A stretch of 64,000 nt of DNA, taken from a virus. Below, in pieces: positions 1 to 64,000 of this stretch. Under the pieces are notes generated by a model. It was not told the DNA's origin. It was given only the letters and a program-made list of their open reading frames with translations, and searched no databases. The DNA lies in the IMG/VR virus record IMGVR_UViG_3300027741_000002, positions 32,001 to 96,000 of that record; one strand, given 5' to 3'. Position 1 is the first letter of the stretch; the number at the start of each line of letters is the position of its first letter. The position numbers and the translations under genes are program-made.

Positions 1-1180
1 GAAACTCTACCTGATCTAAATCTGAGGTAACAATGACGTGGTCATCATCCTTAGGAATAAACGCACGGCGGACAACGTCGTCGCCCTTAGGCAATGTCTG
101 TAGCGCTGGGTTTTGGATAGACATGCGAGACGTGCGAGCGCCAAGCGTTTTTACAGATGGGTGCACAAATCCATTAACGTTATCATTAAGGAAGTTAGCA
201 AAGTATGTGTTAGCAAGTTTATCTGCCTTACGTTGCTTTAACACAATCTCGGCTAAAGCCTTTACCTCGTCATTGCCTTCAATGGTAAGCAGCTTAAGTT
301 GATCTTTTGAAGCTGATTTTTGTCCTGAAGGCGTAAATTCGTTAATCTCTGCGCCAAGTGATTCTAGCAAGCGCACTAGTTGAAGGTTACTGCCGATAGA
401 GACGCCGTTGTATTTTTCTTTAGCCCAAGTCTTAACTGAGCCTGCGTACTCTGTTAGCTCATCAAACTTCTTTTTAGAGTAATCAAGGTCGATACGTGCG
501 CCGTTAATTTCCATACGGGTAACAATGCGACGTGTTGCCATTTCTAGCTCGTATGCCTGGTTGTACACACCGCCAGGGCCACATTTTTCATAAAACTTTT
601 CCCATAAGCGCATAGTCAAGATGCAGTCTAAGGCGCCGTATGCCCAGTAAGGCTGAAAGTTAGTAGGAACAGTTCCCCACGTCCAGCCGTTAGTTGCTAG
701 CTCTGTATCTAATGTATCCTGCAATGCAACCGCACGCCCATCGACATATAAAGCTGCAAGACGTTTTAATGCGCCAACACCAAGTGGATCAATGATGTGT
801 GCCATAATCATAGTGTCGTGCGCACGGTGCCAAGGCAATTTCCAACGTGATTGAATGTCAAACCATCGTGCCTCGAACGCAATGTTATGACAAACGATTT
901 GTCCATCAAACTTATCCATAGCTTGATAGAACGCGCCAGCCCACTCGTCCCACGCCATTGCCCATGCCTGTTGCCCATCGCCAACCTGCACTAAACGTAA
1001 GCGTCCATGCCAAGGAGATAAAGCGTCCTTACGATCTTGTCCTGGATACTCTCCAGTTTCAGTATCAATCGCAATCGCATCGTGAGGACGTCGCTCACCA
1101 AGCCAGGTTAGAAACTCGCCTGCCTTTTCAACGCTATCTACGAGGTGAAGTTGTACGTCACCTAATCCTTCAACTGTCAT
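1..1180 (-). CDS. polA: DNA polymerase I family (PolA) with 3'-5' exonuclease; partial, runs off the left edge
   Basis: Not in the ORF track. Manual translation from ATG 1180: MTVEGLGDVQLHLVD...AIDTETG (ExoI), HNIAFEARWF, HDTMIMAHII, YGALDC (ExoIII), GARTSRMS..PALQTLP, RRAFIP...SDLDQVEF (motif A). Confidence 0.93.
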   Translation of the reverse strand, partial: MTVEGLGDVQLHLVDSVEKAGEFLTWLGERRPHDAIAIDTETGEYPGQDRKDALSPWHGRLRLVQVGDGQQAWAMAWDEWAGAFYQAMDKFDGQIVCHNIAFEARWFDIQSRWKLPWHRAHDTMIMAHIIDPLGVGALKRLAALYVDGRAVALQDTLDTELATNGWTWGTVPTNFQPYWAYGALDCILTMRLWEKFYEKCGPGGVYNQAYELEMATRRIVTRMEINGARIDLDYSKKKFDELTEYAGSVKTWAKEKYNGVSIGSNLQLVRLLESLGAEINEFTPSGQKSASKDQLKLLTIEGNDEVKALAEIVLKQRKADKLANTYFANFLNDNVNGFVHPSVKTLGARTSRMSIQNPALQTLPKGDDVVRRAFIPKDDDHVIVTSDLDQVEF

Positions 1181-1649
1181 TTACGTCCTCTGTTATTACT
1201 ACCTCGATGTTGCATTTCTTAAAATAATCTACAGTTGCATCCGGCAAACGATGAGCCGACCGCTCTCCAATACGCATAACGACACGAGTAATTCCAGAGT
1301 TAGAGATTAACTTAGCGCACTGATAGCATGCTGCATCTGTTATGTATATGGTACCACCTTCTACGCGAGAACGGTCAACGTATAACAACGCGTTAGACTC
1401 CGCGTGAATCGACGGGCACGAATCATATGTGTTATCGAGTGCAGTTACGCCTTGCGCGCGGGGGCACCAGTCTATACAGTCTCCTTCAACGGGAAACAAA
1501 GCTGCAGGGCCATTGTACCCAGTCGAGCTTATACGTTGGTCCTTAGACACAACAACAGCTCCAATGTGAGCACGACTGCAGCGAGATCTTTGCGCGATTG
1601 CATCTGCAACCTGCATCCAGACCTCGTCCCAAGAAGGGCGATTACTCAT
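1170..1649 (-). CDS. dCMP/deoxycytidylate deaminase
   Basis: RSRCSRAHIGAVVV, STGYNG, HAESNAL and CYQC zinc motifs. Confidence 0.9.
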   Translation of the reverse strand: MSNRPSWDEVWMQVADAIAQRSRCSRAHIGAVVVSKDQRISSTGYNGPAALFPVEGDCIDWCPRAQGVTALDNTYDSCPSIHAESNALLYVDRSRVEGGTIYITDAACYQCAKLISNSGITRVVMRIGERSAHRLPDATVDYFKKCNIEVVITEDVNDS

Positions 1650-1809
1650 CTATTTCCTTAAAAAGCGATGTTGTAAGAATTTTTGACACTAAGTGTAGTG
1701 CCTCCTTCTTGCTAAAACCCGCGGACTTAAGCTCAATGTACATCTCGTGCAATTGAACTGTTGCCTCTCGAAGCGGACTTTGATCAAACCCCTCTAGTTC
1801 CTTACTCAC
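1642..1809 (-). CDS. small hypothetical protein
   Basis: Probable GTG start at 1809 after AAAGGAGA; overlaps both neighbours. Confidence 0.6.
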   Translation of the reverse strand: MSKELEGFDQSPLREATVQLHEMYIELKSAGFSKKEALHLVSKILTTSLFKEIDE

Positions 1810-2845
1810 TGCGTTCTCCTTTCTGGTTTGCCCATAGCCGATCACATTTGTTTATATATTTATTTGTAATTGAGACTGCAAACTCTATTGCCTCAGATGA
1901 TATTCTGTACATCACATTATGGTGTTCTGGAGCAAGTATTTTCCCCCAGTAAGGAACCAGCTTATCAACTAGAGGCTTAAAGCTGTCAGAGAACGAGTTG
2001 TCACGAACAAGAAGAGGGTTGTCATCTCCAGGCTTCATCTGAAGTCTATCCCACATCTGTGCGATATCTTCTTCTGGTGTTATTGTTTTTGCGAATACTC
2101 TATTTGCAAAGTTGTTGTTAATTCTTTCGTGTACTTCCTTACGCGCCTTAAACCTCTTAAGACTTGTGTAAGGTAGATGACATATTAACCAATCTTCCTT
2201 ATTAGACGCGGCAACAGTTGTATCCCATAACTCCCAGAACTTGCCGTCGCCATATTTAAGTTGATGCTGTCCTGCATCAACAAAGTCACCGGAGTTGTTT
2301 TTTACCAGGATCTTTGAGGGAACCCTAAACTCGTGAAGAAGTTTCTCGTTTCTCTTAACCTGCTCGTGGAACTCGTCACGATCTCCTACGTGATTTACAG
2401 ACGTCACATAGTGATCTACAAGCTGGTAATCATCTAGTCTAGTGTCAATAAATCCTGCAGGTACTATGTAGTTTTCTAGCTGCATAGCTATGGCATTCCA
2501 TTTTTCACCTAGATTAGATAAAAGATCCTCTATATCTTTGTCGGTAGGGCTAACTAAAAACTCGTCCGCGTCGAAGATAAAGTTCCAGTCAGGATTTTCT
2601 TGATTACTGATATGTAGAAGAATATTAGTTAAGGCTTCCTGGTCAAATAGGTTATCCTCATATCTAAATACCTCTATCTGATCCGGCCAAACCTTTTGCA
2701 GCTCGGCAAGACCATTTTTTGTGTCGTCGGTGCTGGAGTGGTCAATAACAAAAACTTTATCAACATGGTAAAAAAGCGCATGTGAGATAGAGAGACCCAA
2801 CAAAGGCCACTCGTTTCTTGCTACGACTACTCCATGAATTTTCAT
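1802..2845 (-). CDS. glycosyltransferase, GT-A/family 2-like
   Basis: VVVARNE, IDHSSTDDT, DxD motif WNFIFDADEFL, GQH, ICHLPY. Confidence 0.8.
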   Translation of the reverse strand: MKIHGVVVARNEWPLLGLSISHALFYHVDKVFVIDHSSTDDTKNGLAELQKVWPDQIEVFRYEDNLFDQEALTNILLHISNQENPDWNFIFDADEFLVSPTDKDIEDLLSNLGEKWNAIAMQLENYIVPAGFIDTRLDDYQLVDHYVTSVNHVGDRDEFHEQVKRNEKLLHEFRVPSKILVKNNSGDFVDAGQHQLKYGDGKFWELWDTTVAASNKEDWLICHLPYTSLKRFKARKEVHERINNNFANRVFAKTITPEEDIAQMWDRLQMKPGDDNPLLVRDNSFSDSFKPLVDKLVPYWGKILAPEHHNVMYRISSEAIEFAVSITNKYINKCDRLWANQKGERSE

Positions 2846-3693
2846 TTTTTATTGACTGCCTTAATCATGGCGTTTGCATACCACTGCTCGAAATGGTGAA
2901 GGCCGTACAGAAGAGCTTTTTCCTCGTGATGAATTGCTGCAGTTAGTGCGTCCATGGCAAAGTTTGAAACTTCTCCCCAAGAGTTGCCCACTATCGCAGG
3001 GATCTTTTCGTACGGAACGTACGTATGCTTTAGACTTTCTGCAGAGTCGTAGTGTTGCTCGTAGATATGAAGAGATCCGACGTGATGGTGATACGTTCCT
3101 GGCTCGATGCCCAGGATAGATGCTATAGCAAGTTGAACGCGGGTAAACTGGAAGAAGTCATACGCCGCTCCTAGCCATACGTCATTTGAACGCATGTACA
3201 CGCTCATGTTAAGTTTGTTGTTGCGAATTCTAAATTGATGCAGGATAGTGCACGGGTAATCTCGCTTATTTGCAAGAAGATCTAGCTCCGGATTCCAAAT
3301 CGTAACGACCGCCTGTCGTGTATCTGGGTCTGCCTTAAGTCTTTCAACTATAGGAGCATACTGTGACTGTGTGCGAATTCCATATGCTCCGTGAAATAGT
3401 CCGTTGTCCTCGGTATAGTTAGCAAACTGTGGGCCGATGGCAATAACAAGTTTAGGTGTGCTTGCACCTGCGATAAGCTGGCAAGCCTCAACCGCACCGA
3501 TACCTGGAACAGTTCCACGTCCTACACCTAAAGGTAAGGTGTTATACACGTCTTCAATGCGAATAATCGCATCCTCAATCTCGCGGGTCTTCATACCGCG
3601 AGGAGCTGCCTCCTTGCCATACTTAAGAACGTGCTGAACAAGGTCAACGTATCCGTTAACTCCGTCAGGTATATTGATTATCGCAGTATCCAT
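2842..3693 (-). CDS. thymidylate synthase-fold enzyme, probably dCMP-specific (hydroxy)methyltransferase
   Basis: APRG, GAYG, DTRQAV, catalytic YPCT, MRSNDVWLGAAYD, GSLHIYE; Asp at the position of E. coli ThyA Asn177. Confidence 0.85.
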   Translation of the reverse strand: MDTAIINIPDGVNGYVDLVQHVLKYGKEAAPRGMKTREIEDAIIRIEDVYNTLPLGVGRGTVPGIGAVEACQLIAGASTPKLVIAIGPQFANYTEDNGLFHGAYGIRTQSQYAPIVERLKADPDTRQAVVTIWNPELDLLANKRDYPCTILHQFRIRNNKLNMSVYMRSNDVWLGAAYDFFQFTRVQLAIASILGIEPGTYHHHVGSLHIYEQHYDSAESLKHTYVPYEKIPAIVGNSWGEVSNFAMDALTAAIHHEEKALLYGLHHFEQWYANAMIKAVNKK

Positions 3694-4694
3694 TGATCAT
3701 CCCTATCTTTTTTGTTAGATAAACGTGTAATAGCTTCGCCGTACTCTTCTTTTCTTGAGTTAAAGAACCGTCGCACATATTGCGGGTGAGATGTAACGGT
3801 ATACATGTAGTCTGGAATGTTTGCGTTACGTAACCCGCGCTCTGCAAGACGCCCTAGTGCAAGTATAGGAGGTCTGCGTAGAGTAGCCCACAGATCATCA
3901 AAACGCTCTGCGGACATGTCATTGATGTTGACAATACCCATCGTCTTCCATGCGTCAGACTCTAGCGCGGTAAGTAGAAATTCGCCAGAGTTTCCATCAA
4001 CAGGCATAAATGGCAGGATAGTTTCCTCGCCGTATTTCTTAGTGATGTTTCTTGTATCTCCTACAAGTAACACGCGTGGAAATCTTTGTCCGATGTACTC
4101 TGGAAATTTTACCAGTGCCCTTGCGTCCTCCTGAAATACCTCGGCGCGACTGATTACATGCGAGGCAAGTTTTGGTATCTCTTCAATTGAATCAGGGGAG
4201 GGTGTTAGACGCGCGGCAAGTCCTGCAGAGTTTGCAGCAGCGGTATGATACAGCTCTAAGATTTGTTCGAGCTCATTTGCCTGTATGTAATCGTCACCGC
4301 GAGTGTTAAGACGACGAGTAATAACATCAAGAGGTTGATACAACCAAAATTGAGCTACACCGCGGGATTTAAGAAAGAGCTCTGTCCAACGCCACCCTGC
4401 AACACCAAGTAAACCGTATCCGTCGCCAGAACCAGTCTCAGGACGTTTAACAGCGGCATATGTTACCTCGCCCCAGTGCCAACGGTCTGCAACCGCAATA
4501 CGTTGAGACCAATCTACCTTTTCAATAGACGTAACGTAGTCGTATAAAACCCATCGACGCGACATCTCTTCTGGCTTAGACTTATGGTAGAACTCGATTT
4601 CCTGCTTAGGAAATTTGTCAGTAAGTTGTTTTTGTATCTCAGACACAAGGGTAGATTTACCTGAGGCGTCTGTACCTTCAACTACTATAAACAT
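3678..4694 (-). CDS. dNMP (thymidylate-type) kinase fused to a C-terminal UDG-like domain
   Basis: P-loop VEGTDASGKST, ADRWHWGE, LNTRGD; C-terminal VLLVGD..PF..SGEFL..ILALGRLA..HPQY resembles the uracil-DNA glycosylase superfamily. Confidence 0.75.
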   Translation of the reverse strand: MFIVVEGTDASGKSTLVSEIQKQLTDKFPKQEIEFYHKSKPEEMSRRWVLYDYVTSIEKVDWSQRIAVADRWHWGEVTYAAVKRPETGSGDGYGLLGVAGWRWTELFLKSRGVAQFWLYQPLDVITRRLNTRGDDYIQANELEQILELYHTAAANSAGLAARLTPSPDSIEEIPKLASHVISRAEVFQEDARALVKFPEYIGQRFPRVLLVGDTRNITKKYGEETILPFMPVDGNSGEFLLTALESDAWKTMGIVNINDMSAERFDDLWATLRRPPILALGRLAERGLRNANIPDYMYTVTSHPQYVRRFFNSRKEEYGEAITRLSNKKDRDDQWILR

Positions 4695-4741
4695 TCACTA
4701 CGTCCTTTGTCTCTAAGAAAATTATAACACTAAATAGTTGT

Positions 4742-5212
4742 TTAAGGAATAAGCTCTATCCTATACACCGACTCAATTCCACGGTCAATATCAGACGCGT
4801 CCTCTAAAAGTCTCTGGGCAACATTGGTAAGGTATCGTGCGCCGCCTTGGTCGTATTTATATAACGCATCTAAGACAGGAGTTGGCTCCTCGGATACCTG
4901 TGCCCAATAGCGATGCTTCTCCGGAAAGATAATCGCAACACTACGTGTAGGACGACACTCCTCGCAGGGAAGAGAATCATCTACCAACGTAGAGATAGGC
5001 ATTTCCGTAAGAGCGTATCTTTTTACCAACGGGCATGCAGCTCCGTGGAAGATTAGGGATATGCCTATACGAGAAAGAATATACGAGCCGTTATCCGTTT
5101 TATATAGCTTAAACTCGATCCAGCGATACGTCCCTGGTCGCCAGGAAGATGATTCAGCAAGAAGCTTACCGCTAAACTGCAGCGTGCGTGACCCATCTTT
5201 TACTTCATGCAC
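4742..5212 (-). CDS. hypothetical protein, possible Zn-binding (H/C..CEEC)
   Basis: 156 aa ORF in operon context. Confidence 0.7.
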   Translation of the reverse strand: MHEVKDGSRTLQFSGKLLAESSSWRPGTYRWIEFKLYKTDNGSYILSRIGISLIFHGAACPLVKRYALTEMPISTLVDDSLPCEECRPTRSVAIIFPEKHRYWAQVSEEPTPVLDALYKYDQGGARYLTNVAQRLLEDASDIDRGIESVYRIELIP

Positions 5213-5390
5213 TAGTTATCTCTTCTCGTCGTTCGTCTTGTGTTTGATTAACTATATCATTAACGTTCATTATTTGCGTTAAATCTGCACGCAAAGATGC
5301 GATAGTTCCTTCGTACTGCGAGGTGATCTCGCCGATACGCTGTTGAAGTGCAATAATCATAAGTTCGTGTTTTGTCTTTGGCGTCTCCAT
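5205..5390 (-). CDS. small coiled-coil protein
   Basis: 61 aa ORF, heptad pattern, overlaps next gene. Confidence 0.65.
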   Translation of the reverse strand: METPKTKHELMIIALQQRIGEITSQYEGTIASLRADLTQIMNVNDIVNQTQDERREEITSA

Positions 5391-5399
5391 GGAGGTATA

Positions 5400-5624
5400 T
5401 TACTCTGACTCTATGGATGTGTATTGAGCCTCGAGCGCGGCTATTTGAACATTGTAGTTCCCAATTACCTTGTTTGCACTGGCCACTATTGAGGCTTCAG
5501 GTGCATCTAGGGCATTTTGCTCGATAAGGTTTAACTCGGCGTTAAACTTATCAACTTTTATTCCTCGAATACGAGAAGCAACTATAGTTAATTTTTGCTC
5601 CTTAGTTATATCTTTATCTGACAT
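5400..5624 (-). CDS. small coiled-coil protein downstream of tail fibre (paralog of 5668-5889)
   Basis: MSD..QKLTIV..EL...IGNYNVQIAALE matches its neighbour. Confidence 0.7.
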   Translation of the reverse strand: MSDKDITKEQKLTIVASRIRGIKVDKFNAELNLIEQNALDAPEASIVASANKVIGNYNVQIAALEAQYTSIESE

Positions 5625-5667
5625 TTTCTTCCATTTCTATTGTAGTTATTTATTTTATTTTTAGTAT

Positions 5668-5889
5668 TTATACTGCCAAATTAGACTTTAAAGATTCTAA
5701 AGTGCTAATCTGTAAGCTGTAATCTCCGATTATTCTAGTTATATTCGTGTGTATTTCATTATCTACACTTCCTATAGTCTCTAACTCTACTTTTCTGAGT
5801 TCATGACTGTACTGCTCAGCCTTAAGTTCCATAATATGGGCGTTAATTATTGCTATTTTTTGATCATTATTAAGTTCTATATCTGACAC
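5668..5889 (-). CDS. small coiled-coil protein downstream of tail fibre
   Basis: RBS AAAGGAG; MSD..QKIAII..EL...IGDYSLQISTLE. Confidence 0.7.
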   Translation of the reverse strand: MSDIELNNDQKIAIINAHIMELKAEQYSHELRKVELETIGSVDNEIHTNITRIIGDYSLQISTLESLKSNLAV

Positions 5890-5938
5890 GATTGCTCCTT
5901 TTCTTTTTTATATTCTCTAGTATATGGTGTAGTTGTTA

Positions 5939-7822
5939 TTATACGCTTTGTGAGAATCCAGATGTGTATGTTTGTCCATTAGTTCCTAATATTGTTGCTT
6001 GGTAGCTTCCCCACCTGCTAGCGGTAGTTGTTGGAGTATCTCCGTCTGTTGTTCCTATTCTATAGTTCCACGGTATACCGTTAATATTTCTAGAGCTAGT
6101 TGTATAGGACCTAGTGCCACTTGCAATGATAGTTCCAGTAGAGCTTCCAGAACGAATTCTCCACGGGTAGCTAGGGTTTCCAGACGTACTTCCACTCCAA
6201 TAGGCGTTATCCCATCCCCAGTTAAACGTAGATCCAGACCTAAAGAAATACGGAGGATTAGTGTTTAATGATATAGACGGTGTAACAAAAGAGGACGCGG
6301 TAATAAATCCGACGCTAGCACTTGCCGTGTCATTAGTGATAGACGTTAAAGTCACCGTAATATTGTAAAAAGTACTTGCAGATAGACCGCCTAAAGATAC
6401 TGACGTGGCAGTAGTACCGGTTAAAAATACCGGCCCTCCGCTTATGCTATATGTGTCTTGATTTGTAGATGACCAAGAAATTGTTGCGCTACTAGTTGTT
6501 ATTGAAGTTGCATTAAGTCCGCTTATAGTAGGAATAATTGGTGCCTGAGTTACAGTAAAAGAGAATGGAGAACTCCAATCACTAAATGTTGAACTAGGAA
6601 CGGTATCACCACTAGGAACGGTGCTTCCATCATTTACAGCAACAGATCTGACATACGCATACCAAGTGCCAGCGCTAGTAGGTCCAGAACTATCTGTTAC
6701 AGGACTAGATGCCCCAAAACCGTCTGGTGTAAATGAAGGACTTGGTGTTGATGTAGTAGATTGCCACCAAATTTGATAGTAAGGTCCCGAGCCACCAGAA
6801 AAATAAACGGATACAGGCTGTGAATTAGAGTTTCCAGCGGACACAAAAGAAATACTTGGAGGAGTCAGTACGGACGTAGTAGAAAATGTAACACTTCCAT
6901 AGTTAATTCCAGTAAAATAGTAGTTGTTTGCTCTCACTAAAACCGTGTACGAGGTGCCACCTGAGAGACCGGTAATATTGGCAGAGGTGTTTGCTCCTGT
7001 AGATGTCCAGCTTGCTCCTCCGTTTGTAGAGTAGTCATAGCTTTGAATCGCGGACATTCCTGTACTTTCTCTAACAGGAGCTGTCCAAGACACAGTGGCA
7101 GAAGTTCCGGTAATGCTAGAAGCGGTAACTGAGGTTGGTGCCTGGGAAGATGAACCTTGATCTGCAAGTACACTAAAGTATCCGTCATCGTTAGATCCGG
7201 AGGTAACAGACGACGAGGCAAGCCACACCGGATGAGTTGACGTACCAAACTCTGTAAACGATGTAGCAAATGCATTTGTAGTTCCAAAATAAACCCTATA
7301 CTCCGCACCGACAGTTCTGCTGGTAGTAATCGTACTATTGCCAGTTCGTGAGCCGTCAATATAGTATGCGGTGGCAGCGTATGTGGAAGAAGGAAAAGAA
7401 ACTAATTTAATTAACGCATAGTCTTGTCCGTTAATAAAATGAACCTCGTACTGGATTTCAAAATCAGTCCCGCCTGAGAAACGTTTTCCACGCCAAAAAA
7501 CGTAAAATCTTGTGTCACTTGAGGCCCAACGTACAGAGTTCATCACGAGGTCCGCTGGAAGTATGCCTAGTACACGACCTACAGTATCTGATATACTTAT
7601 AGCAGACTGTCCCGAATCAAGTGCGATATAGCCGTTTGTTCCAATATGCAACGTGCTCCCGAAAGAGAAAGTGCTGGACAGCCCAGTTCCTGGCCAAACT
7701 TGAGTCCAACCTGTTGTTTTTTTAATATAAGCTGCAGAGGCAGAAACCCAGCCGGTAGTTTTCTTAAAGTGTACACCTGTGGCAGCGACCCAACCGGTGG
7801 TTTTCTTAAAGTGTACTGTCAT
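5939..7822 (-). CDS. tail fibre / receptor-binding protein with fibronectin type III domains
   Basis: Ser/Thr/Gly-rich; Fn3 signatures SATVSWTAP..ITGLSGGTSYTVLVRA and SATISWS..GLSASTFY; N-terminal triple KKTTGW repeat. Confidence 0.8.
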   Translation of the reverse strand: MTVHFKKTTGWVAATGVHFKKTTGWVSASAAYIKKTTGWTQVWPGTGLSSTFSFGSTLHIGTNGYIALDSGQSAISISDTVGRVLGILPADLVMNSVRWASSDTRFYVFWRGKRFSGGTDFEIQYEVHFINGQDYALIKLVSFPSSTYAATAYYIDGSRTGNSTITTSRTVGAEYRVYFGTTNAFATSFTEFGTSTHPVWLASSSVTSGSNDDGYFSVLADQGSSSQAPTSVTASSITGTSATVSWTAPVRESTGMSAIQSYDYSTNGGASWTSTGANTSANITGLSGGTSYTVLVRANNYYFTGINYGSVTFSTTSVLTPPSISFVSAGNSNSQPVSVYFSGGSGPYYQIWWQSTTSTPSPSFTPDGFGASSPVTDSSGPTSAGTWYAYVRSVAVNDGSTVPSGDTVPSSTFSDWSSPFSFTVTQAPIIPTISGLNATSITTSSATISWSSTNQDTYSISGGPVFLTGTTATSVSLGGLSASTFYNITVTLTSITNDTASASVGFITASSFVTPSISLNTNPPYFFRSGSTFNWGWDNAYWSGSTSGNPSYPWRIRSGSSTGTIIASGTRSYTTSSRNINGIPWNYRIGTTDGDTPTTTASRWGSYQATILGTNGQTYTSGFSQSV

Positions 7823-7831
7823 AGTGTATAA

Positions 7832-9226
7832 CTACCCTCTAAGCCAAACGTCACCGGCAACACCGTCGTATACCGTAGGAGCAGCGGTATTAAAATATAT
7901 ATTTCTTATAGATACAGAATTGTTTGATGAATCTGAGCTATAGTTACCAAACTGATATAGTTGAAATGTCCCTGGTGAAACTCCAGTACCTAATTGAATT
8001 GACATATTAGTTGCGCCAATCTCCATGTATGACGTGCCACTTGTGCCTTGATTCATTTTTATAAATGGATATGAAGCAAAAATACCGTAGGTTGTTGCCG
8101 CTGGCCTCATAAAAAGACTTGCAGTTTCTACAAGGGTGTCTTGAAGTGTTATAGACTCTATGCCGTTAGATATTTCTCCAGGATTTGGAAATGAAGCGGA
8201 GGAAGAATAGAAGCTAATTGTATTTGCTTGACTAGACGACATCACTATTCTGTCAGTGCTTCCGCTTGTACTTAAGTTTAGTGATCCTCCATTGATCGTT
8301 CCTCCGTTAATGGTTGGCGATGTAATGGATACTGATGCCATAACTGTGCCTGCAGTAATTTGATTTGCGTTAATCTGACCTGTATAAATTGTTCCCGTGC
8401 GGAGAGTGCCTGCGGTTAGAACATTTACGTCAAGCGTGTTTGCTTGGATGCGACTGGCGGATATAAAACCTGATGTAATTTTTGCCGCGTCAAGATTAGC
8501 AATCACAGCGTTAGCAAGAGTGTTAGCTACCCAGGCGGTTCCATTGAATGTGTACTGAGCTAGCACCTCTGAGGCGACATCTGTGCTCGCCATCTTCCAC
8601 CAAAGATCACCATTTTTATATGCTATGCCTCCGCTGTCAGAGGTGCCAGATGCGTCTGCAGTAGAACGAATAATTCTATTTTTACCATTAGCTGTATTTG
8701 TAGCGGCAGTTGCTGCCTGCGCTGCCGCAGTAATTGCGGTGTCTTGAATATTAGTCCAAGCGGTGCCGCTCCACACATACAACTTGTTGCCGTCATCCGT
8801 GTCGTACCAGATGTCGTTTGTCTTTAGACTTGCGCCAGAAGGTGCGGTAGTCTGTGCATATATTGTATTTTTTCCATCAGCGGTTAGCTGAGCGTTTGCA
8901 TCTGTGACAGGGACAAAATCATTAAGTGTTGCACTGTACACATTTGTTGCACCGTCATCTGGATTTACCCAGGTAAAACCTTCTTTTAGATATTCTGTTG
9001 GCTGCGTTGGTGAGACAACGGTAGTGCCAAACGCTGCCTCGTTAGGAGTAATAGCATCAGCTGCAACTGTTTTTGTAGTTACCGCGCGAAAGCCAAGTTT
9101 CTCAGTTGTTACAACGTTTGCTTTAAGACGTTTTGGTGAAGGATTTTTTTCAATCTTTCTAACACGACTTTCAACGCTAACTATAATCTTGCCGATTCCT
9201 TGACGGCGTCTTCTTCTACTGACCAC
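7832..9226 (-). CDS. minor tail protein
   Basis: DIWYDTDDGNKLYVWSGTAW, IANLDAAKITSG, INANQITAG repeats and C-terminal GDVWL typical of tail spike/fibre adaptors; GTG start at 9226 inferred. Confidence 0.8.
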   Translation of the reverse strand: MVSRRRRRQGIGKIIVSVESRVRKIEKNPSPKRLKANVVTTEKLGFRAVTTKTVAADAITPNEAAFGTTVVSPTQPTEYLKEGFTWVNPDDGATNVYSATLNDFVPVTDANAQLTADGKNTIYAQTTAPSGASLKTNDIWYDTDDGNKLYVWSGTAWTNIQDTAITAAAQAATAATNTANGKNRIIRSTADASGTSDSGGIAYKNGDLWWKMASTDVASEVLAQYTFNGTAWVANTLANAVIANLDAAKITSGFISASRIQANTLDVNVLTAGTLRTGTIYTGQINANQITAGTVMASVSITSPTINGGTINGGSLNLSTSGSTDRIVMSSSQANTISFYSSSASFPNPGEISNGIESITLQDTLVETASLFMRPAATTYGIFASYPFIKMNQGTSGTSYMEIGATNMSIQLGTGVSPGTFQLYQFGNYSSDSSNNSVSIRNIYFNTAAPTVYDGVAGDVWLRG

Positions 9227-11183
9227 GCTTATCAACCTGCGCTTCCGTGACTAGTGTTAACTCAACTTCCTCGCCAAAACTTGGAGTGTCTGGAACCGTT
9301 ACCTTGTATCCGTCTATCTTGCGAACGATAACGGTGTCACGCACCTCAAGATCACTTGCAAGACGCATGCGAATAAACTCGTCTTCAACTATAATCGAGC
9401 ACCAGTCTCCCGGAACGTATTCCCCGATAACAGGTGATAAAGATCCGTTAACCCTAACCTTGATGTCTGATATTGGAGGACGTGCCTCTGTTAGATAGCG
9501 CTCCGCGTGTGAGTAAAGCAGCTCTTCATCTTGAACCTCGCTGCGAGTTTCATTGGCGTCAAGGATAGGCCAACCGTTAAGAAGCATGTCCGTTGCGGTT
9601 GCAACCGCATACGGTTGGCTAATGTTACTGCCTAGATCCGGGATATTTCCTACGACAAAGAAACGTGTTGCCGCGTTCTCGGCGTTCTCTTCCATGGTAA
9701 CGTTAATGATGCTTCCAGGATACTCGAAGACAAGTTGATCCGCGCCATAACGACTAGGAGGAGATACCTCTCCTGCGGCAGGAGGATTTGGATAGTCAAT
9801 TGCAATTAAGACAAACGTGCGGGTAAACGTAGGTATATCTCCAACATAGACAAGATCACAGTCAATGCGATACTCGAAGCCGTCAACTGTATCCGAGTAC
9901 GCGTCTAGTTCCTCACCTGCGGACTTTAGTTCGTATCCACGGTAGTTGGTATTTGGCACGTTCTTACCGCTATACGCATCTGTAGAGTACTGTAGGTCAA
10001 TGTCAGAATTTCCAGGATACGGTCCGTACGTTCCGTATTTAGCCGTAGGTTGAACTACAGCGGTGCCTGCCGCAACTGCGGTTGATGCCATGTCACTATC
10101 CGAGACATATATAGTAAATGTAGTAGCGGTAGGCGTTGCTAGTATGTATTGCTTGCCGTCAAAAACGGTAAGGAACGTTGTAGGATCATCTACACCGGAC
10201 AGCGTAACATATTTACCGGCGGTAAATCCATGCGAAGTAGACGTAGTTAATGTTGCAACATAGTCTACGACCGACTTAGACGTAACTGTCTTAGTTATAG
10301 TTGATACTGAAGCCGTAGCCGATGAGGCTATGGTAAACGTAGTAGTAGTAGGAGTTGCAATGACATCCCACAGACCGTCCAAGGTCCCGTTAACGTTATA
10401 GATCTCCACCGTCTGCGTAGGTATAACGTCGTGTGCGGTAGCCGTTGTAATCCTAGTTACTCCTCCGGGGGCGGTGACTGAAGTAATCTGTAGCTCTGTC
10501 GCAAGTGCAGGTTCGATATCCGTGTTAGGGAAACTGATCCCGCTAAAATCAACGAGGATCTCGTCAAGAAGTTGACGTACAAAATCATAGGTATCAACGC
10601 GCGCGTAGACCGTTACACCTGGGTATGAACCGTTAGGTACCGACGTTCCGGTAATTGTAAACGTCGTGTTGCTGGGAGAAGTTGCAATTGTATAATACCC
10701 GCTATATTGAAAATCTCCAACTTCTACGAACGAGATTCTTACCGCCGACCCCACAGGAAAAGCGTACTCTAAGGCTTGAAGTGTTCCGGTAATAGTTCCG
10801 CCTGAGACAACAAGATCCGCGCCAAAATCATGTGTCCATGTCTTCCAGATATCACGGTGGTGGAAGTAGCTTGTAAACTCTGAAGCCGAGACGTTAAGTG
10901 AACGTGAAACTACGTCGTATGACCGGTGCCACACTATACCGCCCCAGATACATACGCCGTCGCGCACTACGTATAGTCCTGTTTTTCCAGGCATGGTGCT
11001 GTTATATATGTCCATAGACGAGGTATCTGGAATTACCGGAATAGTTCCGCCAAACGAGCCCGCGGCCTTAATCGAACGCTCGAATGAGACACCGCGAAAT
11101 GGAATTTCAGCAAGTACCTGGTTTGTTAAAAGATCGGTAGTAAAATAGCGGTACTCTACGGATACCGTATCGGTCATTACCAT
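9216..11183 (-). CDS. minor tail protein (hub/gp37-like) with inserted beta-barrel repeats
   Basis: Position after distal tail gene; VVRDGVCIWGGIVW; FEYPGSI; YVPGDW; repeated TT.TAH..G..V.I.GV..F.G.Y.I..PT.TTF modules. Confidence 0.8.
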   Translation of the reverse strand: MVMTDTVSVEYRYFTTDLLTNQVLAEIPFRGVSFERSIKAAGSFGGTIPVIPDTSSMDIYNSTMPGKTGLYVVRDGVCIWGGIVWHRSYDVVSRSLNVSASEFTSYFHHRDIWKTWTHDFGADLVVSGGTITGTLQALEYAFPVGSAVRISFVEVGDFQYSGYYTIATSPSNTTFTITGTSVPNGSYPGVTVYARVDTYDFVRQLLDEILVDFSGISFPNTDIEPALATELQITSVTAPGGVTRITTATAHDVIPTQTVEIYNVNGTLDGLWDVIATPTTTTFTIASSATASVSTITKTVTSKSVVDYVATLTTSTSHGFTAGKYVTLSGVDDPTTFLTVFDGKQYILATPTATTFTIYVSDSDMASTAVAAGTAVVQPTAKYGTYGPYPGNSDIDLQYSTDAYSGKNVPNTNYRGYELKSAGEELDAYSDTVDGFEYRIDCDLVYVGDIPTFTRTFVLIAIDYPNPPAAGEVSPPSRYGADQLVFEYPGSIINVTMEENAENAATRFFVVGNIPDLGSNISQPYAVATATDMLLNGWPILDANETRSEVQDEELLYSHAERYLTEARPPISDIKVRVNGSLSPVIGEYVPGDWCSIIVEDEFIRMRLASDLEVRDTVIVRKIDGYKVTVPDTPSFGEEVELTLVTEAQVDKRGQ

Positions 11184-11230
11184 CTAAGTTGTACCTCATT
11201 AAGTAGATTTGTCGTTGAATACATTGTATA

Positions 11231-12868
11231 CTATCCAAGCCAGGCAGATCTGTAGTAGACAGCTAGAGATGCGGTGCTTGTTGCGGTCCCGGAATCTACA
11301 AAGCTAAAGTAGTTATCGCCTGGAGCTAGAAGAGTCCACTCCGCAAGAACGTCGACAAGACTACGCTTGCCGACCGCGTCTCCGTTAAGTGTAACTACGT
11401 GGTCGCGCGTATCAATCTCAAGAACATCCGCGGTAGACGTAATTGTTCCAGAGGCAGCCGACGATACTACGTTTGTAGCTGTCTTAGCGTAGGTTAGCGT
11501 AGTAGTTGTCGGGACAGTTAATATCGTAAAGGTACCGTTGAACGTAGCGTTTACGCCGGATACAACTACAACGTCACCTGCAAGAAGGCCATGCGCTGCC
11601 GCCGTGGTTAGCGTGGCAATGTTACCTGTTAGAGCCTTGTTAGAAACGGTAGGTGTCAGGACTCCGCGCAGAGACTCGATAATTGTAAGAGACTCGTTTG
11701 TAGTCTGGTTGAAAATAGTTGCGGGTCCTGTTAGCGGACCTGAGATCTGCAAGATCACCGGCGCGTATGCATTACCGGTGTTAGTTATCGTGCCGGCACC
11801 TGAGCCTTCAACACCCGAGTTTGCTCCTTGGATAGTTACGTAGCGATAGCCAAGCTCGTCCTCCGCGTACCACTCGTACTTAAGAGGGTCCGGAGCACGT
11901 AGTCCGATAGAAAACTCCGTGCGTCCTCTTGCGTTAATTGTTTTAATATCAGGACGCCCACTAAGACGCACATAGGAAGCCTTGGTTGGCTCCTCGTCAA
12001 CCTTAATCCACGCGCCTACGTAGACTAGATCAGTTTCCTTAATAAGCTTATCTCGCGACACCTGAACTAGCGAAGGGTCAGGAGTAAGGAACACTCCATT
12101 AAGGGTTAATTGACGCGCTTGATAGCGTCCACGTACATCGTAGGACCCGTCTCCCCAACCACGTGGAATATCACGAACCTCCGGCTCTGGGTGCACCCAC
12201 CAGCCTTCAATGTCCGTACACACCCATACCACGCCGTTCTCATCGATAGTATTAAGAATAAGATCTCCGATAGCAATATCAGCGTTAAGCTTCATTCCCG
12301 TGATATGAGGAATTGGCAAAGGTGTAAGACCTAGGTTTACCTGTGTGTTCTCGTATGACTGAGTTACATCGTCAAAGTATTCTCCAACGTATGATGCATT
12401 CTCAAGAAGAATCGCATCAACTAAGAACTTCTTACCAGCCGTTCCAGCTAGAGGTTGAATTACAGATATGGTAGCTGCAACCGCAAGTGCAGGCGCTACC
12501 ATTACGCCTTCTAGACGAGTAAAATCACTGCCTGTAGGAATTTCTATCGCATTAGTTGAACTTGTCGAGATAAGCGTCCCACCGGAGACAGCGGTATACC
12601 ACTTGACGTCAATTCTTAGCGTGCCTGTTTCTTGATTATCAGGCACCTTTACGTATGCGGACACCGCATATGAAGACGCAGCTGTCACCGCGATTCGTGA
12701 AGCTGTAACAACACCGGAGTTAATAGAGGCAGCCTTTGTAATCTGCAAGCATGACGTTCCGTAGAACGAGTCGGTGGTGATACGCGCGATGGTTGATGAT
12801 CCAGTAGAAGACCAACCGGTTATGTCTGTCTTAAATGAAGGATTAGTTACTAAGTTAACTCTTGACAT
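11231..12868 (-). CDS. distal tail (Dit-like) protein with N-terminal carbohydrate-binding module
   Basis: NLVTNPSF..GW (CBM-like), DIEGWW..P, LRAPDPLKY, NTGNAYAP, WTLLAPGDN, YRSAW; ATG 12868 preferred over the ORF-track start. Confidence 0.8.
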   Translation of the reverse strand: MSRVNLVTNPSFKTDITGWSSTGSSTIARITTDSFYGTSCLQITKAASINSGVVTASRIAVTAASSYAVSAYVKVPDNQETGTLRIDVKWYTAVSGGTLISTSSTNAIEIPTGSDFTRLEGVMVAPALAVAATISVIQPLAGTAGKKFLVDAILLENASYVGEYFDDVTQSYENTQVNLGLTPLPIPHITGMKLNADIAIGDLILNTIDENGVVWVCTDIEGWWVHPEPEVRDIPRGWGDGSYDVRGRYQARQLTLNGVFLTPDPSLVQVSRDKLIKETDLVYVGAWIKVDEEPTKASYVRLSGRPDIKTINARGRTEFSIGLRAPDPLKYEWYAEDELGYRYVTIQGANSGVEGSGAGTITNTGNAYAPVILQISGPLTGPATIFNQTTNESLTIIESLRGVLTPTVSNKALTGNIATLTTAAAHGLLAGDVVVVSGVNATFNGTFTILTVPTTTTLTYAKTATNVVSSAASGTITSTADVLEIDTRDHVVTLNGDAVGKRSLVDVLAEWTLLAPGDNYFSFVDSGTATSTASLAVYYRSAWLG

Positions 12869-12869
12869 T

Positions 12870-15800
12870 TTATGAACCGCCCTTACGCATCTGGAATGCA
12901 ATCTGGCGTGAAACCATATTGGCAAGCTCTGATTCGTTCATACCTGGAGATGGATAAACGTTAATAATGTTCCCACCTGAGCCACCAGCAAGAAGTTTAA
13001 TCATTGACTTGTCACGCTTAGATAGACCGTCTGGGTCAAGAGGCTCAACGCGCTCTGGACGACCAGCTTCTCCGATACGCGCAATAGTTCCTCCAAGTGA
13101 AGGATTAACTACGCCACCTAAAGCAAAGTTAGGTATTTGTGGAATGTTAATTCCAAACTGAGTACCACGACCAGGAACACCAACGATATCTGGGATCTTA
13201 AACGAGATCTTGTTCATTGCACGAATAAGAACGTTTATCAAATTTATTACCATATTGATAGCGCCTTTAAGGCCGTCTGTTAGCCAGCCCCAAATATTTC
13301 CTGCGCCTCTAGCAAATCGTGCGCCAAGACCAGAAACAAAGGTTACTATAGTCTCAAATATAGCCTTCGCGCCAGTCCATGCAGCGTCAAGTCCTGTCTT
13401 TAGAACGTTCCATACAAAGCTAATTGCAGTTGTGACTAGTCCAATATATGTCTTTACTCCTGCAACAATAAGATCCCACACGAATTTAATTGCAATCCAT
13501 ACAGCGTCAAGAGCGGTCTTTAGAATGTCCCAAACAAACTTAATGACAGTAGTTATAGTTGAGATGTAGAGTTTGATACCTGCGACAATGAGATCCCAAA
13601 TTATCTTAATTCCATCCCAGACAAGTTGAAGTCCTGTCTTCAGAACGTCCCAGACAAACTTAATAACAGTAGTTACAGCATCTATGTATAGCTTGACTCC
13701 TGCGACAATGAGATCCCATATTACCTTAATAGCATCCCATACTGCTGAGAGGGCTTCCTTAAATCCATTCCATGCCTTTGGAAGCCATTCAACAAGCCAG
13801 TCGATGACAGAGCCAACTGCGTCCTTAATGGCAGCCCAGACCTTTTGAACAAGCTCGCGGAAGGCTTCATTCTTCTTGTAAAGTACTACAAATATTGCTA
13901 CCAAAGCTGTTATTGCTACAACAATTACGCCGATAGGATTAGCGGAAAATGCAATAGAAAGAAGCATCCACGCAATTCTAAATCCTTCAATAATAACCTT
14001 AAATATCTTAAACACGTTCATAAGCATAGACAGTGGCTTAAGCACTAAGAATAGAAGTCCGGCGCCAAAGGTAGAAAACAGAATGCTTACTGCTGTAAGA
14101 GCTAGAGCAATTCCGTGGAACGGTGCGGTAAAGTTTAGAATTGCCTTAATCACTTTATTGTTAAGAATGGCTAGAACAACCTTTGCAAGAACATCAAAGG
14201 TACCAAAGAAGGTCTTAATTGTAGAGGTATTGGTGAGAGCGTCAATTATCTTTGTGATTGTTACAACAAGACTTGCGAGCGCAGGTGCGCCTTCGTTTGT
14301 CTTTGCTAAGATACTGCCAAACGGCTCCGCTGCCTTGCCAATTGTGTCCCAGAACTTCTTGATGTTTGGGTCATCGCCAAGCTTTAGGATTTCCTTGACA
14401 AACTTACCGACGTTACTTAAGATTGATTTAGTGTTCTCAGCAGCTCCTGCAAAGTAGGACTTAAGAGTTGCCTGACCTTCTGTTGATCCAGAGAATGCCT
14501 TAAATGCTCCTGTAATATCCTTAAAGTAGTCAAGCATGATCTGGCCGCCAGTGCCAGGACCTGTATTAGCCTTAATGATGTTACCAAGGCCACCTGCGAT
14601 GTTTCCAATGATCTTTCCAACCTCGGCAGCAACTCTACCAGCCTCGTTAAAAAATGCCTTAAGCTTCTCTGGATCTGCGTTAAGCTTTTCGTCAAGAGAC
14701 TTTGTAGTTTTAGTTAAGTAATCAAGAAACCTTTGTAGCAGTGGATCTACTGCTTGAAGAATAGAAAGAAAGACACCCCAAAGATTACCGGTAATTCCAC
14801 CAAGTTTACCGATAGCAGTTGCTGCATTAGTAAACACTGTTGTAAGCTTAGATAGATTAGCAGGAGCTGTAATTGCATTAGAAATAGATATCGCGACGTC
14901 ACCAAGTGCTGTTCCTACTTCCTTAAGACCAGTCTTTAGTATAGGGAAGGCCTTATCAACGAGAGTTGTAATCGCTGTTTGTAGTGGAGGAAGAAGAGCT
15001 CCTGCGGCTGCCTCTTTTAACTTTTTAATCTCTGGTTGAAGATTAGAAATAAAGTTAGCAAAATCTTTTTGTGATGCTGTTAAATCAAATAATGGATCTA
15101 TAGATCTACCAGAACGACCTTTTGCCGCGTCTGACTGTGCACGAGCAAGAGCTTCTTCTGCATCTTTTTGCTTCTGTAGCGCATCAACTTCAGCCTTTGA
15201 CCTGGCGTCTCTTGCGTCAGCAACTGCGCTATCTGCCTGTGCCGCGGCTTCACGCGCCGCAACAACCGAGTCAAGACCGTCAACGCCGGTTTTTGCAAGA
15301 CGCTGCTGCTCCTTGGCAAGATCAGAGTTTTTGTCCTTAGCACGACGAAGGTTAAGGTCAGCCTCCGCATACGCAAGTTGCGCCTCACGACGAGCACGAG
15401 AATTAGGTGGAAGATCTTGGACACGTGCTAAAGCTTCGCGCGCCTTTTCAAGATCAAGGCCCGCGCGCTTTTCAGCAAGTGCGGCATCCTCTGCATCAAA
15501 ACCCATTTGTTGAAGTTGCTCGTTACCATCTTTAAGCGCGGTGGTAAGAGCTTCCTGAGCTTTTGTAAACTTATTTTTTGCGTCTGTTACTTCTTTATCA
15601 GCTCTAGTTAAGGCTTCTGTGTTACTTGTAACTACTCGTAGAAGAGCTTTTTCAGCGTCTGTAACTCTACGTTTTGCAGCAGTGTCACTCGCTGCTGCCA
15701 TATTCTTTTGCTTATTAAGCGCGGTTACGGCCTTGAATACACCCGATAAGGCAAGCTTAGCTGTTATCGCACCTATGCCGATGTCTACTAGACCGGCGCC

Positions 15801-16151
15801 TAAAGCTAGAGCAGCGGGAGCAGCAGAAAGTAAAGCTCCTCCGAGAGCAACAACGCCTCCTGCAAGAGCAGCTACGCTGCCAAGTAATTCAGAAATAACA
15901 GTTCCAACTACTAGCCCTGCTGCTTGTAGACTGTATAAAGCTTTTCCTTGACTTTCTATCTTCTTTGCAAAATCAGAGCCTATACCAATTTTTGACATGT
16001 TTCGTGTAAACGATGTGCCAAATGCGTTTCCTGCATTTGACCCTACTCGAGAGGCGACACCTTCAAGTTTTTGCAAGTCTCTACGTACTGAAGACTCAAA
16101 ACCAGTCGTTATAGGCCTAACAATTATGTATGCCTCACCGACTACTGCCAT
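12870..16151 (-). CDS. tape measure protein
   Basis: 1093 aa, VGEAYIIVRP N-terminus, coiled-coil, ANPIG hydrophobic segment, W/F-periodic repeats, FALGGVV..IGEAGRPERVEPL. Confidence 0.95.
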   Translation of the reverse strand: MAVVGEAYIIVRPITTGFESSVRRDLQKLEGVASRVGSNAGNAFGTSFTRNMSKIGIGSDFAKKIESQGKALYSLQAAGLVVGTVISELLGSVAALAGGVVALGGALLSAAPAALALGAGLVDIGIGAITAKLALSGVFKAVTALNKQKNMAAASDTAAKRRVTDAEKALLRVVTSNTEALTRADKEVTDAKNKFTKAQEALTTALKDGNEQLQQMGFDAEDAALAEKRAGLDLEKAREALARVQDLPPNSRARREAQLAYAEADLNLRRAKDKNSDLAKEQQRLAKTGVDGLDSVVAAREAAAQADSAVADARDARSKAEVDALQKQKDAEEALARAQSDAAKGRSGRSIDPLFDLTASQKDFANFISNLQPEIKKLKEAAAGALLPPLQTAITTLVDKAFPILKTGLKEVGTALGDVAISISNAITAPANLSKLTTVFTNAATAIGKLGGITGNLWGVFLSILQAVDPLLQRFLDYLTKTTKSLDEKLNADPEKLKAFFNEAGRVAAEVGKIIGNIAGGLGNIIKANTGPGTGGQIMLDYFKDITGAFKAFSGSTEGQATLKSYFAGAAENTKSILSNVGKFVKEILKLGDDPNIKKFWDTIGKAAEPFGSILAKTNEGAPALASLVVTITKIIDALTNTSTIKTFFGTFDVLAKVVLAILNNKVIKAILNFTAPFHGIALALTAVSILFSTFGAGLLFLVLKPLSMLMNVFKIFKVIIEGFRIAWMLLSIAFSANPIGVIVVAITALVAIFVVLYKKNEAFRELVQKVWAAIKDAVGSVIDWLVEWLPKAWNGFKEALSAVWDAIKVIWDLIVAGVKLYIDAVTTVIKFVWDVLKTGLQLVWDGIKIIWDLIVAGIKLYISTITTVIKFVWDILKTALDAVWIAIKFVWDLIVAGVKTYIGLVTTAISFVWNVLKTGLDAAWTGAKAIFETIVTFVSGLGARFARGAGNIWGWLTDGLKGAINMVINLINVLIRAMNKISFKIPDIVGVPGRGTQFGINIPQIPNFALGGVVNPSLGGTIARIGEAGRPERVEPLDPDGLSKRDKSMIKLLAGGSGGNIINVYPSPGMNESELANMVSRQIAFQMRKGGS

Positions 16152-16187
16152 GGTGTCACCTCCTTCCTTTTTTCTAGTTCTTAGTTC

Positions 16188-16559
16188 TTAGTGCCCAAGT
16201 GGAGAATCTAGGATGTCACCAAAAGGCTTAGGCGCATTTGCGTTTACACTAGTTGGTTGTAGATACGGCTTAGGCTTTTTCTTTGGTTCAAATGGTTTAA
16301 GCTCTGGTTCACTTACCTGAGGATCATCAAAGTCCATAGCACCTGAAGCGTAGCTGCTTCCTTCTTTCTTAGAAGCATACTTATACTCGCTGTTATACAG
16401 ATCTGAATAGATAGAAGATCTTGTCTTATCGCGAGCTTCAGCCTGCTCAGGAGTGCTGTAGTTCATGTCATCCTCAAGGAAGTAGTGAAGAACGTCTAGC
16501 ATGTCACTAAAATCCATGCTTGCAAGTTGTAGTCCGTTCACTAATGCTCGTCCATTCAC
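16188..16559 (-). CDS. tail assembly chaperone, downstream (GT-like) part
   Basis: Directly upstream of TMP; its frame stays open upstream to 16628, overlapping the previous gene in the -1 frame. Confidence 0.7.
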   Translation of the reverse strand: MNGRALVNGLQLASMDFSDMLDVLHYFLEDDMNYSTPEQAEARDKTRSSIYSDLYNSEYKYASKKEGSSYASGAMDFDDPQVSEPELKPFEPKKKPKPYLQPTSVNANAPKPFGDILDSPLGH

Positions 16560-16585
16560 ATAAGGCCATAGGTCAATCCCCCACT

Positions 16586-16927
16586 CTAGGAGACTGTAGG
16601 CTGCTCTTCCGGGCGTCCTGAGTACTCCTCAACAAGCCACGCTGTGATTTCTGCAAGTGTCTCAACTGTTACGATCTTTTCAGGGTGCTCGCATAGGATA
16701 TTAAAGCGCTCAAAGCTCTCTTCAACTAGTACCTTCTTAAAGAAGGTGTTAATCAACGCAGCAGATTTTGCAGGATCAGACGAGCTTGCATCTGTAATAA
16801 GGCTAAGCATAGTCTTACCTTGTACCTGTGCAACACAGTTAAAATCTTCCCCATGAAGCTTAAAAGAAAGAGGCTCTCTTGCCTCTTGCCCAGTACCTGA
16901 ACCAAAGTCCTTGAATCTATTAGTCAT
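16586..16927 (-). CDS. tail assembly chaperone (G-like)
   Basis: Position; ends WLVEEYSGRP typical of actinophage chaperones. Confidence 0.75.
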   Translation of the reverse strand: MTNRFKDFGSGTGQEAREPLSFKLHGEDFNCVAQVQGKTMLSLITDASSSDPAKSAALINTFFKKVLVEESFERFNILCEHPEKIVTVETLAEITAWLVEEYSGRPEEQPTVS

Positions 16928-16981
16928 GTTTTCTTCCTTCGTATTGTGTTAGTGTCTTTATCGAGACGCTTGTCTCAATGT

Positions 16982-17371
16982 TTATCTTATCAAATATAGG
17001 TTATCGGTGAGATACCTATTCGGCCGTGTTCCGGGATGTCGTACAGCGTGCGTATATATAACTCTTCCACCTGAAGAGAAACGCAACACGTTTGATCTAT
17101 TTGGAACGATAATGTGAGGCTTAGTGCCTTCGTGGTGCAGCAGCGCGTAATGTAAGCTAGAGCCTACCATCACATATTGACCGCCCATGCCACCGCGCTC
17201 GTGACGCATGTGAATAGAAGCTTTTAACTTTCCTGTTTTAACACCCGCCTGCATTTTTGCAGCAATAACAATACGAGTAGCGCGCTCGGCAAGATGTCGT
17301 CCTACCATGCCGGTAGGACTTTTTAACATCTCATCCATTGCTGCCTTATTAAAGACTACCTTTACTACCAT
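16982..17371 (-). CDS. HK97 gp10-like head-tail/tail completion protein
   Basis: VKTGKLKASI, YALLHHEGTKPH, VRHPGT..NRYL. Confidence 0.8.
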   Translation of the reverse strand: MVVKVVFNKAAMDEMLKSPTGMVGRHLAERATRIVIAAKMQAGVKTGKLKASIHMRHERGGMGGQYVMVGSSLHYALLHHEGTKPHIIVPNRSNVLRFSSGGRVIYTHAVRHPGTRPNRYLTDNLYLIR

Positions 17372-17874
17372 TACGGAACCACCAACGTTGCCTGCATCTT
17401 AGTGGTTTGAAAGCCACCTTCAGCGGTTGCGGCCTCGACTGTAGCGATAACACCCATGCCAAACTCGCCAGGTTCCCACTGATCTAACTTGTTGATAAGC
17501 TCCATAAACATATATGCATCAACCGCGGAGATCTCCGAGCCTTCTTGAATCTTTTCACCTGTAGGGGCTTTTCCGTTAGAACCTACGACAGGTATCGCAC
17601 GAGAAATAGTAATACTCAACACCGCGCTACGAGGCGACGTTGCTCTTTGTGGTTGGCTAGCCTGATCACCTGGAAGTCCTAGGTACATCTGGACAAATGA
17701 AACGCAGAGTTGCTCGCAGTCAATCGCAGGATCACCCATCGTCCAAAATTGGCGACTAGGCACAGGAACGTTATATTCCTCATATGTTTGAACTACCTTA
17801 TAAAGAACGCTATCTAGAAAGTTCTTAAGGTGCAGTGCATCAGCACTTACCGAGGCTATGTTAACAATTTGCAT
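17371..17874 (-). CDS. tail terminator / head-tail connector
   Basis: Position in neck module; DCEQLCVS, EGG motif. Confidence 0.6.
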   Translation of the reverse strand: MQIVNIASVSADALHLKNFLDSVLYKVVQTYEEYNVPVPSRQFWTMGDPAIDCEQLCVSFVQMYLGLPGDQASQPQRATSPRSAVLSITISRAIPVVGSNGKAPTGEKIQEGSEISAVDAYMFMELINKLDQWEPGEFGMGVIATVEAATAEGGFQTTKMQATLVVP

Positions 17875-17884
17875 GTTAGCCTCC

Positions 17885-19249
17885 TCAGTTATCTAATGTG
17901 TAGGTAGGTGTAGTAGGTGTACCAAGTCTTAGGGAGAGATTGCCAGACGCAATATACACAGTTTCTTCGTTCTTTGTCGCGTAAAGATCCCACGTTCCTG
18001 GGTCAACAAATCCTGCGTAGGCATAGGCATCTGCGTAGGAAACCGACAACGTTAAGGTGTCGCGTGACTCGTTTGTAACAAGTGCCGTGCCTGTAGTTGC
18101 AACACGAGCAATATTACTCGCGACCTTGGCAAACATAAACGTAGTAGTCGTAGGGACATCTGCTATATAGTAAGAGCCGTTAAATGTTGCATCTACACCT
18201 GAGATTGTCACGTAGTCGCCTACTGAGAACCCGTGGGCAGTCGACGTAGTGATAATCGCCATGTTATCCGCGATTTGCTTAAATGATACTGACTTAGAGA
18301 TATCGTTAATGATAGTGTTAATAGACACGGCGCCAGATCCTAGGTCACGAGTTTTGCTGCCACTGTAGTTGCCTATCTTAAGTGTAGGAACCCAGGCATC
18401 ATCAAGAACTAAGAACGCGGCGTTGATGTAGTCAATGTTAACGTCTAGCGTTCCGCCGTCCTTGCCTGTGATATTCATATCAAGAACGCTTGGTGCAAGT
18501 GAAAGGGGCTTAGGAATGTGTCGACGTGCACGAGGAACATCTGGAGAAAATACACGAGCCTTCGCGCGCGCCTTGTCTGGGTTTGCAGACTTTAAAAATA
18601 GATCTACGATGTATAGACCTGTTCGCATGTCGGCGATGAAGTCCTGGTTGTCAAGAATAGTATAGGAGATACCTTGACGTGAAACAGAGGTGATACGTTG
18701 TGGAAGATCGCAGTCGTCACCGTTCCAAAGTTTAATAAACTCTGTCGCAAGAACGCGGGCTGCAGCTCTACCAGACGCAGGAGGAGGAGATCCGTATGTA
18801 TAGGTAACCTCGATGTTGCACGGTGCCCAGGCGGTGCCTGAACGTGCCTGAAGGGTTGAATGATCTACTAGATAATAGTTGGATGGATCAACTATCTTTC
18901 CTGTGCGGTCACGGACTGAGTCAATCTTAATAACAGGCCGTCCGCGTAGGCGTAGGCGGGTAGACGGGGACATGCCGTCTGTAGTTAGCTCCGCGTAGTC
19001 GTCAAATTCATCAAAAGGAATGTTGTACATGTCGCCGCCAACAAGCTCCGGCGTGTAGTTGCGTGCAGATGCACCTAGGCGATACGCGCGAGACGCGCAT
19101 ACATACTTCTCGCTGACTGTTGTAATTCCACCGTACTTGCGACCAGACATAGACCATAGAAGCTGAGACGCTACTTTTACGGCGTCGTATGCGTATTCAT
19201 GATCCGCATAGGAGTCAAGCTCTTCAACGCTAACCCAAAGGTTTGACAC
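17885..19249 (-). CDS. head-to-tail adaptor with C-terminal extension
   Basis: ASQLLWSMSGRKYG, VTYTYG.PPP, CDLPQRITSVSRQGIS, TGLYIVDLFL..NP. Confidence 0.8.
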   Translation of the reverse strand: MSNLWVSVEELDSYADHEYAYDAVKVASQLLWSMSGRKYGGITTVSEKYVCASRAYRLGASARNYTPELVGGDMYNIPFDEFDDYAELTTDGMSPSTRLRLRGRPVIKIDSVRDRTGKIVDPSNYYLVDHSTLQARSGTAWAPCNIEVTYTYGSPPPASGRAAARVLATEFIKLWNGDDCDLPQRITSVSRQGISYTILDNQDFIADMRTGLYIVDLFLKSANPDKARAKARVFSPDVPRARRHIPKPLSLAPSVLDMNITGKDGGTLDVNIDYINAAFLVLDDAWVPTLKIGNYSGSKTRDLGSGAVSINTIINDISKSVSFKQIADNMAIITTSTAHGFSVGDYVTISGVDATFNGSYYIADVPTTTTFMFAKVASNIARVATTGTALVTNESRDTLTLSVSYADAYAYAGFVDPGTWDLYATKNEETVYIASGNLSLRLGTPTTPTYTLDN

Positions 19250-19293
19250 TTATCTATCCCGTCTAATCGTCGTTAATGTATATTTTAATAGAG

Positions 19294-19337
19294 GAGCGGC
19301 ATGCCTGTGTTGGTGGTAACACATCGGCACGCCGCTC
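19294..19337 (-). terminator. long hairpin after major tail gene
   Basis: GAGCGGC..TGTGTT / AACACA..GCCGCTC inverted repeat; weak U-tract. Confidence 0.5.
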
Positions 19338-19348
19338 ACATTCTATTA

Positions 19349-20395
19349 TTAAGCGACTGGATCGTCTACTGACGCGATGATGAAGTCTGTTGCATTATCA
19401 GCGTTGTAGTACTTGTCTCCAGGTACGTTGTATGCAGTTGTTGAGCCCTGTGAAGTGAAGTCGGTCACCGCACGTGAGTTAGAAGTACACAAAGCTGTAC
19501 CGGCATCTGATACAGATGCGATAGAGCCTGTAGTAGTTGTTGTATATGTAAATGTTGTTGTTGTTGGTACTGTTGCGATTGTGTATGTACCATTGAGAGC
19601 AGAGTTAGTTAGACCTGCGATAACTACTGAGTCACCAACTTCAAGGGTATGAGCCGTTGATGTAGTGATTGTAGCAGTTGTTCCAGTACGAGCAACGTTT
19701 GAAACAGTCTTTGAGATATCATCGTGCCAGCGATAGAAGCCCTTGCGTCCTGTTGGAGCCCAGCCGGAACGTGCATATGAGTATGGGCGCTCTGTTGCAA
19801 CTGGGAACTCCCAGCGACCGTCTAGTCCCACTGAGAATGCTGTGTTGCCAAGACCGTAGCCCTGGAAGCTGTTTGCAAGCAAACCGTTTTCAATAACGCG
19901 GTCACCTGAAAGGCGAAGCTTGCAGTATGGGAATACCCAGTGGAAGTAAGGATATGTTGCTGCCTTCTTGCCGTCAATGATTGCGTTAGACCATGTCTCG
20001 ATAGCAACACCGTAGCCTGCAGGGTCATCGCCTACTGCAGGAGAAGACCAGCCGACTGACTTACGATCTGGTGAAGCATATGTGCCTAGGTTCTTGCGAA
20101 GTAGTAAACCACCTGAGATAAGCTGTGTTAGCTCTTGATCTGGTTCTGCGATTGCAAGTTCCATAGAGATACGCTTAAGTGTATCTGGAGACTTGTATGT
20201 TACAGCAACTGCGCCGTTAGCGCCCTTTTCTGTAATTTCATCGCCTTCTTCATATTCAGGCGTAAATGATAGACGCATGAAAGCTGATGTTGTGTAGCTG
20301 TCGCCAGGCTGATTCAGGAGGTTGCCAGATGCGTCAAGTCGAGTTACTCGAATTGATACACCCTGAATACTGGCGGCATATTCTTGAGTTGCCAT
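19349..20395 (-). CDS. major tail protein
   Basis: IRVTRLDASG, PEYEEGDEI, YFHWVFP, IENG typical of actinophage tail tube proteins; C-terminal beta-barrel insert. Confidence 0.85.
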   Translation of the reverse strand: MATQEYAASIQGVSIRVTRLDASGNLLNQPGDSYTTSAFMRLSFTPEYEEGDEITEKGANGAVAVTYKSPDTLKRISMELAIAEPDQELTQLISGGLLLRKNLGTYASPDRKSVGWSSPAVGDDPAGYGVAIETWSNAIIDGKKAATYPYFHWVFPYCKLRLSGDRVIENGLLANSFQGYGLGNTAFSVGLDGRWEFPVATERPYSYARSGWAPTGRKGFYRWHDDISKTVSNVARTGTTATITTSTAHTLEVGDSVVIAGLTNSALNGTYTIATVPTTTTFTYTTTTTGSIASVSDAGTALCTSNSRAVTDFTSQGSTTAYNVPGDKYYNADNATDFIIASVDDPVA

Positions 20396-20441
20396 TTTTT
20401 ATATTTCTCCTTATTTCGAAGCGGCTGCTAATACGTATATT

Positions 20442-21314
20442 TTACGCGGTTAAATCAACTCTGACTGCAAGATAAATTGAACTGTCGAAGTAGACCGAAG
20501 CTGCTCGGGTAGCCTTGATACGCATATTGTTGGCGTTCCCCGACACATCGTAGCCTTGTGCTAGATTGTCGTTTACTACATCTGGCTCGCCGAGGAGGAC
20601 CTTGACCGTGCCAGTTGCGTAAATCCATTTGTTTGTGTCTGACGCCGTTGCGCCTGTAACGCCTACCGGTCCATTACCTGAGTAGCCTGAACCGACCACT
20701 ACTGGTGTTCCACCGAGAGTTTGTAGGTGTTCTTTTTCCTTATTGTCAAAAAGCATGTTATTTGTTGAGTTTAGAAGTGCGGCCATATCACGTGTCATGT
20801 GAATAATTCCCTGCTCGCCTGCCGCAGAAACTACAGCTATTCTGTGCTCTAGTAGTGCTAGCGCGCGACGTGGAGATAGCGCTGTACCGCTGTTAAGAAC
20901 GGTTGCGCCTGAGCCACGTGTAAGATATGGATTAGATAATGATTGACCGGAAGATATAGCTCCGTCCCACAGCTCGGTTTCACAAGCATCCTGGCTGATA
21001 CCTTCAAGTTGACGGATAGCGCGTGCAAAACGATCTTCGCCTACGATGCCTAATGTCGAGCCTTGATCTTCTACTTCAATAAAGAAAGGTGTGTGATATG
21101 TGTATCTTGGTGACGCTGGGTCACTAAAAAGTACTTTAGAAGTGCTACTAGTCTCATCCCAATTACGGCCGTAGTTTGGTCGTGTATCCCATCGCTGGTT
21201 AAATCCTCGAACCCATTTGTCTTCAGCTACAGGAGAGTCAGGCTTAGCTACAACGAAAAGACCAAATGCCGATGGCACGATCTTCGGAGCTTCAAATGTT
21301 CCATCGAACGCCAT
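20442..21314 (-). CDS. second capsid protein (pentamer-type, cluster-B-like)
   Basis: Follows MCP; FGLF, ETELWDG, ALALLE, GIIHM, TLGGTPVVVGSGY, WIYATG. Confidence 0.7.
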   Translation of the reverse strand: MAFDGTFEAPKIVPSAFGLFVVAKPDSPVAEDKWVRGFNQRWDTRPNYGRNWDETSSTSKVLFSDPASPRYTYHTPFFIEVEDQGSTLGIVGEDRFARAIRQLEGISQDACETELWDGAISSGQSLSNPYLTRGSGATVLNSGTALSPRRALALLEHRIAVVSAAGEQGIIHMTRDMAALLNSTNNMLFDNKEKEHLQTLGGTPVVVGSGYSGNGPVGVTGATASDTNKWIYATGTVKVLLGEPDVVNDNLAQGYDVSGNANNMRIKATRAASVYFDSSIYLAVRVDLTA

Positions 21315-21363
21315 GCTCTAATTCCTAACTTAAAGTTTGTTTAATAGTGTCGTACTTCGTATC

Positions 21364-21389
21364 GGGAGCGCTCATTTCTGAGCGCTCCC
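21364..21389 (-). terminator. perfect hairpin between the two capsid genes (attenuator/stabiliser)
   Basis: GGGAGCGCTCA-TTTC-TGAGCGCTCCC, 11 bp stem, no U-tract. Confidence 0.55.
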
Positions 21390-21411
21390 TCAACGACTTT
21401 ATCGAGTAATC

Positions 21412-23463
21412 TTAGTATTCGATAGTTGTTGCTGATGCGCCACCAAGTAGGTCGCGTAGAGCAGATGCTGTACCGTTTACGTTGATTGTTGATGTCACCT
21501 TAAGTGATTCAACTCCAACAAGTGCAACATTTTCGAAGGTTTCAACGAACATCTTGTAATCGTTAGTACCAACGAGTGTTGAGTCACGGATAATTCCGAG
21601 ATCCATTGTGCCACCATCTAGGAACAAGAATGTTCCTTCAGCGAACAAGTACCAGACAAATGTGTCTGGGAATTCGTTCATTGCGCCTGCTGATTGAGCA
21701 CCAAATGGTGATGCGCCAGCTGGTGTGTCAAGTGAGTAAGAAGCATTGATACCGCGTGCTGCGATATATGCATCAATCTCACCGTAGGCGTTCATTGATT
21801 CATCGCCAGGCATTGATAGTGTAAGGTCAGCTGCCATCGCGTCCTTGATCCATGCTGGGATGATTGCGCGAAGTGGCGCATCAGCCTCTAGACGGTGACG
21901 TGCACGGTATGCTGCCGCTGCGCGGCCAAGCTGTACTAGGAAGTCGCGACCCATACCTACGAGAGATGTGGATGTGACTGCTGTCGAAGCTGCACCGATG
22001 TTTGCTAGAAGGTTTCCTTCAGCTTCGCGTGCGTGCTGAATAAGACCAAGCTCGTTGTGACGAGCAATCAATTCAGGATAAGCACGTGTTAGAAGGTTAC
22101 CAAACTGTAGCTGTAGTGTTACTGCATCAGTTGAGACTGTTGTCTCAGATGCTGCTGTTACAGTCAAGCTTGTCTTAGCTGATGGTGATGGTGTCTGTGC
22201 TGAATCGTTTGCAGCGGTCCAGATTCCTACGGCGCTGCCGTAATCTGCTAGAACTGGTGGAACGATGTAGCGGATACCGCCACGATCTGCCTGGAAGCGA
22301 GGTAGAGCATCACGGACTGGGCGTACATTGCTGCCGAGACTGAAAATGTCGTACTTAACTTCGAATGGAGCCTGGTGTCCGCCAGATGCAACGAGTGCCT
22401 CTGGGCCGACTACAGATTGAATCTTGTTCCAGTTAGCTTCTGCATCCTGTGTAAGGGTGCGCTCTTCTGGGAACTTTGTGGTGACAGAAGCAACAATGTG
22501 CTGCTCTCCATCTCCACCGTTTACACGACGTAGTGTGTGGATACGCTTTGCCATTGCTTCGGCAACTCCACTCATGTCGTTAATTGTGCTGCCAGCTGTG
22601 TAGCCAGGAATGTCAGCGCCGGCAGTGATTGCCACTGTAGCAGCTGATACCTGAGCAACAGGGCGGCGATCAGCTGGAGCTTCGATTAAAGCGTCCAACT
22701 CGTTGTTTGCGGCGGCGGTCACTGGTGCCTCCTGATCTTCCTGCGCGATTGGCGCTTCGATTGTTTCTGGTTCTGTTGATGGTACCTCTTCTTCAGCTGA
22801 CGCTACAACTGCTTCTTCAGCAGGTGCTTCTGCAGCAACTTCAGGTTCGGTCGATTCTGTTTGTACTTCTTCTACTGTTGAAAGCTCAGCTTGTGGAGTT
22901 GCCTCGACTGTTGCTTCTGCAGCAGCTTCAACTTCTACAGCAGCCTCGGCTGCTGGTTCGGTCTCAGTTGCAACAACTTCTTCTGGAGCTGATAGTTCAG
23001 CTACAGGCTCGATTGTCTCTGTTGTTTCTGTTGGTTCTACTGAGGTTGAAAGCTCAGATCCTGTTTCCACAGATGTTGACGCTGCCATAGGCATTTCCTT
23101 CTTCTCTTCTTCGGGAGTTTCCTTAGCTTCTTCAGCTGGATCTCCTTCAGTCTCGGCAGGAGTCTCTGCAGGCATTTCGTCTGCTGGGACATCTTCTGCA
23201 GGAACATCTTCTTGGCCTTTAACACGCATTGCTGCTTCCGCAGCACGTGCTGCAAGCTCTTCAGCTGCAGCTGCGCGATTCTTGATTTCACCGCGAACGG
23301 TGTCAAGCATATCGGCTAGTGATGTCATGGCGTCTACTGTCTGAGGAGTAGGATCTTCTTTTTCAACCGTTTCAAACTCATTGACGATGGCTGTCTGTAG
23401 GTCGGCGAGTTGATCCTCGCCAAGCTCAGTCAGGCTGTCAAGCATTGTTTTAATTTGGTCCAC
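21412..23463 (-). CDS. major capsid protein (hexamer-type) with acidic N-terminal scaffold
   Basis: Long E/A/P-rich N-terminus, ITAGADIPG, ALVASGG..AP..YD, LP.FQADRGGIRY, GNL..RAYPELI, GTF..LDGGTMDLGIIRDSTLVGTNDY. Confidence 0.9.
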   Translation of the reverse strand: MDQIKTMLDSLTELGEDQLADLQTAIVNEFETVEKEDPTPQTVDAMTSLADMLDTVRGEIKNRAAAAEELAARAAEAAMRVKGQEDVPAEDVPADEMPAETPAETEGDPAEEAKETPEEEKKEMPMAASTSVETGSELSTSVEPTETTETIEPVAELSAPEEVVATETEPAAEAAVEVEAAAEATVEATPQAELSTVEEVQTESTEPEVAAEAPAEEAVVASAEEEVPSTEPETIEAPIAQEDQEAPVTAAANNELDALIEAPADRRPVAQVSAATVAITAGADIPGYTAGSTINDMSGVAEAMAKRIHTLRRVNGGDGEQHIVASVTTKFPEERTLTQDAEANWNKIQSVVGPEALVASGGHQAPFEVKYDIFSLGSNVRPVRDALPRFQADRGGIRYIVPPVLADYGSAVGIWTAANDSAQTPSPSAKTSLTVTAASETTVSTDAVTLQLQFGNLLTRAYPELIARHNELGLIQHAREAEGNLLANIGAASTAVTSTSLVGMGRDFLVQLGRAAAAYRARHRLEADAPLRAIIPAWIKDAMAADLTLSMPGDESMNAYGEIDAYIAARGINASYSLDTPAGASPFGAQSAGAMNEFPDTFVWYLFAEGTFLFLDGGTMDLGIIRDSTLVGTNDYKMFVETFENVALVGVESLKVTSTINVNGTASALRDLLGGASATTIEY

Positions 23464-23464
23464 T

Positions 23465-23537
23465 GTCCCTCCTCTGGGCCAGTCATGATGAACAAGATTA
23501 GTTAGTTCATCTCGCTAATCAGTCAAGGCCGAGGGAC
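23465..23537 (-). promoter_or_regulatory. structured leader occluding the MCP ribosome-binding site
   Basis: Nested stems GTCCCTC/GAGGGAC, GGCC/GGCC, GATGAAC/GTTCATC ending 1 nt before the GTG start. Confidence 0.55.
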
Positions 23538-23592
23538 TTATACGCGGTTGCGTTAAGGCACTCCACCTAGATTGAATAATACATTATATTTT

Positions 23593-26500
23593 CTAGGTTA
23601 ATAGTCGAAGAAGTTTACTTAACTCAGAGGAAATCTCCTGCTGAGTATAGTAGTCTCCACCGGACATAAAGGACCGCAAGCCCACGGTTGCCTCTTGAGC
23701 ATCTTTTGCACCGATCTTGTCTGTCACTCGTGACAGCATATCGTCCATAAGATTTTTTAAAGCTGGAGGAAGATCACTGTAGCGAACTTTCTCTGTTTCA
23801 CTCCCAAACGGCAACGGCAGGTTAGCAATAACCTCGCCTAAGGCTTTTGCCGAGGAACGAACATTTTCTAGTGCCTGTGGATTTAGAGCTCCAGAGTCTA
23901 GTCTATCTACGATACCAATAACATCGTTGGCAGCCTTAGCTGCGTCCTGGTAGTTACCGACCTCGTTGAGCTGCTCTGCCTTGGCTACTTTTTGCACTAC
24001 GTCTTGAAGACCAGCTGCGCCAAGATCTTGCTTAATGCGTGCTAGAACTTTACGAAACTTGCCTTTTTCATCACGCGGTTGAGTGTCAGGAGTATATTTA
24101 CCCTGCGCTTGAGCCTCAACCGCTAATGTTTTTCCCATATCATCGCCTAGCTTAGCGGAAAACTCGGCTAACCGCGTACGAAGATCATCAACGTCCTCGT
24201 CTACCGTGGATAGCGATTTCCATTCGTCGGGGACAAGATCCGGTCGGTCAAGTTTCTTAGCCATCTTCGTGATATGGCGACGAACCGCGGCCTTATGTCC
24301 AGCCTTAGCTCTACCGTACGCCTGCACCGCGTTCTTTACATCTTCAACGTTAGTGATAGGGAATGAACCGTCAGGAAGAGCTCTTCCTTCCTTGGCAAGC
24401 TGCATTCTTTTTGCTCGTGAGACAGTCGCAAATTCATCATCGTAGCGAGGCGCGCCATGAATACGGGCGTAAGCTTCAGCTGCCTTAATTGAAAGCTGAG
24501 CTTCCTTCTCTTGACGGACTATATCAAACTTTGCCTTTGCGACATCCGCTTTTGTAGAAAGTTGCGCGTTTTCTAACTGCTCCAGTTTTTCAATTCTAGA
24601 GCTTAATTCTGCGACAGGATCTGACTTCATGCGTGCAAGTACTTGAGCACCTGCCGCAACCAATGCCATAACCGCACCTGAGGCTACTCGAGCGCGTGCA
24701 ATAGGGAAGCCTGGTACGTTTACCTGGCAAACAGCCACAAGCTCGAGCTGACCCTTAATTGGACGCCAGTCACCGGAAGGCGCAGACGCACGAAGGGCAC
24801 GAACTTGCTCTGGAGATGTGCCTGGACGTAAAGCACCAGATACCCAGATACCAAATGCATCTTCTCCTGCATGGACATCTGCAATTGCTGAGCCAGTGTC
24901 GTCATAGTGACGAGCAGCTTCGTGAGCAGATGCTTCTAGTGAAGCGTGGCCTCCGGCTAATGTTAATTGGCCTACAGGAACATCTGTTCCTTCGTCTGTG
25001 CGAACAACACCCGTGTGGAAGTAGGCGTACTTGCTCTTTGAGCGCGGTGGACGAGTCCCGAATGACATTCCAATATGATCAACATGCCATGCAGCAATGT
25101 GACCAAACACTCGGCCGTCATCGTCTACAGTCAAAGGCGTTGCCTGACGCAGTTGCGGATTGTCAAACCACGAGGTAGGTGGTGTTACTGGGATAGAACC
25201 TGCAACAAGGCCACACGCAACAAGCGCTGACGCTTCAGTGGGATCCATTTCATCGGCGTATACTCCGTCTGGGATAGTCACGCTGTCCTCCTGAGTCTTG
25301 TCATTATCGACAAGGTAGATTTGGCACTCTTGAAATGCCGGTTTAGGCACTAGAGTTACCGCCATAACACGCGCATGAGTAATCATGAGCTTGTCCGTTC
25401 CGATTTTACCATCTTCTTCATTTTCAGATAATTCAGCTATATGCTGGCTTGCCTCGAATTGATCTAGGTCAGCGGAAACACCGCGGATAAATCCTTCGCG
25501 CACGAGACGCTCGGCTTCCTGTCCGTATGCACCGGAGTCAAAGACTCCTGTGGCGTTTCCAATTCCATTTTCAACACGCTCCATGTGATCAATGCGGCCG
25601 ACAACAACTGAGCCGTTGTGGCCTTCATCTGTCTTGATCTGCCACATCAAAGGAAGAGGCAGTTCACGGATCTCAATCGCGCCCTTTTCAAACTTGCGAC
25701 CGTCTCCAGACTCAAGATCCTCTGGGATAACGAGAGGAATTGTAAATGCTGCGCCATCAGGCATCTCTACCTCGGCCCCAGCTGTAATGACACGCAGGCG
25801 CGCATCGGCAGCCCTAGCAGAAAGCACAGAAGAAGATAATACGTCTTCATATGAGTTAATACCGTCGATGGCAAATACTCCTTTGTTATGGCCAGGATTG
25901 TTCTTATCGCCAGGCCACATTCCTGTCATTTCATGGTGGCGCAAGGAGCAATACCCCTTAGCACGTGGACCCATGTACTTCTTTAGGTGTCGATAGCAAC
26001 GTGTCCAATCGCCGGGAGTTCCCCAGCGAATCTTTAGTCCACCCTTACCGATTGTCCAGTAACGGCGAAGTGTTTCCGCGTTGCCTCTATTTTGATCTAA
26101 TCCACCGGCTGCGGTCATACCGTAGTCACATTCCTGAGCCATTAAATCATCATCCATAAGAAGAATAATGATCTCATCGTCAGGTTCAAATGTTGGGTCA
26201 TAGATGTCATCAGGAGTGCTGATGATGTCATCAATGTCCATTCCCATATCTTGAGGAGTAACCTCGGTAGTTGGTAGTGTTTCAGAGACAAATTCTTCTA
26301 CAGAATTATTACGAGCACGGTCACGCTTTGCATGGGTGGAGGTGTAGATACCAATCGCGTCCTTATGACGAAGTTGACAATAGCCTTTAGCGCGAGGTCC
26401 TAGGTACTTAGCGAGGTGACGAACACAACGTGCCCAGTCTCCCTTAGTGCCCCAACGAATCTTTGCCGCACCTTTTCCGCTTGTCCAATAGCGACGTAGT

Positions 26501-28704
26501 GTTTCAGCATTACCGCGATTACGATCTGGTCCTCCAGCAGCTGTCATCATCATGACGTTCCCGTTAGCACCCCATAGAACGGTAATGATGTCTGAATCAG
26601 AGTAAGCAGATGAGACTACAACTGGGATAACACCATCAACCTGCTGAATTACGCTCTGTAGTGATTCTCCGTCAAGAGGTACGACAGGCGGTGGAGTAGC
26701 GGACTTAATATCAGCAAGAACGGACTCATCTCTAACCCACTTCTTATCCTTACGTGCGTAGGTCATTGGCTCTAGTGACGTAGAGCTTGCAGGGACTAGA
26801 GAAATTAAGTCTAGAACAGCCGATGGATCATCCTGAGATACTACAGCAAAGAACATAGGCTGTACGTCGCTGCTTTCTGGTGCCATCTCTACAGAGTTGC
26901 CAGGCTTATTTTGATTAGTCTCTTGTTCCTTTATTTTCTTTGCATCTTCAGGAGACTCATAGGAGCCACTGCCACGAACTACAGGTTGGTAGTAAACCTT
27001 GTTTGGATAATAGTAGCTTCCGTCCGAGCCTTTTACCTTCTTGTTTAGAAAGCTTTTAAGAACAGGGTGCATATATGGATCTGTGATTAACTTTACGCCT
27101 GTTAACTTTTCAAGAGCTGTTAGATTTTCTGTTTTTGCAGGTTGAGGAACTTGTCCTGGTCCTGTGATAAGTTTTCTTTTCTTTTCAGGAGTAGCGTTTG
27201 GGACACCTGCGCTAGGAGTAGCAGGATTGGCGTTAAACGCATCACGTTGTGATTTAACCCACGTTGGCCAATCTGAAAGAATAGTCGCAAGGTCTCCTTG
27301 AGAAAGTGCTGGAAGAGTTCCAGGAATTCTTGCGTTAGGACGGTCAATAGGAGCTCTAGGTTGACCTAGAATTCCAGAGGTATCGAGTGGGGTTACATCA
27401 ACAGTGTTGTCTACCGGAGCTGTAACAACACTTTCAGGAGCGGTTGCAACAGCCGGTACATCAACAATACTTCCGGAGTCTAACTGGACCTTAAGTGATT
27501 GCTTTGCAGGATCTATTGAAACAATATTTCCTGAGCCTTTAGCTGCATCTCCGCCGATAACAACTCTTGATCCAACCTTAGCAAATCTTCCTGTCTTATC
27601 ACGTACCTGTTGTTGAGCCTTAGCAGAACGCTCTTCAGGAGTATAGTTTCCGTCCTGATTTACTGGAGTATCAGAAGGAGTAACAACCGCTGCTGTAATA
27701 ACTCTATCTATAAGTTTGTAATCTAGCTCTGAGGCTGCCTTCATAATCATGTCAGCTTCATCGTAGTTGATATCAAACAACGAGACGTAGTGTCCTGGAT
27801 TTTCCTGTAGACACGCAGAGATAAAGAGTGCAGACTCCGCATCAATCTCAACGTGAGTTTTTTCAACAGTGTCGTCTGGATTGTCAAGAGCTAGGTCGTA
27901 GCTTGCAAAGTCAGAGTGTACATCTGGCATAGAGTGCCAGAACCCTGCATCCCACACGGAAACGTTATAAGCATCATCTACCTTATAGAGACGGTCAATA
28001 CCAGAGCCGTCCATACGCATGCGGGCAAGAAACTCAACTGCTCCATTATCGGTGGCTGCCGCAATCTTAAATGCGTCAACGTCTGCGTCATAGCTGGTAT
28101 CTGTTGCGTAGTTATACGCGTCTTCTTCATAGCCGTGATCTGTGTAACCGTCAGCTCTTAACGCTTTTTTGTTCTCGCGCTCGACGATTGTCTGCGCCCA
28201 TTTCCATCCCGCGTCTCCGCCCCAGAGAGCCCACGCAATACGCCCGCGAGAAGGAAAGCCTTCTTCACCTGGCTTATAGCCCGTCGCCTTCTTATCAACT
28301 TCATGACGAGGAAAATACTTAGCAATATGACGAACTTTTTCAATTCCAATTTGGCCACCTTTCGCCAACGTACGCGCTGTGTTAAGACCTACAGGTGTTC
28401 CACCACGATGAAACTCCTTGTGCCAGTCTAAAGCACGGTTAGCTTCCTCCTGGGCGCCTTTAGGAATGGTATACATACGACCGGCGGATGAAACGATGCT
28501 TACGTTCAGGGTCGTTAATGCAGCCTGCGCAAGCTCGGCAGTAGACTCATCAAACTCTATGCTGTCGTCCTGCCACTTTGCAGAAGCAATAAGGGCTGAC
28601 AGTGGGCCAGAATCAACTACAACGTTTTCTTCAACGTCAATAACAACGCCGCTGTTCTCGTTAGAGAATAGAACGTGCGAACCATTCTTACCTACGATAT
28701 CCAT
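23593..28704 (-). CDS. capsid maturation protease-containing multidomain polyprotein
   Basis: Prohead protease domain (ESGDGRKF, LPLPLMWQ..GH..SVVVGRI, GVSADLD, AVTLVPKPAF), second domain (VFGHIAAW..SAPSGDWR..VNVPGFP), IAWALWGGDAG domain, duplicated LRRYW..KIRWGT domain, ALPDGSFPI domain; ATG 28704 preferred. Confidence 0.85.
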   Translation of the reverse strand: MDIVGKNGSHVLFSNENSGVVIDVEENVVVDSGPLSALIASAKWQDDSIEFDESTAELAQAALTTLNVSIVSSAGRMYTIPKGAQEEANRALDWHKEFHRGGTPVGLNTARTLAKGGQIGIEKVRHIAKYFPRHEVDKKATGYKPGEEGFPSRGRIAWALWGGDAGWKWAQTIVERENKKALRADGYTDHGYEEDAYNYATDTSYDADVDAFKIAAATDNGAVEFLARMRMDGSGIDRLYKVDDAYNVSVWDAGFWHSMPDVHSDFASYDLALDNPDDTVEKTHVEIDAESALFISACLQENPGHYVSLFDINYDEADMIMKAASELDYKLIDRVITAAVVTPSDTPVNQDGNYTPEERSAKAQQQVRDKTGRFAKVGSRVVIGGDAAKGSGNIVSIDPAKQSLKVQLDSGSIVDVPAVATAPESVVTAPVDNTVDVTPLDTSGILGQPRAPIDRPNARIPGTLPALSQGDLATILSDWPTWVKSQRDAFNANPATPSAGVPNATPEKKRKLITGPGQVPQPAKTENLTALEKLTGVKLITDPYMHPVLKSFLNKKVKGSDGSYYYPNKVYYQPVVRGSGSYESPEDAKKIKEQETNQNKPGNSVEMAPESSDVQPMFFAVVSQDDPSAVLDLISLVPASSTSLEPMTYARKDKKWVRDESVLADIKSATPPPVVPLDGESLQSVIQQVDGVIPVVVSSAYSDSDIITVLWGANGNVMMMTAAGGPDRNRGNAETLRRYWTSGKGAAKIRWGTKGDWARCVRHLAKYLGPRAKGYCQLRHKDAIGIYTSTHAKRDRARNNSVEEFVSETLPTTEVTPQDMGMDIDDIISTPDDIYDPTFEPDDEIIILLMDDDLMAQECDYGMTAAGGLDQNRGNAETLRRYWTIGKGGLKIRWGTPGDWTRCYRHLKKYMGPRAKGYCSLRHHEMTGMWPGDKNNPGHNKGVFAIDGINSYEDVLSSSVLSARAADARLRVITAGAEVEMPDGAAFTIPLVIPEDLESGDGRKFEKGAIEIRELPLPLMWQIKTDEGHNGSVVVGRIDHMERVENGIGNATGVFDSGAYGQEAERLVREGFIRGVSADLDQFEASQHIAELSENEEDGKIGTDKLMITHARVMAVTLVPKPAFQECQIYLVDNDKTQEDSVTIPDGVYADEMDPTEASALVACGLVAGSIPVTPPTSWFDNPQLRQATPLTVDDDGRVFGHIAAWHVDHIGMSFGTRPPRSKSKYAYFHTGVVRTDEGTDVPVGQLTLAGGHASLEASAHEAARHYDDTGSAIADVHAGEDAFGIWVSGALRPGTSPEQVRALRASAPSGDWRPIKGQLELVAVCQVNVPGFPIARARVASGAVMALVAAGAQVLARMKSDPVAELSSRIEKLEQLENAQLSTKADVAKAKFDIVRQEKEAQLSIKAAEAYARIHGAPRYDDEFATVSRAKRMQLAKEGRALPDGSFPITNVEDVKNAVQAYGRAKAGHKAAVRRHITKMAKKLDRPDLVPDEWKSLSTVDEDVDDLRTRLAEFSAKLGDDMGKTLAVEAQAQGKYTPDTQPRDEKGKFRKVLARIKQDLGAAGLQDVVQKVAKAEQLNEVGNYQDAAKAANDVIGIVDRLDSGALNPQALENVRSSAKALGEVIANLPLPFGSETEKVRYSDLPPALKNLMDDMLSRVTDKIGAKDAQEATVGLRSFMSGGDYYTQQEISSELSKLLRLLT

Positions 28705-28705
28705 T

Positions 28706-29299
28706 TTACTTCTTCCCTGTTTCGTTATTTCCGGGTTGAGCGTCAAACACTATATCTCCTACAAATCCGTCTGCTGTTTGACCATCCATGTAATCTAACA
28801 GCCATGCATTAGGCCCATTTGGATCTACCGAGCCAAGCGCAGCAAATACTAGTTCAATCATACCAGAGGCTGTGATTTCTTGCTCTGGATCTTCACTTGA
28901 AAGCTGCTCGTAAAGTTCAGGATAGTCTTGGAATACTTGGTCCATATCGTCTGACGCAACGGCGAGTCCTGTCCCTATATCGTGGCCTTGCTCATCTTCG
29001 TATACTCTCTGCATAGAAAGCTTTTCGCTTGAGATTGCAGTCTTTTCGCTTGCTTCGTCTATAGGTGCAGAAAAGAAAAAGTTAGATAAGCCGATAGTTG
29101 CAATAGCTAGGTAATCATCAATCTTTAAAGTTTTTGGATCTTTGTCTATCTTGCTCATGAGAAGCTCTACGCGCTTAGCGGAATCAAACATAGGATTCTT
29201 GTCATCTCTAAAGATGTAGGAAAATCCTTTATCTGTAGCCATAATTGAGAACATATGTGAATTGTCCTGTGAGTCATACCCGCGAATTACTTTTATCAT
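28706..29299 (-). CDS. hypothetical acidic protein downstream of the GNAT/kinase protein
   Basis: RBS AAGGAGA, 197 aa. Confidence 0.7.
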   Translation of the reverse strand: MIKVIRGYDSQDNSHMFSIMATDKGFSYIFRDDKNPMFDSAKRVELLMSKIDKDPKTLKIDDYLAIATIGLSNFFFSAPIDEASEKTAISSEKLSMQRVYEDEQGHDIGTGLAVASDDMDQVFQDYPELYEQLSSEDPEQEITASGMIELVFAALGSVDPNGPNAWLLDYMDGQTADGFVGDIVFDAQPGNNETGKK

Positions 29300-29308
29300 T
29301 ATGTCTCC

Positions 29309-32300
29309 TTAGTTCCAGAAAGATGGCTTAAGAATGCGTAGGAATCTTGCATGAACAGCGCCATTTGGCTTCAACATTGCGTCAAGACGCTGATTGATTG
29401 CATCGCGGTAGTTATTTAAGCTTCCCCACTGGGCAATAACCATGTCAAGCTCTTTTCCAGCCAGCTGAATGTTTCCATCCTTAAGACTTTCGCGTAAGTT
29501 ATTTGCTTCATTTCTAAACAATGCCAGCAAATCTTCTTCCTTCATAGCGCGAGTAAGCGCAGGCATTGTTAGATCATAAATCTTGCCGTCGCCTTCACCA
29601 AGTATAGCGTCAAATAGATACTGGTTTCTATCTCCTGGCTTTAACGCAAAAGAAGATAATGAATGGTCAATTGGGAAGATACGAATTTGAGATGGATTGA
29701 CTCCGTCAAGTGCGTAGAGGATGTTTCCATTATGGCGATCTTGATTGTTGATGAGCAGATCGAGAAGAACTACGCGTGCAGCGTCTTCAGGAGTATGCAT
29801 CTTGTTAATAAAATTATCACCGTTAAATGTTACTTTGCTACCATCAAGCGCTACAAGTGTACCGGTCGTGCCGTCATAGACCTTTGATGCAACCCGTGGC
29901 TCGCTGCCGAGAGGAAGTGTAGATCCAGCTTCCTGCATAACAAGAACATTAGGATTATCACTGCTTACTAGCGTGTTGTATGCTCCTTCAAATCCAATAC
30001 CGCGCGCGATATTAGTTGCGGCAATCTCGGAAAGAGGTCCACTAATATCATAGTTAGTTGCTAGATCATCCTTCTTGACATAGAAGCGTTGTCCCGATGC
30101 AACATGAGTAGCAAGCCATGTGTCGTTGTAACCTGACTCATACATGCCAAGACGTTTAATATCAAAGCCTTTAACCTTATTTTGCGAGATGTCTTCTATA
30201 GTAGCACTAGCAAGATCTGTTCCTACGCCAAAGTCGGTAGAATTAAGTAGAGGGTTGTCTGCCTTAGCCTCGGCGTGAAGTGCCTTACGTAGTTGGAAGA
30301 TGTCCTGCATTGGCAGATCTCTTCCTTCCTTAGTTAAAAGTTGTTTTGTAACATATGTATTAAGCGCTGTCTTTGCAGCTGGAGAAAGAACTGCTAGAGA
30401 TCTATTGTTTTGCAGTACGTCTCTGATTTCAGCTAAGTACTGCCCAAGCTCTGAGTTCTTATTGCCAAACTCGTTACTGTTTGCAGTCATGACAAATTCA
30501 CGACCGACGTTAGGCTTATTTTCTTTTGCCTCTATACGCTTACGCGCTGCACGAATCTGATCATAATTTACTGACTGTACTTGCTCCTTGACTGTAGGAT
30601 CAAGTCGCTTGACGCCCATCCAGCCATTTCTTGCCATAAGATCTTTACCGGTCCAGGTCTTTGCACCTGGATACCAACCAACAAGAGCAAGCTCCATAGG
30701 AGTTGGCGTCTTATTTAGATCTAATCCGCCGTCACGAAGTTTAGCCGCTGTTGCTTTTTCCTGTAGACGTTCAATCTGTGCAATTACACCTTTGTCCGTA
30801 GCTACACGTCGCATCAGTCTTAATCGTGTAAATACTTCACTCTCTGCACTGGCAGGAGTTTCCCAGTTAAATCCGTTTAGCGCCCAGACAAATCCACCTT
30901 GGTAGCTTCCTCCACCTGCAGCCTGCACATGAATTTCCTTAACTCCATTGGCGATATACCAATCTTCCATAAAACGGTTATACGCTGTAGCAAATCCAGA
31001 TTTTTTATCCTTAGCGTTATTTATAGCTAGGTAGTTATTCTTTACCTGCCACTCGAAGTTGTTAGCTCCTGTATTAGGATCTACAGCTGATTTACCACTA
31101 ACTGTTCTATTTATCGTTCCGATGCTTCTGCCATTAGAGTCTAAAACATTCATTGCGATACTAAGACTCACGGGCTGATTGCCAGCTTGTAGTTCTTCCT
31201 TTGTTCCGCTTAAGAATACATTAAATCCACCAAATGTTAGCGAGTAGTTATTCTTTCCAAACGTTACGCCATCGCGAACACCGTAGGTATCCTTCATCAT
31301 CGCGTCAAGCTGCTCTTTTTTCTTAGTGACTTCTAAAGATAGCGCTTCTTTTTGTGCTGCAGGAGCCGCACGGAACTCGAGGATAGCTAGTTGATGATCA
31401 ATAGCTGCCTGCTTAATACTTTCAAGAGTTACACGATCTTGAGCTGCCCTAGCAATTTCTCCCGCGCGCAGACCCCAGACAGAGTAGTCGCTTTGTTTTG
31501 CATCGGGATTTGTGAATTCTTTTAGACGATCTGGAGTAGTTCCAAGATCGTTAACACCTTGGATATTTCCTTCAGTTGCAATTGCTCCAGGGTTAAGAAC
31601 CGGTGCGTCAAGGCGTGATGATACATCTGGAACTGGCGGAGGAGTAGGTGCCTGTCGCTGAGCTTCATTAGGAACTGCCTGCTGCGCATCTCCAGTTGCT
31701 CGTACCTTAAGTGCAGAGCGAACTGCTACTGACCCGTCGTCAAAACGCACACGAACATAAGGAATACGTTCACCTGTGCGTGAGTCAATATTTTGAACTG
31801 CGATAACTGTTCCAGTGCGGCCATCACGAGAAGCACGAATACGTGTTCCCTTGCCCATAACCTTACCTGCAATATCAAGAACTGTGTTGTCTGGGTGATA
31901 CCCACGATTTTCTGGTCCCGGGTAGACAGGCGCTGGGTTATTAGCTGCAGGAGAATCTACACTTACTGTCTCTACAGGTTGCGCTACTTCTGGCGCTTGA
32001 CGCTGCCCTGTTGTAGGAGGTCCAGCTTGTGGTGTAGGCGCTTGAGCTGGCGCTGGAGCTACTGGAGTTTCTATAGCTTGACGCTCTCCTGTTGTAGGAG
32101 GGAATCTACGCTCAGCAGCGGGAGTAGGCGCTGGGTTAAGGATAGCAGGACCGGCGACTTCTGCAATTGCGTCGATGATCTCCGACTTGTTTGCCTCAGA
32201 CCAGTCAAGAAGTCCTTTTTGGTCTATTGCATCACGAATCTTATTTGCTGTCTCAGGATCAACTGTGTTACCAGTTTGTTCAATGAGATCTTTAATCATC

Positions 32301-35047
32301 TGTGAATGCGCCTGAAGAGTTGGACTTTCAGAAGACGAAGGAGAAGGAGACGTAGTATCCATATTGTTTGATTCTTTCTTAAGATCAAGAAGAATCTGAT
32401 TTGTATTAACACCTTGATACTGAAGTGCGTCGCGCATTGACTCAATTGGAACTTCAACGGTGATGTTGTCAAATGCTAGAAGCGCAGCGCCTGACCCGTC
32501 GGTGATTCCAGATATAAGTTGCTCGACAAGATCTGCAGTGTAATAATCCTGCGCAAGAATTTGCGGATTGTCTGTGTAGCCATTGTTATCGACTGTAGGC
32601 TGAGATGGCACGTACGCATTTGGATCTGGAATGTAATAGTCTGGGTTTTGGAAGTCAATTGGTAGATTTTCAATAAGCTTCCCTGGCAAAGGCTCAGGTT
32701 TAGCATTAGCGTCTTTTTGGTTTGCAATAGGATTATCGCCAGGCTTAGTTGCGTCTTTAAGTTGACGTATTTCCTGCATTATAGAATCAACAAGCTGTGT
32801 CTCGTCAGCTGAAGGCTTTCCGCCTTGTGCCTCGATAATCTTATTAAGGTTATCATTATTGCCGTTAGCCGAGTCATAGATGTTTGCGATGACGCGGTTA
32901 GGGTCTAATCCAGCTTCCCATAAAGCGTTAAACAGCGCCTCAGCAGGCACATACTCTGCACCTGCGCTAAACTCTAGTTGGCCTGCACCTGAAGGCTGTC
33001 CAACGTTTACCTGCGGAATGTCAACGTTATTTGGAATAGCTGCAGGGTCAACCATATCGTTATTGCTATCAACGTTTGCGTTAAGAATTTCTGCTATGGC
33101 TGCATCTGTAGAGTTCCCCAGCAGCGCCTGTGACAACGCCTGAACAAGTTCCTGCGGAGTAAACTTAGTTGCTAGCTTCTTTGGGTTGTCTGTAAAGTCT
33201 CTGCTTGCTTCATCTACGCGTCCTTGAACATCGTAGTTTGCAGTATTAAGTTTGAATGCTCCATTTGGCGCTGTAAAGTCTGGGAATAGCGCAGGGGCTG
33301 TAGGCGCACTGGTATTAACAACTTTTTCTGCGTTTGACTTATTATTTGAAGGAACAGTTGCAACTTTCTTTACTGCCTTGCTTTTTACAGTCTCTTTAGA
33401 CGGAGTAAACTCAATTGGGTTATCCTTGGTAAACGTCGAATTGAGATAGTCAACTAGACCTGGAAGACCTTGTGTTTCAATCTGGCTCCATGAGTCAAAC
33501 TTCTGTGCGCCACCACGGCCGTCTGTTCCAGGCTCAGGGATCCACCCAGATGCATGCCCGGCGATATATTTACCGTCTCCAGTTAAATACGCAAGAACTG
33601 GATAAGTTCCACCGTCGCGCAATGGAAGTTCACGAGAGTAGTGTGTGTCGTTATTTGGATCACGTACCCAGCCGTCAGGAACTACATTTCCGTTAAGATC
33701 TTTATTTCCAAGTGGTTGAGGCGCAGGCTTGCCTGCGTCAATTGCCTTGTTCTCCTGCATGCGCTGTTCTTGCATCTTAAGGATGTCTTGTGGGTTAATA
33801 ACGTCCTTAGCTGTAGCGCCAGGAATTTTACCAAGAGGAAGTTGACCTTCTGTGGCTTTTGCTTCTTGGCCAGCAATATACTTATCAAATGATGGTTCGT
33901 CCTTAGACATAGCTGCGTTAGCTTCTGCCCAGCTGCTAACTCGCGCAATAGCTTCTCCGGTTGGACGCCCATTTGCGTCTAGACGTAGTACAGAATGTGG
34001 ACGCCCGCTGCGGTCAATGACGACAGCGTAGTTATCGTCTGATATATACATCCCATTTTGATAGTGCCAACCGATTGGCGCGTCTTTACGTGTTGCAGTA
34101 AGCTCCGCTAGCGTAGGAATATTTTTGTCGAGTTGATCTTTAAACGAAGGTTTCTCTGGAGCCGCATGTCCAGGAATACGTGCCTGGTATACCTGGGCGT
34201 TACCACTTTTAATAACATAAAGCCCTGGTCGAAGTCCAGGAACTCCTGATACTTCGATAAGTCCTGAGTCTGCAACAAGTGACGGGCCTTTAGGCGTATT
34301 CTCGATACGAGTATCTCCGCCGGCGCCGATATAGTCTCCGCTGCCAACTTGAATTGAGCCGTCAGGCAAACGGAAACGGAAGTTAACACCGCGTCCCATT
34401 TCAACCCAGCGGCCCTTCTTGTCACGCCACTGTAGAGCAACGCGTGCGCGACGAGCCGCGGACGAGTTTCCGCTGCTAAACGCTGCAATAATAGGTGAAA
34501 GGTTGTCAAGCTTAAAGTATGACGCAAGAAGAGTCTTGTTTGCATTGAGTCGAGCAAACGCATGTTCACGCTCGATAGACCCTGGCATTGCTCCGTGAGC
34601 TGAGGCAACTAGTGGACGAATAGACTCGTCGATGGAAGTATCAGCTGCAATCCACTGCGCGTTCTTTGCAAGAAATTCCTCGGCAGAAAGCGACGCGTTA
34701 AGAGAAGATAGAGGGTGGCCTGCGACTAGCAAATCTGTGTTACTTGTCTCGCTGGCTGTAAATGTCTTTGTTGCAACACTAAGGAAGCGTGATACCTCCT
34801 TGAGGACCGCAAAGTTGCGCGCCTCGTCGTCAAGTGTTGATAGATCTGCAAGTGCACGATTCATTACGATAAGCGCGGCGCGCGGAGTTACATGACGCTC
34901 CTCGGATACCTTAGAGTTTGCATCCTTGACGAGAGATAAGACTTGCTCATGCAAAGAGAAGACAGGTAAAAAGTTACTGTCTTTTTTCTTACGAGCTGCC
35001 TTGCGCTTGAGCATACGCTCAATCTTGTCGTTTAGAGGTGCATCCAT
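29309..35047 (-). CDS. giant head-region protein with C-terminal GNAT-like acetyltransferase and HipA/PI3-4-kinase-like domains
   Basis: RARVALQWRDKKGRWVEMG; SH3/KOW-like segment; KKSGFA...GVKEIHVQA..GGFVWALNGFNW (GNAT); SGYNDT, FYVKK, LSEIAA, DLLINNQDRHNGNIL, IDHSL (kinase). Confidence 0.75.
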   Translation of the reverse strand: MDAPLNDKIERMLKRKAARKKKDSNFLPVFSLHEQVLSLVKDANSKVSEERHVTPRAALIVMNRALADLSTLDDEARNFAVLKEVSRFLSVATKTFTASETSNTDLLVAGHPLSSLNASLSAEEFLAKNAQWIAADTSIDESIRPLVASAHGAMPGSIEREHAFARLNANKTLLASYFKLDNLSPIIAAFSSGNSSAARRARVALQWRDKKGRWVEMGRGVNFRFRLPDGSIQVGSGDYIGAGGDTRIENTPKGPSLVADSGLIEVSGVPGLRPGLYVIKSGNAQVYQARIPGHAAPEKPSFKDQLDKNIPTLAELTATRKDAPIGWHYQNGMYISDDNYAVVIDRSGRPHSVLRLDANGRPTGEAIARVSSWAEANAAMSKDEPSFDKYIAGQEAKATEGQLPLGKIPGATAKDVINPQDILKMQEQRMQENKAIDAGKPAPQPLGNKDLNGNVVPDGWVRDPNNDTHYSRELPLRDGGTYPVLAYLTGDGKYIAGHASGWIPEPGTDGRGGAQKFDSWSQIETQGLPGLVDYLNSTFTKDNPIEFTPSKETVKSKAVKKVATVPSNNKSNAEKVVNTSAPTAPALFPDFTAPNGAFKLNTANYDVQGRVDEASRDFTDNPKKLATKFTPQELVQALSQALLGNSTDAAIAEILNANVDSNNDMVDPAAIPNNVDIPQVNVGQPSGAGQLEFSAGAEYVPAEALFNALWEAGLDPNRVIANIYDSANGNNDNLNKIIEAQGGKPSADETQLVDSIMQEIRQLKDATKPGDNPIANQKDANAKPEPLPGKLIENLPIDFQNPDYYIPDPNAYVPSQPTVDNNGYTDNPQILAQDYYTADLVEQLISGITDGSGAALLAFDNITVEVPIESMRDALQYQGVNTNQILLDLKKESNNMDTTSPSPSSSESPTLQAHSQMIKDLIEQTGNTVDPETANKIRDAIDQKGLLDWSEANKSEIIDAIAEVAGPAILNPAPTPAAERRFPPTTGERQAIETPVAPAPAQAPTPQAGPPTTGQRQAPEVAQPVETVSVDSPAANNPAPVYPGPENRGYHPDNTVLDIAGKVMGKGTRIRASRDGRTGTVIAVQNIDSRTGERIPYVRVRFDDGSVAVRSALKVRATGDAQQAVPNEAQRQAPTPPPVPDVSSRLDAPVLNPGAIATEGNIQGVNDLGTTPDRLKEFTNPDAKQSDYSVWGLRAGEIARAAQDRVTLESIKQAAIDHQLAILEFRAAPAAQKEALSLEVTKKKEQLDAMMKDTYGVRDGVTFGKNNYSLTFGGFNVFLSGTKEELQAGNQPVSLSIAMNVLDSNGRSIGTINRTVSGKSAVDPNTGANNFEWQVKNNYLAINNAKDKKSGFATAYNRFMEDWYIANGVKEIHVQAAGGGSYQGGFVWALNGFNWETPASAESEVFTRLRLMRRVATDKGVIAQIERLQEKATAAKLRDGGLDLNKTPTPMELALVGWYPGAKTWTGKDLMARNGWMGVKRLDPTVKEQVQSVNYDQIRAARKRIEAKENKPNVGREFVMTANSNEFGNKNSELGQYLAEIRDVLQNNRSLAVLSPAAKTALNTYVTKQLLTKEGRDLPMQDIFQLRKALHAEAKADNPLLNSTDFGVGTDLASATIEDISQNKVKGFDIKRLGMYESGYNDTWLATHVASGQRFYVKKDDLATNYDISGPLSEIAATNIARGIGFEGAYNTLVSSDNPNVLVMQEAGSTLPLGSEPRVASKVYDGTTGTLVALDGSKVTFNGDNFINKMHTPEDAARVVLLDLLINNQDRHNGNILYALDGVNPSQIRIFPIDHSLSSFALKPGDRNQYLFDAILGEGDGKIYDLTMPALTRAMKEEDLLALFRNEANNLRESLKDGNIQLAGKELDMVIAQWGSLNNYRDAINQRLDAMLKPNGAVHARFLRILKPSFWN

Positions 35048-35058
35048 CTAGATGATAC

Positions 35059-37113
35059 CTATCCCTTACGCTTCTTTGGGAGTAAATCCGCGTCCTTAGA
35101 ATCATAGAGTTTTGTCGCTAGGGTGTATGCTCGCTCAAACGGGATATCCCCGTCTCTTACACCTCGTAGCCACGCACCGCGTAGCGCAGGGATTGCCTCA
35201 TAACCTAGAGATGAGTACTCGGCCATCGCATGGATAGCGTGCTCTGGTGAGCCGTATTCATCAGCAGTCTTAAGCGCAATAGATAAAAGTTCGTGCTGCA
35301 TTATTGAAGCCTCAGCGCGAGAAGACTTAGGGTGAGCCTTAGGCAATAGATCATTGTCCTGCTTATAGTTTGGATTTGCAGGAGAGCCAGACTTGAGAAG
35401 TTTGAGGAACGCATTAACGCGAGCCATTGCCCAACCATCACGAGTCATACCTGGTCGGTGGCTAGACGAGAACGCGCCTGAACCTCTACGGTAAACTGCC
35501 TTTAGCATTGGAAGGGTTGCCTTACGCCCAGGCTTCGCACCCTTGTTATGAGTTTCTACTTTAGCGCGAAGGCTTGCTTCAGTTCTTGCAGAGAAAACGA
35601 TCTTCTTAGATCCTGCGGCGCTTCCTGGCTTATTTTTCTTTGAGCCGTGAATACGATCTTTCTTTGGAGCTGGGCGTGAGCCTGCAGATGTGATTGGACC
35701 TCCGACTGCCCACGCGTTACACGTGCGTGTCGCGGCGCACTTAAAATCTAGTGCTTCGCAGTAGCCAAGATCTGCTTGCTTGATAGCTGCATCAGCATCT
35801 ACTTGACTTGAGTCTCCTTGTTCTAGTCCTTGTGCGATGCAGTCGAGCATCTTAGGTGTTTGAACAAAAAAGACACAGTTACCGCAGCGACTAGTCTTTG
35901 CCTCTTCAGGAGTTGTTTTCCACTTGTCTGCTTTTTCCTGCCAAAATTCTTCGTTAGGCTCGTTTGGATTCAACGGGCCATAGCCCACGTTGTCAATTGC
36001 GTTTTGACGATTCTTTAAGTTAACTTGAATATCCTGAGTCGCGACAGGGCATGCATCACCTTCACCTGCAGCAACGATAACTTCTCCGTCACCGTTATCT
36101 GCTCCGTCAACGTTAACTACACCGTCAGGGATAACAGCAAAGCGGCACTTGCCGTCGTCTTCAATAGTAGGTGCGATAATCTTGCAAACGCCAGGACCGT
36201 CATACAGGACACAGTTGACGCACTTAACACCGATCTCCTTGTACTCGTTTTCAGCCGCAGGAGTGTACCCTGCCCAGATGCCTGTCTCGTCTTCGTTAAA
36301 CTTTCCGTACTTGTCCGCGATCTCTAGTAGAGCTGCTGCAAGATCCTGCTCTTCGGCAACGATAACTCCTGCTGCTTGAAGAGCTTCAACCCGCTGCTCT
36401 TGAAAAGAGAAATACATATCCTGCGAGGTATACTGTCCGTACTCGTCTGCAGACAGACATTGATTACACACACAACCGGAGTCACATAGACATGTTCCTC
36501 CGTCACATCCTGGACATACACAGCCAGCTGGTCCACAAAGTGGGCAGCCGTCTGCGTCGTCCATAAGCTGCTCAACAACAGGAGTGTCTCCTGCGTCTAA
36601 AAGTTCAGCAGCTTCAGATTTTCCCGGCATACCGGAATCTGTAGGTGTTAAATATGCGCCAATCTGCCAACGCCACTTCTTGTGCATGTCATCACGGTCT
36701 GCGAGGAAGTTGATAACTCCCTGCTCGTTGTATTTAGCAGCAAGATCAAGGGCTTGTCCGATAACTGCAATCATTACATCGTTAGCTGCGTAGAGATCTG
36801 CTAGCATGGAGAATGGGTCGTCTGTAACGTCCATATCCTGTGTCTGGTTAAGATCAATAAAGTCTTGAAGCTTGTAAGGAGCATCATGACCCATCTTTAG
36901 CATAAGCTCTGCCGTAGGATCGATAGACTCGTAGAGATCCTCGTAGATCTCTTGGAAAAACTCGTGAAACTCTGCAAAGTCGCGTCCCTTTACGTTCCAG
37001 TGATGGCCGTGCGTCTTAAAGTACATAGTTACTACGCTGCCTAGAACTACAGCAATCGAGCTGCTAAGCTCCGATCTGTCGGTATTAGTGTCTATGTTTT
37101 GATTTTCGTACAT
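35059..37113 (-). CDS. Dps/ferritin-like domain fused to Cys-rich and further head-associated domains
   Basis: KTHGHHWNVKGRDFAEFHEFFQEIYE..DPTAE..HKKWRWQ (Dps); CPLCGPAGCVCPGCDGGTCLCDSGCVCNQC; two CxNC..C..C domains; LKAVYRRGSGAFSSSHRPG..WAMARVNAF domain. Confidence 0.8.
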   Translation of the reverse strand: MYENQNIDTNTDRSELSSSIAVVLGSVVTMYFKTHGHHWNVKGRDFAEFHEFFQEIYEDLYESIDPTAELMLKMGHDAPYKLQDFIDLNQTQDMDVTDDPFSMLADLYAANDVMIAVIGQALDLAAKYNEQGVINFLADRDDMHKKWRWQIGAYLTPTDSGMPGKSEAAELLDAGDTPVVEQLMDDADGCPLCGPAGCVCPGCDGGTCLCDSGCVCNQCLSADEYGQYTSQDMYFSFQEQRVEALQAAGVIVAEEQDLAAALLEIADKYGKFNEDETGIWAGYTPAAENEYKEIGVKCVNCVLYDGPGVCKIIAPTIEDDGKCRFAVIPDGVVNVDGADNGDGEVIVAAGEGDACPVATQDIQVNLKNRQNAIDNVGYGPLNPNEPNEEFWQEKADKWKTTPEEAKTSRCGNCVFFVQTPKMLDCIAQGLEQGDSSQVDADAAIKQADLGYCEALDFKCAATRTCNAWAVGGPITSAGSRPAPKKDRIHGSKKNKPGSAAGSKKIVFSARTEASLRAKVETHNKGAKPGRKATLPMLKAVYRRGSGAFSSSHRPGMTRDGWAMARVNAFLKLLKSGSPANPNYKQDNDLLPKAHPKSSRAEASIMQHELLSIALKTADEYGSPEHAIHAMAEYSSLGYEAIPALRGAWLRGVRDGDIPFERAYTLATKLYDSKDADLLPKKRKG

Positions 37114-37115
37114 TG

Positions 37116-38840
37116 CTACGCTCCTTCTTGTAGAGCCGGTGGTAGTGGTGGTTCAGGTGTTGCAGTTGGAGCAGGGGCAACGGGTGTTGCTTTGTCCAAA
37201 ATCTGTTGAATCTCTGGAGGTACTGGCGCGGCAGACTCTGCCTGTTGCGCTTCACGCACAGACTTCATAATCTCTGGAGCGATAGCTCCAATCATGGCCT
37301 GGGTAAGCTCTTGTGAAAGAACGCCCTTCTCTACAAGAAGACGAATTGCAAGTTCATTCGCGTCCGGCGCATCGGTAGCTGCAAATCCGTGAGCGCGACG
37401 CCATGCGTCATAGGAGACTGCCATCTTGTCAAAGCCCATGTCAGCATCTGCCGCGCGGTCGTTACGTGTTGAAACTGCGCTTGGGTCATACCAGATGCAT
37501 ACACGGGCTACGTCCTCCTCTACGAAGCCTGCAGCAAGGAGCGCAGGTCGTAGGTAGGCAACTGTAAGAGAATCCGCGATAAGAAGCATGAGAGGCTCGA
37601 TATGCGCCTTGTACAAGTTATCATCGATAGTCTGGGCGTTAGTGTACTTAACGTTTGCTAAACCGGTAATAATATCCTTAGGCACATCAAGCCCTTGAAG
37701 GATACGGTCAAGTACCTTATCGGAGCGATCTGCAAGTGCAGGGTCAAACGAGCGCTCAAACTTAAACTGCTTAATTTTGTCGCCAAGCTCTGCAGGTCCG
37801 CGAATAATAAGTGGAACAACCGCTGAAGCCGAGTCCTCGTCACGAATCGGAGTCGTCATCGCATCCATGAGTTGATCTTCAAACTCGTCGGCTGCTTCCT
37901 CCGCGGTCATGCCAGGATTGAGATCATTCTCGTCATCATACGGATAGTCAGGATCTGGAGACGCGGCAACAGAGAGACCGTCTGGGAGATAGAGAGCGCC
38001 AGCGTTTAGACGTGAGCGAGCTGTCGCGCGGAACGTACGGTTGAGCAAAAGTAGCTCTGAGCAAAGATCAAGTAGACCGCGTAATGATGAATCAGCCTCG
38101 TCTGAGTAGCGTGGGTGAGCTCTCCAGATACGAGCAACAAACGCTGTGTTAGGAAGTTTAACTCCGTTTGCGCCGGAGCGTGAAGACTGCGTTCCAATAA
38201 TGTCGCGGCGTGGAATAACAACGTATGAATTCTTAGAGTCTAGCTGCAACTCGTCTGTTGAGCGAATATCCCAGGACTCCTTAAGTCCTGAGCCCTTACG
38301 CTCGGGGAATTGAACAAGATAGCACTCGCCACTGACTAATAAGTTAAGAGCTGCATCCTTCAAAAGACCAGCTTGTCCGCCATACGCGGAGCTTAGACGC
38401 GCGAGGGCACGTTCAGCTGCGGCCGCGAGACGTGTATCAACTACCTCGCTGATGTTTACAGAGACAGGGTTCTCTCCGGCGTTATCAATAGCTCCTGCGT
38501 ATAAACGGATACGAGATACTACAGATGAAACAAGATTAAAGGCGTACTTGATCTCTCCGATTGCGTCGTAGTATTCCCATGCCTCGGACTGCCAGTCGCT
38601 GGATCCTCCGGAGCGGCGTTGCTTAAACTTCTCAACTTCGCCCTTGTCGTTAATCTGTAACTGAACTGCGGCGGCTGTAAGAGAGCGAGGAGCAGAGTAA
38701 GGAAGTGCCTGGGCATAGGTCTTGCCGTCAAAAACTACTGTCGCAGGCAGAGTGTTACGAGGCGCCTGTGCGGTGATACGACGAGTACGGGCAGGGTTGC
38801 CTTTAGGCTTCTTACTATTATCCTTAGAGAATAGTCCCAC
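37116..38840 (-). CDS. portal protein
   Basis: WQSEAWEYYDAIGEIKY, SRIRLY, VSGECYLV, RIWRAHPR..ADS, ARSRL.AG, SAVVP, GLDVPKDIITG typical of actinophage portals. Confidence 0.9.
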   Translation of the reverse strand: MGLFSKDNSKKPKGNPARTRRITAQAPRNTLPATVVFDGKTYAQALPYSAPRSLTAAAVQLQINDKGEVEKFKQRRSGGSSDWQSEAWEYYDAIGEIKYAFNLVSSVVSRIRLYAGAIDNAGENPVSVNISEVVDTRLAAAAERALARLSSAYGGQAGLLKDAALNLLVSGECYLVQFPERKGSGLKESWDIRSTDELQLDSKNSYVVIPRRDIIGTQSSRSGANGVKLPNTAFVARIWRAHPRYSDEADSSLRGLLDLCSELLLLNRTFRATARSRLNAGALYLPDGLSVAASPDPDYPYDDENDLNPGMTAEEAADEFEDQLMDAMTTPIRDEDSASAVVPLIIRGPAELGDKIKQFKFERSFDPALADRSDKVLDRILQGLDVPKDIITGLANVKYTNAQTIDDNLYKAHIEPLMLLIADSLTVAYLRPALLAAGFVEEDVARVCIWYDPSAVSTRNDRAADADMGFDKMAVSYDAWRRAHGFAATDAPDANELAIRLLVEKGVLSQELTQAMIGAIAPEIMKSVREAQQAESAAPVPPEIQQILDKATPVAPAPTATPEPPLPPALQEGA

Positions 38841-38879
38841 GTGTTACTCCTCGTCGTTGGCTAACGGAGCGTCGAATCA

Positions 38880-39188
38880 TTACTGATCCAGGCGCGCAGT
38901 TATAAGTCCTGCTATAGCGGACAGGGTAAATATACACCCAATTAGAATAGTTATACTTGGAAATAGAGCGTACGAGAACACAATCGGGAGCGCAACCCAC
39001 ATCGAGACGCACCAAGGGCATGTAAAGAAATATCCGATTTGAGAAGAGCGCGGAGGCTTACGGTCCCAGATCCAGTCACGGACTGGAGCTAGGACTTCAT
39101 CTAAGACGATGAGCCGTGTCAATCGGTAGACGAATAAGGCAAGGATGATTACGTGCAAGACAGACATCTTTTCTATCACTGAGTTCAT
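38880..39188 (-). CDS. DUF1360-like membrane protein
   Basis: ALFVYRLTRLIVLDEV..P.R, FTCPWCVSMW; ATG 39188 inferred. Confidence 0.75.
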   Translation of the reverse strand: MNSVIEKMSVLHVIILALFVYRLTRLIVLDEVLAPVRDWIWDRKPPRSSQIGYFFTCPWCVSMWVALPIVFSYALFPSITILIGCIFTLSAIAGLITARLDQ

Positions 39189-39577
39189 TCGGTAGGGTCC
39201 TTTACTGAGTCCATTGTTATGTAAGGGCTCCAAGATCGCAGTCTGCTGCCGCAGGTTGAGCAACCTTGGGTCTTACGAAACGCTATAATCTTCCCTGACT
39301 CCATAAGTGCCTGGGAATCCTGTGTCTTACTTCCTGACCAGTTAAAAAGTGAAATTTTCTCGCGAAAGATTAAGCGCGGTCCTTCGTGGTGATCCGCCGC
39401 TATCATGATGATCTGCTCGTTAAAGTTGTTCTCAAGAATCACGACGCGAACACGCTCGAAATACTTGTTGCCGCTAGGCACGTCCTCGCGGTTTGTCGTC
39501 ACCGTCATAAAGTCCTGGACGATACCAGGCGCAACCGCAACTATGGTTGCAGGGAAGAAATCATGAAGAACCTTCAT
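39185..39577 (-). CDS. hypothetical protein
   Basis: 130 aa, C-terminal GCSTCGSRLRSW, coupled to neighbours. Confidence 0.7.
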   Translation of the reverse strand: MKVLHDFFPATIVAVAPGIVQDFMTVTTNREDVPSGNKYFERVRVVILENNFNEQIIMIAADHHEGPRLIFREKISLFNWSGSKTQDSQALMESGKIIAFRKTQGCSTCGSRLRSWSPYITMDSVKDPTE

Positions 39578-40065
39578 TGTGTAAGTGCCTTATCTACTCT
39601 ACGTTTCATCGCACGATAGGTAACTCCTGAAGCACGAGCTAACTCAGACACGGTAACACCTTTGTTGTAGAGAAGTCCTGCGATGCTAGTAAGCTCCTGA
39701 TTCGCGGTGAAAGAAACGGATGAAGGATTTGTCCTTGCGCGGAAGCGCCGAGCAACGGGTGACAGGCGCGCGATGTGCAACTGCTCGTGGAGCGGGATTC
39801 CTGGAGACCTTGGACGTTTACGTCTAGACTTTGCCTTGGGCTGAGGCGGGGTAGGGGTCGCGGTGATAAACTCGAACTCAGGCGTATCCTTGATAACCCA
39901 ACTGCGAATCGTTGAGCGACGACGCGGTGGCGAGAATGCGTCCGCAATGGACTGAAGGGTCCAGCCTGCATCGTTCAGATCTTTTACACGACGCCAGAGT
40001 TGCTCCTTAGAGAGGGAGGCTAGGAATTCAGCTTCGCTCTTTGGGAGATCGGGTGTATGCGCCAT
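39574..40065 (-). CDS. double helix-turn-helix DNA-binding protein
   Basis: GWTLQSIADAF..RSTIRSW and GVTVSELARASGVTYRAMKRR. Confidence 0.75.
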   Translation of the reverse strand: MAHTPDLPKSEAEFLASLSKEQLWRRVKDLNDAGWTLQSIADAFSPPRRRSTIRSWVIKDTPEFEFITATPTPPQPKAKSRRKRPRSPGIPLHEQLHIARLSPVARRFRARTNPSSVSFTANQELTSIAGLLYNKGVTVSELARASGVTYRAMKRRVDKALTQ

Positions 40066-40249
40066 GAGAATAATGTATCATCTTTGAAGACGAATGTGTA
40101 CAAACTGCGCTTATAGTAATGTGTACAAACGAAGCAGAAACAGTACCTTTTGGTTAAAATGGCTTGGAGGTGAGAAAGGGTTACGTATAGGTGTGGGCAG
40201 TCCGCGAGTTGTCTCCAAGCTTTTTTTAGTTTGCCTTGTGAAAGTAAGA

Positions 40250-40280
40250 AAGACCAATACTCGTTATAAGTATTGGTCTT
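40250..40280 (-). terminator. intrinsic terminator
   Basis: 12 bp inverted repeat AAGACCAATACT/AGTATTGGTCTT followed by T-rich tract. Confidence 0.6.
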
Positions 40281-40297
40281 CCTTTTGTGAAGAAGAT

Positions 40298-40792
40298 CTA
40301 GAGTACTACGCGTACGTGTACGTCCCCTTCAAAGATCTTAATAAAGGTATCAGCGTCTACAGAGCCTGTGACGTCCATTCCTTTGTCAGCCTGGAACTCC
40401 TTGATTGAAGCTACAGTCTCATCGCCTAACCAACCATCCTTGTCAGCGTCAGCGTCCTTGTAACCAAGTTCGATGAGTCGACGTTGTAGATGATGTACTG
40501 TCAATGACTTGCGTGCATAGACATTTTTGTAGATACAGTTAGCAAGGAGTACGTCGTCGACGTCTTCTCCACTGACTGCTTGACTTGGCTGATATGTAAC
40601 CTTAGTCTCTTCAATAGCTACAGGTTCAGGCATAGGCTCAGGCATAGGCTCATCAGCAATTACTTGCTCAGGCTCTACGTCAGGAGCTTGCACTTCTTCC
40701 TCAACTACTTCTACAGCTTCATCTTCAGCCACAGCAATATCTTCTGTGTCATCGATGTCGCCCGCAGGTTCGATGTTTGTTTCTTCAGTCAT
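40298..40792 (-). CDS. acidic protein with C-terminal peptidoglycan-binding domain
   Basis: VHHLQRRLIELGY..DGWLGDETVASIKEFQ..G..VTG.VDADT (PG_binding_1). Confidence 0.8.
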   Translation of the reverse strand: MTEETNIEPAGDIDDTEDIAVAEDEAVEVVEEEVQAPDVEPEQVIADEPMPEPMPEPVAIEETKVTYQPSQAVSGEDVDDVLLANCIYKNVYARKSLTVHHLQRRLIELGYKDADADKDGWLGDETVASIKEFQADKGMDVTGSVDADTFIKIFEGDVHVRVVL

Positions 40793-40818
40793 GTGAATAC
40801 TATATTCCTATCTTGTGA

Positions 40819-41391
40819 TTATGACTTAGGGTATTGGGTTATCCACAAGGTCACCGCAGGCTCTGCCGCAGATCCATCGTAGGCATTAGGACCTAAGCCC
40901 CATGAACCCCAGTCCTTACCTCCAGCAGTCATGTAGTAAGCAGCCTTAGCGTTTGCTACAGGGTCAAGTAGATCAGCATGTTTAGTGATGCCTACCCTGT
41001 CCTGAAACTTAGCTAGACGGTCTACGCCTAGACTACCGATCATGTTGATTTGGAATAGGCCGTATGAATTGTCGCCAGTGCTGGCGTTCACGTTGTGAGA
41101 AGTGGGATGTCCACGTGACTCACGCATGGCAACTGCCCATGCAGTCTTGAGAGCCTTGCCCTCAAAGCCAACAGCCGCAAGCAGCTCTACAAGCTCTTGG
41201 CTTGTTAGCTCTACCGCGTTCTTATATTTAACTAGTGGGTCTACCACGACAGGCGCGGTAACCATTAGTTCTTTTGTATTGATGTCGTCGGCGTAGCTGC
41301 TCACCATAGTGAGCGAGAATACACCAATTGTTAGTGCCGTAATATAGGCTACGGTCGACATTGCTATTCCACGTATTGTGAGTTTTTGCAA
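40819..41391 (-). CDS. lytic transglycosylase (SLT/lysozyme-like) with N-terminal signal/anchor
   Basis: AVAMRESRG catalytic Glu, SYGLFQIN, DPVANAKAAY, WGSW; TTG start after AAGGAGG. Confidence 0.85.
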   Translation of the reverse strand: MQKLTIRGIAMSTVAYITALTIGVFSLTMVSSYADDINTKELMVTAPVVVDPLVKYKNAVELTSQELVELLAAVGFEGKALKTAWAVAMRESRGHPTSHNVNASTGDNSYGLFQINMIGSLGVDRLAKFQDRVGITKHADLLDPVANAKAAYYMTAGGKDWGSWGLGPNAYDGSAAEPAVTLWITQYPKS

Positions 41392-41634
41392 CGCTAGTTC
41401 GCCTCCTTAGGTCGGGGATGGGACAACCCATTGAGTTTCCAATGAGCTTCTTGCTACCGCTATGCTTCTCAAGCTCGCGCTTGTCCTCTACCGCTTGCAT
41501 AGGGCCGGAGATAAAAAGGGATAACATTGTTAGTCCTTTCGTCTCTCCGTAGTAGGCTGTTTGCCTGGTGTTAATAATACCACATAGAAAGAGAAACAGG
41601 CACCCGTAGGTGCCCGTTACCCGCTACTTTTTTG

Positions 41635-41805
41635 CTATACGGTCTGAGCTAGCCCAGCCCAGGCAATCGCAGATAACCCTAGGGCTAAGGCAAGGACGCC
41701 TTTATCCGGGGTTAGAAGCGCAGTGAGTATGGACAGGATGGAAAGGACAGCTGATATAACAGCAGGCCAAATTAGGCTCTGCAGTGTAAGCATTAGTCTA
41801 TCCAT
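41635..41805 (-). CDS. small two-TM membrane protein (56 aa)
   Basis: Manual translation MDRLMLTLQSLIWPAVISAVLSILSILTALLTPDKGVLALALGLSAIAWAGLAQTV; below ORF-track cutoff. Confidence 0.65.
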   Translation of the reverse strand: MDRLMLTLQSLIWPAVISAVLSILSILTALLTPDKGVLALALGLSAIAWAGLAQTV

Positions 41806-41808
41806 GGA

Positions 41809-41994
41809 TTACTTGACCTTACGGGTTTTACCCTTGAGTCTATCGGAGGTATTGCGAATAGGAGTCCCCGAGTCCGCGATGAGCTTACGAGCCTTACCGT
41901 ATGTGATTGATAGCTCTTTAGCTACTTCGTCTACAGACTTCCCTGCGCTATAGAGCGCGGCTGCTTGGTTTGGTGTAACTGTTGCTGTTGTCAT
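41809..41994 (-). CDS. small HTH protein
   Basis: LYSAGKSVDEVAKELSITYGKARKLIADSGTPIR. Confidence 0.8.
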   Translation of the reverse strand: MTTATVTPNQAAALYSAGKSVDEVAKELSITYGKARKLIADSGTPIRNTSDRLKGKTRKVK

Positions 41995-42061
41995 TGTTTT
42001 CCTCTCGTATGTACGTAATCACACTGTATGATTATGCATTTAATTGAGCGTATGGTACTGC

Positions 42062-42514
42062 TCAAGATTTCTTGCTCTTTACAGGCTTTGGCGGGATCTT
42101 CCCATGCTTGTCGCAAAGGGAACGTCCATTCCACGGTCCACGTGGTTTTATGTTGTTATCGCAGTCTGTGCCGTAACCAGCTGCGTCACATTTAATTTTA
42201 GTTCCTTGAGTAAAGTTATTGACCAGCGAAACGATTGCCCGCTTGACAATAGAGCTATCAACCGCAAATCCATTTTCCTGGTGGCATGACCAACACAGGT
42301 ATTCGTTTCTGCGATGTGATGGATCTCGGACTGCGTTTCCCGCTCCACATTTATCACACGGCGTAACCCTTTTTACAGTTCTTGCTTTGTCCCTGTAGTG
42401 CTCTGCACAGAGTAGTTGTTCACCACACTCGTAGACGAGAACGTTTTGTTCTCCGCATTGCTGGCAGTTGTCGTAGACGTATATCTTGTCTCGCTGGACG
42501 GTTCCCTGTGTCAT
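42062..42514 (-). CDS. Cys-rich multi-zinc-finger protein
   Basis: CQQC..CAEH, CDKC..CWSCH, C..C..CDKH. Confidence 0.7.
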   Translation of the reverse strand: MTQGTVQRDKIYVYDNCQQCGEQNVLVYECGEQLLCAEHYRDKARTVKRVTPCDKCGAGNAVRDPSHRRNEYLCWSCHQENGFAVDSSIVKRAIVSLVNNFTQGTKIKCDAAGYGTDCDNNIKPRGPWNGRSLCDKHGKIPPKPVKSKKS

Positions 42515-42558
42515 AGCTAGATCCTAATCCTTATTCGGTATCTTGTAAACTATTAACC

Positions 42559-42771
42559 CTATTTCTCACTGGACCCCCACTGAACGCGAGGTTCACCACG
42601 GAGAATCGAGGCTGAACAGTCTGAATGGTTAATGTGAAACGGGGCAAGACGAAGAACCGACTTACCTACCTTTGGCATCTGGTCAAACGGCTGTGACTCG
42701 TAGATGTAGTGTCCACATTTGGAACAGATTTCGTACGTGTCAGCTGTGCGCTTGACGGGCTTGCCTAACAT
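42559..42771 (-). CDS. hypothetical protein (CxxC)
   Basis: 70 aa ORF coupled to upstream gene. Confidence 0.55.
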   Translation of the reverse strand: MLGKPVKRTADTYEICSKCGHYIYESQPFDQMPKVGKSVLRLAPFHINHSDCSASILRGEPRVQWGSSEK

Positions 42772-43055
42772 TACTTGTCACCCTTTGGACCAACCACACC
42801 TAGAAGCGTTGTTGGGCTCTTGCGCTTTAGGCGAAGGTTAGAGAACTCTTCCTTTGCGATAAGCTCTGTGCGAAGTGAGAAGAACCAAAGAGGTCCTGAG
42901 CCAGCTGCAATCAAGAACGCAGATGCTAGAAATGCGATGAGACTTGGATAGATAAAGAAAGATTGAGCGGCATACGGAATCCAAGCTAAAGCTAGGAGAC
43001 GTAGAGCTACCGTATATCGGCGGTATTTATGTCCACGGAATGTGCTGATTTTCAT
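42771..43055 (-). CDS. membrane protein
   Basis: Two hydrophobic segments. Confidence 0.65.
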   Translation of the reverse strand: MKISTFRGHKYRRYTVALRLLALAWIPYAAQSFFIYPSLIAFLASAFLIAAGSGPLWFFSLRTELIAKEEFSNLRLKRKSPTTLLGVVGPKGDK

Positions 43056-43138
43056 TTTGCGTCCTTTCGGTTACAGTGCTTGCAAGGATTCTTTTTTGCT
43101 CCTCGCGGTTTCTTTCCCCAACAGTACATACATACCAT
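43052..43138 (-). CDS. 28 aa zinc-finger microprotein
   Basis: MVCMYCWGKKPRGAKKNPCKHCNRKDAK directly after promoter and the ACGACGAAAGGA RBS motif; ATGA overlap with next gene. Confidence 0.6.
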   Translation of the reverse strand: MVCMYCWGKKPRGAKKNPCKHCNRKDAK

Positions 43139-43201
43139 TTTCTGTTCCTTTCGTCGTTTGGCGTACAGGTTAATTATAACAGGTAGATCAGGATAATGAA
43201 A

Positions 43202-44596
43202 CTACCTAACGCGGAAGGTGTTTCTCAGACCAGGGATCTTTCGGCCAGCTGGAGACTTAGCCGTAATCTTTCCGCCTACGAATCCGGCTGGTGGTTTAAT
43301 GAGTAGAGCGGTAAGGGCATGGACCAGCGCATCGACGCGGTCAGGTGATTTGCCTTCGCCTGGAATCCACGAGGTCATCTGGGACTCGAGGTCCGCTAGG
43401 TACCCTATGTGGTGCACGCGGTTCTGCTCGTAAGCTAGCGTGATTGGCTCGGCTCGAAGGGCCTTGCCGTATTTGGAGTGAACCTCAAGTACCTTAACCG
43501 TTGGGTCAATCGTGTTGATGGCGTTGCGAACAAGCGCACCGCCTTGGTTTACCTCCGCGATAACGGGGCAACCCCACTTACGCGCCATGGCTACTACCTT
43601 GTTTGCCCACACATCCGGTGAGCCTAAGATTGAAGCATCCTCAAGTACCCAGCTCTGACGTTTGTAAAGATCTCTATCGGCCGTTGCAGCTACAACAACT
43701 ATGCCGCATTCATCTCTTGGATTTTCAGCTACCGATGGATCAACACCGATGCAACGAAGCGGTGCGCCTTGTGGCATAACAAGTTCGCGTGTATTATCGA
43801 TAAGTTCTACTGTCCAGAGTGCTCCCTCAACGTCTGAAAGCATCTCGCCGTAAAGTTCCTGCGCAGCTAGACGAGTTCCTTCGTACACTCCAAGAATTCC
43901 TTCCATGTAGGCCGCAGAAAGGTTTCCGCTGTTGTCCATGGTTGAACCTTTAGTAATAATAACCTTGCCGGGATTTGTATCGGCCTCACGTAAAAGATCA
44001 TATAGCAACGGCACGCGCTTCGGCGTTGTTGTAATCATAATTTTAGGATTTTGACCAAGACGAGTACCAATACGTAAGTTTTCAAATGCGGTAAGCCCAG
44101 CTCCATCTGGAGTCTGACGCCAAGCGGCAACCTCGTCTCCCCAAGCATGCGTGAATTGAGGACCACGAAGAGAATCTGGCTCATCGGCAGTAAAGCATGT
44201 TGCCGTATTGCCGTTAGGCCAAGTCAGTCTTCGCTTTGACGGTTCGTACAACGGACGCTCACTAGGAGGCGTTACATTGATAATACCTGATTCACCTTCA
44301 ACGATAACGTCTCGTACGTCAGCAGCTGTACGAGCTACCAATGCAAAACGGCGTTGACCGGTGTTTGTGTATTTAGCTTCTTCTCTTACCCACTCTGAAG
44401 CCGTACGAGTTTTACCAGCACCGCGTCCTGCGAGGTACATCCATATGTTCCAGTCATCACCTTGAGGACGCTGTTGTTCAGGACGTCCCCAGAAACTCCA
44501 GTCCCATTGAAGAGCGTCTGGATCTAGACCTGCTAGAACCTCTGCCTTTTCTTCATCAGACATTGCCGCAATGATTTGTGCTAGACTCTTTCCCAT
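43202..44596 (-). CDS. terL: terminase large subunit
   Basis: Walker A AGRGAGKT, LRGPQF, Walker B WGDEVAAW, TTTPK, nuclease IGVDPS, AEVNQGG, SPDRVDALVHA. Confidence 0.95.
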   Translation of the reverse strand: MGKSLAQIIAAMSDEEKAEVLAGLDPDALQWDWSFWGRPEQQRPQGDDWNIWMYLAGRGAGKTRTASEWVREEAKYTNTGQRRFALVARTAADVRDVIVEGESGIINVTPPSERPLYEPSKRRLTWPNGNTATCFTADEPDSLRGPQFTHAWGDEVAAWRQTPDGAGLTAFENLRIGTRLGQNPKIMITTTPKRVPLLYDLLREADTNPGKVIITKGSTMDNSGNLSAAYMEGILGVYEGTRLAAQELYGEMLSDVEGALWTVELIDNTRELVMPQGAPLRCIGVDPSVAENPRDECGIVVVAATADRDLYKRQSWVLEDASILGSPDVWANKVVAMARKWGCPVIAEVNQGGALVRNAINTIDPTVKVLEVHSKYGKALRAEPITLAYEQNRVHHIGYLADLESQMTSWIPGEGKSPDRVDALVHALTALLIKPPAGFVGGKITAKSPAGRKIPGLRNTFRVR

Positions 44597-44626
44597 ATGT
44601 ACTATGGTACCTTATAAAAGGAAAAG

Positions 44627-45550
44627 TTATACGGGTACGTTGCTAATATCTGAATATATTTCTGATACTACAGTTGCCCACACCTTTGGTGTGTGGTCGA
44701 AAGGTTGATAACCACCGGCTCCTCCAATAAGTACTCTGCCTCTTGCATGCTTGTTAGCGATGTCCGCAATGATGCGAGCAGCAGCTCGATACCCAGGATA
44801 ATCAAAGTTAAGACCAGACAATGGATCTGAATGATGTGCGTCAGCTCCGGTAGCTAGAAGAATAACATCTGGCTGAATATCATCCGCAAGCAGCTCGATC
44901 TCTTGCATCGCATCCAGAAATTCTACGTCACCATCTCCGTTAGCTAATGCCCAGTTGTATACTCCATTTTCTGGCTCGTTCTTAAGACCAGTTCCCGGGA
45001 AGATTCCACCTTGGTGGATACTTGCCGTAACTAGATTTCGATACGGGCGCAGGATATTCTCAACGCCGTCACCATGATGCGCATCCCAATCAATGTACAT
45101 AGGCTTAAGCCCTGCAGCCATAAATAACTTAGCAACTAACGCCATGTCGTTGAATACACAAAAACCAGAGCTATGGTCATACTGCGCATGATGCTTAGCT
45201 CCTTGCGGATTGAAGGCTACCTGAGCTTCTCCTGAAAGAATCTTTTCATACATGCGAATAGTCCCCGCAGCCATCTCAAGAGCAACGGCTCCAAGATGTA
45301 GCTGGTCAGGATACCATTCACCGCAGTGACCTTTATCTAAAACCTTAGAAATGTATTCATCAGAGTGAACATGATTTAACAAGTCTCTGTCTGATTCAGA
45401 CGCTGATGGCTTAACCATTACTGGTTCTAAGTCTTTAAGAAGCTCTACCGCAAGCTTAGCACGAATTGGATTAGTTGGGTGACTACCGTCACCATTTCCT
45501 AGCTGCCAATCAAGATAGATATCGTCGTATGCGACGTGTAGCTTACTCAC
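44627..45550 (-). CDS. histone deacetylase family (AcuC-like) Zn-dependent deacylase
   Basis: HPTNPIR, VHSDEY, GAKHHA..SSGFCVFND, IDWDAHHGDG, SIH, GADAHHSDPL, GAGGY; GTG 45550 start preferred. Confidence 0.92.
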   Translation of the reverse strand: MSKLHVAYDDIYLDWQLGNGDGSHPTNPIRAKLAVELLKDLEPVMVKPSASESDRDLLNHVHSDEYISKVLDKGHCGEWYPDQLHLGAVALEMAAGTIRMYEKILSGEAQVAFNPQGAKHHAQYDHSSGFCVFNDMALVAKLFMAAGLKPMYIDWDAHHGDGVENILRPYRNLVTASIHQGGIFPGTGLKNEPENGVYNWALANGDGDVEFLDAMQEIELLADDIQPDVILLATGADAHHSDPLSGLNFDYPGYRAAARIIADIANKHARGRVLIGGAGGYQPFDHTPKVWATVVSEIYSDISNVPV

Positions 45551-46064
45551 TTGCTTTGTCCAACGTTCGAACATACGCTTCAAACTCACCGTTACATAAA
45601 ACATATGAGGTTCGCTTAGTACGAAGAAGCGTGATAGCTTCATCAGGAGTATAACCAGCTTTGATAAGAACAAGAGCCGCAGTTAAACCAGAGCGGTTAA
45701 GCCCAGCTTGACAACGAATTAAAACCTTCTTACCAGCCTTCCACTTGCTATGCGCAAATGAGACAGCTGTAGCTAGAGACTCTGAGTCAATATGGTCTAC
45801 GTCTGAATCATAAAAACCAAAGCGTAGTTCCTCAACCATCCAGTCAACTGGATTTGCCCATGCGTATAAAGTTACTACCGCATCGAAATCTTTCTTTGTG
45901 ATTTGTTTAGGCGCGTCTAATACTGCTGACTCTTCAATTGTGTCCAGGTCATCAGTTCCGCCTACCCATAAACCAGGCAAGATCTCGCTGTGCAATGGAA
46001 AGTCCCAGCTGTCTAACTGATGTGCTGGTGCATATCCTTCGTTTGTTTCAATGAGCTTTGCCAT
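45543..46064 (-). CDS. dual-specificity protein phosphatase
   Basis: SEILPGLWVGG, FYD acid loop, P-loop VLIRCQAGLNRSG, AITLLRTKR..N..F. Confidence 0.9.
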   Translation of the reverse strand: MAKLIETNEGYAPAHQLDSWDFPLHSEILPGLWVGGTDDLDTIEESAVLDAPKQITKKDFDAVVTLYAWANPVDWMVEELRFGFYDSDVDHIDSESLATAVSFAHSKWKAGKKVLIRCQAGLNRSGLTAALVLIKAGYTPDEAITLLRTKRTSYVLCNGEFEAYVRTLDKASE

Positions 46065-46134
46065 TGTGTTTCTCCTTTTGTCATTTTGTCATTTAATGGT
46101 ACTATTATATCAGGATAAGTTACCTGCTAGTAAC

Positions 46135-46701
46135 TTACTCTTCTTGTATAAACGTGTGGATGTTGCCACCGGAGTAGATGTCATGCTTGATAGCAATTTC
46201 TACTGCACGGTAAACAATCTTCTCAGCTTCCTTTGCGGTCTTACACTTTTGATAGTTAAGAGCTTCAAGAACACCGAGAGCTAGATCCGAACCACTACCT
46301 GAGTGATACACGTTTCGTTCTTCTCTGTCCCAAGAGTAGTCTTCGTAAATCGGATACAGAACTCCGTACACTGAGACAATGAACTCTGAGTCGTGAGCCG
46401 CAGCTTCACCGTCAGCCTTCATGTCGTAGCCAGACTCGACGAAAACCTTACGCATAGACGGAATAAATGTTTTCGTCATGAATACATCAAGGTCCTGTCC
46501 AGCTTTCGGACGAGGAGCTCTCCAACCAAATTGAAGTATGTTTGAGCCGCGTCCCGCACCAGACCCTGCAATTAAAATACCGTTATTCTCTACGACTTTA
46601 TGCGTAGCCATTTCTAGGTAGCGACCACTTTCGTCAGACGAACGCGAATCACAACCAATGACGGACCAGCCGTCACCTTGAATTGCTACAAGTGTAGTCA
46701 C
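46135..46701 (-). CDS. proteasome beta/HslV-like Ntn-hydrolase
   Basis: N-terminal MTT nucleophile, CDSR, conserved Lys (THKV), AGSG, SGSGSDLALG, DIYSGG. Confidence 0.8.
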   Translation of the reverse strand: MTTLVAIQGDGWSVIGCDSRSSDESGRYLEMATHKVVENNGILIAGSGAGRGSNILQFGWRAPRPKAGQDLDVFMTKTFIPSMRKVFVESGYDMKADGEAAAHDSEFIVSVYGVLYPIYEDYSWDREERNVYHSGSGSDLALGVLEALNYQKCKTAKEAEKIVYRAVEIAIKHDIYSGGNIHTFIQEE

Positions 46702-46728
46702 GGAATTCCTCTCCAGGTAAAACGCCTA

Positions 46729-46765
46729 TCCAGGCGCTAGGAAAACTGTATCCTAAGCGCCTGGA
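46729..46765 (-). terminator. hairpin between genes
   Basis: TCCAGGCGCT/AGCGCCTGGA inverted repeat. Confidence 0.45.
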
Positions 46766-46772
46766 CTACGTC

Positions 46773-47108
46773 TTACTTTACGAGATCAATTATAGCCACA
46801 GGAACAACAATATCTGCTGATTCTGATTTACCCGTAATTGGGTTAATTTTTTCGAATCTTCCAACGGGTGTCTCCAGTCTTACAACAACCTTCTTCTGTT
46901 TCATCCCTGTCACAGTTGCCTTGCGGCCAACCATGTAGCGAGTCCCAGTTAGATCATTGAAGACCACCGTGTCACCGATGTGATAATCCGCAATTGTGCG
47001 TGAGACACGAGACGCCTTTAGGCGTGAATCTACCGCATCCTTGATTTTGACTAAGCCAGAATCAAATGTTCCTGACTCAATCTGAGATACAAGATCTTCG
47101 ATATTCAT
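46773..47108 (-). CDS. hypothetical protein, SH3/KOW-like
   Basis: IGDTVVF..GRKATVTG; own promoter and RBS motif. Confidence 0.7.
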   Translation of the reverse strand: MNIEDLVSQIESGTFDSGLVKIKDAVDSRLKASRVSRTIADYHIGDTVVFNDLTGTRYMVGRKATVTGMKQKKVVVRLETPVGRFEKINPITGKSESADIVVPVAIIDLVK

Positions 47109-47153
47109 GTTATTCCTTCCGTCGCAGTTATAGTACTATTATATCAGGTTTTG

Positions 47154-47366
47154 TCAGGAAAGTACAATAGCTGCTTGGTCAGGGCAATACCCAAATAACT
47201 GAGCAGACATCTGCATACTGGTCTTACCTGTATCAGTCCAGTCCTTGTAGACTCTCTTCCACTCGTTGGAAGAAGCCTTAGGATGATAAATTAAGCACTG
47301 GCAAGGAGACGTAGATAGTTCTTCCACAGCCCTTGTCTGCTCAGCTAATTGGTTAATCCAAGTCAT
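47154..47366 (-). CDS. hypothetical protein
   Basis: 70 aa ORF coupled to upstream gene. Confidence 0.55.
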   Translation of the reverse strand: MTWINQLAEQTRAVEELSTSPCQCLIYHPKASSNEWKRVYKDWTDTGKTSMQMSAQLFGYCPDQAAIVLS

Positions 47367-47608
47367 TATGCATCAACCTCTGCACGGAAATAACCGATAC
47401 CTTGCTCAGCTTGAGCTAGATCTTCTACCCAAGGTAGACGTTTACGCTCAGTGTCTAAGAAAGAACTAGCGTAGAGGACTGCCTCTTTTTTGGCAGGTCC
47501 AAGAGATTTGAAAGCTCCACGGCGTGTTTCACCACTTGCAAGGTCCTTGACCTCAACTAGCCATGCAGCGTTAGGGGCTTTGCTTTTATGTAAGGTTGCT
47601 ACTATCAT
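47366..47608 (-). CDS. hypothetical protein
   Basis: RBS GAAAGGA, 80 aa. Confidence 0.7.
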   Translation of the reverse strand: MIVATLHKSKAPNAAWLVEVKDLASGETRRGAFKSLGPAKKEAVLYASSFLDTERKRLPWVEDLAQAEQGIGYFRAEVDA

Positions 47609-47696
47609 GATGTCCTTTCGACATTGTTAGGTGGGTAGTTTAGTGACTTGCCCAGGTCGTTCTGTAGCGGATTGGAGTACGTTACAGAAGTTTAAT

Positions 47697-47939
47697 TTAT
47701 ACGGCGTAAGCTAATTCGTAACCTTTGTTTAGTTTTTCTTGAACCTTCATGAATGCCATTTGACGTGCATAGAACTCGTCACGATAGTTCTTTATCTCAT
47801 TCTGGCGGACTGGCTTTTCTGCCATTCCCCAGCTAGTGCGAACTACTGGACCATCTACAGTTACCTCGTAGATCTTACGCTTTCCGTTTGCTCCACGTTG
47901 ACCATCGCTGGATTTTAGGAGACACCATTTCTTTTGCAT
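47697..47939 (-). CDS. WGR-domain protein
   Basis: KIYEV..VRTSWG..A...QEKLNKGY. Confidence 0.75.
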   Translation of the reverse strand: MQKKWCLLKSSDGQRGANGKRKIYEVTVDGPVVRTSWGMAEKPVRQNEIKNYRDEFYARQMAFMKVQEKLNKGYELAYAV

Positions 47940-48021
47940 TTTGGATCCTTCCGTCGTTTTGTCGTTTTCACCGTTTCCGATGATAGTACTATTATATCAG
48001 GAAGATCTAGGGAAGTATACC

Positions 48022-48294
48022 TTACTCGTCGGTAACATCTTCATCCGGCCACATCTCCGGGCGAAGGGCGTGTTCATATTGGTCACCGCGCCAGGAATTG
48101 GATGCGAACGAGATGTCTTCCTCCATGAGCTTATTTAATGAGAGGACTGCGGTATGACCCTCAGCCTCGAACATGATGATGAGCTTTGTGTCTGACTGTT
48201 CAGGGTCATCTACAAGCGCCACGGTGAAAGGCATCCCACCAATGCCATTTCGGTGAGTGTCCATATCTACGATTTCTAGCTTATCAGCATTCAT
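48022..48294 (-). CDS. hypothetical protein
   Basis: HRNGIGG.PF, NSWRGD. Confidence 0.7.
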   Translation of the reverse strand: MNADKLEIVDMDTHRNGIGGMPFTVALVDDPEQSDTKLIIMFEAEGHTAVLSLNKLMEEDISFASNSWRGDQYEHALRPEMWPDEDVTDE

Positions 48295-48455
48295 CGGTTC
48301 CTCTTTATCTCTGGTCGTCTTTTTGAAATCTCATACTTGCTAACATCTACTCCTTTTTTCTTGAGCCAGTCCTTAGCAACTTCTTCATTGATGAATTCAC
48401 CTAGCCACTCACCTTGCTCATTAAAAACATTTACCAAATCATATAGTGAACTCAT
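48291..48455 (-). CDS. small hypothetical protein
   Basis: ATG 48455 (ATGA overlap) MSSLYDLVNVFNEQGEWLGEF. Confidence 0.6.
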   Translation of the reverse strand: MSSLYDLVNVFNEQGEWLGEFINEEVAKDWLKKKGVDVSKYEISKRRPEIKRNR

Positions 48456-49054
48456 TGGGCTACCGCACGATTCGTTTGTTTGATTGGCGAGTAGCATTTA
48501 CTTTTACCTGTTTTTGGAGTTAGGTATCCGTAACGCGCAAGACGGAATCTAAGAGCTCCGTGTGTCACGCCAAGACATTTTGCGAGTCGATACAAGGTTA
48601 CACCCTCAACTGAATATACATGCCACACGAGTGCAGAGTATTCCTCAGCTTCCTTACGATACGTAGAATGGTCATAGCGAACTTTCTGCGCAAGAGGTTG
48701 AAGCTCAAGTAGACGAGCTAATGTTTCAGGTGAAGGTTCAACATACTCTGGATCTCCTGGGACTTCAATTTCTCTAGTCTCTAGCTCAGGCACAGGGAAC
48801 TCACCGGGATTAGAAAGAATATAGACAATGTTAGCAGGAGACGCCATTAGCTGAATTTGGCGAATACGCTCACGAGTAAGATCAAGTGCAAAGGCAATTG
48901 ACTCGAGGGTCCAGCCTTTTAACCGAAGAGCTTTAACGTACGCCGCGCGTAGGTCCTTATCAGTTGTCAAGTTAAGGGCAAGCGTAGTAACTGCCGGCAT
49001 TGTTTGATGCTGGTTAACAGATACTTGCTTTTTAACTCTAGGTCGTTTTTTCAT
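48452..49054 (-). CDS. double-HTH DNA-binding protein (sigma region-4-like N-terminal HTH)
   Basis: GWTLESIAFALDLTRERIRQI; GVTLYRLAKCLGVTHGALRFRL. Confidence 0.8.
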   Translation of the reverse strand: MKKRPRVKKQVSVNQHQTMPAVTTLALNLTTDKDLRAAYVKALRLKGWTLESIAFALDLTRERIRQIQLMASPANIVYILSNPGEFPVPELETREIEVPGDPEYVEPSPETLARLLELQPLAQKVRYDHSTYRKEAEEYSALVWHVYSVEGVTLYRLAKCLGVTHGALRFRLARYGYLTPKTGKSKCYSPIKQTNRAVAQ

Positions 49055-49063
49055 TTGTAATCC

Positions 49064-49270
49064 TTAGTCTATTGCTAGTGGGTCGCAGGTTGGGAGAGCA
49101 TGTGTTCTCCAGTCAGTAAGAATCTGTTCAAGTACCTCGTGGTACTCATAGGGAAGATCCTCTGATACTTTTTTCATCATTGCATACCACTTTGCAGTAT
49201 CCGCAAAAACGTTTTCATGTTCCTCTACGTAGTAGGCGCAGAAGTCACAGAGAGTTAGTTCGTCACTCAC
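49064..49270 (-). CDS. hypothetical protein
   Basis: 68 aa ORF, CDFC. Confidence 0.6.
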   Translation of the reverse strand: MSDELTLCDFCAYYVEEHENVFADTAKWYAMMKKVSEDLPYEYHEVLEQILTDWRTHALPTCDPLAID

Positions 49271-49431
49271 ACAACCACCGGCAATTGATTCTTGATGCGT
49301 GCTTGAAGATCTGACACGCAGTGAGCAAGATGATGGAATCCTGAGTCCTGGCAGAATTTCTTTTCCTTGCCAAGTGCACGGATAATAAGTTCAATGTCTT
49401 TATCTGTAAGATCTTTAATGTCGATGTTCAT
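49267..49431 (-). CDS. small hypothetical protein (54 aa)
   Basis: Manual: MNIDIKDLTDKDIELIIRALGKEKK...; follows promoter/RBS motif. Confidence 0.65.
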   Translation of the reverse strand: MNIDIKDLTDKDIELIIRALGKEKKFCQDSGFHHLAHCVSDLQARIKNQLPVVV

Positions 49432-49460
49432 GGTTTATCCTTCCGTCGTTGGTGAGTTAA

Positions 49461-49751
49461 TTATATCTTATCTGTTGTTAAAAGTACAGCCTTCTTGACA
49501 AGTTCAACTACATCTCGGTTGAATCCACCGATGTTGTACTCCATAACTTCATCCATGTCAGGTGCGCCTAAGTCGTAGCGCTTCCAATCGTAGATTGTTG
49601 CAACTGAACCATCTGAAAAAGTGTGGACCCATTCAACAGTAACTTTATCTCCTGGGTAATAAAAAGTTGGTTCATCAAATGCTGAGATGAGATCTCGCAT
49701 CGTGGTAGTGACATACCCTTGTAGGGATGTGCCATTTTTAATGTCATGCAT
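49461..49751 (-). CDS. conserved phage hypothetical protein
   Basis: GTSLQG, DKVTVEW, ATIYDWK, YNIGG. Confidence 0.75.
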   Translation of the reverse strand: MHDIKNGTSLQGYVTTTMRDLISAFDEPTFYYPGDKVTVEWVHTFSDGSVATIYDWKRYDLGAPDMDEVMEYNIGGFNRDVVELVKKAVLLTTDKI

Positions 49752-49792
49752 TTTCTTGTCCTTTCGTCGTTGATAGTACTATTATAACATGT

Positions 49793-50008
49793 TTACTTGT
49801 CGAAGTACACTATTTCGATGAATTCTTTTGCCCAGCCTGTGAGCCCAGCTTCCATCTTGTTTTTGTGATGACCGCAGAAGAATAGCTCTCCGCTTTGGCC
49901 GACGACTTTCCAGATTGCCTGAGCTGTCTGGCATGAATCACAAGGAACCCAACTGTAAGACTCCTGGGTTGTCTCTTCTACTACTTCTTCGGTAATGGTG
50001 GACTCCAC
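49793..50008 (-). CDS. small Zn-binding protein
   Basis: CDSC..ELFFCGHH. Confidence 0.7.
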   Translation of the reverse strand: MESTITEEVVEETTQESYSWVPCDSCQTAQAIWKVVGQSGELFFCGHHKNKMEAGLTGWAKEFIEIVYFDK

Positions 50009-50044
50009 GTCTTCTCCCTAGCTCGTAGTTAGATAATACTTGGT

Positions 50045-50284
50045 TTAGAAGTTGTCGTTTGGGTCATACCAACCTTCGCGGGAGTTTTCCTCACCGCACT
50101 TGTTGCACACCCACTCAGCAGTCCAAGTTATCTCGCCGTGCGAGTACTCTTCTATGCTAGGAACTTCGTAGCATGCGTCACATGTATCGTTGCCGCAATC
50201 GAGTTCTTGAACGCTTTCACTTTCGTTTGACCCGGCAATTTGAGGTTCAAATCCAGAAACTCCTGGTGGATAGTTGCTTGACAT
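50045..50284 (-). CDS. small Zn-ribbon protein
   Basis: ATG 50284 after RBS motif; MSSNYPPGV..C..C..CNKC. Confidence 0.7.
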   Translation of the reverse strand: MSSNYPPGVSGFEPQIAGSNESESVQELDCGNDTCDACYEVPSIEEYSHGEITWTAEWVCNKCGEENSREGWYDPNDNF

Positions 50285-50324
50285 GATGTGTCCTTTCGTC
50301 GTTGGGTTAATTATATCAGGATAA

Positions 50325-50522
50325 TCAGGAAGATTCAAGGACAGAGCAATCGAATGATAAGGCGATTCCTCTATTTCTTTCTTCGGCATTGGGCAGGTCG
50401 CTGACGTCAATCTCTTCGTCCATTACCTGTTGCATCAAAGCCTTAGCCTGCTCTTCGTTGTCGGCATCAAACCAAACCTGGTTCATTGCTACCTCATCGA
50501 AGCGAAATGTAAACTTAGCCAT
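50325..50522 (-). CDS. hypothetical protein
   Basis: ATG 50522 after promoter and RBS motif; MAKFTFRFDE..FDADNEEQA. Confidence 0.7.
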   Translation of the reverse strand: MAKFTFRFDEVAMNQVWFDADNEEQAKALMQQVMDEEIDVSDLPNAEERNRGIALSFDCSVLESS

Positions 50523-50574
50523 TAGTAATCCTTCCGTCGTTGTAAGGTTAATTATATCAGGTTTTCTTCCATAA

Positions 50575-50860
50575 AGTAAAATAAGAGTGGGACCAGCCCA
50601 TGTCGAATGAAAACTGGTCCCACAACTACTGGACAGGCGTCTCTCCCTCAACTCTTTGGGCCGACCTCAAAAGCTTTAGCCTAACTAAGCACCTTGCTTT
50701 ACTCTTGGTAGAGTCTCTACGAATAACACTAAGCAATGCAGAGGTCTTATGACATACAGTTGCTACCCTTTCCGCACCTTACTAGCTTATTGGGAGTACT
50801 CCACCATGTGGAACCCGTACGCCTTCAGGCTTGGTTAGTCCAATCCTTTTATTTAGTTAT
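50575..50860 (-). ncRNA. candidate structured non-coding RNA (~285 nt)
   Basis: Promoter copy at 50865-50877, no RBS motif or ORF, seven mutually compatible stems, strong terminator hairpin 50587-50623 with T-tract. Confidence 0.6.
50587..50623 (-). terminator. intrinsic terminator
   Basis: GTGGGACCAG/CTGGTCCCAC stem followed by TCTTATTTTACTTT. Confidence 0.7.
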
Positions 50861-50877
50861 AGTTGAATTATATCAGG

Positions 50878-51057
50878 TTATTCCCAATCTGTTAGGTATA
50901 CTGCCTCGAAGTCAGCCAATGGGCGTTTCAACCCAACTGAAGCCATCTGCAGCATCCGGTCAACGTCCGCGCGCTTGCGCGCCCTAAACTTTGAGATACG
51001 TTCGCCCGTATGAACATCACGGATCTCCCAGATGCCGGCAGATGCATTTTTACTCAT
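50878..51057 (-). CDS. small hypothetical protein (59 aa)
   Basis: Manual: MSKNASAGIWEIRDVHTGERISKFRARK...; ATGA overlap with upstream gene. Confidence 0.6.
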   Translation of the reverse strand: MSKNASAGIWEIRDVHTGERISKFRARKRADVDRMLQMASVGLKRPLADFEAVYLTDWE

Positions 51058-51425
51058 GAGAAGAACTTAGTCTCTGCTTCGTATGCTCTACGAAGCTTCT
51101 CCGCAAGTTCCTCGAGCTGTAACTGCCAAGGATACGGCAAAGGCAGGTTGTCACCTTCATCGTCCGTTCCACCGGTGAACACGATGTCACCCATAATGAT
51201 GTCCGTCATGCCGAAGCTTTTCTCCCACATGTGCGTGCCGATGATATTTGGTTGCATGCCGTTAATAAGCTTGCCCTCTTCGTTGCACCATAGTGTTAGG
51301 TTGTCGTGCAGGTCAGCTGCTTGAACCAAGCCACCGACTGCTCCCTGGAGTTGTTCGAGACTGTCCACCTCAAGATCTAAGATCTCTGTGGTGAAGTCCG
51401 TGTTAATTCGCAATGCTGTTTTCAT
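51054..51425 (-). CDS. DUF3846-like protein
   Basis: LEQLQGAVGGLVQ, LWCNEEGKL..PN, IMGDIVFTG. Confidence 0.8.
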   Translation of the reverse strand: MKTALRINTDFTTEILDLEVDSLEQLQGAVGGLVQAADLHDNLTLWCNEEGKLINGMQPNIIGTHMWEKSFGMTDIIMGDIVFTGGTDDEGDNLPLPYPWQLQLEELAEKLRRAYEAETKFFS

Positions 51426-51428
51426 AGT

Positions 51429-51626
51429 TTACTCGATCTCTTCAATAAATTCTTGAACCGCATCTGTCACCGCGTCATTAAGTAAGTCGTGTAACTTGTC
51501 GAGTTGAGCTGCAGTAAAAGATTCAGCGGTGTACTCGTCGGTGTCACGCATGTAGTTCGCGTGGTCAAGAAAATCTTCGACTGTCATTGTGTAGCTGTAT
51601 AGTACGTGATCTGCTGGGTAACTCAT
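51429..51626 (-). CDS. hypothetical protein
   Basis: Own promoter and RBS motif. Confidence 0.7.
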   Translation of the reverse strand: MSYPADHVLYSYTMTVEDFLDHANYMRDTDEYTAESFTAAQLDKLHDLLNDAVTDAVQEFIEEIE

Positions 51627-51692
51627 TGTGTATCCTTCCGTCGTTGTGTTGGTTTAATTATATCAGGTAGTGGGGAAGAAGTACAGGGTGCC

Positions 51693-51986
51693 TCAGCAGA
51701 GGCAAACCCCGGACTTTGATGGTATTGTGAAACAGTTACCGCAGACTACCGGAGCTGGGGTTAGTGGTTTGTTTGAGTGTCTGTGGTGACTTGTCGCACC
51801 AATGTTAATAAGCTTTGTTGAGACTGAGTAGTAAGAGCGTCCTAAAACTTTTGCTATCTCCTTTATAGACTTGCCAGAGGCTTTCATAGTCTCAAGTTCG
51901 CGAGCTTCAGCTAAGGTCCATTCGGACCCTGTGTTGACCGCAGCCTCAAGGGAGCGGCTTTGAGTTTCAATAAGCCAGGTGTTCAT
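51693..51986 (-). CDS. HTH protein with C-terminal Cys cluster
   Basis: WTLAE..GKSIKEIAKVLGRSYYSV; CGNC..CLC. Confidence 0.75.
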   Translation of the reverse strand: MNTWLIETQSRSLEAAVNTGSEWTLAEARELETMKASGKSIKEIAKVLGRSYYSVSTKLINIGATSHHRHSNKPLTPAPVVCGNCFTIPSKSGVCLC

Positions 51987-52057
51987 TTGAATCCTTCCGT
52001 CGTTGTTATAGTACTATTATAACATGTATCTATTATAAAGTACAACACCTTCCGGAA

Positions 52058-52288
52058 TTACTTTTTGTTGTTTTCAAACTCCCAGTAGCTTTTGGCTAGT
52101 TCGTAGAACATCTGGGCAAGACCTGGAGTAATCTCATAACCGATCTGCTCGCAGGCATCGCGGCAATAACCGTTCTCAAGGCTATCGTTAATCTCACCAA
52201 CCGCGTCAGCAGCTGAGAAGATGTATCCGGTGTCGGACATCGTAAAGAATGTATCCATGCCCTCATGGGCAACGTAAATGTTGTTCAT
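52058..52288 (-). CDS. hypothetical protein
   Basis: ATG 52288 (TAATG overlap) MNNIYVAHEG. Confidence 0.55.
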   Translation of the reverse strand: MNNIYVAHEGMDTFFTMSDTGYIFSAADAVGEINDSLENGYCRDACEQIGYEITPGLAQMFYELAKSYWEFENNKK

Positions 52289-52407
52289 TATCCTACCTGC
52301 ATAAGCTCGCCGCAATCGGCACACCAATATGAATCTCCAAGAATAGAGTCATCATCATACTCGTGGGTCCACTCAACGTGAGCGCACTTAACTGTGGTGG
52401 TACTCAT
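52288..52407 (-). CDS. 39 aa Zn-ribbon microprotein
   Basis: MSTTTVKCAHVEWTHEYDDDSILGDSYWCADCGELMQVG after ACGACGAAAGGA. Confidence 0.6.
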   Translation of the reverse strand: MSTTTVKCAHVEWTHEYDDDSILGDSYWCADCGELMQVG

Positions 52408-52507
52408 GTCTATCCTTTCGTCGTTTAGATGGGCAACCAGCGGAAGAAAGTCTGGTAGACTCTCGCCTACAGTTTCATATCCGCTGGCTGCGCGTAGTAC
52501 TATTATA

Positions 52508-53425
52508 TCAGGTTTGGTAGAACTTTAGTTCGAAATTGGTAAGAGTTCGGTAGGCGTTTTGTAGGGACGCGTTGACCTTGCCCATGACCGTATCTAGGGT
52601 AGAACAATCAGATAGGCTTTGAGCCAGTCTGGTGGCCACAAGTACGGTAGCATTCGAGGTACCTAGGGTAACTGTCGTGTTTCCCTGGACGTCGGTTGTG
52701 GCGGCCCTTCCAAGGGCATACAGGTCAAGGTCTGGCCCGGAGTTAGAGATCAACATGATTGGGTAGACCCAACCGGTGACTTCCTTCATGGAGTACGGGG
52801 TATCCGTTGCTCCTACGGCGATTGCCTGAGGGATACATGCCGGATAGTTAACTTTCTTTTGGTCAGAGTTGTTGCCTGAAGAAATAACCGTTGGGATATT
52901 CTTTGCAGCAAGCTGAACGATAAGTGGTTGAAGCTTTGGATCCGACGATACAGGACACGCTGCTTCCTTGTAGACACGACCGATTGATACGGATACCGCG
53001 CCGACATTGAGTCTGTCAGCGTTTGCCGCAACCCAATCAAGTGCAAGTGTGACAGCTTTAGTTGTATAAGTAGTTGCGTATCCTTTAGCGCTCATGCCGA
53101 CGATGCGGATGAACACGATCTTTACATTTGGATTAGCAGCTACCGCAACCGAAGCCATCTGCGTTCCGTGGCTCATGGCCTTGTCGACTACGAGCTTTGG
53201 GTCTAAAGATGCAGCTCCGGGACCGACCATACTTGGTAGCATGTTTGGGCAGTTGCCGAACTCGATGAAGCAAGCTTCCTCAACTACCGCGGCCTTAGCC
53301 CAAGGTAGTTGCGTGTTGATACCGGAGTCGATGATGACAAGAGTTTTGTCTCCTGCCGCATGCGCCGGTGTTATTAGCAATGACAGACCTAAGGCTGCCG
53401 CAATCAGTAGTACTTTTGTTTTCAT
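52508..53425 (-). CDS. secreted subtilisin-like serine protease (S8)
   Basis: Signal peptide (..PAHA), IIDSG, HGTQMAS, SSGN, YPAC..AVGA, GTSNAT. Confidence 0.88.
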   Translation of the reverse strand: MKTKVLLIAAALGLSLLITPAHAAGDKTLVIIDSGINTQLPWAKAAVVEEACFIEFGNCPNMLPSMVGPGAASLDPKLVVDKAMSHGTQMASVAVAANPNVKIVFIRIVGMSAKGYATTYTTKAVTLALDWVAANADRLNVGAVSVSIGRVYKEAACPVSSDPKLQPLIVQLAAKNIPTVISSGNNSDQKKVNYPACIPQAIAVGATDTPYSMKEVTGWVYPIMLISNSGPDLDLYALGRAATTDVQGNTTVTLGTSNATVLVATRLAQSLSDCSTLDTVMGKVNASLQNAYRTLTNFELKFYQT

Positions 53426-53518
53426 CTTTTTCTCTTTTCGTCTTTGTTAGTTGGTTGGTTAAAAATAACCGATGCAGGTAGAGTAATCTGACGGAAGGTC
53501 TACCCACACCGGAGCTTG

Positions 53519-55315
53519 TTACGCAGCATTACGTGCGCCAATCTTTGTTAGAGCGTCTGCCGCAGCTTTTCCGATTTGGAGTGCAGCGTCTGCTGGGTCT
53601 TTCACATCTTGTAATAGGGCAACTGATGTTCCCTTAACTATGCTACGGACATATTCTAGTTGATATTCTTGTGTGAAAGGAAGCCACATGATTGCGACCC
53701 CTGACTTCTCACATTCGCGAACCCACTTCTTAGCATTCTCTATCTCATCTGGTGTATAGCAACCATCGCTAACAACCACGAGTAGACGAGCGCCAGTTCC
53801 ATTGAGAAGATTTAGAGAACCATCGAGTGCCTTGAACGCCTTATCGAACTTTTCAGTTGCATCAGGAGCTGTATAGACATTTACCTCAGGAAGATGCTGC
53901 CCTGGCTTTAGAGTAGGGAATACACCTGAACCATAGTAGACCATTGCGCAACGTCCTTGAACGCGTCGCACTGCCTCGGACATTGCCCAGGCGGTAACTG
54001 CCATTGGCTGCATTGCGTCTGCCATTGAACCAGAGATGTCAACCATAACTCCAACGTTAAGTGTTGGGTCATCAGTATGCTTACGCACTGTACGCTTCCA
54101 TGGCTCTGCATGCATCATTGAACCACGAGCTTTGTACGCAGCTTCTTGAACCATCGCACGAGAACGTAGACGCCCTGGAGGAAGAATCGAAGTTACTTCC
54201 TTTTCATCGCGCTCACGATACTTTGCACGCTCAAGCATGTTTGCGATTTTCACCGCAGCCGCACGCTCTGGACCAGATGGTGCACGAGTCTCCTTGATGC
54301 GTGAGTAGCTACCAGAGCTTCCTAGCTCAGCAGTAGACTTGTTGAAGACTTCATCTGAAATCTTTTCATGATCTCTTTGTTGTTTTGCGGCCTTGCCACG
54401 AAGATCAACAACGTCATTCCAGTCTTCCTTCTGCTCTTGTTCCTGGGCTTCGTCGCCAATTGCAATTGCAATATCTTCCGCTGCTTCTTCAAGGGCTTCA
54501 ATAATCTCTGCGATGATACCTGCCATAGCAGCAGTGACAGGATTGTCTTCCTCTTCATCACTGTTCTCTTTAGAAACTTCAGAGATAAGCTTTTCCCATT
54601 CGCGGGCAAGTTCGTAAAGTGGCAGAGCGTTTGTGTGCCCTTCATACTTTTGGAATCGAAGCCAGATGTCACGAAGTTGTGAATAGCGAGTATCACCAAA
54701 GTACTCAGCGACAAGCTCTTGAACGTCTAGAGCATCTTCGTTATCTAGTGAACCTGCATCAACACGAGCACATACGAGAGCAGCTAACTGCGCCATAGCA
54801 CGAGTAGTGGTGCTCTTCTCTAGATATTCACGAACGTCATCAAGGATGATGTCCATCGCGCACGCGCGAAGGAACACTCGGTTAGCTGGGAAGTTTTCTA
54901 TACCGAAAGCTTCAATGCGAGTCTCCTCAAGAATAGTAAGTGCCTGAAGTTCATTCTTTGAAAGATCCTCGTGGGCTTTGAATAAATCGTAGCGAGAGTA
55001 ACGAGCGTGTAGTGCCTCATGAAAGATCGCACCGGATGCTCGTGGATAATCGAATTGTGTTCCGCGCTCGCGGACGTCTCCTATATTCTCAGGAGTTACT
55101 GTTGGACCGAAGGCAACAGAGACGTTTACCTCGACCTCAGCCATTGGTGGGTTGAAGCAGGCTGGTGCAGATTGCCCAGCGCCTGGGCCAACGTAGGCAA
55201 CGATGTCTGAGCGTCCTGCCCAGGTGTTGACTAGCTCGCCGAGTTGAGCTCCGACCTTTAGCCATTCCGGCGGAGTCTGTTCCGCGCGGGTTTTAGAAAC
55301 CTTTATATGTGCCAT
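53519..55315 (-). CDS. VWA-domain protein with N-terminal HExxH metallopeptidase-like domain
   Basis: FHEALHA..LEETRIE; PPGRL; MIDAS DISGSM, T, VSDG. Confidence 0.85.
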   Translation of the reverse strand: MAHIKVSKTRAEQTPPEWLKVGAQLGELVNTWAGRSDIVAYVGPGAGQSAPACFNPPMAEVEVNVSVAFGPTVTPENIGDVRERGTQFDYPRASGAIFHEALHARYSRYDLFKAHEDLSKNELQALTILEETRIEAFGIENFPANRVFLRACAMDIILDDVREYLEKSTTTRAMAQLAALVCARVDAGSLDNEDALDVQELVAEYFGDTRYSQLRDIWLRFQKYEGHTNALPLYELAREWEKLISEVSKENSDEEEDNPVTAAMAGIIAEIIEALEEAAEDIAIAIGDEAQEQEQKEDWNDVVDLRGKAAKQQRDHEKISDEVFNKSTAELGSSGSYSRIKETRAPSGPERAAAVKIANMLERAKYRERDEKEVTSILPPGRLRSRAMVQEAAYKARGSMMHAEPWKRTVRKHTDDPTLNVGVMVDISGSMADAMQPMAVTAWAMSEAVRRVQGRCAMVYYGSGVFPTLKPGQHLPEVNVYTAPDATEKFDKAFKALDGSLNLLNGTGARLLVVVSDGCYTPDEIENAKKWVRECEKSGVAIMWLPFTQEYQLEYVRSIVKGTSVALLQDVKDPADAALQIGKAAADALTKIGARNAA

Positions 55316-55411
55316 GATTTTCCTTCCGTCATTTTGTTAGTACTATTATATCAGGTAAAGAAGGTCCCAGGCACCCATACCCAGGACCTTCCTTTACTGC
55401 GCCAAGGGGAA

Positions 55412-56404
55412 TTAAATCTTGGCTGGTCGGCACTCTTCGCCGTACACCCTAGTGAGCACGTCCGCAACGACGGGGCGGTCGAGCTCAGGCGCACAGGCAA
55501 TCAGGTTCGCGATAGCGAACTTAGTGCCGAACGATTTTGAGATGTCGCGGAATGCGAGCAACTCACGCATTTGTGGACACCAACCACATTCACCAGATGC
55601 CTGGCGACGATTGATGTTTTGTGCAACTGTAACGATCTGTGCAGAGGCGCCAAGCTTTTTAGCAAGACCCCAGTCTGTAGTCATCTCAGATTGCACAACG
55701 AATCGAGATAGAAGAGCTTCGGATAAGCGAACTCCAGGAGCGTTTGGGTTAGTAGCAGCGATGACATAGAACCCATCTTTTGCTTTTACAGTTCCACGCT
55801 CTGGGTTTGCAGTAATTGTTAGTTCCTTACGTCCATCCATAAGTCCGTAGACTCCTGAAAGAACCTTAGGATCAATCAAGCCAACTTCGTCGATGAGCAA
55901 TGGCACACCTTCTTCGGCAGCTTTTACAAGCGGACCGTCTTCCCACATGAATCCACCGGTTGGAGTTTGTACGTATCCACCAATGAAGTCAGCGAGTTCA
56001 GTGTCACCTGTACCCATGATTGTGTATAGCTTTTCATAGGCAGCTTCAACGAGTGCGGTTTTGCCGCAACCTGGAGCTCCGTAGAGAAGAATAAACTGTT
56101 GATCCATACGCGCCTTGCGAAGAACCATGACGTCATCATGCTCTCCCCACTTACGTGCATGGTACTGCTCGCCATTTGGACGAGTGTAGACTGAATCGCC
56201 TACGAGTGCATCTGCTGATACCACAGGGACTACCTTTGCTTTGGGTGTTGGTCGTGCGTTTACTTTACCCTGAGCGAGAACTAGTGAGTCGAGAGTTGCA
56301 GAAGACTCTGGGTGAGTTGTCTGCATAAGTGATGTAAGAAGTGTAGAGCCTAGGTTAGCTCCGGGTGCGAATGTTTCAATCGCGTCCATAATTGCTGTAG
56401 ACAT
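55412..56404 (-). CDS. MoxR-like AAA+ ATPase (CbbQ/NorQ/CobS-type)
   Basis: GAPGCGKT, WEDGPL, LLIDEV, AATNP, LSEALLSRF. Confidence 0.9.
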   Translation of the reverse strand: MSTAIMDAIETFAPGANLGSTLLTSLMQTTHPESSATLDSLVLAQGKVNARPTPKAKVVPVVSADALVGDSVYTRPNGEQYHARKWGEHDDVMVLRKARMDQQFILLYGAPGCGKTALVEAAYEKLYTIMGTGDTELADFIGGYVQTPTGGFMWEDGPLVKAAEEGVPLLIDEVGLIDPKVLSGVYGLMDGRKELTITANPERGTVKAKDGFYVIAATNPNAPGVRLSEALLSRFVVQSEMTTDWGLAKKLGASAQIVTVAQNINRRQASGECGWCPQMRELLAFRDISKSFGTKFAIANLIACAPELDRPVVADVLTRVYGEECRPAKI

Positions 56405-56436
56405 TTGTGTATCCTTTCGTCGTTTGGGTGGGTGGG

Positions 56437-56895
56437 TTACTCTACGATTAACTCGCCGAACCCAAGGGTGCGTCGAACTCTCGTAATGCGACCTAAAATT
56501 TTGTAAGGAGTCTTTGAGAGTCTAATAGACTCTAGATCTTCCTGGGCAACTTCTACAATGATGGGGCTCTTGTATAGTCTATAACTGTATGAGTTAAGTT
56601 GAGACAGCGTAGTCGCCATATAGTTTAAGCGCAACTCTGCTCCTTGGACCGCATCATCGTTTGACTGAGTCTCGTAGGCTCCGAACGAGTTGATGGGTAG
56701 TGCCGGTAGACTGTAGGTCTTCCATGCACGGCGTGGCTTTTGCTTTGAGATTTGGCGGCGGTACAATGTTGAAGGTACTGCGCGACCATTTGAGGAGATG
56801 CCATCTGGGGTAAGAAGCATCTGATAGGTTTGATTGGTTGGAGTGCGAAGCTCTAAGTAGAGAGCTTTTCCAATCACCTTATCCTTGTCTGCCAT
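56437..56895 (-). CDS. hypothetical protein
   Basis: Own promoter and RBS motif. Confidence 0.7.
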   Translation of the reverse strand: MADKDKVIGKALYLELRTPTNQTYQMLLTPDGISSNGRAVPSTLYRRQISKQKPRRAWKTYSLPALPINSFGAYETQSNDDAVQGAELRLNYMATTLSQLNSYSYRLYKSPIIVEVAQEDLESIRLSKTPYKILGRITRVRRTLGFGELIVE

Positions 56896-56949
56896 TTTCT
56901 GTCCTTTCGTCGTTTTGGGTGGTTATAGTACTATTATATCAGGTAGATG

Positions 56950-57180
56950 TTAAACTGAACAATCGCAATTGCCACAACTACAGTGAGGCTCGCCAGGTTT
57001 GGCTTCGCACACGTCACAACCTTCATGGAGAGGGTAGAGATAGTTTCCAAGGTCGATGCCCATTCCAGTGCGGATGATTACCTCATCGCCATCAAGCAAG
57101 ACAGTAGAACCAGTGAGGCGTTCCTCGATATACTCGCGAAGATGTTCTAATGTTTGTATGTCTGAAAGTTGTATTTTCAT
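56950..57180 (-). CDS. hypothetical protein with Cys-rich tail
   Basis: ATG 57180 after RBS motif; CDVC..HCSCGNCDC. Confidence 0.65.
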   Translation of the reverse strand: MKIQLSDIQTLEHLREYIEERLTGSTVLLDGDEVIIRTGMGIDLGNYLYPLHEGCDVCEAKPGEPHCSCGNCDCSV

Positions 57181-57220
57181 TTTATTTCCTTCCGTCATTT
57201 ATTGTTATAAGTTAATTATA

Positions 57221-57622
57221 TCAGGTTGACTCCACTGTAGAGGAATAAAGCTCTGCAAATAGCTCGCGAACATAAACCTTTGGGAGCTCAAGCGCCGCAC
57301 GAGGAATTTCCTTTGAGATATACACCCAGCTCGTTGCGTTATTAAAGAATGCCGCACTGTGGTCGGTACCTGGTTCCCAGAGTCCTACGTCAGTCTTAGA
57401 GGTCTTGATTTCCCAGACATGAATCGAATCATGCGCCTCAACGCCGAAAGATTCAGGAGTCCTGTGGACATGGTCAAGCAGGCGGAACCACATAAACTGA
57501 AGAGCGTCGCCTGGAGTCTCGGCCGCATAGATCTCACCAAAAGCAGACTTGAGCCCGTCAGCGTTAATGCTACCTAGTGCGCACTCGGGCGCTGCATGAT
57601 AGAGCTTCTTTGGAACTGTCAT
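57221..57622 (-). CDS. hypothetical protein, possible ADP-ribosyltransferase-like fold
   Basis: LYHA..SI..GL..IYAA..W.Y..IP pattern resembles ART/KptA-like small phage proteins (tentative). Confidence 0.55.
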   Translation of the reverse strand: MTVPKKLYHAAPECALGSINADGLKSAFGEIYAAETPGDALQFMWFRLLDHVHRTPESFGVEAHDSIHVWEIKTSKTDVGLWEPGTDHSAAFFNNATSWVYISKEIPRAALELPKVYVRELFAELYSSTVEST

Positions 57623-57775
57623 TGCGCATCCTTCCGTCATTAAAATTAGTAACGATGAAGGCGCCGTATTGTTTCGGACCCCTGCAGGTTTCGAGTCTTT
57701 AGTTTGGCCAGCGGCCGCCCCTTCATCGTTATGAGTTAATTATATCAGGTACATAATTAAAAGTAAAATAGGAAA

Positions 57776-57797
57776 CCCCTGGCTGTTAGGCCAGGGG
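57776..57797 (-). terminator. intrinsic terminator
   Basis: CCCCTGGC/GCCAGGGG stem followed by TTTCCTATTTTACTTTT. Confidence 0.7.
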
Positions 57798-57809
57798 CTT
57801 CGTTAACTC

Positions 57810-58154
57810 TTAGAGAGTTTTAATGAATGTGTAGGGTGTCTTTACCAGGGTTGCCTCAAAGGCTTCTGGGAAAAGTTCCTGTAGGACCTTGCGGTCGATT
57901 TTGGAATTGGTTGAGTGTGCAAGCTTGAATCGCTCTACCCCACCAATGACTGCGGTATCCGCGTCACCTAAAAGTTCGCGTAGCAGTAACTCTGCTTCAG
58001 CTTTCTTTTCTTCGTACGCCTTAATCGCATCCTTTGCGAATGTGAATGCTGCCAATGCTTTTTCGGCTGCTGCAGCTTTTGATGTTAGGTCTACCTTGTT
58101 GGTAACCTTTGTTACTGTAGAGACTTTAGTCTCTGTGATTACGGTGCTAACCAT
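57810..58154 (-). CDS. hypothetical phage protein
   Basis: Coiled coil then KIDRKVLQELFPEAF; own promoter. Confidence 0.7.
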   Translation of the reverse strand: MVSTVITETKVSTVTKVTNKVDLTSKAAAAEKALAAFTFAKDAIKAYEEKKAEAELLLRELLGDADTAVIGGVERFKLAHSTNSKIDRKVLQELFPEAFEATLVKTPYTFIKTL

Positions 58155-58224
58155 GTGGTTACTTCCCTTTCGTCATTTTGTCGTTGGCGCCAGGTTTCCG
58201 GCGTTGGCACTATTATATCAGGTT

Positions 58225-58449
58225 CTACTCTGTAAGTAACACACCACCGGCGCATGAATCGCAAACAATCCAGGAGTCGTTCTCAGCCTCAACGATGACA
58301 CAGGAGACAAAGCGGCTGTTCACGAAGCCAATGGCTACGTCACAGTTCTCGCAGGCGAGGTCGTCTGCGTCAAAGTCCATGAGATCAAGAGACTCGGCTC
58401 TGTGAGCCTGGTCAGTATTCTCAACTACATATAAGTGTACGTTCACCAT
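58225..58449 (-). CDS. small Zn-binding protein
   Basis: CENC..CDSC. Confidence 0.6.
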   Translation of the reverse strand: MVNVHLYVVENTDQAHRAESLDLMDFDADDLACENCDVAIGFVNSRFVSCVIVEAENDSWIVCDSCAGGVLLTE

Positions 58450-58470
58450 GGGGTGAACAATAAACGGATA

Positions 58471-59130
58471 TTAGAGAGCTGACTTAAAAAGCTCCTGAAG
58501 TTTGTCGAGCTTGGCGTTGGCCGCATCCAGCTGTGACTGGATCTCGGCGGTACGCTCCGCAACCATCTTCTCGATGAGGTAATCGACTACCGCATTTGAG
58601 TTCGTTGGCACCGGTGTCACGTCGACAAGCTCGACCTCAGTAAACCGACGCTTAGATTTAGACGCAGCCTTTGTTGAGTACTTATATACCCTACGAGCTA
58701 TGACTCCTGTTTGAGAGTAAAGTCTCAGCCCTGGTACTGCTTCAGCAACCGTACGAGCTGGAACCACGCCCGCAGGAGCCCAGTAGAGAGTAGCAAGAAT
58801 ATTAGGAGCTCGCCCGCCATCAGCGCGAACACCTTGTTCGTGCTTAGTCTCTTTTCGAGATGAGACTAGGTTTCCGGAGATGAGAGCCTTAACTTCGGTG
58901 CGAACCTGCATTTCGCCATATGGTCGATTTGCAATGCGCGATGCCGCCTCTGCGATTTCAATAATACTTAAAGGCTGCGATGATTCAGTTAACGCCTGCA
59001 GGATTGATTTACGGGCGCTGCTTAATACGGGAGTGTATGTATTGATGGGAGTGTCCTTTTTGTCGTTTGAATTTAGTGAATTTAGATTTACAGGAGTTGT
59101 AAATCTAGCCAGGTGTTTTAACTGTGGCAT
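58471..59130 (-). CDS. putative winged-helix DNA-binding protein with C-terminal coiled coil
   Basis: ILQAL..PLSIIEIAE..VRTEVKALISGNLV; first gene after the outermost promoter copy. Confidence 0.65.
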   Translation of the reverse strand: MPQLKHLARFTTPVNLNSLNSNDKKDTPINTYTPVLSSARKSILQALTESSQPLSIIEIAEAASRIANRPYGEMQVRTEVKALISGNLVSSRKETKHEQGVRADGGRAPNILATLYWAPAGVVPARTVAEAVPGLRLYSQTGVIARRVYKYSTKAASKSKRRFTEVELVDVTPVPTNSNAVVDYLIEKMVAERTAEIQSQLDAANAKLDKLQELFKSAL

Positions 59131-59316
59131 CTAATAATTCCTTTCGTCATTTTTTCCTACAACTTAATTATATCAAGATAAGTGCAAAATGGACCACAGG
59201 CTGGGCCGATTATTTTTTGAGCTCCACTTCTTTTACTTTACTAAGAAGCAAGCTAGCTAGAGCCGAGCTGGAGCCGAGCTGTACTGAGTGAGAGTCCTAC
59301 CAAGAAGTGGGATGCC

Positions 59317-60069
59317 CTAGGCATCAAGCTGGAAGACGCCGGTGATCTCACCAAGAAGTCTTAAGCTACGCTCGTCGGCGATTCCTGTCGCCCTGTCGTT
59401 TGCGTACCCGATCTGGCGCTGCCATCTGGCATATGCGTGCTTGGTCAACCCGTCATACATATCCGGCGTAAATCGTCCCAGGCCTCCTGTCACTTTTGAG
59501 AGCGCAAGCTGGACAAGCCCGATTGACTGGTTACGTCGCCCTGGGCGGATGCTGGATAGCTGCAAGCCTGCCCGCTGGCCCGTTGGGGCTTTTTTACTCA
59601 CAGGCCGGTAATTTGGTTTTCCAAAACCGATGATCTCATGTTTAGACCTGACACGCCGGTACACACCCATTACGTGAACGTCAGCCTTAGGCAGGCCGCT
59701 GTTTATCTGGCCCTCGATTGTTCCGACGAGCCCGTCCGTGTTCCAACGGCTAACGTCAGCTACCAGGCCTACATGTGAAACGCCAAATGTCTCGCCCGTT
59801 GGGAATACGAAGAACACAACGTCGCCAAGCCGCGGTCTTTGCTTCAACCGTCCTTGCTTGTTAAACTCCGCCATGCCGCTGGGTGGATAAACGCAGCTAG
59901 GTATGGTCACGCCCGCCTCATGGAAGACAAGGTCAATGAACGCGCCTGCCCACAACGTCCCGTCATATCCGGAACGTTCTCCAAAGGGAGTCCGTCCGTT
60001 AGGGTTGGCGGTAAAGCCTAGCCAGGCCTCAGCTTGAGTTATTACATTACTTGGCGGTAAGGATTTCAA
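59317..60069 (-). CDS. CHAP-like domain + peptidoglycan-binding domain (endolysin-like)
   Basis: AEAWLG, W(A)GAFI, GDVVFF, SHVGLV, TIEG, IIGFGKP; VQLAL..YDGLTKHAYARWQRQIG; start uncertain. Confidence 0.75.
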   Translation of the reverse strand: MKSLPPSNVITQAEAWLGFTANPNGRTPFGERSGYDGTLWAGAFIDLVFHEAGVTIPSCVYPPSGMAEFNKQGRLKQRPRLGDVVFFVFPTGETFGVSHVGLVADVSRWNTDGLVGTIEGQINSGLPKADVHVMGVYRRVRSKHEIIGFGKPNYRPVSKKAPTGQRAGLQLSSIRPGRRNQSIGLVQLALSKVTGGLGRFTPDMYDGLTKHAYARWQRQIGYANDRATGIADERSLRLLGEITGVFQLDA

Positions 60070-60232
60070 GATGTAGACTCTCCAAGTGCGTTACTAAGTT
60101 CTCTGCCTCGTTGGTGCGAGCCGTCAAGCGTACGTGTTCCTCGCGGGTTGCCGCCAGCTCCAGGTCGCTCATCATGCAGGCCGCGTGTTCGCGCGCAAAG
60201 TGTAAGATATCCTCTAGTGCCGTCAAGTTCAT
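60047..60232 (-). CDS. small hypothetical protein
   Basis: ATGA-coupled to upstream gene. Confidence 0.6.
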   Translation of the reverse strand: MNLTALEDILHFAREHAACMMSDLELAATREEHVRLTARTNEAENLVTHLESLHLEILTAK

Positions 60233-61170
60233 TCGTTGGGTTCCGCATCCGTTGTATCCTCTTTGTCCTGGCCGTCGTTTGTTTGGGGAATTTCCTCTGC
60301 GTCGTGTACGTCTACGCCTGCCGTCGCAAGCTGGGCCGCCGTGTTAATGGCGCCAGATGCTAAACGCCCAAGCCGCTCTGAAATAATATCTGCCGCGGAC
60401 CTGCCGTCCGTGACGTTGATGTTACCGTCTAACTCTATACCGCCTCTTACTCCCGCGCGATCTAAAATCTCCGTAGATGCTTTTAATCTTACCGGCTCTG
60501 AAACCGCGGAGTTCATGAGATCCTCTAGAACGTCTACCGCATAGGGAGCAGCCTGAACTAATTTCTTGCGTGCCCGCTCTATGTCGTCGCTTGGATTCTT
60601 CTTGACATGCCGTAGGTGAACACGGCATAGTCCATCGTCCTTGAGACGCCCGCTGCTCCAAAGCATGCAGCGGATTGCGTCGTCCTTGACCTGCCGGCAC
60701 CGATGAGGGAGAGCGGTCGGCTTACGCTTCTCGGTGGCAATCGGGTTGTCCTGCTCGTTAATCCACATCCGTGTCGCGCCGATAACCCAGGGAGGAACTA
60801 TGTGATCGGACGCCGATTCCGCAACTAGATCCAGGCCGGTTAGATAATCGCTGTTCATGTTCTTAGGATCTACCAGGATCGGACGTTTCTCAGCTAGTGA
60901 AAGAATCCGGCGTTGTGTGACCATGTCCTTTGACCGCGCCTGGATGAGACCGGTCGGAACACCGTTCGTGGCGTAGACCGTATCCCAGCCCATCTGTGAG
61001 GAGCGCAGGATGCTGCGGTTTTCGTACGTGTCCTCGCACACGCCGCGGGAATGTTCTAGGATGCCCAAGGCTCCAAGATCCGGTCGGATGTTCGTAGGAT
61101 CTTCAATGATGGGGGTTGCATCATTGTCATCGTCCTCATCGGAGACCGGAAAGAGATTCGCTGTCGTCAT
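60229..61170 (-). CDS. possible terminase small subunit
   Basis: C..C..CRVH Zn motif then ARKKL..AAPYAVDVLEDLM..SEPVRLKASTEILDRAG helical motif seen in TerS-like proteins. Confidence 0.55.
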   Translation of the reverse strand: MTTANLFPVSDEDDDNDATPIIEDPTNIRPDLGALGILEHSRGVCEDTYENRSILRSSQMGWDTVYATNGVPTGLIQARSKDMVTQRRILSLAEKRPILVDPKNMNSDYLTGLDLVAESASDHIVPPWVIGATRMWINEQDNPIATEKRKPTALPHRCRQVKDDAIRCMLWSSGRLKDDGLCRVHLRHVKKNPSDDIERARKKLVQAAPYAVDVLEDLMNSAVSEPVRLKASTEILDRAGVRGGIELDGNINVTDGRSAADIISERLGRLASGAINTAAQLATAGVDVHDAEEIPQTNDGQDKEDTTDAEPNE

Positions 61171-61272
61171 TGTTCAATTGTACATACGTCTTAAAAAGGA
61201 GACAGACTCCGCGACCTGGGGAGAGGGCTAATCACGGAGTCTGCCTCGTTCTTTTTTGGAGTTAGAAGTTAG

Positions 61273-61458
61273 TTACTTCGTTCTTCCAAATGCTGCGTCA
61301 TTAGGATTTAGGTAGCGAAGTACAACAGGAAGGATCGCAGCAAGACCAGCCTTTGCGATATCCGCTGGGTTTGTTACTCCTGCCATATAAACCGCGATTC
61401 CTGCGGCTAGGAATGAACGAGCCCATGAGGCTGCCATTGCTTTTAGTTCGTTAGTCAT
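61273..61458 (-). CDS. holin
   Basis: SWARSFLAA, two TMs, PVVLRYLNPNDAAFG. Confidence 0.75.
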   Translation of the reverse strand: MTNELKAMAASWARSFLAAGIAVYMAGVTNPADIAKAGLAAILPVVLRYLNPNDAAFGRTK

Positions 61459-61598
61459 GTTTTCTCCTTATGAGTCAGGGTTGACTCTAGGAGAAATTCT
61501 ACATCAGGTTGGAGAGGTTGAGGAGGAAAGAGGAGAGAGACTACCTCGCTTCTGCTTTGTGTAGAAACAGAATATGAATGTACGGGTAAACTGCTTCT

Positions 61599-61844
61599 TT
61601 AAAGCGGCCCGTTTCCTTGAATCACGTCAATCGCCTGTCTTAGTCCCAAGGTGTAAAGGGTCGTGTCATCTGGGACTTCAGCCTCCCAATGCTTAATCAT
61701 CTTGGTAAGTTCTTTAACCTGTTTGTCTTCTAATGCTTGTAGCTTTTTATTTAGTACAAGGTACAGATCCTGCTGACGATACCCAGGGTGGGCTAGGGCA
61801 GTAATCAAATCCTTATATAATTCATTTACAAAATCGCTATTCAT
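61599..61844 (-). CDS. hypothetical protein
   Basis: 81 aa, coupled. Confidence 0.65.
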   Translation of the reverse strand: MNSDFVNELYKDLITALAHPGYRQQDLYLVLNKKLQALEDKQVKELTKMIKHWEAEVPDDTTLYTLGLRQAIDVIQGNGPL

Positions 61845-62053
61845 TTTGTCTCCTTTGTTTTCTTACTCACAACTATGTTAACTGGCTTCCATCCCTTGTT
61901 ACAGTCACAACCGCAGATCCATAACTTGTCGTACCACGCGATTTCATGTGGGCATGAGTCATGGGTGTCGGTCCGACAAAATCCACAGGAACCTTCAAGT
62001 GGAATAACCTCTCGGATACTAGTCCACTCTTCATTCCTTAGCTCTTTACTCAA
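61841..62053 (-). CDS. Cys/His-rich hypothetical protein
   Basis: CGFC..H..C..CGCDC. Confidence 0.65.
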   Translation of the reverse strand: MSKELRNEEWTSIREVIPLEGSCGFCRTDTHDSCPHEIAWYDKLWICGCDCNKGWKPVNIVVSKKTKETK

Positions 62054-62732
62054 CGACGTACACCACTTGTTTATGATGTTTCAGCTTAACGGTGGGGTCT
62101 ACCCAAATCTTATATCCGGCTTCCTTAGCGCCTTCACACCAGGAGTAGTCTTCTCCCATGTTCACCGCAAAACCGTTCTCTTCCCAGAAGACCTCGCGGA
62201 TCTTGAACCAGGGTCTCTTCATACTTTCAAAGACTCCATGCTTCATCGCAACGAAACCGAAACCTACACCGCCAACCTCCACTGGCTCCCAATGGAGAAG
62301 GAAGTCAGATTTGTTGACAAGTGTTGGGCGTCCTTGTGGATCTGATAGATTAACCGCTACTGTACCGTTTGGGTTGGTTTGGTACAACCCGCTGACCACG
62401 TCCATCTCTGAATCATAGATACGTAAAAAATCTTCCGGCGTCCACTCGATATCCGAATCAATCCAAAAGATCTTCTTGTAGGTGTACTTTCCACCGCCAA
62501 TCTCGTTGGTCTTCCAGTTATGTCCATAGGAATCTGTCGCAACCTGTTCACGAGTACTTGGGATAAATGAACCAGACTTATGAAGCAGGTGGTATGAGAT
62601 TCCCTTCTCGTTGAGCATTCTGGTAGTGGCAACGAGACTCGTCACGTACTCTGGCACGAACGAGAATGCTGGCGTCGCAATCAGGACGTCATAGTGAAGT
62701 ACATCAGCCTTGACAATCGGTAACTCTTTCAT
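62046..62732 (-). CDS. glycosyltransferase-like protein (GT-A)
   Basis: IATP, FWIDSDIEW, VVSGLY, VGFGFV..VFE...PWF, GEDYSWC..GYKIWVDP..H. Confidence 0.8.
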   Translation of the reverse strand: MKELPIVKADVLHYDVLIATPAFSFVPEYVTSLVATTRMLNEKGISYHLLHKSGSFIPSTREQVATDSYGHNWKTNEIGGGKYTYKKIFWIDSDIEWTPEDFLRIYDSEMDVVSGLYQTNPNGTVAVNLSDPQGRPTLVNKSDFLLHWEPVEVGGVGFGFVAMKHGVFESMKRPWFKIREVFWEENGFAVNMGEDYSWCEGAKEAGYKIWVDPTVKLKHHKQVVYVVE

Positions 62733-62890
62733 CACCACTCAAAGCCCACCCAGACAAAGATCAAATCAAGATCAAAGTTGTTTGGGCTAATGGCTATCCC
62801 GAGCGCAAGACGTCTATGTGAGTAACCACAATGAAACCAACGGTTACCCGTCTTACCTAGCTTTCTTTCATAGTGTGAGCTTAGCGCCAT
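62732..62890 (-). CDS. small hypothetical protein (52 aa)
   Basis: Manual: MALSSHYERKLGKTGNRWFHCG...FVWVGFEW; TGATG overlap with the GT gene. Confidence 0.55.
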   Translation of the reverse strand: MALSSHYERKLGKTGNRWFHCGYSHRRLALGIAISPNNFDLDLIFVWVGFEW

Positions 62891-63107
62891 TTGCCACCTT
62901 CTTGCTAATCTTGTTAATTGTCAATCCGGTCTCTTCGTCCGTGAAGGACTCACCGTCATACGTAAATCCCGTATCCTCAATAGCAATCACCCAGGCTTGG
63001 CCAGGGATATTAAGAACCATCAGCATATAATTAAGTACTCTACTTTTCCACTCTGGCATCTCGATAAGAACATACGCAGGGAGATCCTTCTTTTTCTTCT
63101 TAGCCAC
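62868..63107 (-). CDS. hypothetical protein
   Basis: GTG 63107 MAKKKKKDLP. Confidence 0.55.
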   Translation of the reverse strand: MAKKKKKDLPAYVLIEMPEWKSRVLNYMLMVLNIPGQAWVIAIEDTGFTYDGESFTDEETGLTINKISKKVANGAKLTL

Positions 63108-63108
63108 A

Positions 63109-63603
63109 TCACACCACCGTTCTACATGTAGGACACAACAGAGCGTCAAAGCCAGTTGCTTCATCTGCACCATATCCAGATTGAGTCACGGGGACAGGAA
63201 TAACGTTCGTGGCCTTTTCACCGCACCTATCGCAGGCAAGCTCAATAATCCACTTGACGGACTTACCTGCTTGAATGCTCGAGTACATTCCACGAGCTAA
63301 GGCATGCATTGCTCCTGCACCTTCAGTCTTACGAAGGAACACACGAGTATCGTCTACCTCAAGGACAGCTCTAGGTTTCTTGCAGGGACAACGCAGAGCA
63401 CTTGGCTTGCAGTCAACCATTCCAGAGTAGACCGTGTGCTTGGTCATGGCGTGACCACAAACGCAGACCCGTCGATCTCGACCACCGCTCTTAGTTTTTG
63501 CAACCAGCTTCTTATCTGCCGCCGCAACTTCCTCGAAGGATAATCCCATTGCCTTTAGGGCATCATCATCAATCATCGGTTTTCCTTTATCCATTGACTT
63601 CAA
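63109..63603 (-). CDS. Zn-binding hypothetical protein
   Basis: CVCGH..H..C..CPC; CDRC..CPTC. Confidence 0.7.
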   Translation of the reverse strand: MKSMDKGKPMIDDDALKAMGLSFEEVAAADKKLVAKTKSGGRDRRVCVCGHAMTKHTVYSGMVDCKPSALRCPCKKPRAVLEVDDTRVFLRKTEGAGAMHALARGMYSSIQAGKSVKWIIELACDRCGEKATNVIPVPVTQSGYGADEATGFDALLCPTCRTVV

Positions 63604-63823
63604 GCACCATGTAGATGCATAGTGCCCACAGGATAGTTATAAGGACAAGCAGTGAGTAGAGGATCTTCCTCATCACTGGATTTTCTTTTCTTGCTGACCA
63701 GCCGTAGTATGCAACTATGGCTACACCAAATGTAGCAATTACAATTGCAACCCAATCAGTTTTTAGTAACACTTTGTCTCTCCTATCGTTTGTATAAAAA
63801 ACCTTATCATGATAGCCAACCAA
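63587..63823 (-). CDS. small membrane protein
   Basis: Two hydrophobic helices. Confidence 0.55.
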   Translation of the reverse strand: MVGYHDKVFYTNDRRDKVLLKTDWVAIVIATFGVAIVAYYGWSARKENPVMRKILYSLLVLITILWALCIYMVLEVNG

Positions 63824-64000
63824 AGTACAACCAAAATCAACTTAAAATCTTAATTCTTTAATTCTTGACTATAAAAACTAAAGCCCCTAGGGAGAACTCC
63901 CTACACGTAAACTAAATATAGTTAACTATTTAAGTATTATAATATTCAGATTATTAGGATTATTTAAGATACTAAGCAGCAATCAACTTTTCGAACCACT

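Follow-up and report, generated by a model that had tools for sequence, protein, structure and literature searches.

The giant cargo proteins found in phages are believed to carry enzymes that rewire the host at entry, and to our knowledge almost none of them has been experimentally tested. The closest described class is that of the virion-delivered polyvalent proteins (Iyer, Burroughs, Anand, de Souza and Aravind 2017, PMC5512222), where, according to the main text of that article, a giant multidomain protein is encoded among structural genes and predicted to be delivered together with the DNA. Both GNAT and protein-kinase domains are listed there, and giant cargo proteins with these two kinds of domain have thus already been described. 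The words 'phosphatase' and 'deacetylase' have 0 occurrences in the main text of the same article. Besides it, a check of the open-access literature at the level of listings found neither phage deacetylase/phosphatase pairs nor virion kinase/acetyltransferase pairs.

The initial annotation of the DNA considered here had gone a step further and proposed a timed circuit of two marks, with a GNAT acetyltransferase and a kinase as injected writers and a deacetylase and a phosphatase as their erasers. In our opinion, the comparative pattern narrows this claim, and the phosphatase is to be treated separately from the kinase.

The layout of the polyvalent proteins is indeed found in the window, by which we mean the whole stretch of 64,000 nucleotides that was analysed; its source is a large lake phage, and all features located below lie on its minus strand. 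A single open reading frame (29309..35047) translates into a 1912-aa protein, a candidate polyvalent-type cargo, which combines GNAT-fold and kinase domains and is encoded after the portal gene and before that of the major head protein. The full order of the head module is portal (37116..38840; phrog_776, 8.9e-109), a Dps/ferritin fusion of 684 aa (35059..37113; Pfam Ferritin 1.9e-14 and DUF5824), the giant protein, a 197-aa ORF, a second giant head protein of 1717 aa that is protease-like and portal-like (23593..28746; phrog_859, phrog_18402, phrog_29860) and the major head protein (21412..23463; phrog_777, 6.6e-81). The position between portal and protease that had been given for the gene is therefore right as to the head module but not as to direct adjacency: the Dps/ferritin fusion intervenes on the portal side, and the 197-aa ORF lies downstream, before the 1717-aa protein. 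Compared as a whole with PDB sequences by phmmer, the giant protein has 0 matches, and Pfam/PHROG-type domain searches found neither MuF nor any other known packaging domain in it. The place of its gene in the head module, together with the concept of polyvalent proteins as published, makes it plausible that the protein is packed in the capsid and injected as cargo. Its last 683 residues are common to 92 relatives, 1084-3317 aa long, while the giant protein that phage DSL-LC01 encodes in synteny has only the N-terminal part in common with it. An AlphaFold2 model of these 683 residues (mean pLDDT 89.7, pTM 0.80), together with the fold matches described below, agrees with the initial view that the protein ends in a GNAT-like and a kinase-like domain.

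The GNAT-like domain (residues ~1245-1490; 30578..31315) belongs, judged by the core fold of its models, to the GNAT superfamily and is acyltransferase-like. Modelled alone, as had been suggested as a check, it takes up a GNAT fold (pLDDT 82.9) that matches NatD (Z 8.0, rmsd 4.1, 153 residues aligned), HAT1 (7.9) and GNA1 (7.9); about 40 of the 50 matches listed are named GNAT-type acetyl- or acyltransferases. Foldseek places AAC(3) first (2.7e-4, probability 1.00), with TacT and Naa60 next. The core fold is one that the phage domain has in common with NatD, HAT1, GNA1, AAC(3) and the TacT/AtaT toxins. Z values of 8.0 and below are in the middling range according to the fold-comparison tool, and it is on the uniformity of the match list, not on these values, that we base the assignment. 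No Pfam GNAT family is found in the 1912-aa protein at E up to 0.1; a homologous domain in P0157 comes to no more than E 0.0078 for Pfam GNAT, its 16.9 bits falling short of the cut-off of 20.7. The loop of GNAT enzymes that binds the pyrophosphate of acetyl-CoA reads Q/R-x-x-G-x-G/A. The segment KKSGFA (residues 1348-1353), which lies inside the domain as does the second annotated motif, GGFVWALNGF, agrees with this loop, with K replacing Q/R. It is invariant in 7 close relatives, and the consensus of the family is QGxGFAT, its Gly being invariant in 33 diverse sequences; a [QK]-x-x-G-x-A loop is located at the place of acetyl-CoA binding in GNATs. Unlike known GNATs, the phage domain contains a long insertion, within which the segment PTPxExAxVGWxPGA is conserved, has no Pfam match and stays at Z values of at most 8.0. 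Other head-region proteins end in a GNAT-like domain too, and so does the 'capsid maturation protease' that phage Jera encodes next to its portal. In one of them, relative P0160, an ADP-ribosyltransferase domain comes next, which is the typical neighbour of one GNAT family in polyvalent proteins as described in the main text of PMC5512222.

The kinase-like domain (residues ~1599-1912; 29312..30253) occupies the very end of the protein, and the motifs FYVKK, DRHNGN and IDH, noticed initially, are all inside it. Over residues ~370-683 of the 683-aa model the bilobal kinase fold is found, with CotH as the best match (Z 13.3, rmsd 4.6, 261 residues aligned), followed by PI4KII-alpha (12.4), CtkA (11.7), Fam20 (11.3) and HipA (11.0); in Foldseek, all 50 matches listed are PI3K or PI4K chains. 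The modelling check on this domain therefore also came out as a kinase fold. With respect to known kinases (CotH, PI4KII-alpha, CtkA, Fam20 and HipA; PDB 5jda, 4pla, 3akj, 5xom and 5k98) the fold is the same at Z 11-13.3 over 222-261 residues, while the sequence identity is only 10-17%; unlike them, the phage domain is the last part of a 1912-aa fusion protein. K1658, E1674, the D1770-R-H-x-x-N1775 loop and D1794 do not vary among 13 sequences with 24-35% identity. By analogy we take these residues to be the catalytic Lys, the helix-C Glu, the D-x-H-x-x-N loop and the metal-binding Asp, all of which are common to the phage domain and the kinases just named. On the strength of sequence and model, the domain looks catalytically competent. 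Among Pfam matches of the giant protein there is no HipA family, and PI3_PI4_kinase (PF00454) remains under its cut-off (22.4 against 27.1 bits, residues 1756-1797 only). The kinase of the polyvalent proteins, reported in the main text of PMC5512222 from phages of Verrucomicrobia, Chlamydia and Bacteroidetes, is without its entire C-terminal subdomain, unlike the domain described here, which is a complete CotH/PI4KII/HipA-like one.

The proposed erasers are encoded about 10-16 kb from the writers, in a compact locus. It comprises an HslV/proteasome-beta-like peptidase of 188 aa starting with M-T-T (46135..46701; Pfam Proteasome 5.3e-9, phrog_1040), one of the repeats of a promoter-like motif of the extended -10 type, CCTGATATAATAGTAC (46099..46114), a CX5R dual-specificity-type phosphatase of 173 aa (45543..46064), an HDAC-family zinc deacetylase/deacylase (44627..45550) and the large terminase subunit, terL (43202..44596; Pfam Terminase_6N and Terminase_6C), which starts 30 nt past the deacetylase stop. 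The initial placement of the phosphatase/deacetylase pair after one promoter copy and before terL is thus accurate. In a nucleotide search against GenBank phages the segment 43202-46114 had no match. The motif CCTGATATAATAGTAC occurs in 9 copies with at most 2 mismatches, all on the minus strand between 46099 and 58222, where 0.01 would be expected by chance, and these repeats presumably act as a promoter. A general scan of 28000-47500 for promoters and terminators gave sites no more numerous than in shuffles, with no terminator between deacetylase and terL. Contigs from four lake-water RNA libraries match short pieces of the giant gene, the deacetylase, terL and the HslV-like gene; such contigs say nothing on transcription, strand, level or timing, and may stem from DNA.

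Both enzymes of the pair had been recognised correctly from their motifs. The phosphatase matches phrog_10650 and, above its cut-off, Pfam DSPc (PF00782; 1.4e-9, 38.3 against 33.5 bits), and its C-x5-R loop, CQAGLNRS, is conserved in clades A and B. The deacetylase matches Hist_deacetyl (PF00850) over its full length (3.9e-53; 181.1 bits, cut-off 27.9), and its motifs GAKHHA, DWDAHHGDG, GADAH and GGAGGY are intact and conserved; the His-His dyad, the Asp-His-Asp metal motifs and the catalytic Tyr of the classical zinc HDAC/AcuC/HDAH family are therefore all in place. Unlike classical HDACs, the enzyme is compact (307 aa) and phage-encoded. Its most likely start is the GTG at 45550, since the resulting 307 aa agree with the lengths of relatives, and the overlap with the phosphatase stop is consequently 8 nt: that the two genes overlap had been seen initially, though at about 130 nt.

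If writers and erasers are matched, they should be matched in related phages as well, and for the acyl mark this is partly so. The GNAT-like domain and the deacetylase are both present in 14 of the 14 informative records of the clade (G001-G004, G006-G010, G012, G015, G019, G020 and G023), and indeed all four enzymes co-occur there. We set aside 17 of 21 records that carry the C-terminal module without a deacetylase or phosphatase match, and regard them as uninformative rather than negative because their contigs, which extend for less than 13 kb on the upstream side of the module, stop before the expected position or at its edge. Four records without a module match (G005, G011, G013 and G014) are either fragments or truncated within the giant gene, hence equally uninformative. 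When viral contigs were scanned with the module or with its close alignment, the same 10 short loci came back both times, and only a more diverse alignment reached further. A second lineage, of phages of 56-62 kb, was picked by its deacetylase alone (19 records), and the GNAT-like domain is found in 6 of its 6 records that are at least 90% complete and in 10 of the 19 overall; the 9 GNAT-negative records neither help nor hurt, because all are incomplete (42-84%). Four records (G044, G045, G064 and G041) have both genes, 13-30 kb apart, with canonical deacetylase motifs. In the two relatives without the GNAT-like domain, the deacetylase is missing or altered. Phage DSL-LC01 has the same gene order, yet neither of the two, and in sister clade B, where the module is absent and the cargo carries a DRAT-like ADP-ribosyltransferase instead, 16 of 16 loci (L152-L167) read DWDVNAGDG, not DWDAHHGDG, that is, the active site is remodelled and Asn stands where the HDAC family has a metal-binding His. 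There are exceptions in both directions: phage Magritte has an intact deacetylase and no module, and 7 of 9 near-complete GNAT-bearing phages are without a deacetylase. Further, the two lineages with co-occurrence have some head genes in common, the independent events are few, and shared ancestry can explain much of the pattern. Thus, in a comparison of about 70 records, the proposed pairing of GNAT and deacetylase is seen as a co-occurrence in about two lineages, and not as a strict rule.

Our preferred reading, to which we assign a probability of about 45%, is that the GNAT/kinase protein is a cargo delivered with the DNA, that the deacetylase is the partner of its GNAT-like domain, and that the phosphatase is a separate matter. 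The protein would be of the polyvalent type, encoded in the head module, with a conserved C-terminal module made of a GNAT-fold acyltransferase-like domain and an atypical kinase. Going by gene position and by the published class, it would most likely be packed in the capsid, enter with the DNA and modify host targets. Co-occurrence in two phage lineages at unlinked loci makes the HDAC-family enzyme the probable functional partner of the GNAT-like domain; it would strip the acyl mark made by the GNAT once the DNA has entered or, alternatively, in the producing cell during synthesis of new cargo.

A sceptic may hold that there is no functional link at all. The HslV-like peptidase, the phosphatase and the deacetylase would then form a host-takeover or counter-defence cassette that removes host marks, the domains of the giant protein would have other targets, and their co-occurrence would be inherited. 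Indeed 76 of 80 related loci have the phosphatase immediately ahead of the deacetylase (the remaining 4 end at a contig edge) and the peptidase, which was not found in sister clade B, is present in 70 of the 80, so that the three genes are kept as a unit in 70-76 of them. The distance of writers from erasers also speaks for this view, as do the occurrence of each of the four domains alone in other phages and the exchange of cargo domains between clades, of which the ADP-ribosyltransferase of clade B is an example. What it does not account for easily is that a canonical deacetylase, a rarity in sequenced phages (classical HDAC-family genes matched in 6 of 50,697 records), meets an equally rare GNAT-like domain again in a second lineage and at unlinked loci, and that the zinc site is altered exactly where that domain is missing. 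We consider the absence of a link doubtful for these reasons, while it is the most serious competitor of the partnership between GNAT and deacetylase.

It is considerably less probable that these two act on a small molecule, with a connection to DNA packaging beside terL. Polyamines are one candidate, being acetylated by GNATs of the SpeG/SSAT type and deacetylated by HDAC-family amidohydrolases. SpeG, SSAT2 and aminoglycoside and sugar N-acetyltransferases do appear among the fold matches of the GNAT-like domain, the deacetylase gene adjoins terL, and among the PDB relatives of the enzyme are amidohydrolases of the HDAH type as well as small-amide hydrolases. Yet the fold lists are headed by the protein N-acetyltransferases NatD and HAT1 and contain tRNA-acetylating toxins too, and a PDB profile search with the deacetylase, whose matches also included HDAC6 and HDAC2/8, pointed to no single subclass.

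As for the phosphatase, its substrate may be considered independently of the kinase. Some enzymes of the DSP fold act on RNA 5' ends, and a homologue in Mycobacterium phage Rey comes after an RtcB-type RNA ligase, while that of Rhodococcus phage NiceHouse lies 2 genes ahead of a tRNA nucleotidyltransferase. That the enzyme is a nucleic-acid end phosphatase for RNA repair, and not a protein phosphatase, nonetheless seems improbable to us: here and in the clade it sits beside a deacetylase and a peptidase with no RNA repair genes, and the neighbours of the homologues in PhinkBoden and Wildcat have no connection to RNA repair.

The pairing of the phosphatase with the kinase, which had been expected to show as co-variation among relatives, does not survive, as each occurs without the other. 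Sister clade B has an intact phosphatase, CQAGLNRS included, and no kinase or GNAT module in each of its 5 long records, of which one, of 135,336 bp, is complete. The phosphatase is also present in 24 records of isolated actinophages, 0 of which matched the giant protein by tblastn; the module is absent from 4 of the 4 phosphatase-bearing ones that were checked by profile. Conversely, G043, a complete phage of 94 kb, has the kinase-like part and no phosphatase match, and the 56-62 kb lineage, with its GNAT and deacetylase, has neither kinase nor phosphatase (Pfam DSPc in 5 near-complete records, with working controls). A phosphatase search of 24 GNAT-bearing records came back empty, and the empty answer of that search shows nothing. 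By comparison of these genomes, phosphatase and kinase domain are uncoupled and not a tied pair. It is more likely that the phosphatase acts on host phosphoproteins or nucleic-acid ends. With phosphatase and kinase untied, the phage has no more than one writer/eraser pair, and not a matched circuit of two marks. Of that circuit the association of GNAT and deacetylase finds some support and the kinase/phosphatase half falls; in spite of four activities that all look intact and are found together throughout the informative records of the clade, and of overlapping eraser genes behind a repeated promoter of early type, these dissociations in clade B, the actinophages, G043 and the 56-62 kb lineage make a timed two-mark system very improbable.

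The partnership of GNAT and deacetylase can be extended into a general scheme, which we regard as rather unlikely in its entirety. In at least two phage lineages, an injected GNAT would acylate a host or phage target, and an HDAC expressed from an early-type promoter would reverse this, giving either a self-limiting pulse or self-protection of the producer cell; a swap of the cargo, as for the ADP-ribosyltransferase in clade B, would then have led to retooling of the deacetylase. If true, this would be the first case in bacteria of cell proteins being reversibly acylated under the control of a virus. One element that encodes both the enzyme placing a mark and the enzyme removing it is familiar from DarT-DarG and from the SidM-SidD and AnkX-Lem3 pairs of Legionella, and the phage case would resemble the effector/metaeffector pairs of the latter. 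Those systems consist of adjacent genes or of experimentally shown pairs, unlike the GNAT and the deacetylase of the phages, whose genes lie about 10-16 kb apart here (13-30 kb in other lineages) and whose link is a comparative one.

Four intact-looking enzymes are encoded in the window, and their layout and comparative pattern are what we observe. The source record is a 129,506 bp virus with direct terminal repeats (the window being bases 32001-96000), and no close match at the nucleotide level was found among GenBank phages. By gene order the closest named relative is the metagenome-assembled Actinomycetia phage DSL-LC01, for which an actinobacterial host has been predicted (PMC10611076).

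All the genes concerned lie on the minus strand. The series opens with a stretch of small genes that is preceded by a repeated promoter-like motif, followed by an HslV-like peptidase (46135-46701), the phosphatase (45543-46064), the deacetylase (44627-45550) and terL (43202-44596). Between terL and the portal gene (37116-38840) there are genes for two cell-wall enzymes as well as small ORFs; beyond the portal come a Dps/ferritin fusion (35059-37113), the 1912-aa giant protein (29309-35047), a 197-aa ORF, a second giant head protein of 1717 aa with protease-like PHROG matches (23593-28746), and the major head protein (21412-23463) with the tail genes behind it. The giant gene is thus in the head region, as had been stated initially, but not directly after the portal, since the Dps/ferritin fusion intervenes. 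That fusion (684 aa) joins a Dps/ferritin domain to DUF5824, and pieces of it reappear in the head modules of G041, another viral record, and of a lineage of 56-62 kb phages that carry a deacetylase. The 1717-aa protein has strong PHROG matches labelled portal, head maturation protease and virion structural protein, and no Pfam match.

The promoter-like motif is a 16-mer of the extended -10 type, CCTGATATAATAGTAC, present, with up to two mismatches allowed, in nine minus-strand copies between 46099 and 58222 where 0.01 would be expected by chance. The nine are confined to the small-gene stretch upstream, and the structural genes contain none. The last precedes the phosphatase-deacetylase-terL run, where a promoter copy had been proposed; a scan showed no terminator-like site between the deacetylase and terL. 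The HslV/proteasome-beta-like peptidase begins M-T-T and so possibly has an N-terminal catalytic Thr. Of 80 related loci, 70 have its gene ahead of the phosphatase; clade B, the sister clade, lacks it.

Both presumed erasers have the intact motifs that the initial annotation ascribed to them: the phosphatase, of the CX5R dual-specificity type, exceeds the Pfam DSPc cut-off and contains CQAGLNRS, and the deacetylase is a full-length HDAC-family member (PF00850) with all catalytic motifs. The two genes do overlap; the start of the deacetylase is most likely the GTG at 45550, which gives 307 aa, as in relatives, and an overlap of only 8 nt with the phosphatase stop. Phosphatase homologues occur next to other genes as well: in phage Rey (L148) directly after an RtcB-type RNA ligase, and in phage NiceHouse (L149) two genes ahead of a tRNA nucleotidyltransferase. 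Because of these neighbours, a nucleic-acid substrate is hinted at in those two phages.

On the giant protein Pfam finds almost nothing, the sole match being a sub-threshold one to PI3_PI4_kinase. Its last 683 residues, which we call the module, are nevertheless conserved over their full length (35-100% identity) in 92 giant proteins, whose sizes run from 1084 to 3317 aa, and are also matched in 464 cluster representatives. An AlphaFold2 model built from 38 sequences has a mean pLDDT of 89.7. The C-terminal half (model residues ~370-683) matches CotH (Z 13.3, rmsd 4.6, 261 aligned), PI4KII-alpha (Z 12.4), CtkA (11.7), Fam20 (11.3), HipA (11.0) and MavQ (10.8), while Foldseek with the module model returns PI3K or PI4K chains only, among the matches listed. 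Sequences that are only 24-35% identical all keep the FYVKK lysine, a glutamate in the next helix, DRHNGN and the IDH aspartate; the domain therefore looks catalytically competent, and the kinase-like assignment made initially agrees with both folds and motifs.

The N-terminal half, modelled alone (pLDDT 82.9), gives a long and nearly uniform list of GNAT folds with middling Z values (NatD 8.0, HAT1 7.9, GNA1 7.9); Foldseek adds AAC(3), TacT and Naa60. Given that uniformity and a [QK]xxGxA loop, a GNAT fold is the best reading of the model, in line with the earlier proposal. The fold lists contain GNATs that act on proteins, on amino acids attached to tRNA and on small amines, and the substrate may be any of these. 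One relative of the giant protein (P0019) has in addition a canonical Pfam GNAT (PF00583, 1.9e-5, residues 75-133) upstream of the module, so some family members carry two acetyltransferase-type domains.

The initial annotation regarded GNAT and kinase as injected writers, and deacetylase and phosphatase as their erasers, in a timed two-mark circuit. We therefore examined, as it had suggested, whether erasers co-vary with writers. Within the window's clade, 80 viral loci were retrieved with the deacetylase; in 76 of them the phosphatase is directly upstream of it, and the remaining four are cut at a contig end. Deacetylase, phosphatase and module occur together in all 14 records covering both regions; in G004 and G009 the module is strongly diverged. 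As all 14 come from one lineage, this is retention and not coupling.

Records from outside the clade give different results for the two pairs. Among 24 such records picked solely for the GNAT-like domain, four have a deacetylase (two of nine at least 90% complete), each with canonical motifs and 13-30 kb from the GNAT-like gene. Conversely, 10 of 19 further records picked solely for the deacetylase have the GNAT-like domain, including six of six at least 90% complete; the nine negatives are 42-84% complete. From these samples it appears that a phage with a canonical deacetylase nearly always has the GNAT-like cargo domain too; this is seen in two lineages, with the two genes unlinked. The converse fails on the same sequences, the GNAT-like domain being often without deacetylase, and near that domain GNAT-only and 56-62 kb phages have nothing in common but the domain. 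In the 56-62 kb phages the kinase part was not found, nor was a Pfam DSPc match in the five tested. We count against the link the rarity of the deacetylase (6 of 50,697 GenBank phage records) and phage Magritte, one of these six, in which the deacetylase is intact and the module was not found. Common descent followed by joint loss is also a possible explanation of the co-occurrence, since the two lineages have some head genes in common; independent events are few.

No such association is seen for phosphatase and kinase. Clade B, reached through an odd deacetylase variant and including a complete genome of 135,336 bp, has an intact phosphatase with CQAGLNRS in five of five long records, in none of which the GNAT or kinase module was found anywhere; its two giant head proteins gave no module even with all search filters off. 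Among isolated actinophages, 24 records have a homologue of the phosphatase, and the four of them checked by profile lack the module. In the complete 94-kb phage G043, two GNAT-like genes occur with one kinase-like gene, but there is no deacetylase and no phosphatase match. On these comparisons the phosphatase is not tied to the kinase, and of the proposed co-variation only the deacetylase/GNAT part appears to hold, in large part, with Magritte and the GNAT-only phages as exceptions.

In G043 (L254, G043:80000-90000) each of the two domains is encoded separately: two stand-alone GNAT-like genes lie in tandem (289 and 315 aa), and the gene after them, of 487 aa, contains the catalytic region of the kinase. 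DSL-LC01 matches the window in gene order and also encodes a giant protein, of 3289 aa, but none of the four domains was found in it or elsewhere in that phage. The clade B deacetylase homologue reads DWDVNAGDG at 16 of 16 loci (L152-L167, e.g. L164:9995-10939) against canonical DWDAHHGDG: the His of HHGDG that binds zinc in HDAC8 is Asn, the next His is Ala, and a loop has an insertion of ~14 aa. It may be a retooled enzyme or a pseudoenzyme. A 3245-aa head-module giant of clade B (G038, L169:304-10038) carries a DRAT-like ADP-ribosyltransferase (PF07357, 6.2e-12) where the window's giant protein has GNAT and kinase, and cargo domains thus appear to be swapped between close clades.

In our opinion the giant protein would travel in the capsid as cargo and modify its targets when the phage enters. 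The deacetylase would undo the acyl modification made by the GNAT-like domain, whether soon after entry or inside the producing cell, and the phosphatase would work independently. In open-access main text we found no paper that pairs the GNAT/kinase cargo architecture with a phage deacetylase.

The cargo architecture itself is of an already known kind. In polyvalent proteins, GNAT and kinase domains are among the protein-modifying modules, and delivery with the DNA is predicted (Iyer et al. 2017, PMC5512222); packaging of our giant protein in the capsid is predicted by analogy. The spread of the GNAT-like domain follows the same pattern. On its own it is widespread as the C-terminal domain of phage proteins, which differ much in length; among them are a portal-adjacent 'capsid maturation protease' of Microbacterium phage Jera and head-region proteins of numerous unrelated viral contigs, and one such protein runs on into an ADP-ribosyltransferase domain, much as Iyer et al. 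describe for polyvalent proteins.

What the first reader, a model, noticed from the sequence alone, without database searches (positions are those of the whole stretch)
50575..50877. Stand-alone ~285 nt structured ncRNA with its own promoter and terminator
Seen: of the ~18 promoter copies, this one (50865-50877) is not followed by the usual RBS motif or any ORF over a few codons on the coding strand. The transcript ends in a strong terminator. Compatible nested stems (+ coordinates): 50838-44/50628-34, 50819-24/50635-40, 50792-96/50643-47, hairpin 50800-12, 50741-46/50663-68, 50731-36/50694-99, hairpin 50708-20. 5'/3' end pairing with multibranched interior suggests a folded RNA. Inference: an early-expressed phage RNA, for example an RNA polymerase-binding Ms1/6S-like decoy or an anti-defence sponge; I could not assign it to a known family.
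Basis: partly seen in the sequence, partly recalled or inferred. Interest (0 to 1): 0.8.

Follow-up and report, generated by a model that had tools for sequence, protein, structure and literature searches.

The report
New structured RNA of freshwater actinophages

Summary
The unit is real. On the minus strand, a copy of the repeated early promoter (50877-50867) is followed by about 290 ORF-free bases, a strong hairpin (50623-50587) and a U-rich tail.

- **Family:** I found 57 distinct homologous cassettes in related viral and metagenome contigs.
- **Shape:** The 49 full-length members share a core of 209-233 nt, closed by a 5'/3' helix (P1), with a conserved 5' domain (P3-P4-P5).
- **Covariation:** On a MAFFT alignment of 31 distinct 5' domains, 96% of cells pair. 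Six of 12 pairs change on both sides. The covariation score is 0.242, against 0.088 in shuffles (0 of 500 reach it).
- **Coding:** No ORF is conserved on either strand.
- **Known families:** No Rfam family matches.
- **Expression:** Contigs from four RNA libraries of four studies cover the core at 100% identity.

Against it, the single-sequence fold is no better than shuffles (z -0.73 for the core). Two conflict with the family consensus. The 3' domain of the window's own subgroup is unresolved.

The host is actinobacterial by capsid and DUF3846 relatives. Function is unknown. My best guess is a stable trans-acting, protein-binding RNA made early in infection. A 6S/Ms1-like architecture is not supported.

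The scan noted this same stretch once more in an overlapping window, but not on other DNA.

The parts
50890..50895 (-). -35-like hexamer CTAACA, 17 nt upstream of the -10 box
50867..50877 (-). Extended -10 promoter copy CCTGATATAAT (TATAAT at 50872-50867), one of 13 exact minus-strand copies
50846..50860 (-). Short A/U-rich leader between the inferred start (about 50860, not measured) and P1. Many group A members lack it and start 1-2 nt before P1
   Evidence: the start site is inferred
50627..50845 (-). RNA core (219 nt), closed by P1. End-to-end match to family model R1 (35.1 bits, E 1e-9). Single copy in the 129.5-kb genome
50838..50844 (-). P1, 5' strand (AUUGGAC)
   Evidence: Compensatory variants GGAC/GUCC, GGGC/GCCC, GGAAC/GUUCC and GAAC/GUUC are seen
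50628..50634 (-). P1, 3' strand (GUCCAGU). RNA-library contigs of two studies end at 50629 and 50630
50780..50843 (-). Conserved 5' domain: match to core model R2, 67.6 bits, E 1.3e-13
50821..50823 (-). P3, 5' strand (GGC). It pairs with 50784-50786 (GCU). Two more pairs follow: 50819-50818 with 50788-50789
   Evidence: A-U, G-C and G-U variants at the outer pair
50784..50786 (-). P3, 3' strand (GCU)
50814..50816 (-). P4, 5' strand (GGG). It pairs with 50792-50794 (CCC). The first pair is U-A in L017/L018 and C-G in L020/L021
50792..50794 (-). P4, 3' strand (CCC)
50800..50812 (-). P5 hairpin UCCAC-AUG-GUGGA. The stem covaries (CCC/GGG, CCAC/GUGG, UCUC/GAGA, CUGCC/GGCAG)
50791..50817 (-). The end positions 50817 (C) and 50791 (A) flank P4 and covary non-canonically: A with G in 33, C with A in 12, A with A in 4 of 49 members
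50635..50783 (-). Variable 3' domain. It cannot be aligned between subgroups, and its fold in the window's subgroup is unresolved
50587..50623 (-). Terminator-like hairpin: 13 pairs, 11-nt loop, -22 kcal/mol, z -5.08
   Evidence: Stems at the equivalent place covary in group A
50575..50586 (-). U-rich tail UCUUAUUUUACU. Bases 50580-50575 also serve as the -35 (TTTACT) of the next promoter
50551..50561 (-). Next promoter copy, which drives the 65-aa ORF 50522-50325

Best explanation
**Shown.** This is a gene for a stand-alone structured non-coding RNA. It belongs to a family confined, as far as I could search, to one clade of roughly 130-kb freshwater phages of Actinomycetota.

- A host-type promoter (-35 plus extended -10) starts the transcript.
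- The RNA folds into a core of about 215 nt in which the 5' and 3' ends pair (P1).
- P1 closes a conserved 5' domain: an irregular helix P3-P4, an asymmetric internal loop and the P5 hairpin. In most subgroups a further helix, P2, encloses this domain.
- A 3' domain follows that differs between subgroups.
- A GC-rich hairpin with a U-rich tail ends transcription before the next promoter.

**Inferred.** The RNA is made early, at the same time as the other promoter cassettes. Its 3' end is trimmed back to P1, and it is stable. It acts in trans by binding a protein through the conserved 5' domain, as a decoy or scaffold during host takeover, while the variable 3' domain gives stability or bulk. 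The partner is unknown.
For: **Anatomy.** Promoter, ORF-free body and hairpin are all in place.

**Homologs.**
- The motif scan gave 23 true hits among 25 in viral contigs and 52 true hits among 59 in metagenome contigs.
- Together these are 57 distinct sequences, plus a further variant in L020/L021.
- The 49 full-length members have cores of 209-233 nt despite an unalignable middle.

**Covariation.**

| Alignment | Cells paired | Pairs changed on both sides | Score vs shuffles | Best slid control |
|---|---|---|---|---|
| Group A (31 sequences), hand-drawn structure | 96.2% | 13 of 55 | 0.187 vs 0.102 (0/500) | 0.063 |
| Model-fitted alignment of 50 matches | 95.7% | 35 of 55 | 0.210 vs 0.097 (0/500) | 0.042 |
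| MAFFT alignment of 31 distinct 5' domains, all subgroups, not fitted | 96.0% | 6 of 12 | 0.242 vs 0.088 (0/500) | 0.074 |

- G-U pairs are frequent, for example U-G 14 against U-A 10 at one P2 pair. This fits the minus strand as the RNA strand.

**Not coding.**
- The mini-frame around the AUG in the P5 loop is read in different frames in groups A and B, although the bases are conserved (my reading).
- ORFs on either strand differ in place, frame and length between close relatives. Two of the 16 members I looked at have none of 35 aa or more.

**Modular.**
- Neighbours on both sides vary.
- In L017, L018, L020 and L021 the RNA lies about 2 kb away, on the other side of the DUF3846 gene.

**RNA libraries.** In 4 of 4 runs laid, from 4 studies, a contig covers 187-219 nt of the core with 0 differing letters. 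One contig carries adapter-like loose letters at 50629.

Against: - Thermodynamic stability of the window's own sequence is ordinary: z -0.73 for the core and -1.51 for the full unit.
- Forcing the family helices onto the window costs 4.6 kcal/mol against the free minimum.
- The free minimum contains a competing 9-bp helix, 50806-50798 with 50714-50706.
- The window's subgroup has only 8 near-identical members, so its P2 and 3' domain are not established.
- The structures were drawn by me from these same sequences. The alignment is fitted to the model. The sequences are related, so the shuffle counts are not probabilities.
- RNA-library contigs do not prove transcription, strand or ends, as the tool itself warns.
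- Nothing here bears directly on the inferred mechanism: action in trans, a protein partner, or early timing.
- In L020/L021 the hairpin has no U tract and no promoter before the next gene, so there the RNA may be a 5' leader.
Confidence: 0.5

Rival explanations
1. It is a cis-acting leader. On this view the conserved 5' domain modifies RNA polymerase (processive antitermination, as HK022 put RNA does) or senses a ligand (a riboswitch). It would so control read-through of the hairpin into the downstream early genes.
For: - The RNA sits directly behind a promoter.
- In L020/L021 the hairpin lacks a U tract and no promoter precedes the next gene.
- That gene is a homolog of the window's downstream 65-aa ORF.
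Against: - In the window and in groups A, B and C, a U-rich tail and a fresh promoter separate the RNA from the next gene.
- The downstream gene differs between members.
- I saw no conserved alternative pairing between P1 and the terminator stem across subgroups (my reading).
- Laid RNA-library contigs end inside or just after the core (a weak hint only).
Confidence: 0.12
2. It is a 6S/Ms1-like decoy that sequesters host RNA polymerase.
For: - The host is actinobacterial.
- The RNA ends pair.
- The early region also encodes a protein with a sigma-70 region-4 domain (48452-49054), so reprogramming of transcription is plausible.
Against: - No 6S-type or any other Rfam model matches any of the four subgroups, even at E up to 1-10.
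- The consensus is a branched fold with a three-way junction, not a long irregular rod with a central open-promoter-like bubble.
Confidence: 0.1
3. It is an anti-defence RNA: a decoy or sponge for a host immune protein or signal.
For: - It lies in the early takeover region as a modular, moron-like cassette that moves between positions.
- The peripheral domain diverges quickly while the core is conserved.
Against: - There is no repeat structure, and no resemblance to CRISPR repeats or type III antitoxin repeats (and my reading).
- The genome has no reverse transcriptase.
- No defence system of the host is known to me.
Confidence: 0.15
4. It is a DNA-level element, for example a replication origin whose promoter makes a primer or R-loop RNA. 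On this view the conservation would not be for a folded free RNA.
For: A promoter firing into ORF-free DNA is the anatomy of several phage origins (established knowledge, recalled).
Against: - Compensatory changes keep Watson-Crick and G-U pairs on one strand.
- The unit ends in a terminator hairpin.
- The core is found in RNA libraries.
Confidence: 0.04
5. It is a small protein-coding gene on either strand.
For: - The plus strand of the window has a 50-aa ORF (50600-50752) and an 83-aa ORF (50736-50987).
- 32 of 49 members have a reverse-strand ORF of 40 aa or more.
Against: - These ORFs differ in frame, place and length between close relatives, and some members have none.
- Indels in the group A alignment are mostly not multiples of three.
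- The ORF lengths lie within what shuffled sequences give: median 36 aa, 95th percentile 64 aa.
Confidence: 0.02

Closest known systems
Abundant early non-coding RNAs of Cluster A mycobacteriophages (L5, D29, StarStuff; PMC5712189, abstract and passages read)
   Same: - Encoded by an actinophage.
- Made from an early lytic promoter.
- No conserved ORF.
- Stable and abundant.
- Function unknown.
   Different: - No sequence similarity. blastn of the window region and of a group A member against 50,697 phage records found nothing.
- Those RNAs lie at the genome's right end. No covariation-supported fold is described in the passages I read.
6S RNA and Ms1 (RNA polymerase-binding RNAs)
   Same: - Size range of about 200-300 nt.
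- The ends pair.
- Would fit a takeover role in an actinobacterial host.
   Different: - The fold is branched, with no central bubble.
- No Rfam match.
- Binding was not tested.
phi29 pRNA (Rfam Phage_pRNA; name recalled)
   Same: A phage-encoded structured RNA with its own early promoter, acting as an RNA rather than as a message.
   Different: - No match to any Rfam model.
- Different phage type and host.
- No sign here of a link to the packaging genes.
Large orphan structured RNAs linked to phages (GOLLD, ROOL), and the unnamed candidate structured RNAs mined from IMG/VR (PMC10690425, passages read)
   Same: - Found by comparative analysis of viral or metagenome DNA.
- Supported by covariation.
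- Function unknown.
   Different: - GOLLD and ROOL are several-fold larger and gave no Rfam hit here.
- The mined candidates are 29-151 nt long. Their lists are in supplements that I could not open, so part of this RNA, or its terminator, may already be listed there under a number.
HK022 put antitermination RNA
   Same: A structured RNA directly behind an early phage promoter and ahead of a terminator.
   Different: - put is about 70 nt, two stem-loops, and acts in cis (recalled).
- Here a discrete unit with its own terminator and a following promoter is the rule.

Membership tests
6S RNA | Match to the Rfam 6S covariance models | tested here: not met
   - No hit at gathering thresholds in 64 kb.
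- No hit on the RNA body at E up to 10.
- No hit on members of groups A, C and D at E up to 1.
6S RNA | Rod-like fold with a large central bubble between a closing stem and a terminal stem | tested here: not met
   The family consensus has P1 opening into a three-way junction (P2 domain, P7 domain) with further branches.
6S RNA / Ms1 | Binds RNA polymerase holoenzyme (6S) or core (Ms1) | not testable with these tools
   Needs pull-down or co-purification.
Y RNA | Partner Ro/Rsr protein (TROVE domain), and a match to Y RNA models | tested here: not met
   - No TROVE match in the phage genome at E up to 0.1; the control genomes do ring.
- No Rfam hit.
- A host-encoded Rsr was not testable.
Retron or reverse-transcriptase-associated ncRNA | A reverse transcriptase gene in the element | tested here: not met
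   No RVT_1 match in the 129.5-kb genome.
Riboswitch or cis leader | Constant position upstream of one gene family, with the terminator as the only barrier | tested here: not met
   Downstream genes differ, and a new promoter follows the terminator in most members. L020/L021 is the exception.
tRNA / tmRNA | Detected by ARAGORN | tested here: not met
   0 genes in the window.
Protein-coding small gene | An ORF conserved in frame and length among homologs | tested here: not met
Stand-alone structured ncRNA gene (general kind) | Own promoter, own terminator, conserved base-paired structure with compensatory changes, and a transcript | tested here: met
   - Promoter.
- Hairpin.
- Covariation.
- Transcript: only presence in RNA-library contigs is shown. 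Ends and strand were not measured.

The most novel reading that the evidence does not exclude
This is a new class of phage RNA with a fold of its own. On this reading it is made in quantity early in infection of abundant freshwater Actinomycetota. Its conserved 5' domain captures a host protein of transcription, translation or immunity. That would make it a new example of host takeover by an RNA alone, and one visible in lake and river metatranscriptomes.
Probability: 0.3. Interest if true: 0.8.

Novelty: new variant of a known kind. Interest (0 to 1): 0.62.

Why it matters
Structured RNAs above 200 nt with real covariation support and no known relatives are rare. Past examples (6S, pRNA, GOLLD, ROOL, OLE) each opened a line of work.

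This one belongs to phages of freshwater actinobacteria, for which almost no molecular biology exists. It is compact, modular and present in RNA libraries from several studies.

It gives a concrete object for structure probing, cryo-EM and pull-downs. It may also help explain why actinophages (compare L5 and D29) spend so much early transcription on non-coding RNA.

Tried and rejected
**Partner and host leads**
- **Ro-like partner:** The 598-aa protein at 53519-55315 has a weak VWA hit. It has no PDB sequence match. Its Atlas look-alikes are VWA/CoxE/CobT-type proteins, not TROVE. No TROVE domain lies anywhere in the genome. I dropped the idea.
- **Retron-like RNA:** No reverse transcriptase is present.
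- **Antisense regulator of the shared early leaders:** Duplex energies of the core with 12 cassette leaders average -30.8. Shuffled cores give -31.4 +/- 1.7, and 66 of 100 shuffles are as low. There is no enrichment.
- **The 59-aa neighbour (50878-51057) as an obligate partner:** It ends within 120 nt upstream of the RNA in 65 of 96 RNA-bearing loci (not de-duplicated). It is missing in 10 loci that have room for it, and 250-470 nt or about 2 kb away in 15. It is also present where the RNA is not adjacent (L010, L020-L023). Its model (pLDDT 90.4) matches GIY-YIG nuclease cores only weakly (best E 0.061). That is no evidence for RNA binding.
- **A cellular homolog or prophage copy:** The strict motif hits 3 genomes among one per 185,579 species. 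None is supported by the profile. L139 is a partial match at E 0.16 and 0.053. This excludes close copies only.
- **Nearest named phage (Actinomycetia phage DSL-LC01):** No motif with up to 2 mismatches and no R2 match.
- **More distant relatives:** G004-G006 gave no match, but these records are 65-87% complete.

**Methods that fell short**
- Model R1 proved too specific to group A. It missed L017, which nhmmer and R2 both find.
- The fold of the window's 3' domain stayed unresolved. Free and constrained folds disagree between the 8 group B members.
- Within that domain, one local hairpin (core positions 146-150 with 172-176) holds in 8 of 8 members, including a replaced segment in L071/L076.
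- L096/L115 keep the promoter and the 5' domain but have a different, unterminated 3' part within short contigs. The short P1 that the model proposed there may be fortuitous.

**RNA libraries**
- In runs X3 and X6 no contig covers the neighbouring genes.
- In X1 and X2 the core contig has a mean word depth of 53.8 and 23.7, against 2.5-4.9 for the other contigs laid. The tool warns that contig depth and uncovered parts cannot rank genes, so I do not count this as evidence.

**Literature**
- Searches found no description of this RNA.

Full report
**The locus.** The window is bases 32001-96000 of a 129.5-kb viral record with direct terminal repeats. On the minus strand the 11-mer CCTGATATAAT (an extended -10 element) lies at 50877-50867.
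- It occurs 17 times in the window with at most 1 mismatch, against 0.94 expected.
- Thirteen copies are exact, and all lie on the minus strand between 46104 and 58222.
- A -35-like CTAACA sits 17 nt upstream.
- Downstream, the minus strand has no ORF above 36 aa until the next promoter copy at 50561-50551.
- A hairpin at 50623-50587 folds at -22 kcal/mol, z -5.08, with 0 of 200 shuffles as good. The tail UCUUAUUUUACU follows it.
- The scan tool's stricter terminator rule does not list this hairpin, because the loop is 11 nt and the T run starts late.
- ARAGORN finds no tRNA or tmRNA.
- Rfam finds nothing in the window at gathering thresholds. At E up to 10 it finds nothing on the RNA body.

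**Thermodynamics argue neither way.** The full unit folds at -86.2 kcal/mol, z -1.51, with 17 of 200 shuffles as good. The 219-nt core folds at -64.2 kcal/mol, z -0.73, with 49 of 200. The case therefore rests on comparative evidence.

**Homologs.** The upstream DUF3846 protein (51425-51054) led to 52 related viral loci.
- In many of them an ORF-free cassette with the same promoter, about 300 nt and a hairpin lies downstream.
- A degenerate motif from the conserved part found 25 stretches in viral contigs. Two are one coding false positive.
- It found 59 stretches in metagenome contigs. The family profile confirms 52 of them and rejects 7.
- It found 3 stretches in one genome per 185,579 prokaryote species. 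None is confirmed.
- Altogether nhmmer gave 96 hits in 140 sources, which reduce to 57 distinct sequences, 49 of them full length.
- They fall into four groups: A (33 members), B (8, including the window), C (4) and D (4).
- Truncated copies and a divergent short-contig form (L096/L115) also exist. A further group D variant in L020/L021 was found later with the core model.
- The core measures 209-233 nt in all 49, although the middle cannot be aligned between groups.
- The own genome holds one copy.

**Structure: group A.** I drew ten helices on a MAFFT alignment of 31 group A sequences.
- 96.2% of cells pair.
- 13 of 55 pairs change on both sides.
- The covariation score is 0.187, against 0.102 in shuffles (0 of 500 reach it) and at most 0.063 when partners are slid.
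- Frequent G-U pairs fit the minus strand as the RNA strand.

**Structure: full-length model.** Covariance model R1, built from this alignment, matches the window end to end at 50845-50627 (35.1 bits, E 1e-9).
- On the model-fitted alignment of 50 matches, 95.7% of cells pair and 35 of 55 pairs change on both sides.
- That alignment leans towards the structure it was fitted to.

**Structure: the cleanest test.** This is a plain MAFFT alignment of the 31 distinct 5' domains from all groups.
- For P3, P4 and P5, 96.0% of cells pair and 6 of 12 pairs change on both sides.
- The score is 0.242, against 0.088 in shuffles (0 of 500) and at most 0.074 when slid.
- The first P4 pair is G-C in most members, U-A in L017/L018 and C-G in L020/L021.
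- P1 appears as GGAC/GUCC, GGGC/GCCC, GGAAC/GUUCC and GAAC/GUUC.
- Two unpaired positions beside P4 covary non-canonically: A with G in 33, C with A in 12 and A with A in 4 of 49 members.

These structures came from the same related sequences, so the shuffle counts are not probabilities. The slid controls and the three-state pairs are the stronger argument.

**The window's own RNA.** By homology it has these helices:

| Helix | Coordinates |
|---|---|
| P1 | 50844-38 with 50634-28 |
| P3 | 50823-21 with 50786-84 |
| Two A-U pairs | 50819-18 with 50789-88 |
| P4 | 50816-14 with 50794-92 |
| P5 hairpin | 50812-50800 |

- Core model R2 scores this domain at 67.6 bits.
- Enforcing these helices costs 4.6 kcal/mol against the free minimum. 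The free minimum instead pairs 50806-50798 with 50714-50706.
- P2 and the 3' domain cannot be fixed, because the 8 group B members are nearly identical.

- P1 and P5 are confirmed.
- Two conflict with P3 and P4.
- One is broken in 4 of 8 relatives.
- One gets mixed support.
- One never varies.

**Not coding.** The AUG in the P5 loop heads mini-frames of 6-15 codons. These are read in different frames in groups A and B over the same conserved bases, and group D variants lack the AUG.
- Longest ORFs on the RNA strand have a median of 23 aa. On the other strand the median is 50 aa. Shuffled sequences give a median of 36 aa and a 95th percentile of 64 aa.
- These ORFs differ in frame and place between close relatives. 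L024 and L025 have none of 35 aa or more.

**Context and host.**
- The major capsid protein is 71.6% identical to that of a metagenome-assembled Actinomycetia phage. Its other relatives are phages of Microbacterium, Arthrobacter, Gordonia and Mycobacterium.
- All 61 phage records with a DUF3846 relative are mycobacteriophages.
- The cassette is modular. Downstream genes vary.
- The conserved 59-aa neighbour is adjacent in 65 of 96 loci but not in the rest.
- In group D the RNA lies about 2 kb away.
- No isolated phage record matches by blastn.

**Expression.** An index lists 24 runs that hold part of 50400-51000. Twenty-two are on record as RNA. I laid four, from four studies, on 49000-52500.
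- Each run has one contig on the core with no differing letters: 50629-50827, 50641-50827, 50602-50820 and 50630-50833.
- One contig carries 22 loose letters at 50629 that I recognise as sequencing adapter (recalled). Another ends at 50630.
- Both places are the 3' edge of P1, a weak hint that the hairpin is trimmed off.
- Contigs cannot show strand, ends or level, and DNA can be present in RNA libraries.

**Function.** Nothing here identifies a partner.
- I tested and dropped a Ro/Y-RNA link.
- I dropped a retron link.
- I dropped antisense pairing with the shared early leaders.
- The 59-aa neighbour is not an obligate partner.

The consensus fold is not 6S-like. The nearest precedent is functional rather than homologous: Cluster A mycobacteriophages make abundant, stable, early non-coding RNAs that are toxic to the host and unexplained (PMC5712189, abstract and passages read). 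A large mining study of IMG/VR lists thousands of unnamed candidates of 29-151 nt (PMC10690425, passages read). Its supplements were closed, so I cannot say whether a piece of this RNA is already listed there.

**Verdict.** Its mechanism is unknown. I rate a trans-acting protein-binding role as most likely, and a cis leader role as the main rival.

Noticed in passing
window 50878-51057 (-): A 59-aa basic protein, translationally coupled to the DUF3846 gene (ATGA overlap at 51057-51054).
- It is 64-85% identical to the window's copy across the 17 relatives aligned.
- The AlphaFold model is a beta-beta-alpha-beta fold with pLDDT 90.4.
- Foldseek hits are weak only, to GIY-YIG nuclease cores (best E 0.061).
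- No Pfam or PHROG family matches.
   Followed up: partly
window 50575-50580 and the equivalent places in the loci: The U-rich tail of each cassette's terminator doubles as the -35 (TTTACT) of the next promoter. The TTTACTTTATAATAGA...TGnTATAAT arrangement is conserved across the family, so terminator and next promoter form one compact joint.
   Followed up: no
window 52407-52512 (-) and 57680-57749 (-): Two other promoter copies are followed not by the usual ACGACGGAAGGA leader but by GC-rich leaders prone to hairpins. Examples are CCAGCGGA...UCCGCUGG after 52512, and GGGGCGGCCGCUGGCC after 57749. The second has a counterpart in L010 and L057. These may be further structured 5' leaders.
   Followed up: no
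L020 and L021, 1603-1960: A group D variant of the RNA has its own promoter, but its closing hairpin lacks a U tract. It runs straight into a homolog of the window's 65-aa ORF (50522-50325), with the standard ACGACGGAAGGA leader. The RNA may be co-transcribed there.
   Followed up: partly
L096 and L115 (short contigs): These copies keep the promoter, leader and conserved 5' domain, but continue into a different sequence of at least 200 nt with no terminator in view. This may be a fifth subgroup with another 3' domain.
   Followed up: partly
window 50706-50714 and 50798-50806 (-): In the window's subgroup the 3' arm of P5 can instead form a perfect 9-bp helix with the 3' arm of hairpin 50708-20. 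This is a possible alternative conformation. It cannot be tested because neither side varies.
   Followed up: no
window 53519-55315 (-) and 48452-49054 (-): The early region also encodes a 598-aa protein that resembles VWA/CoxE/CobT-type proteins (Atlas look-alikes), and a 200-aa protein with a sigma-70 region-4 domain.
   Followed up: partly
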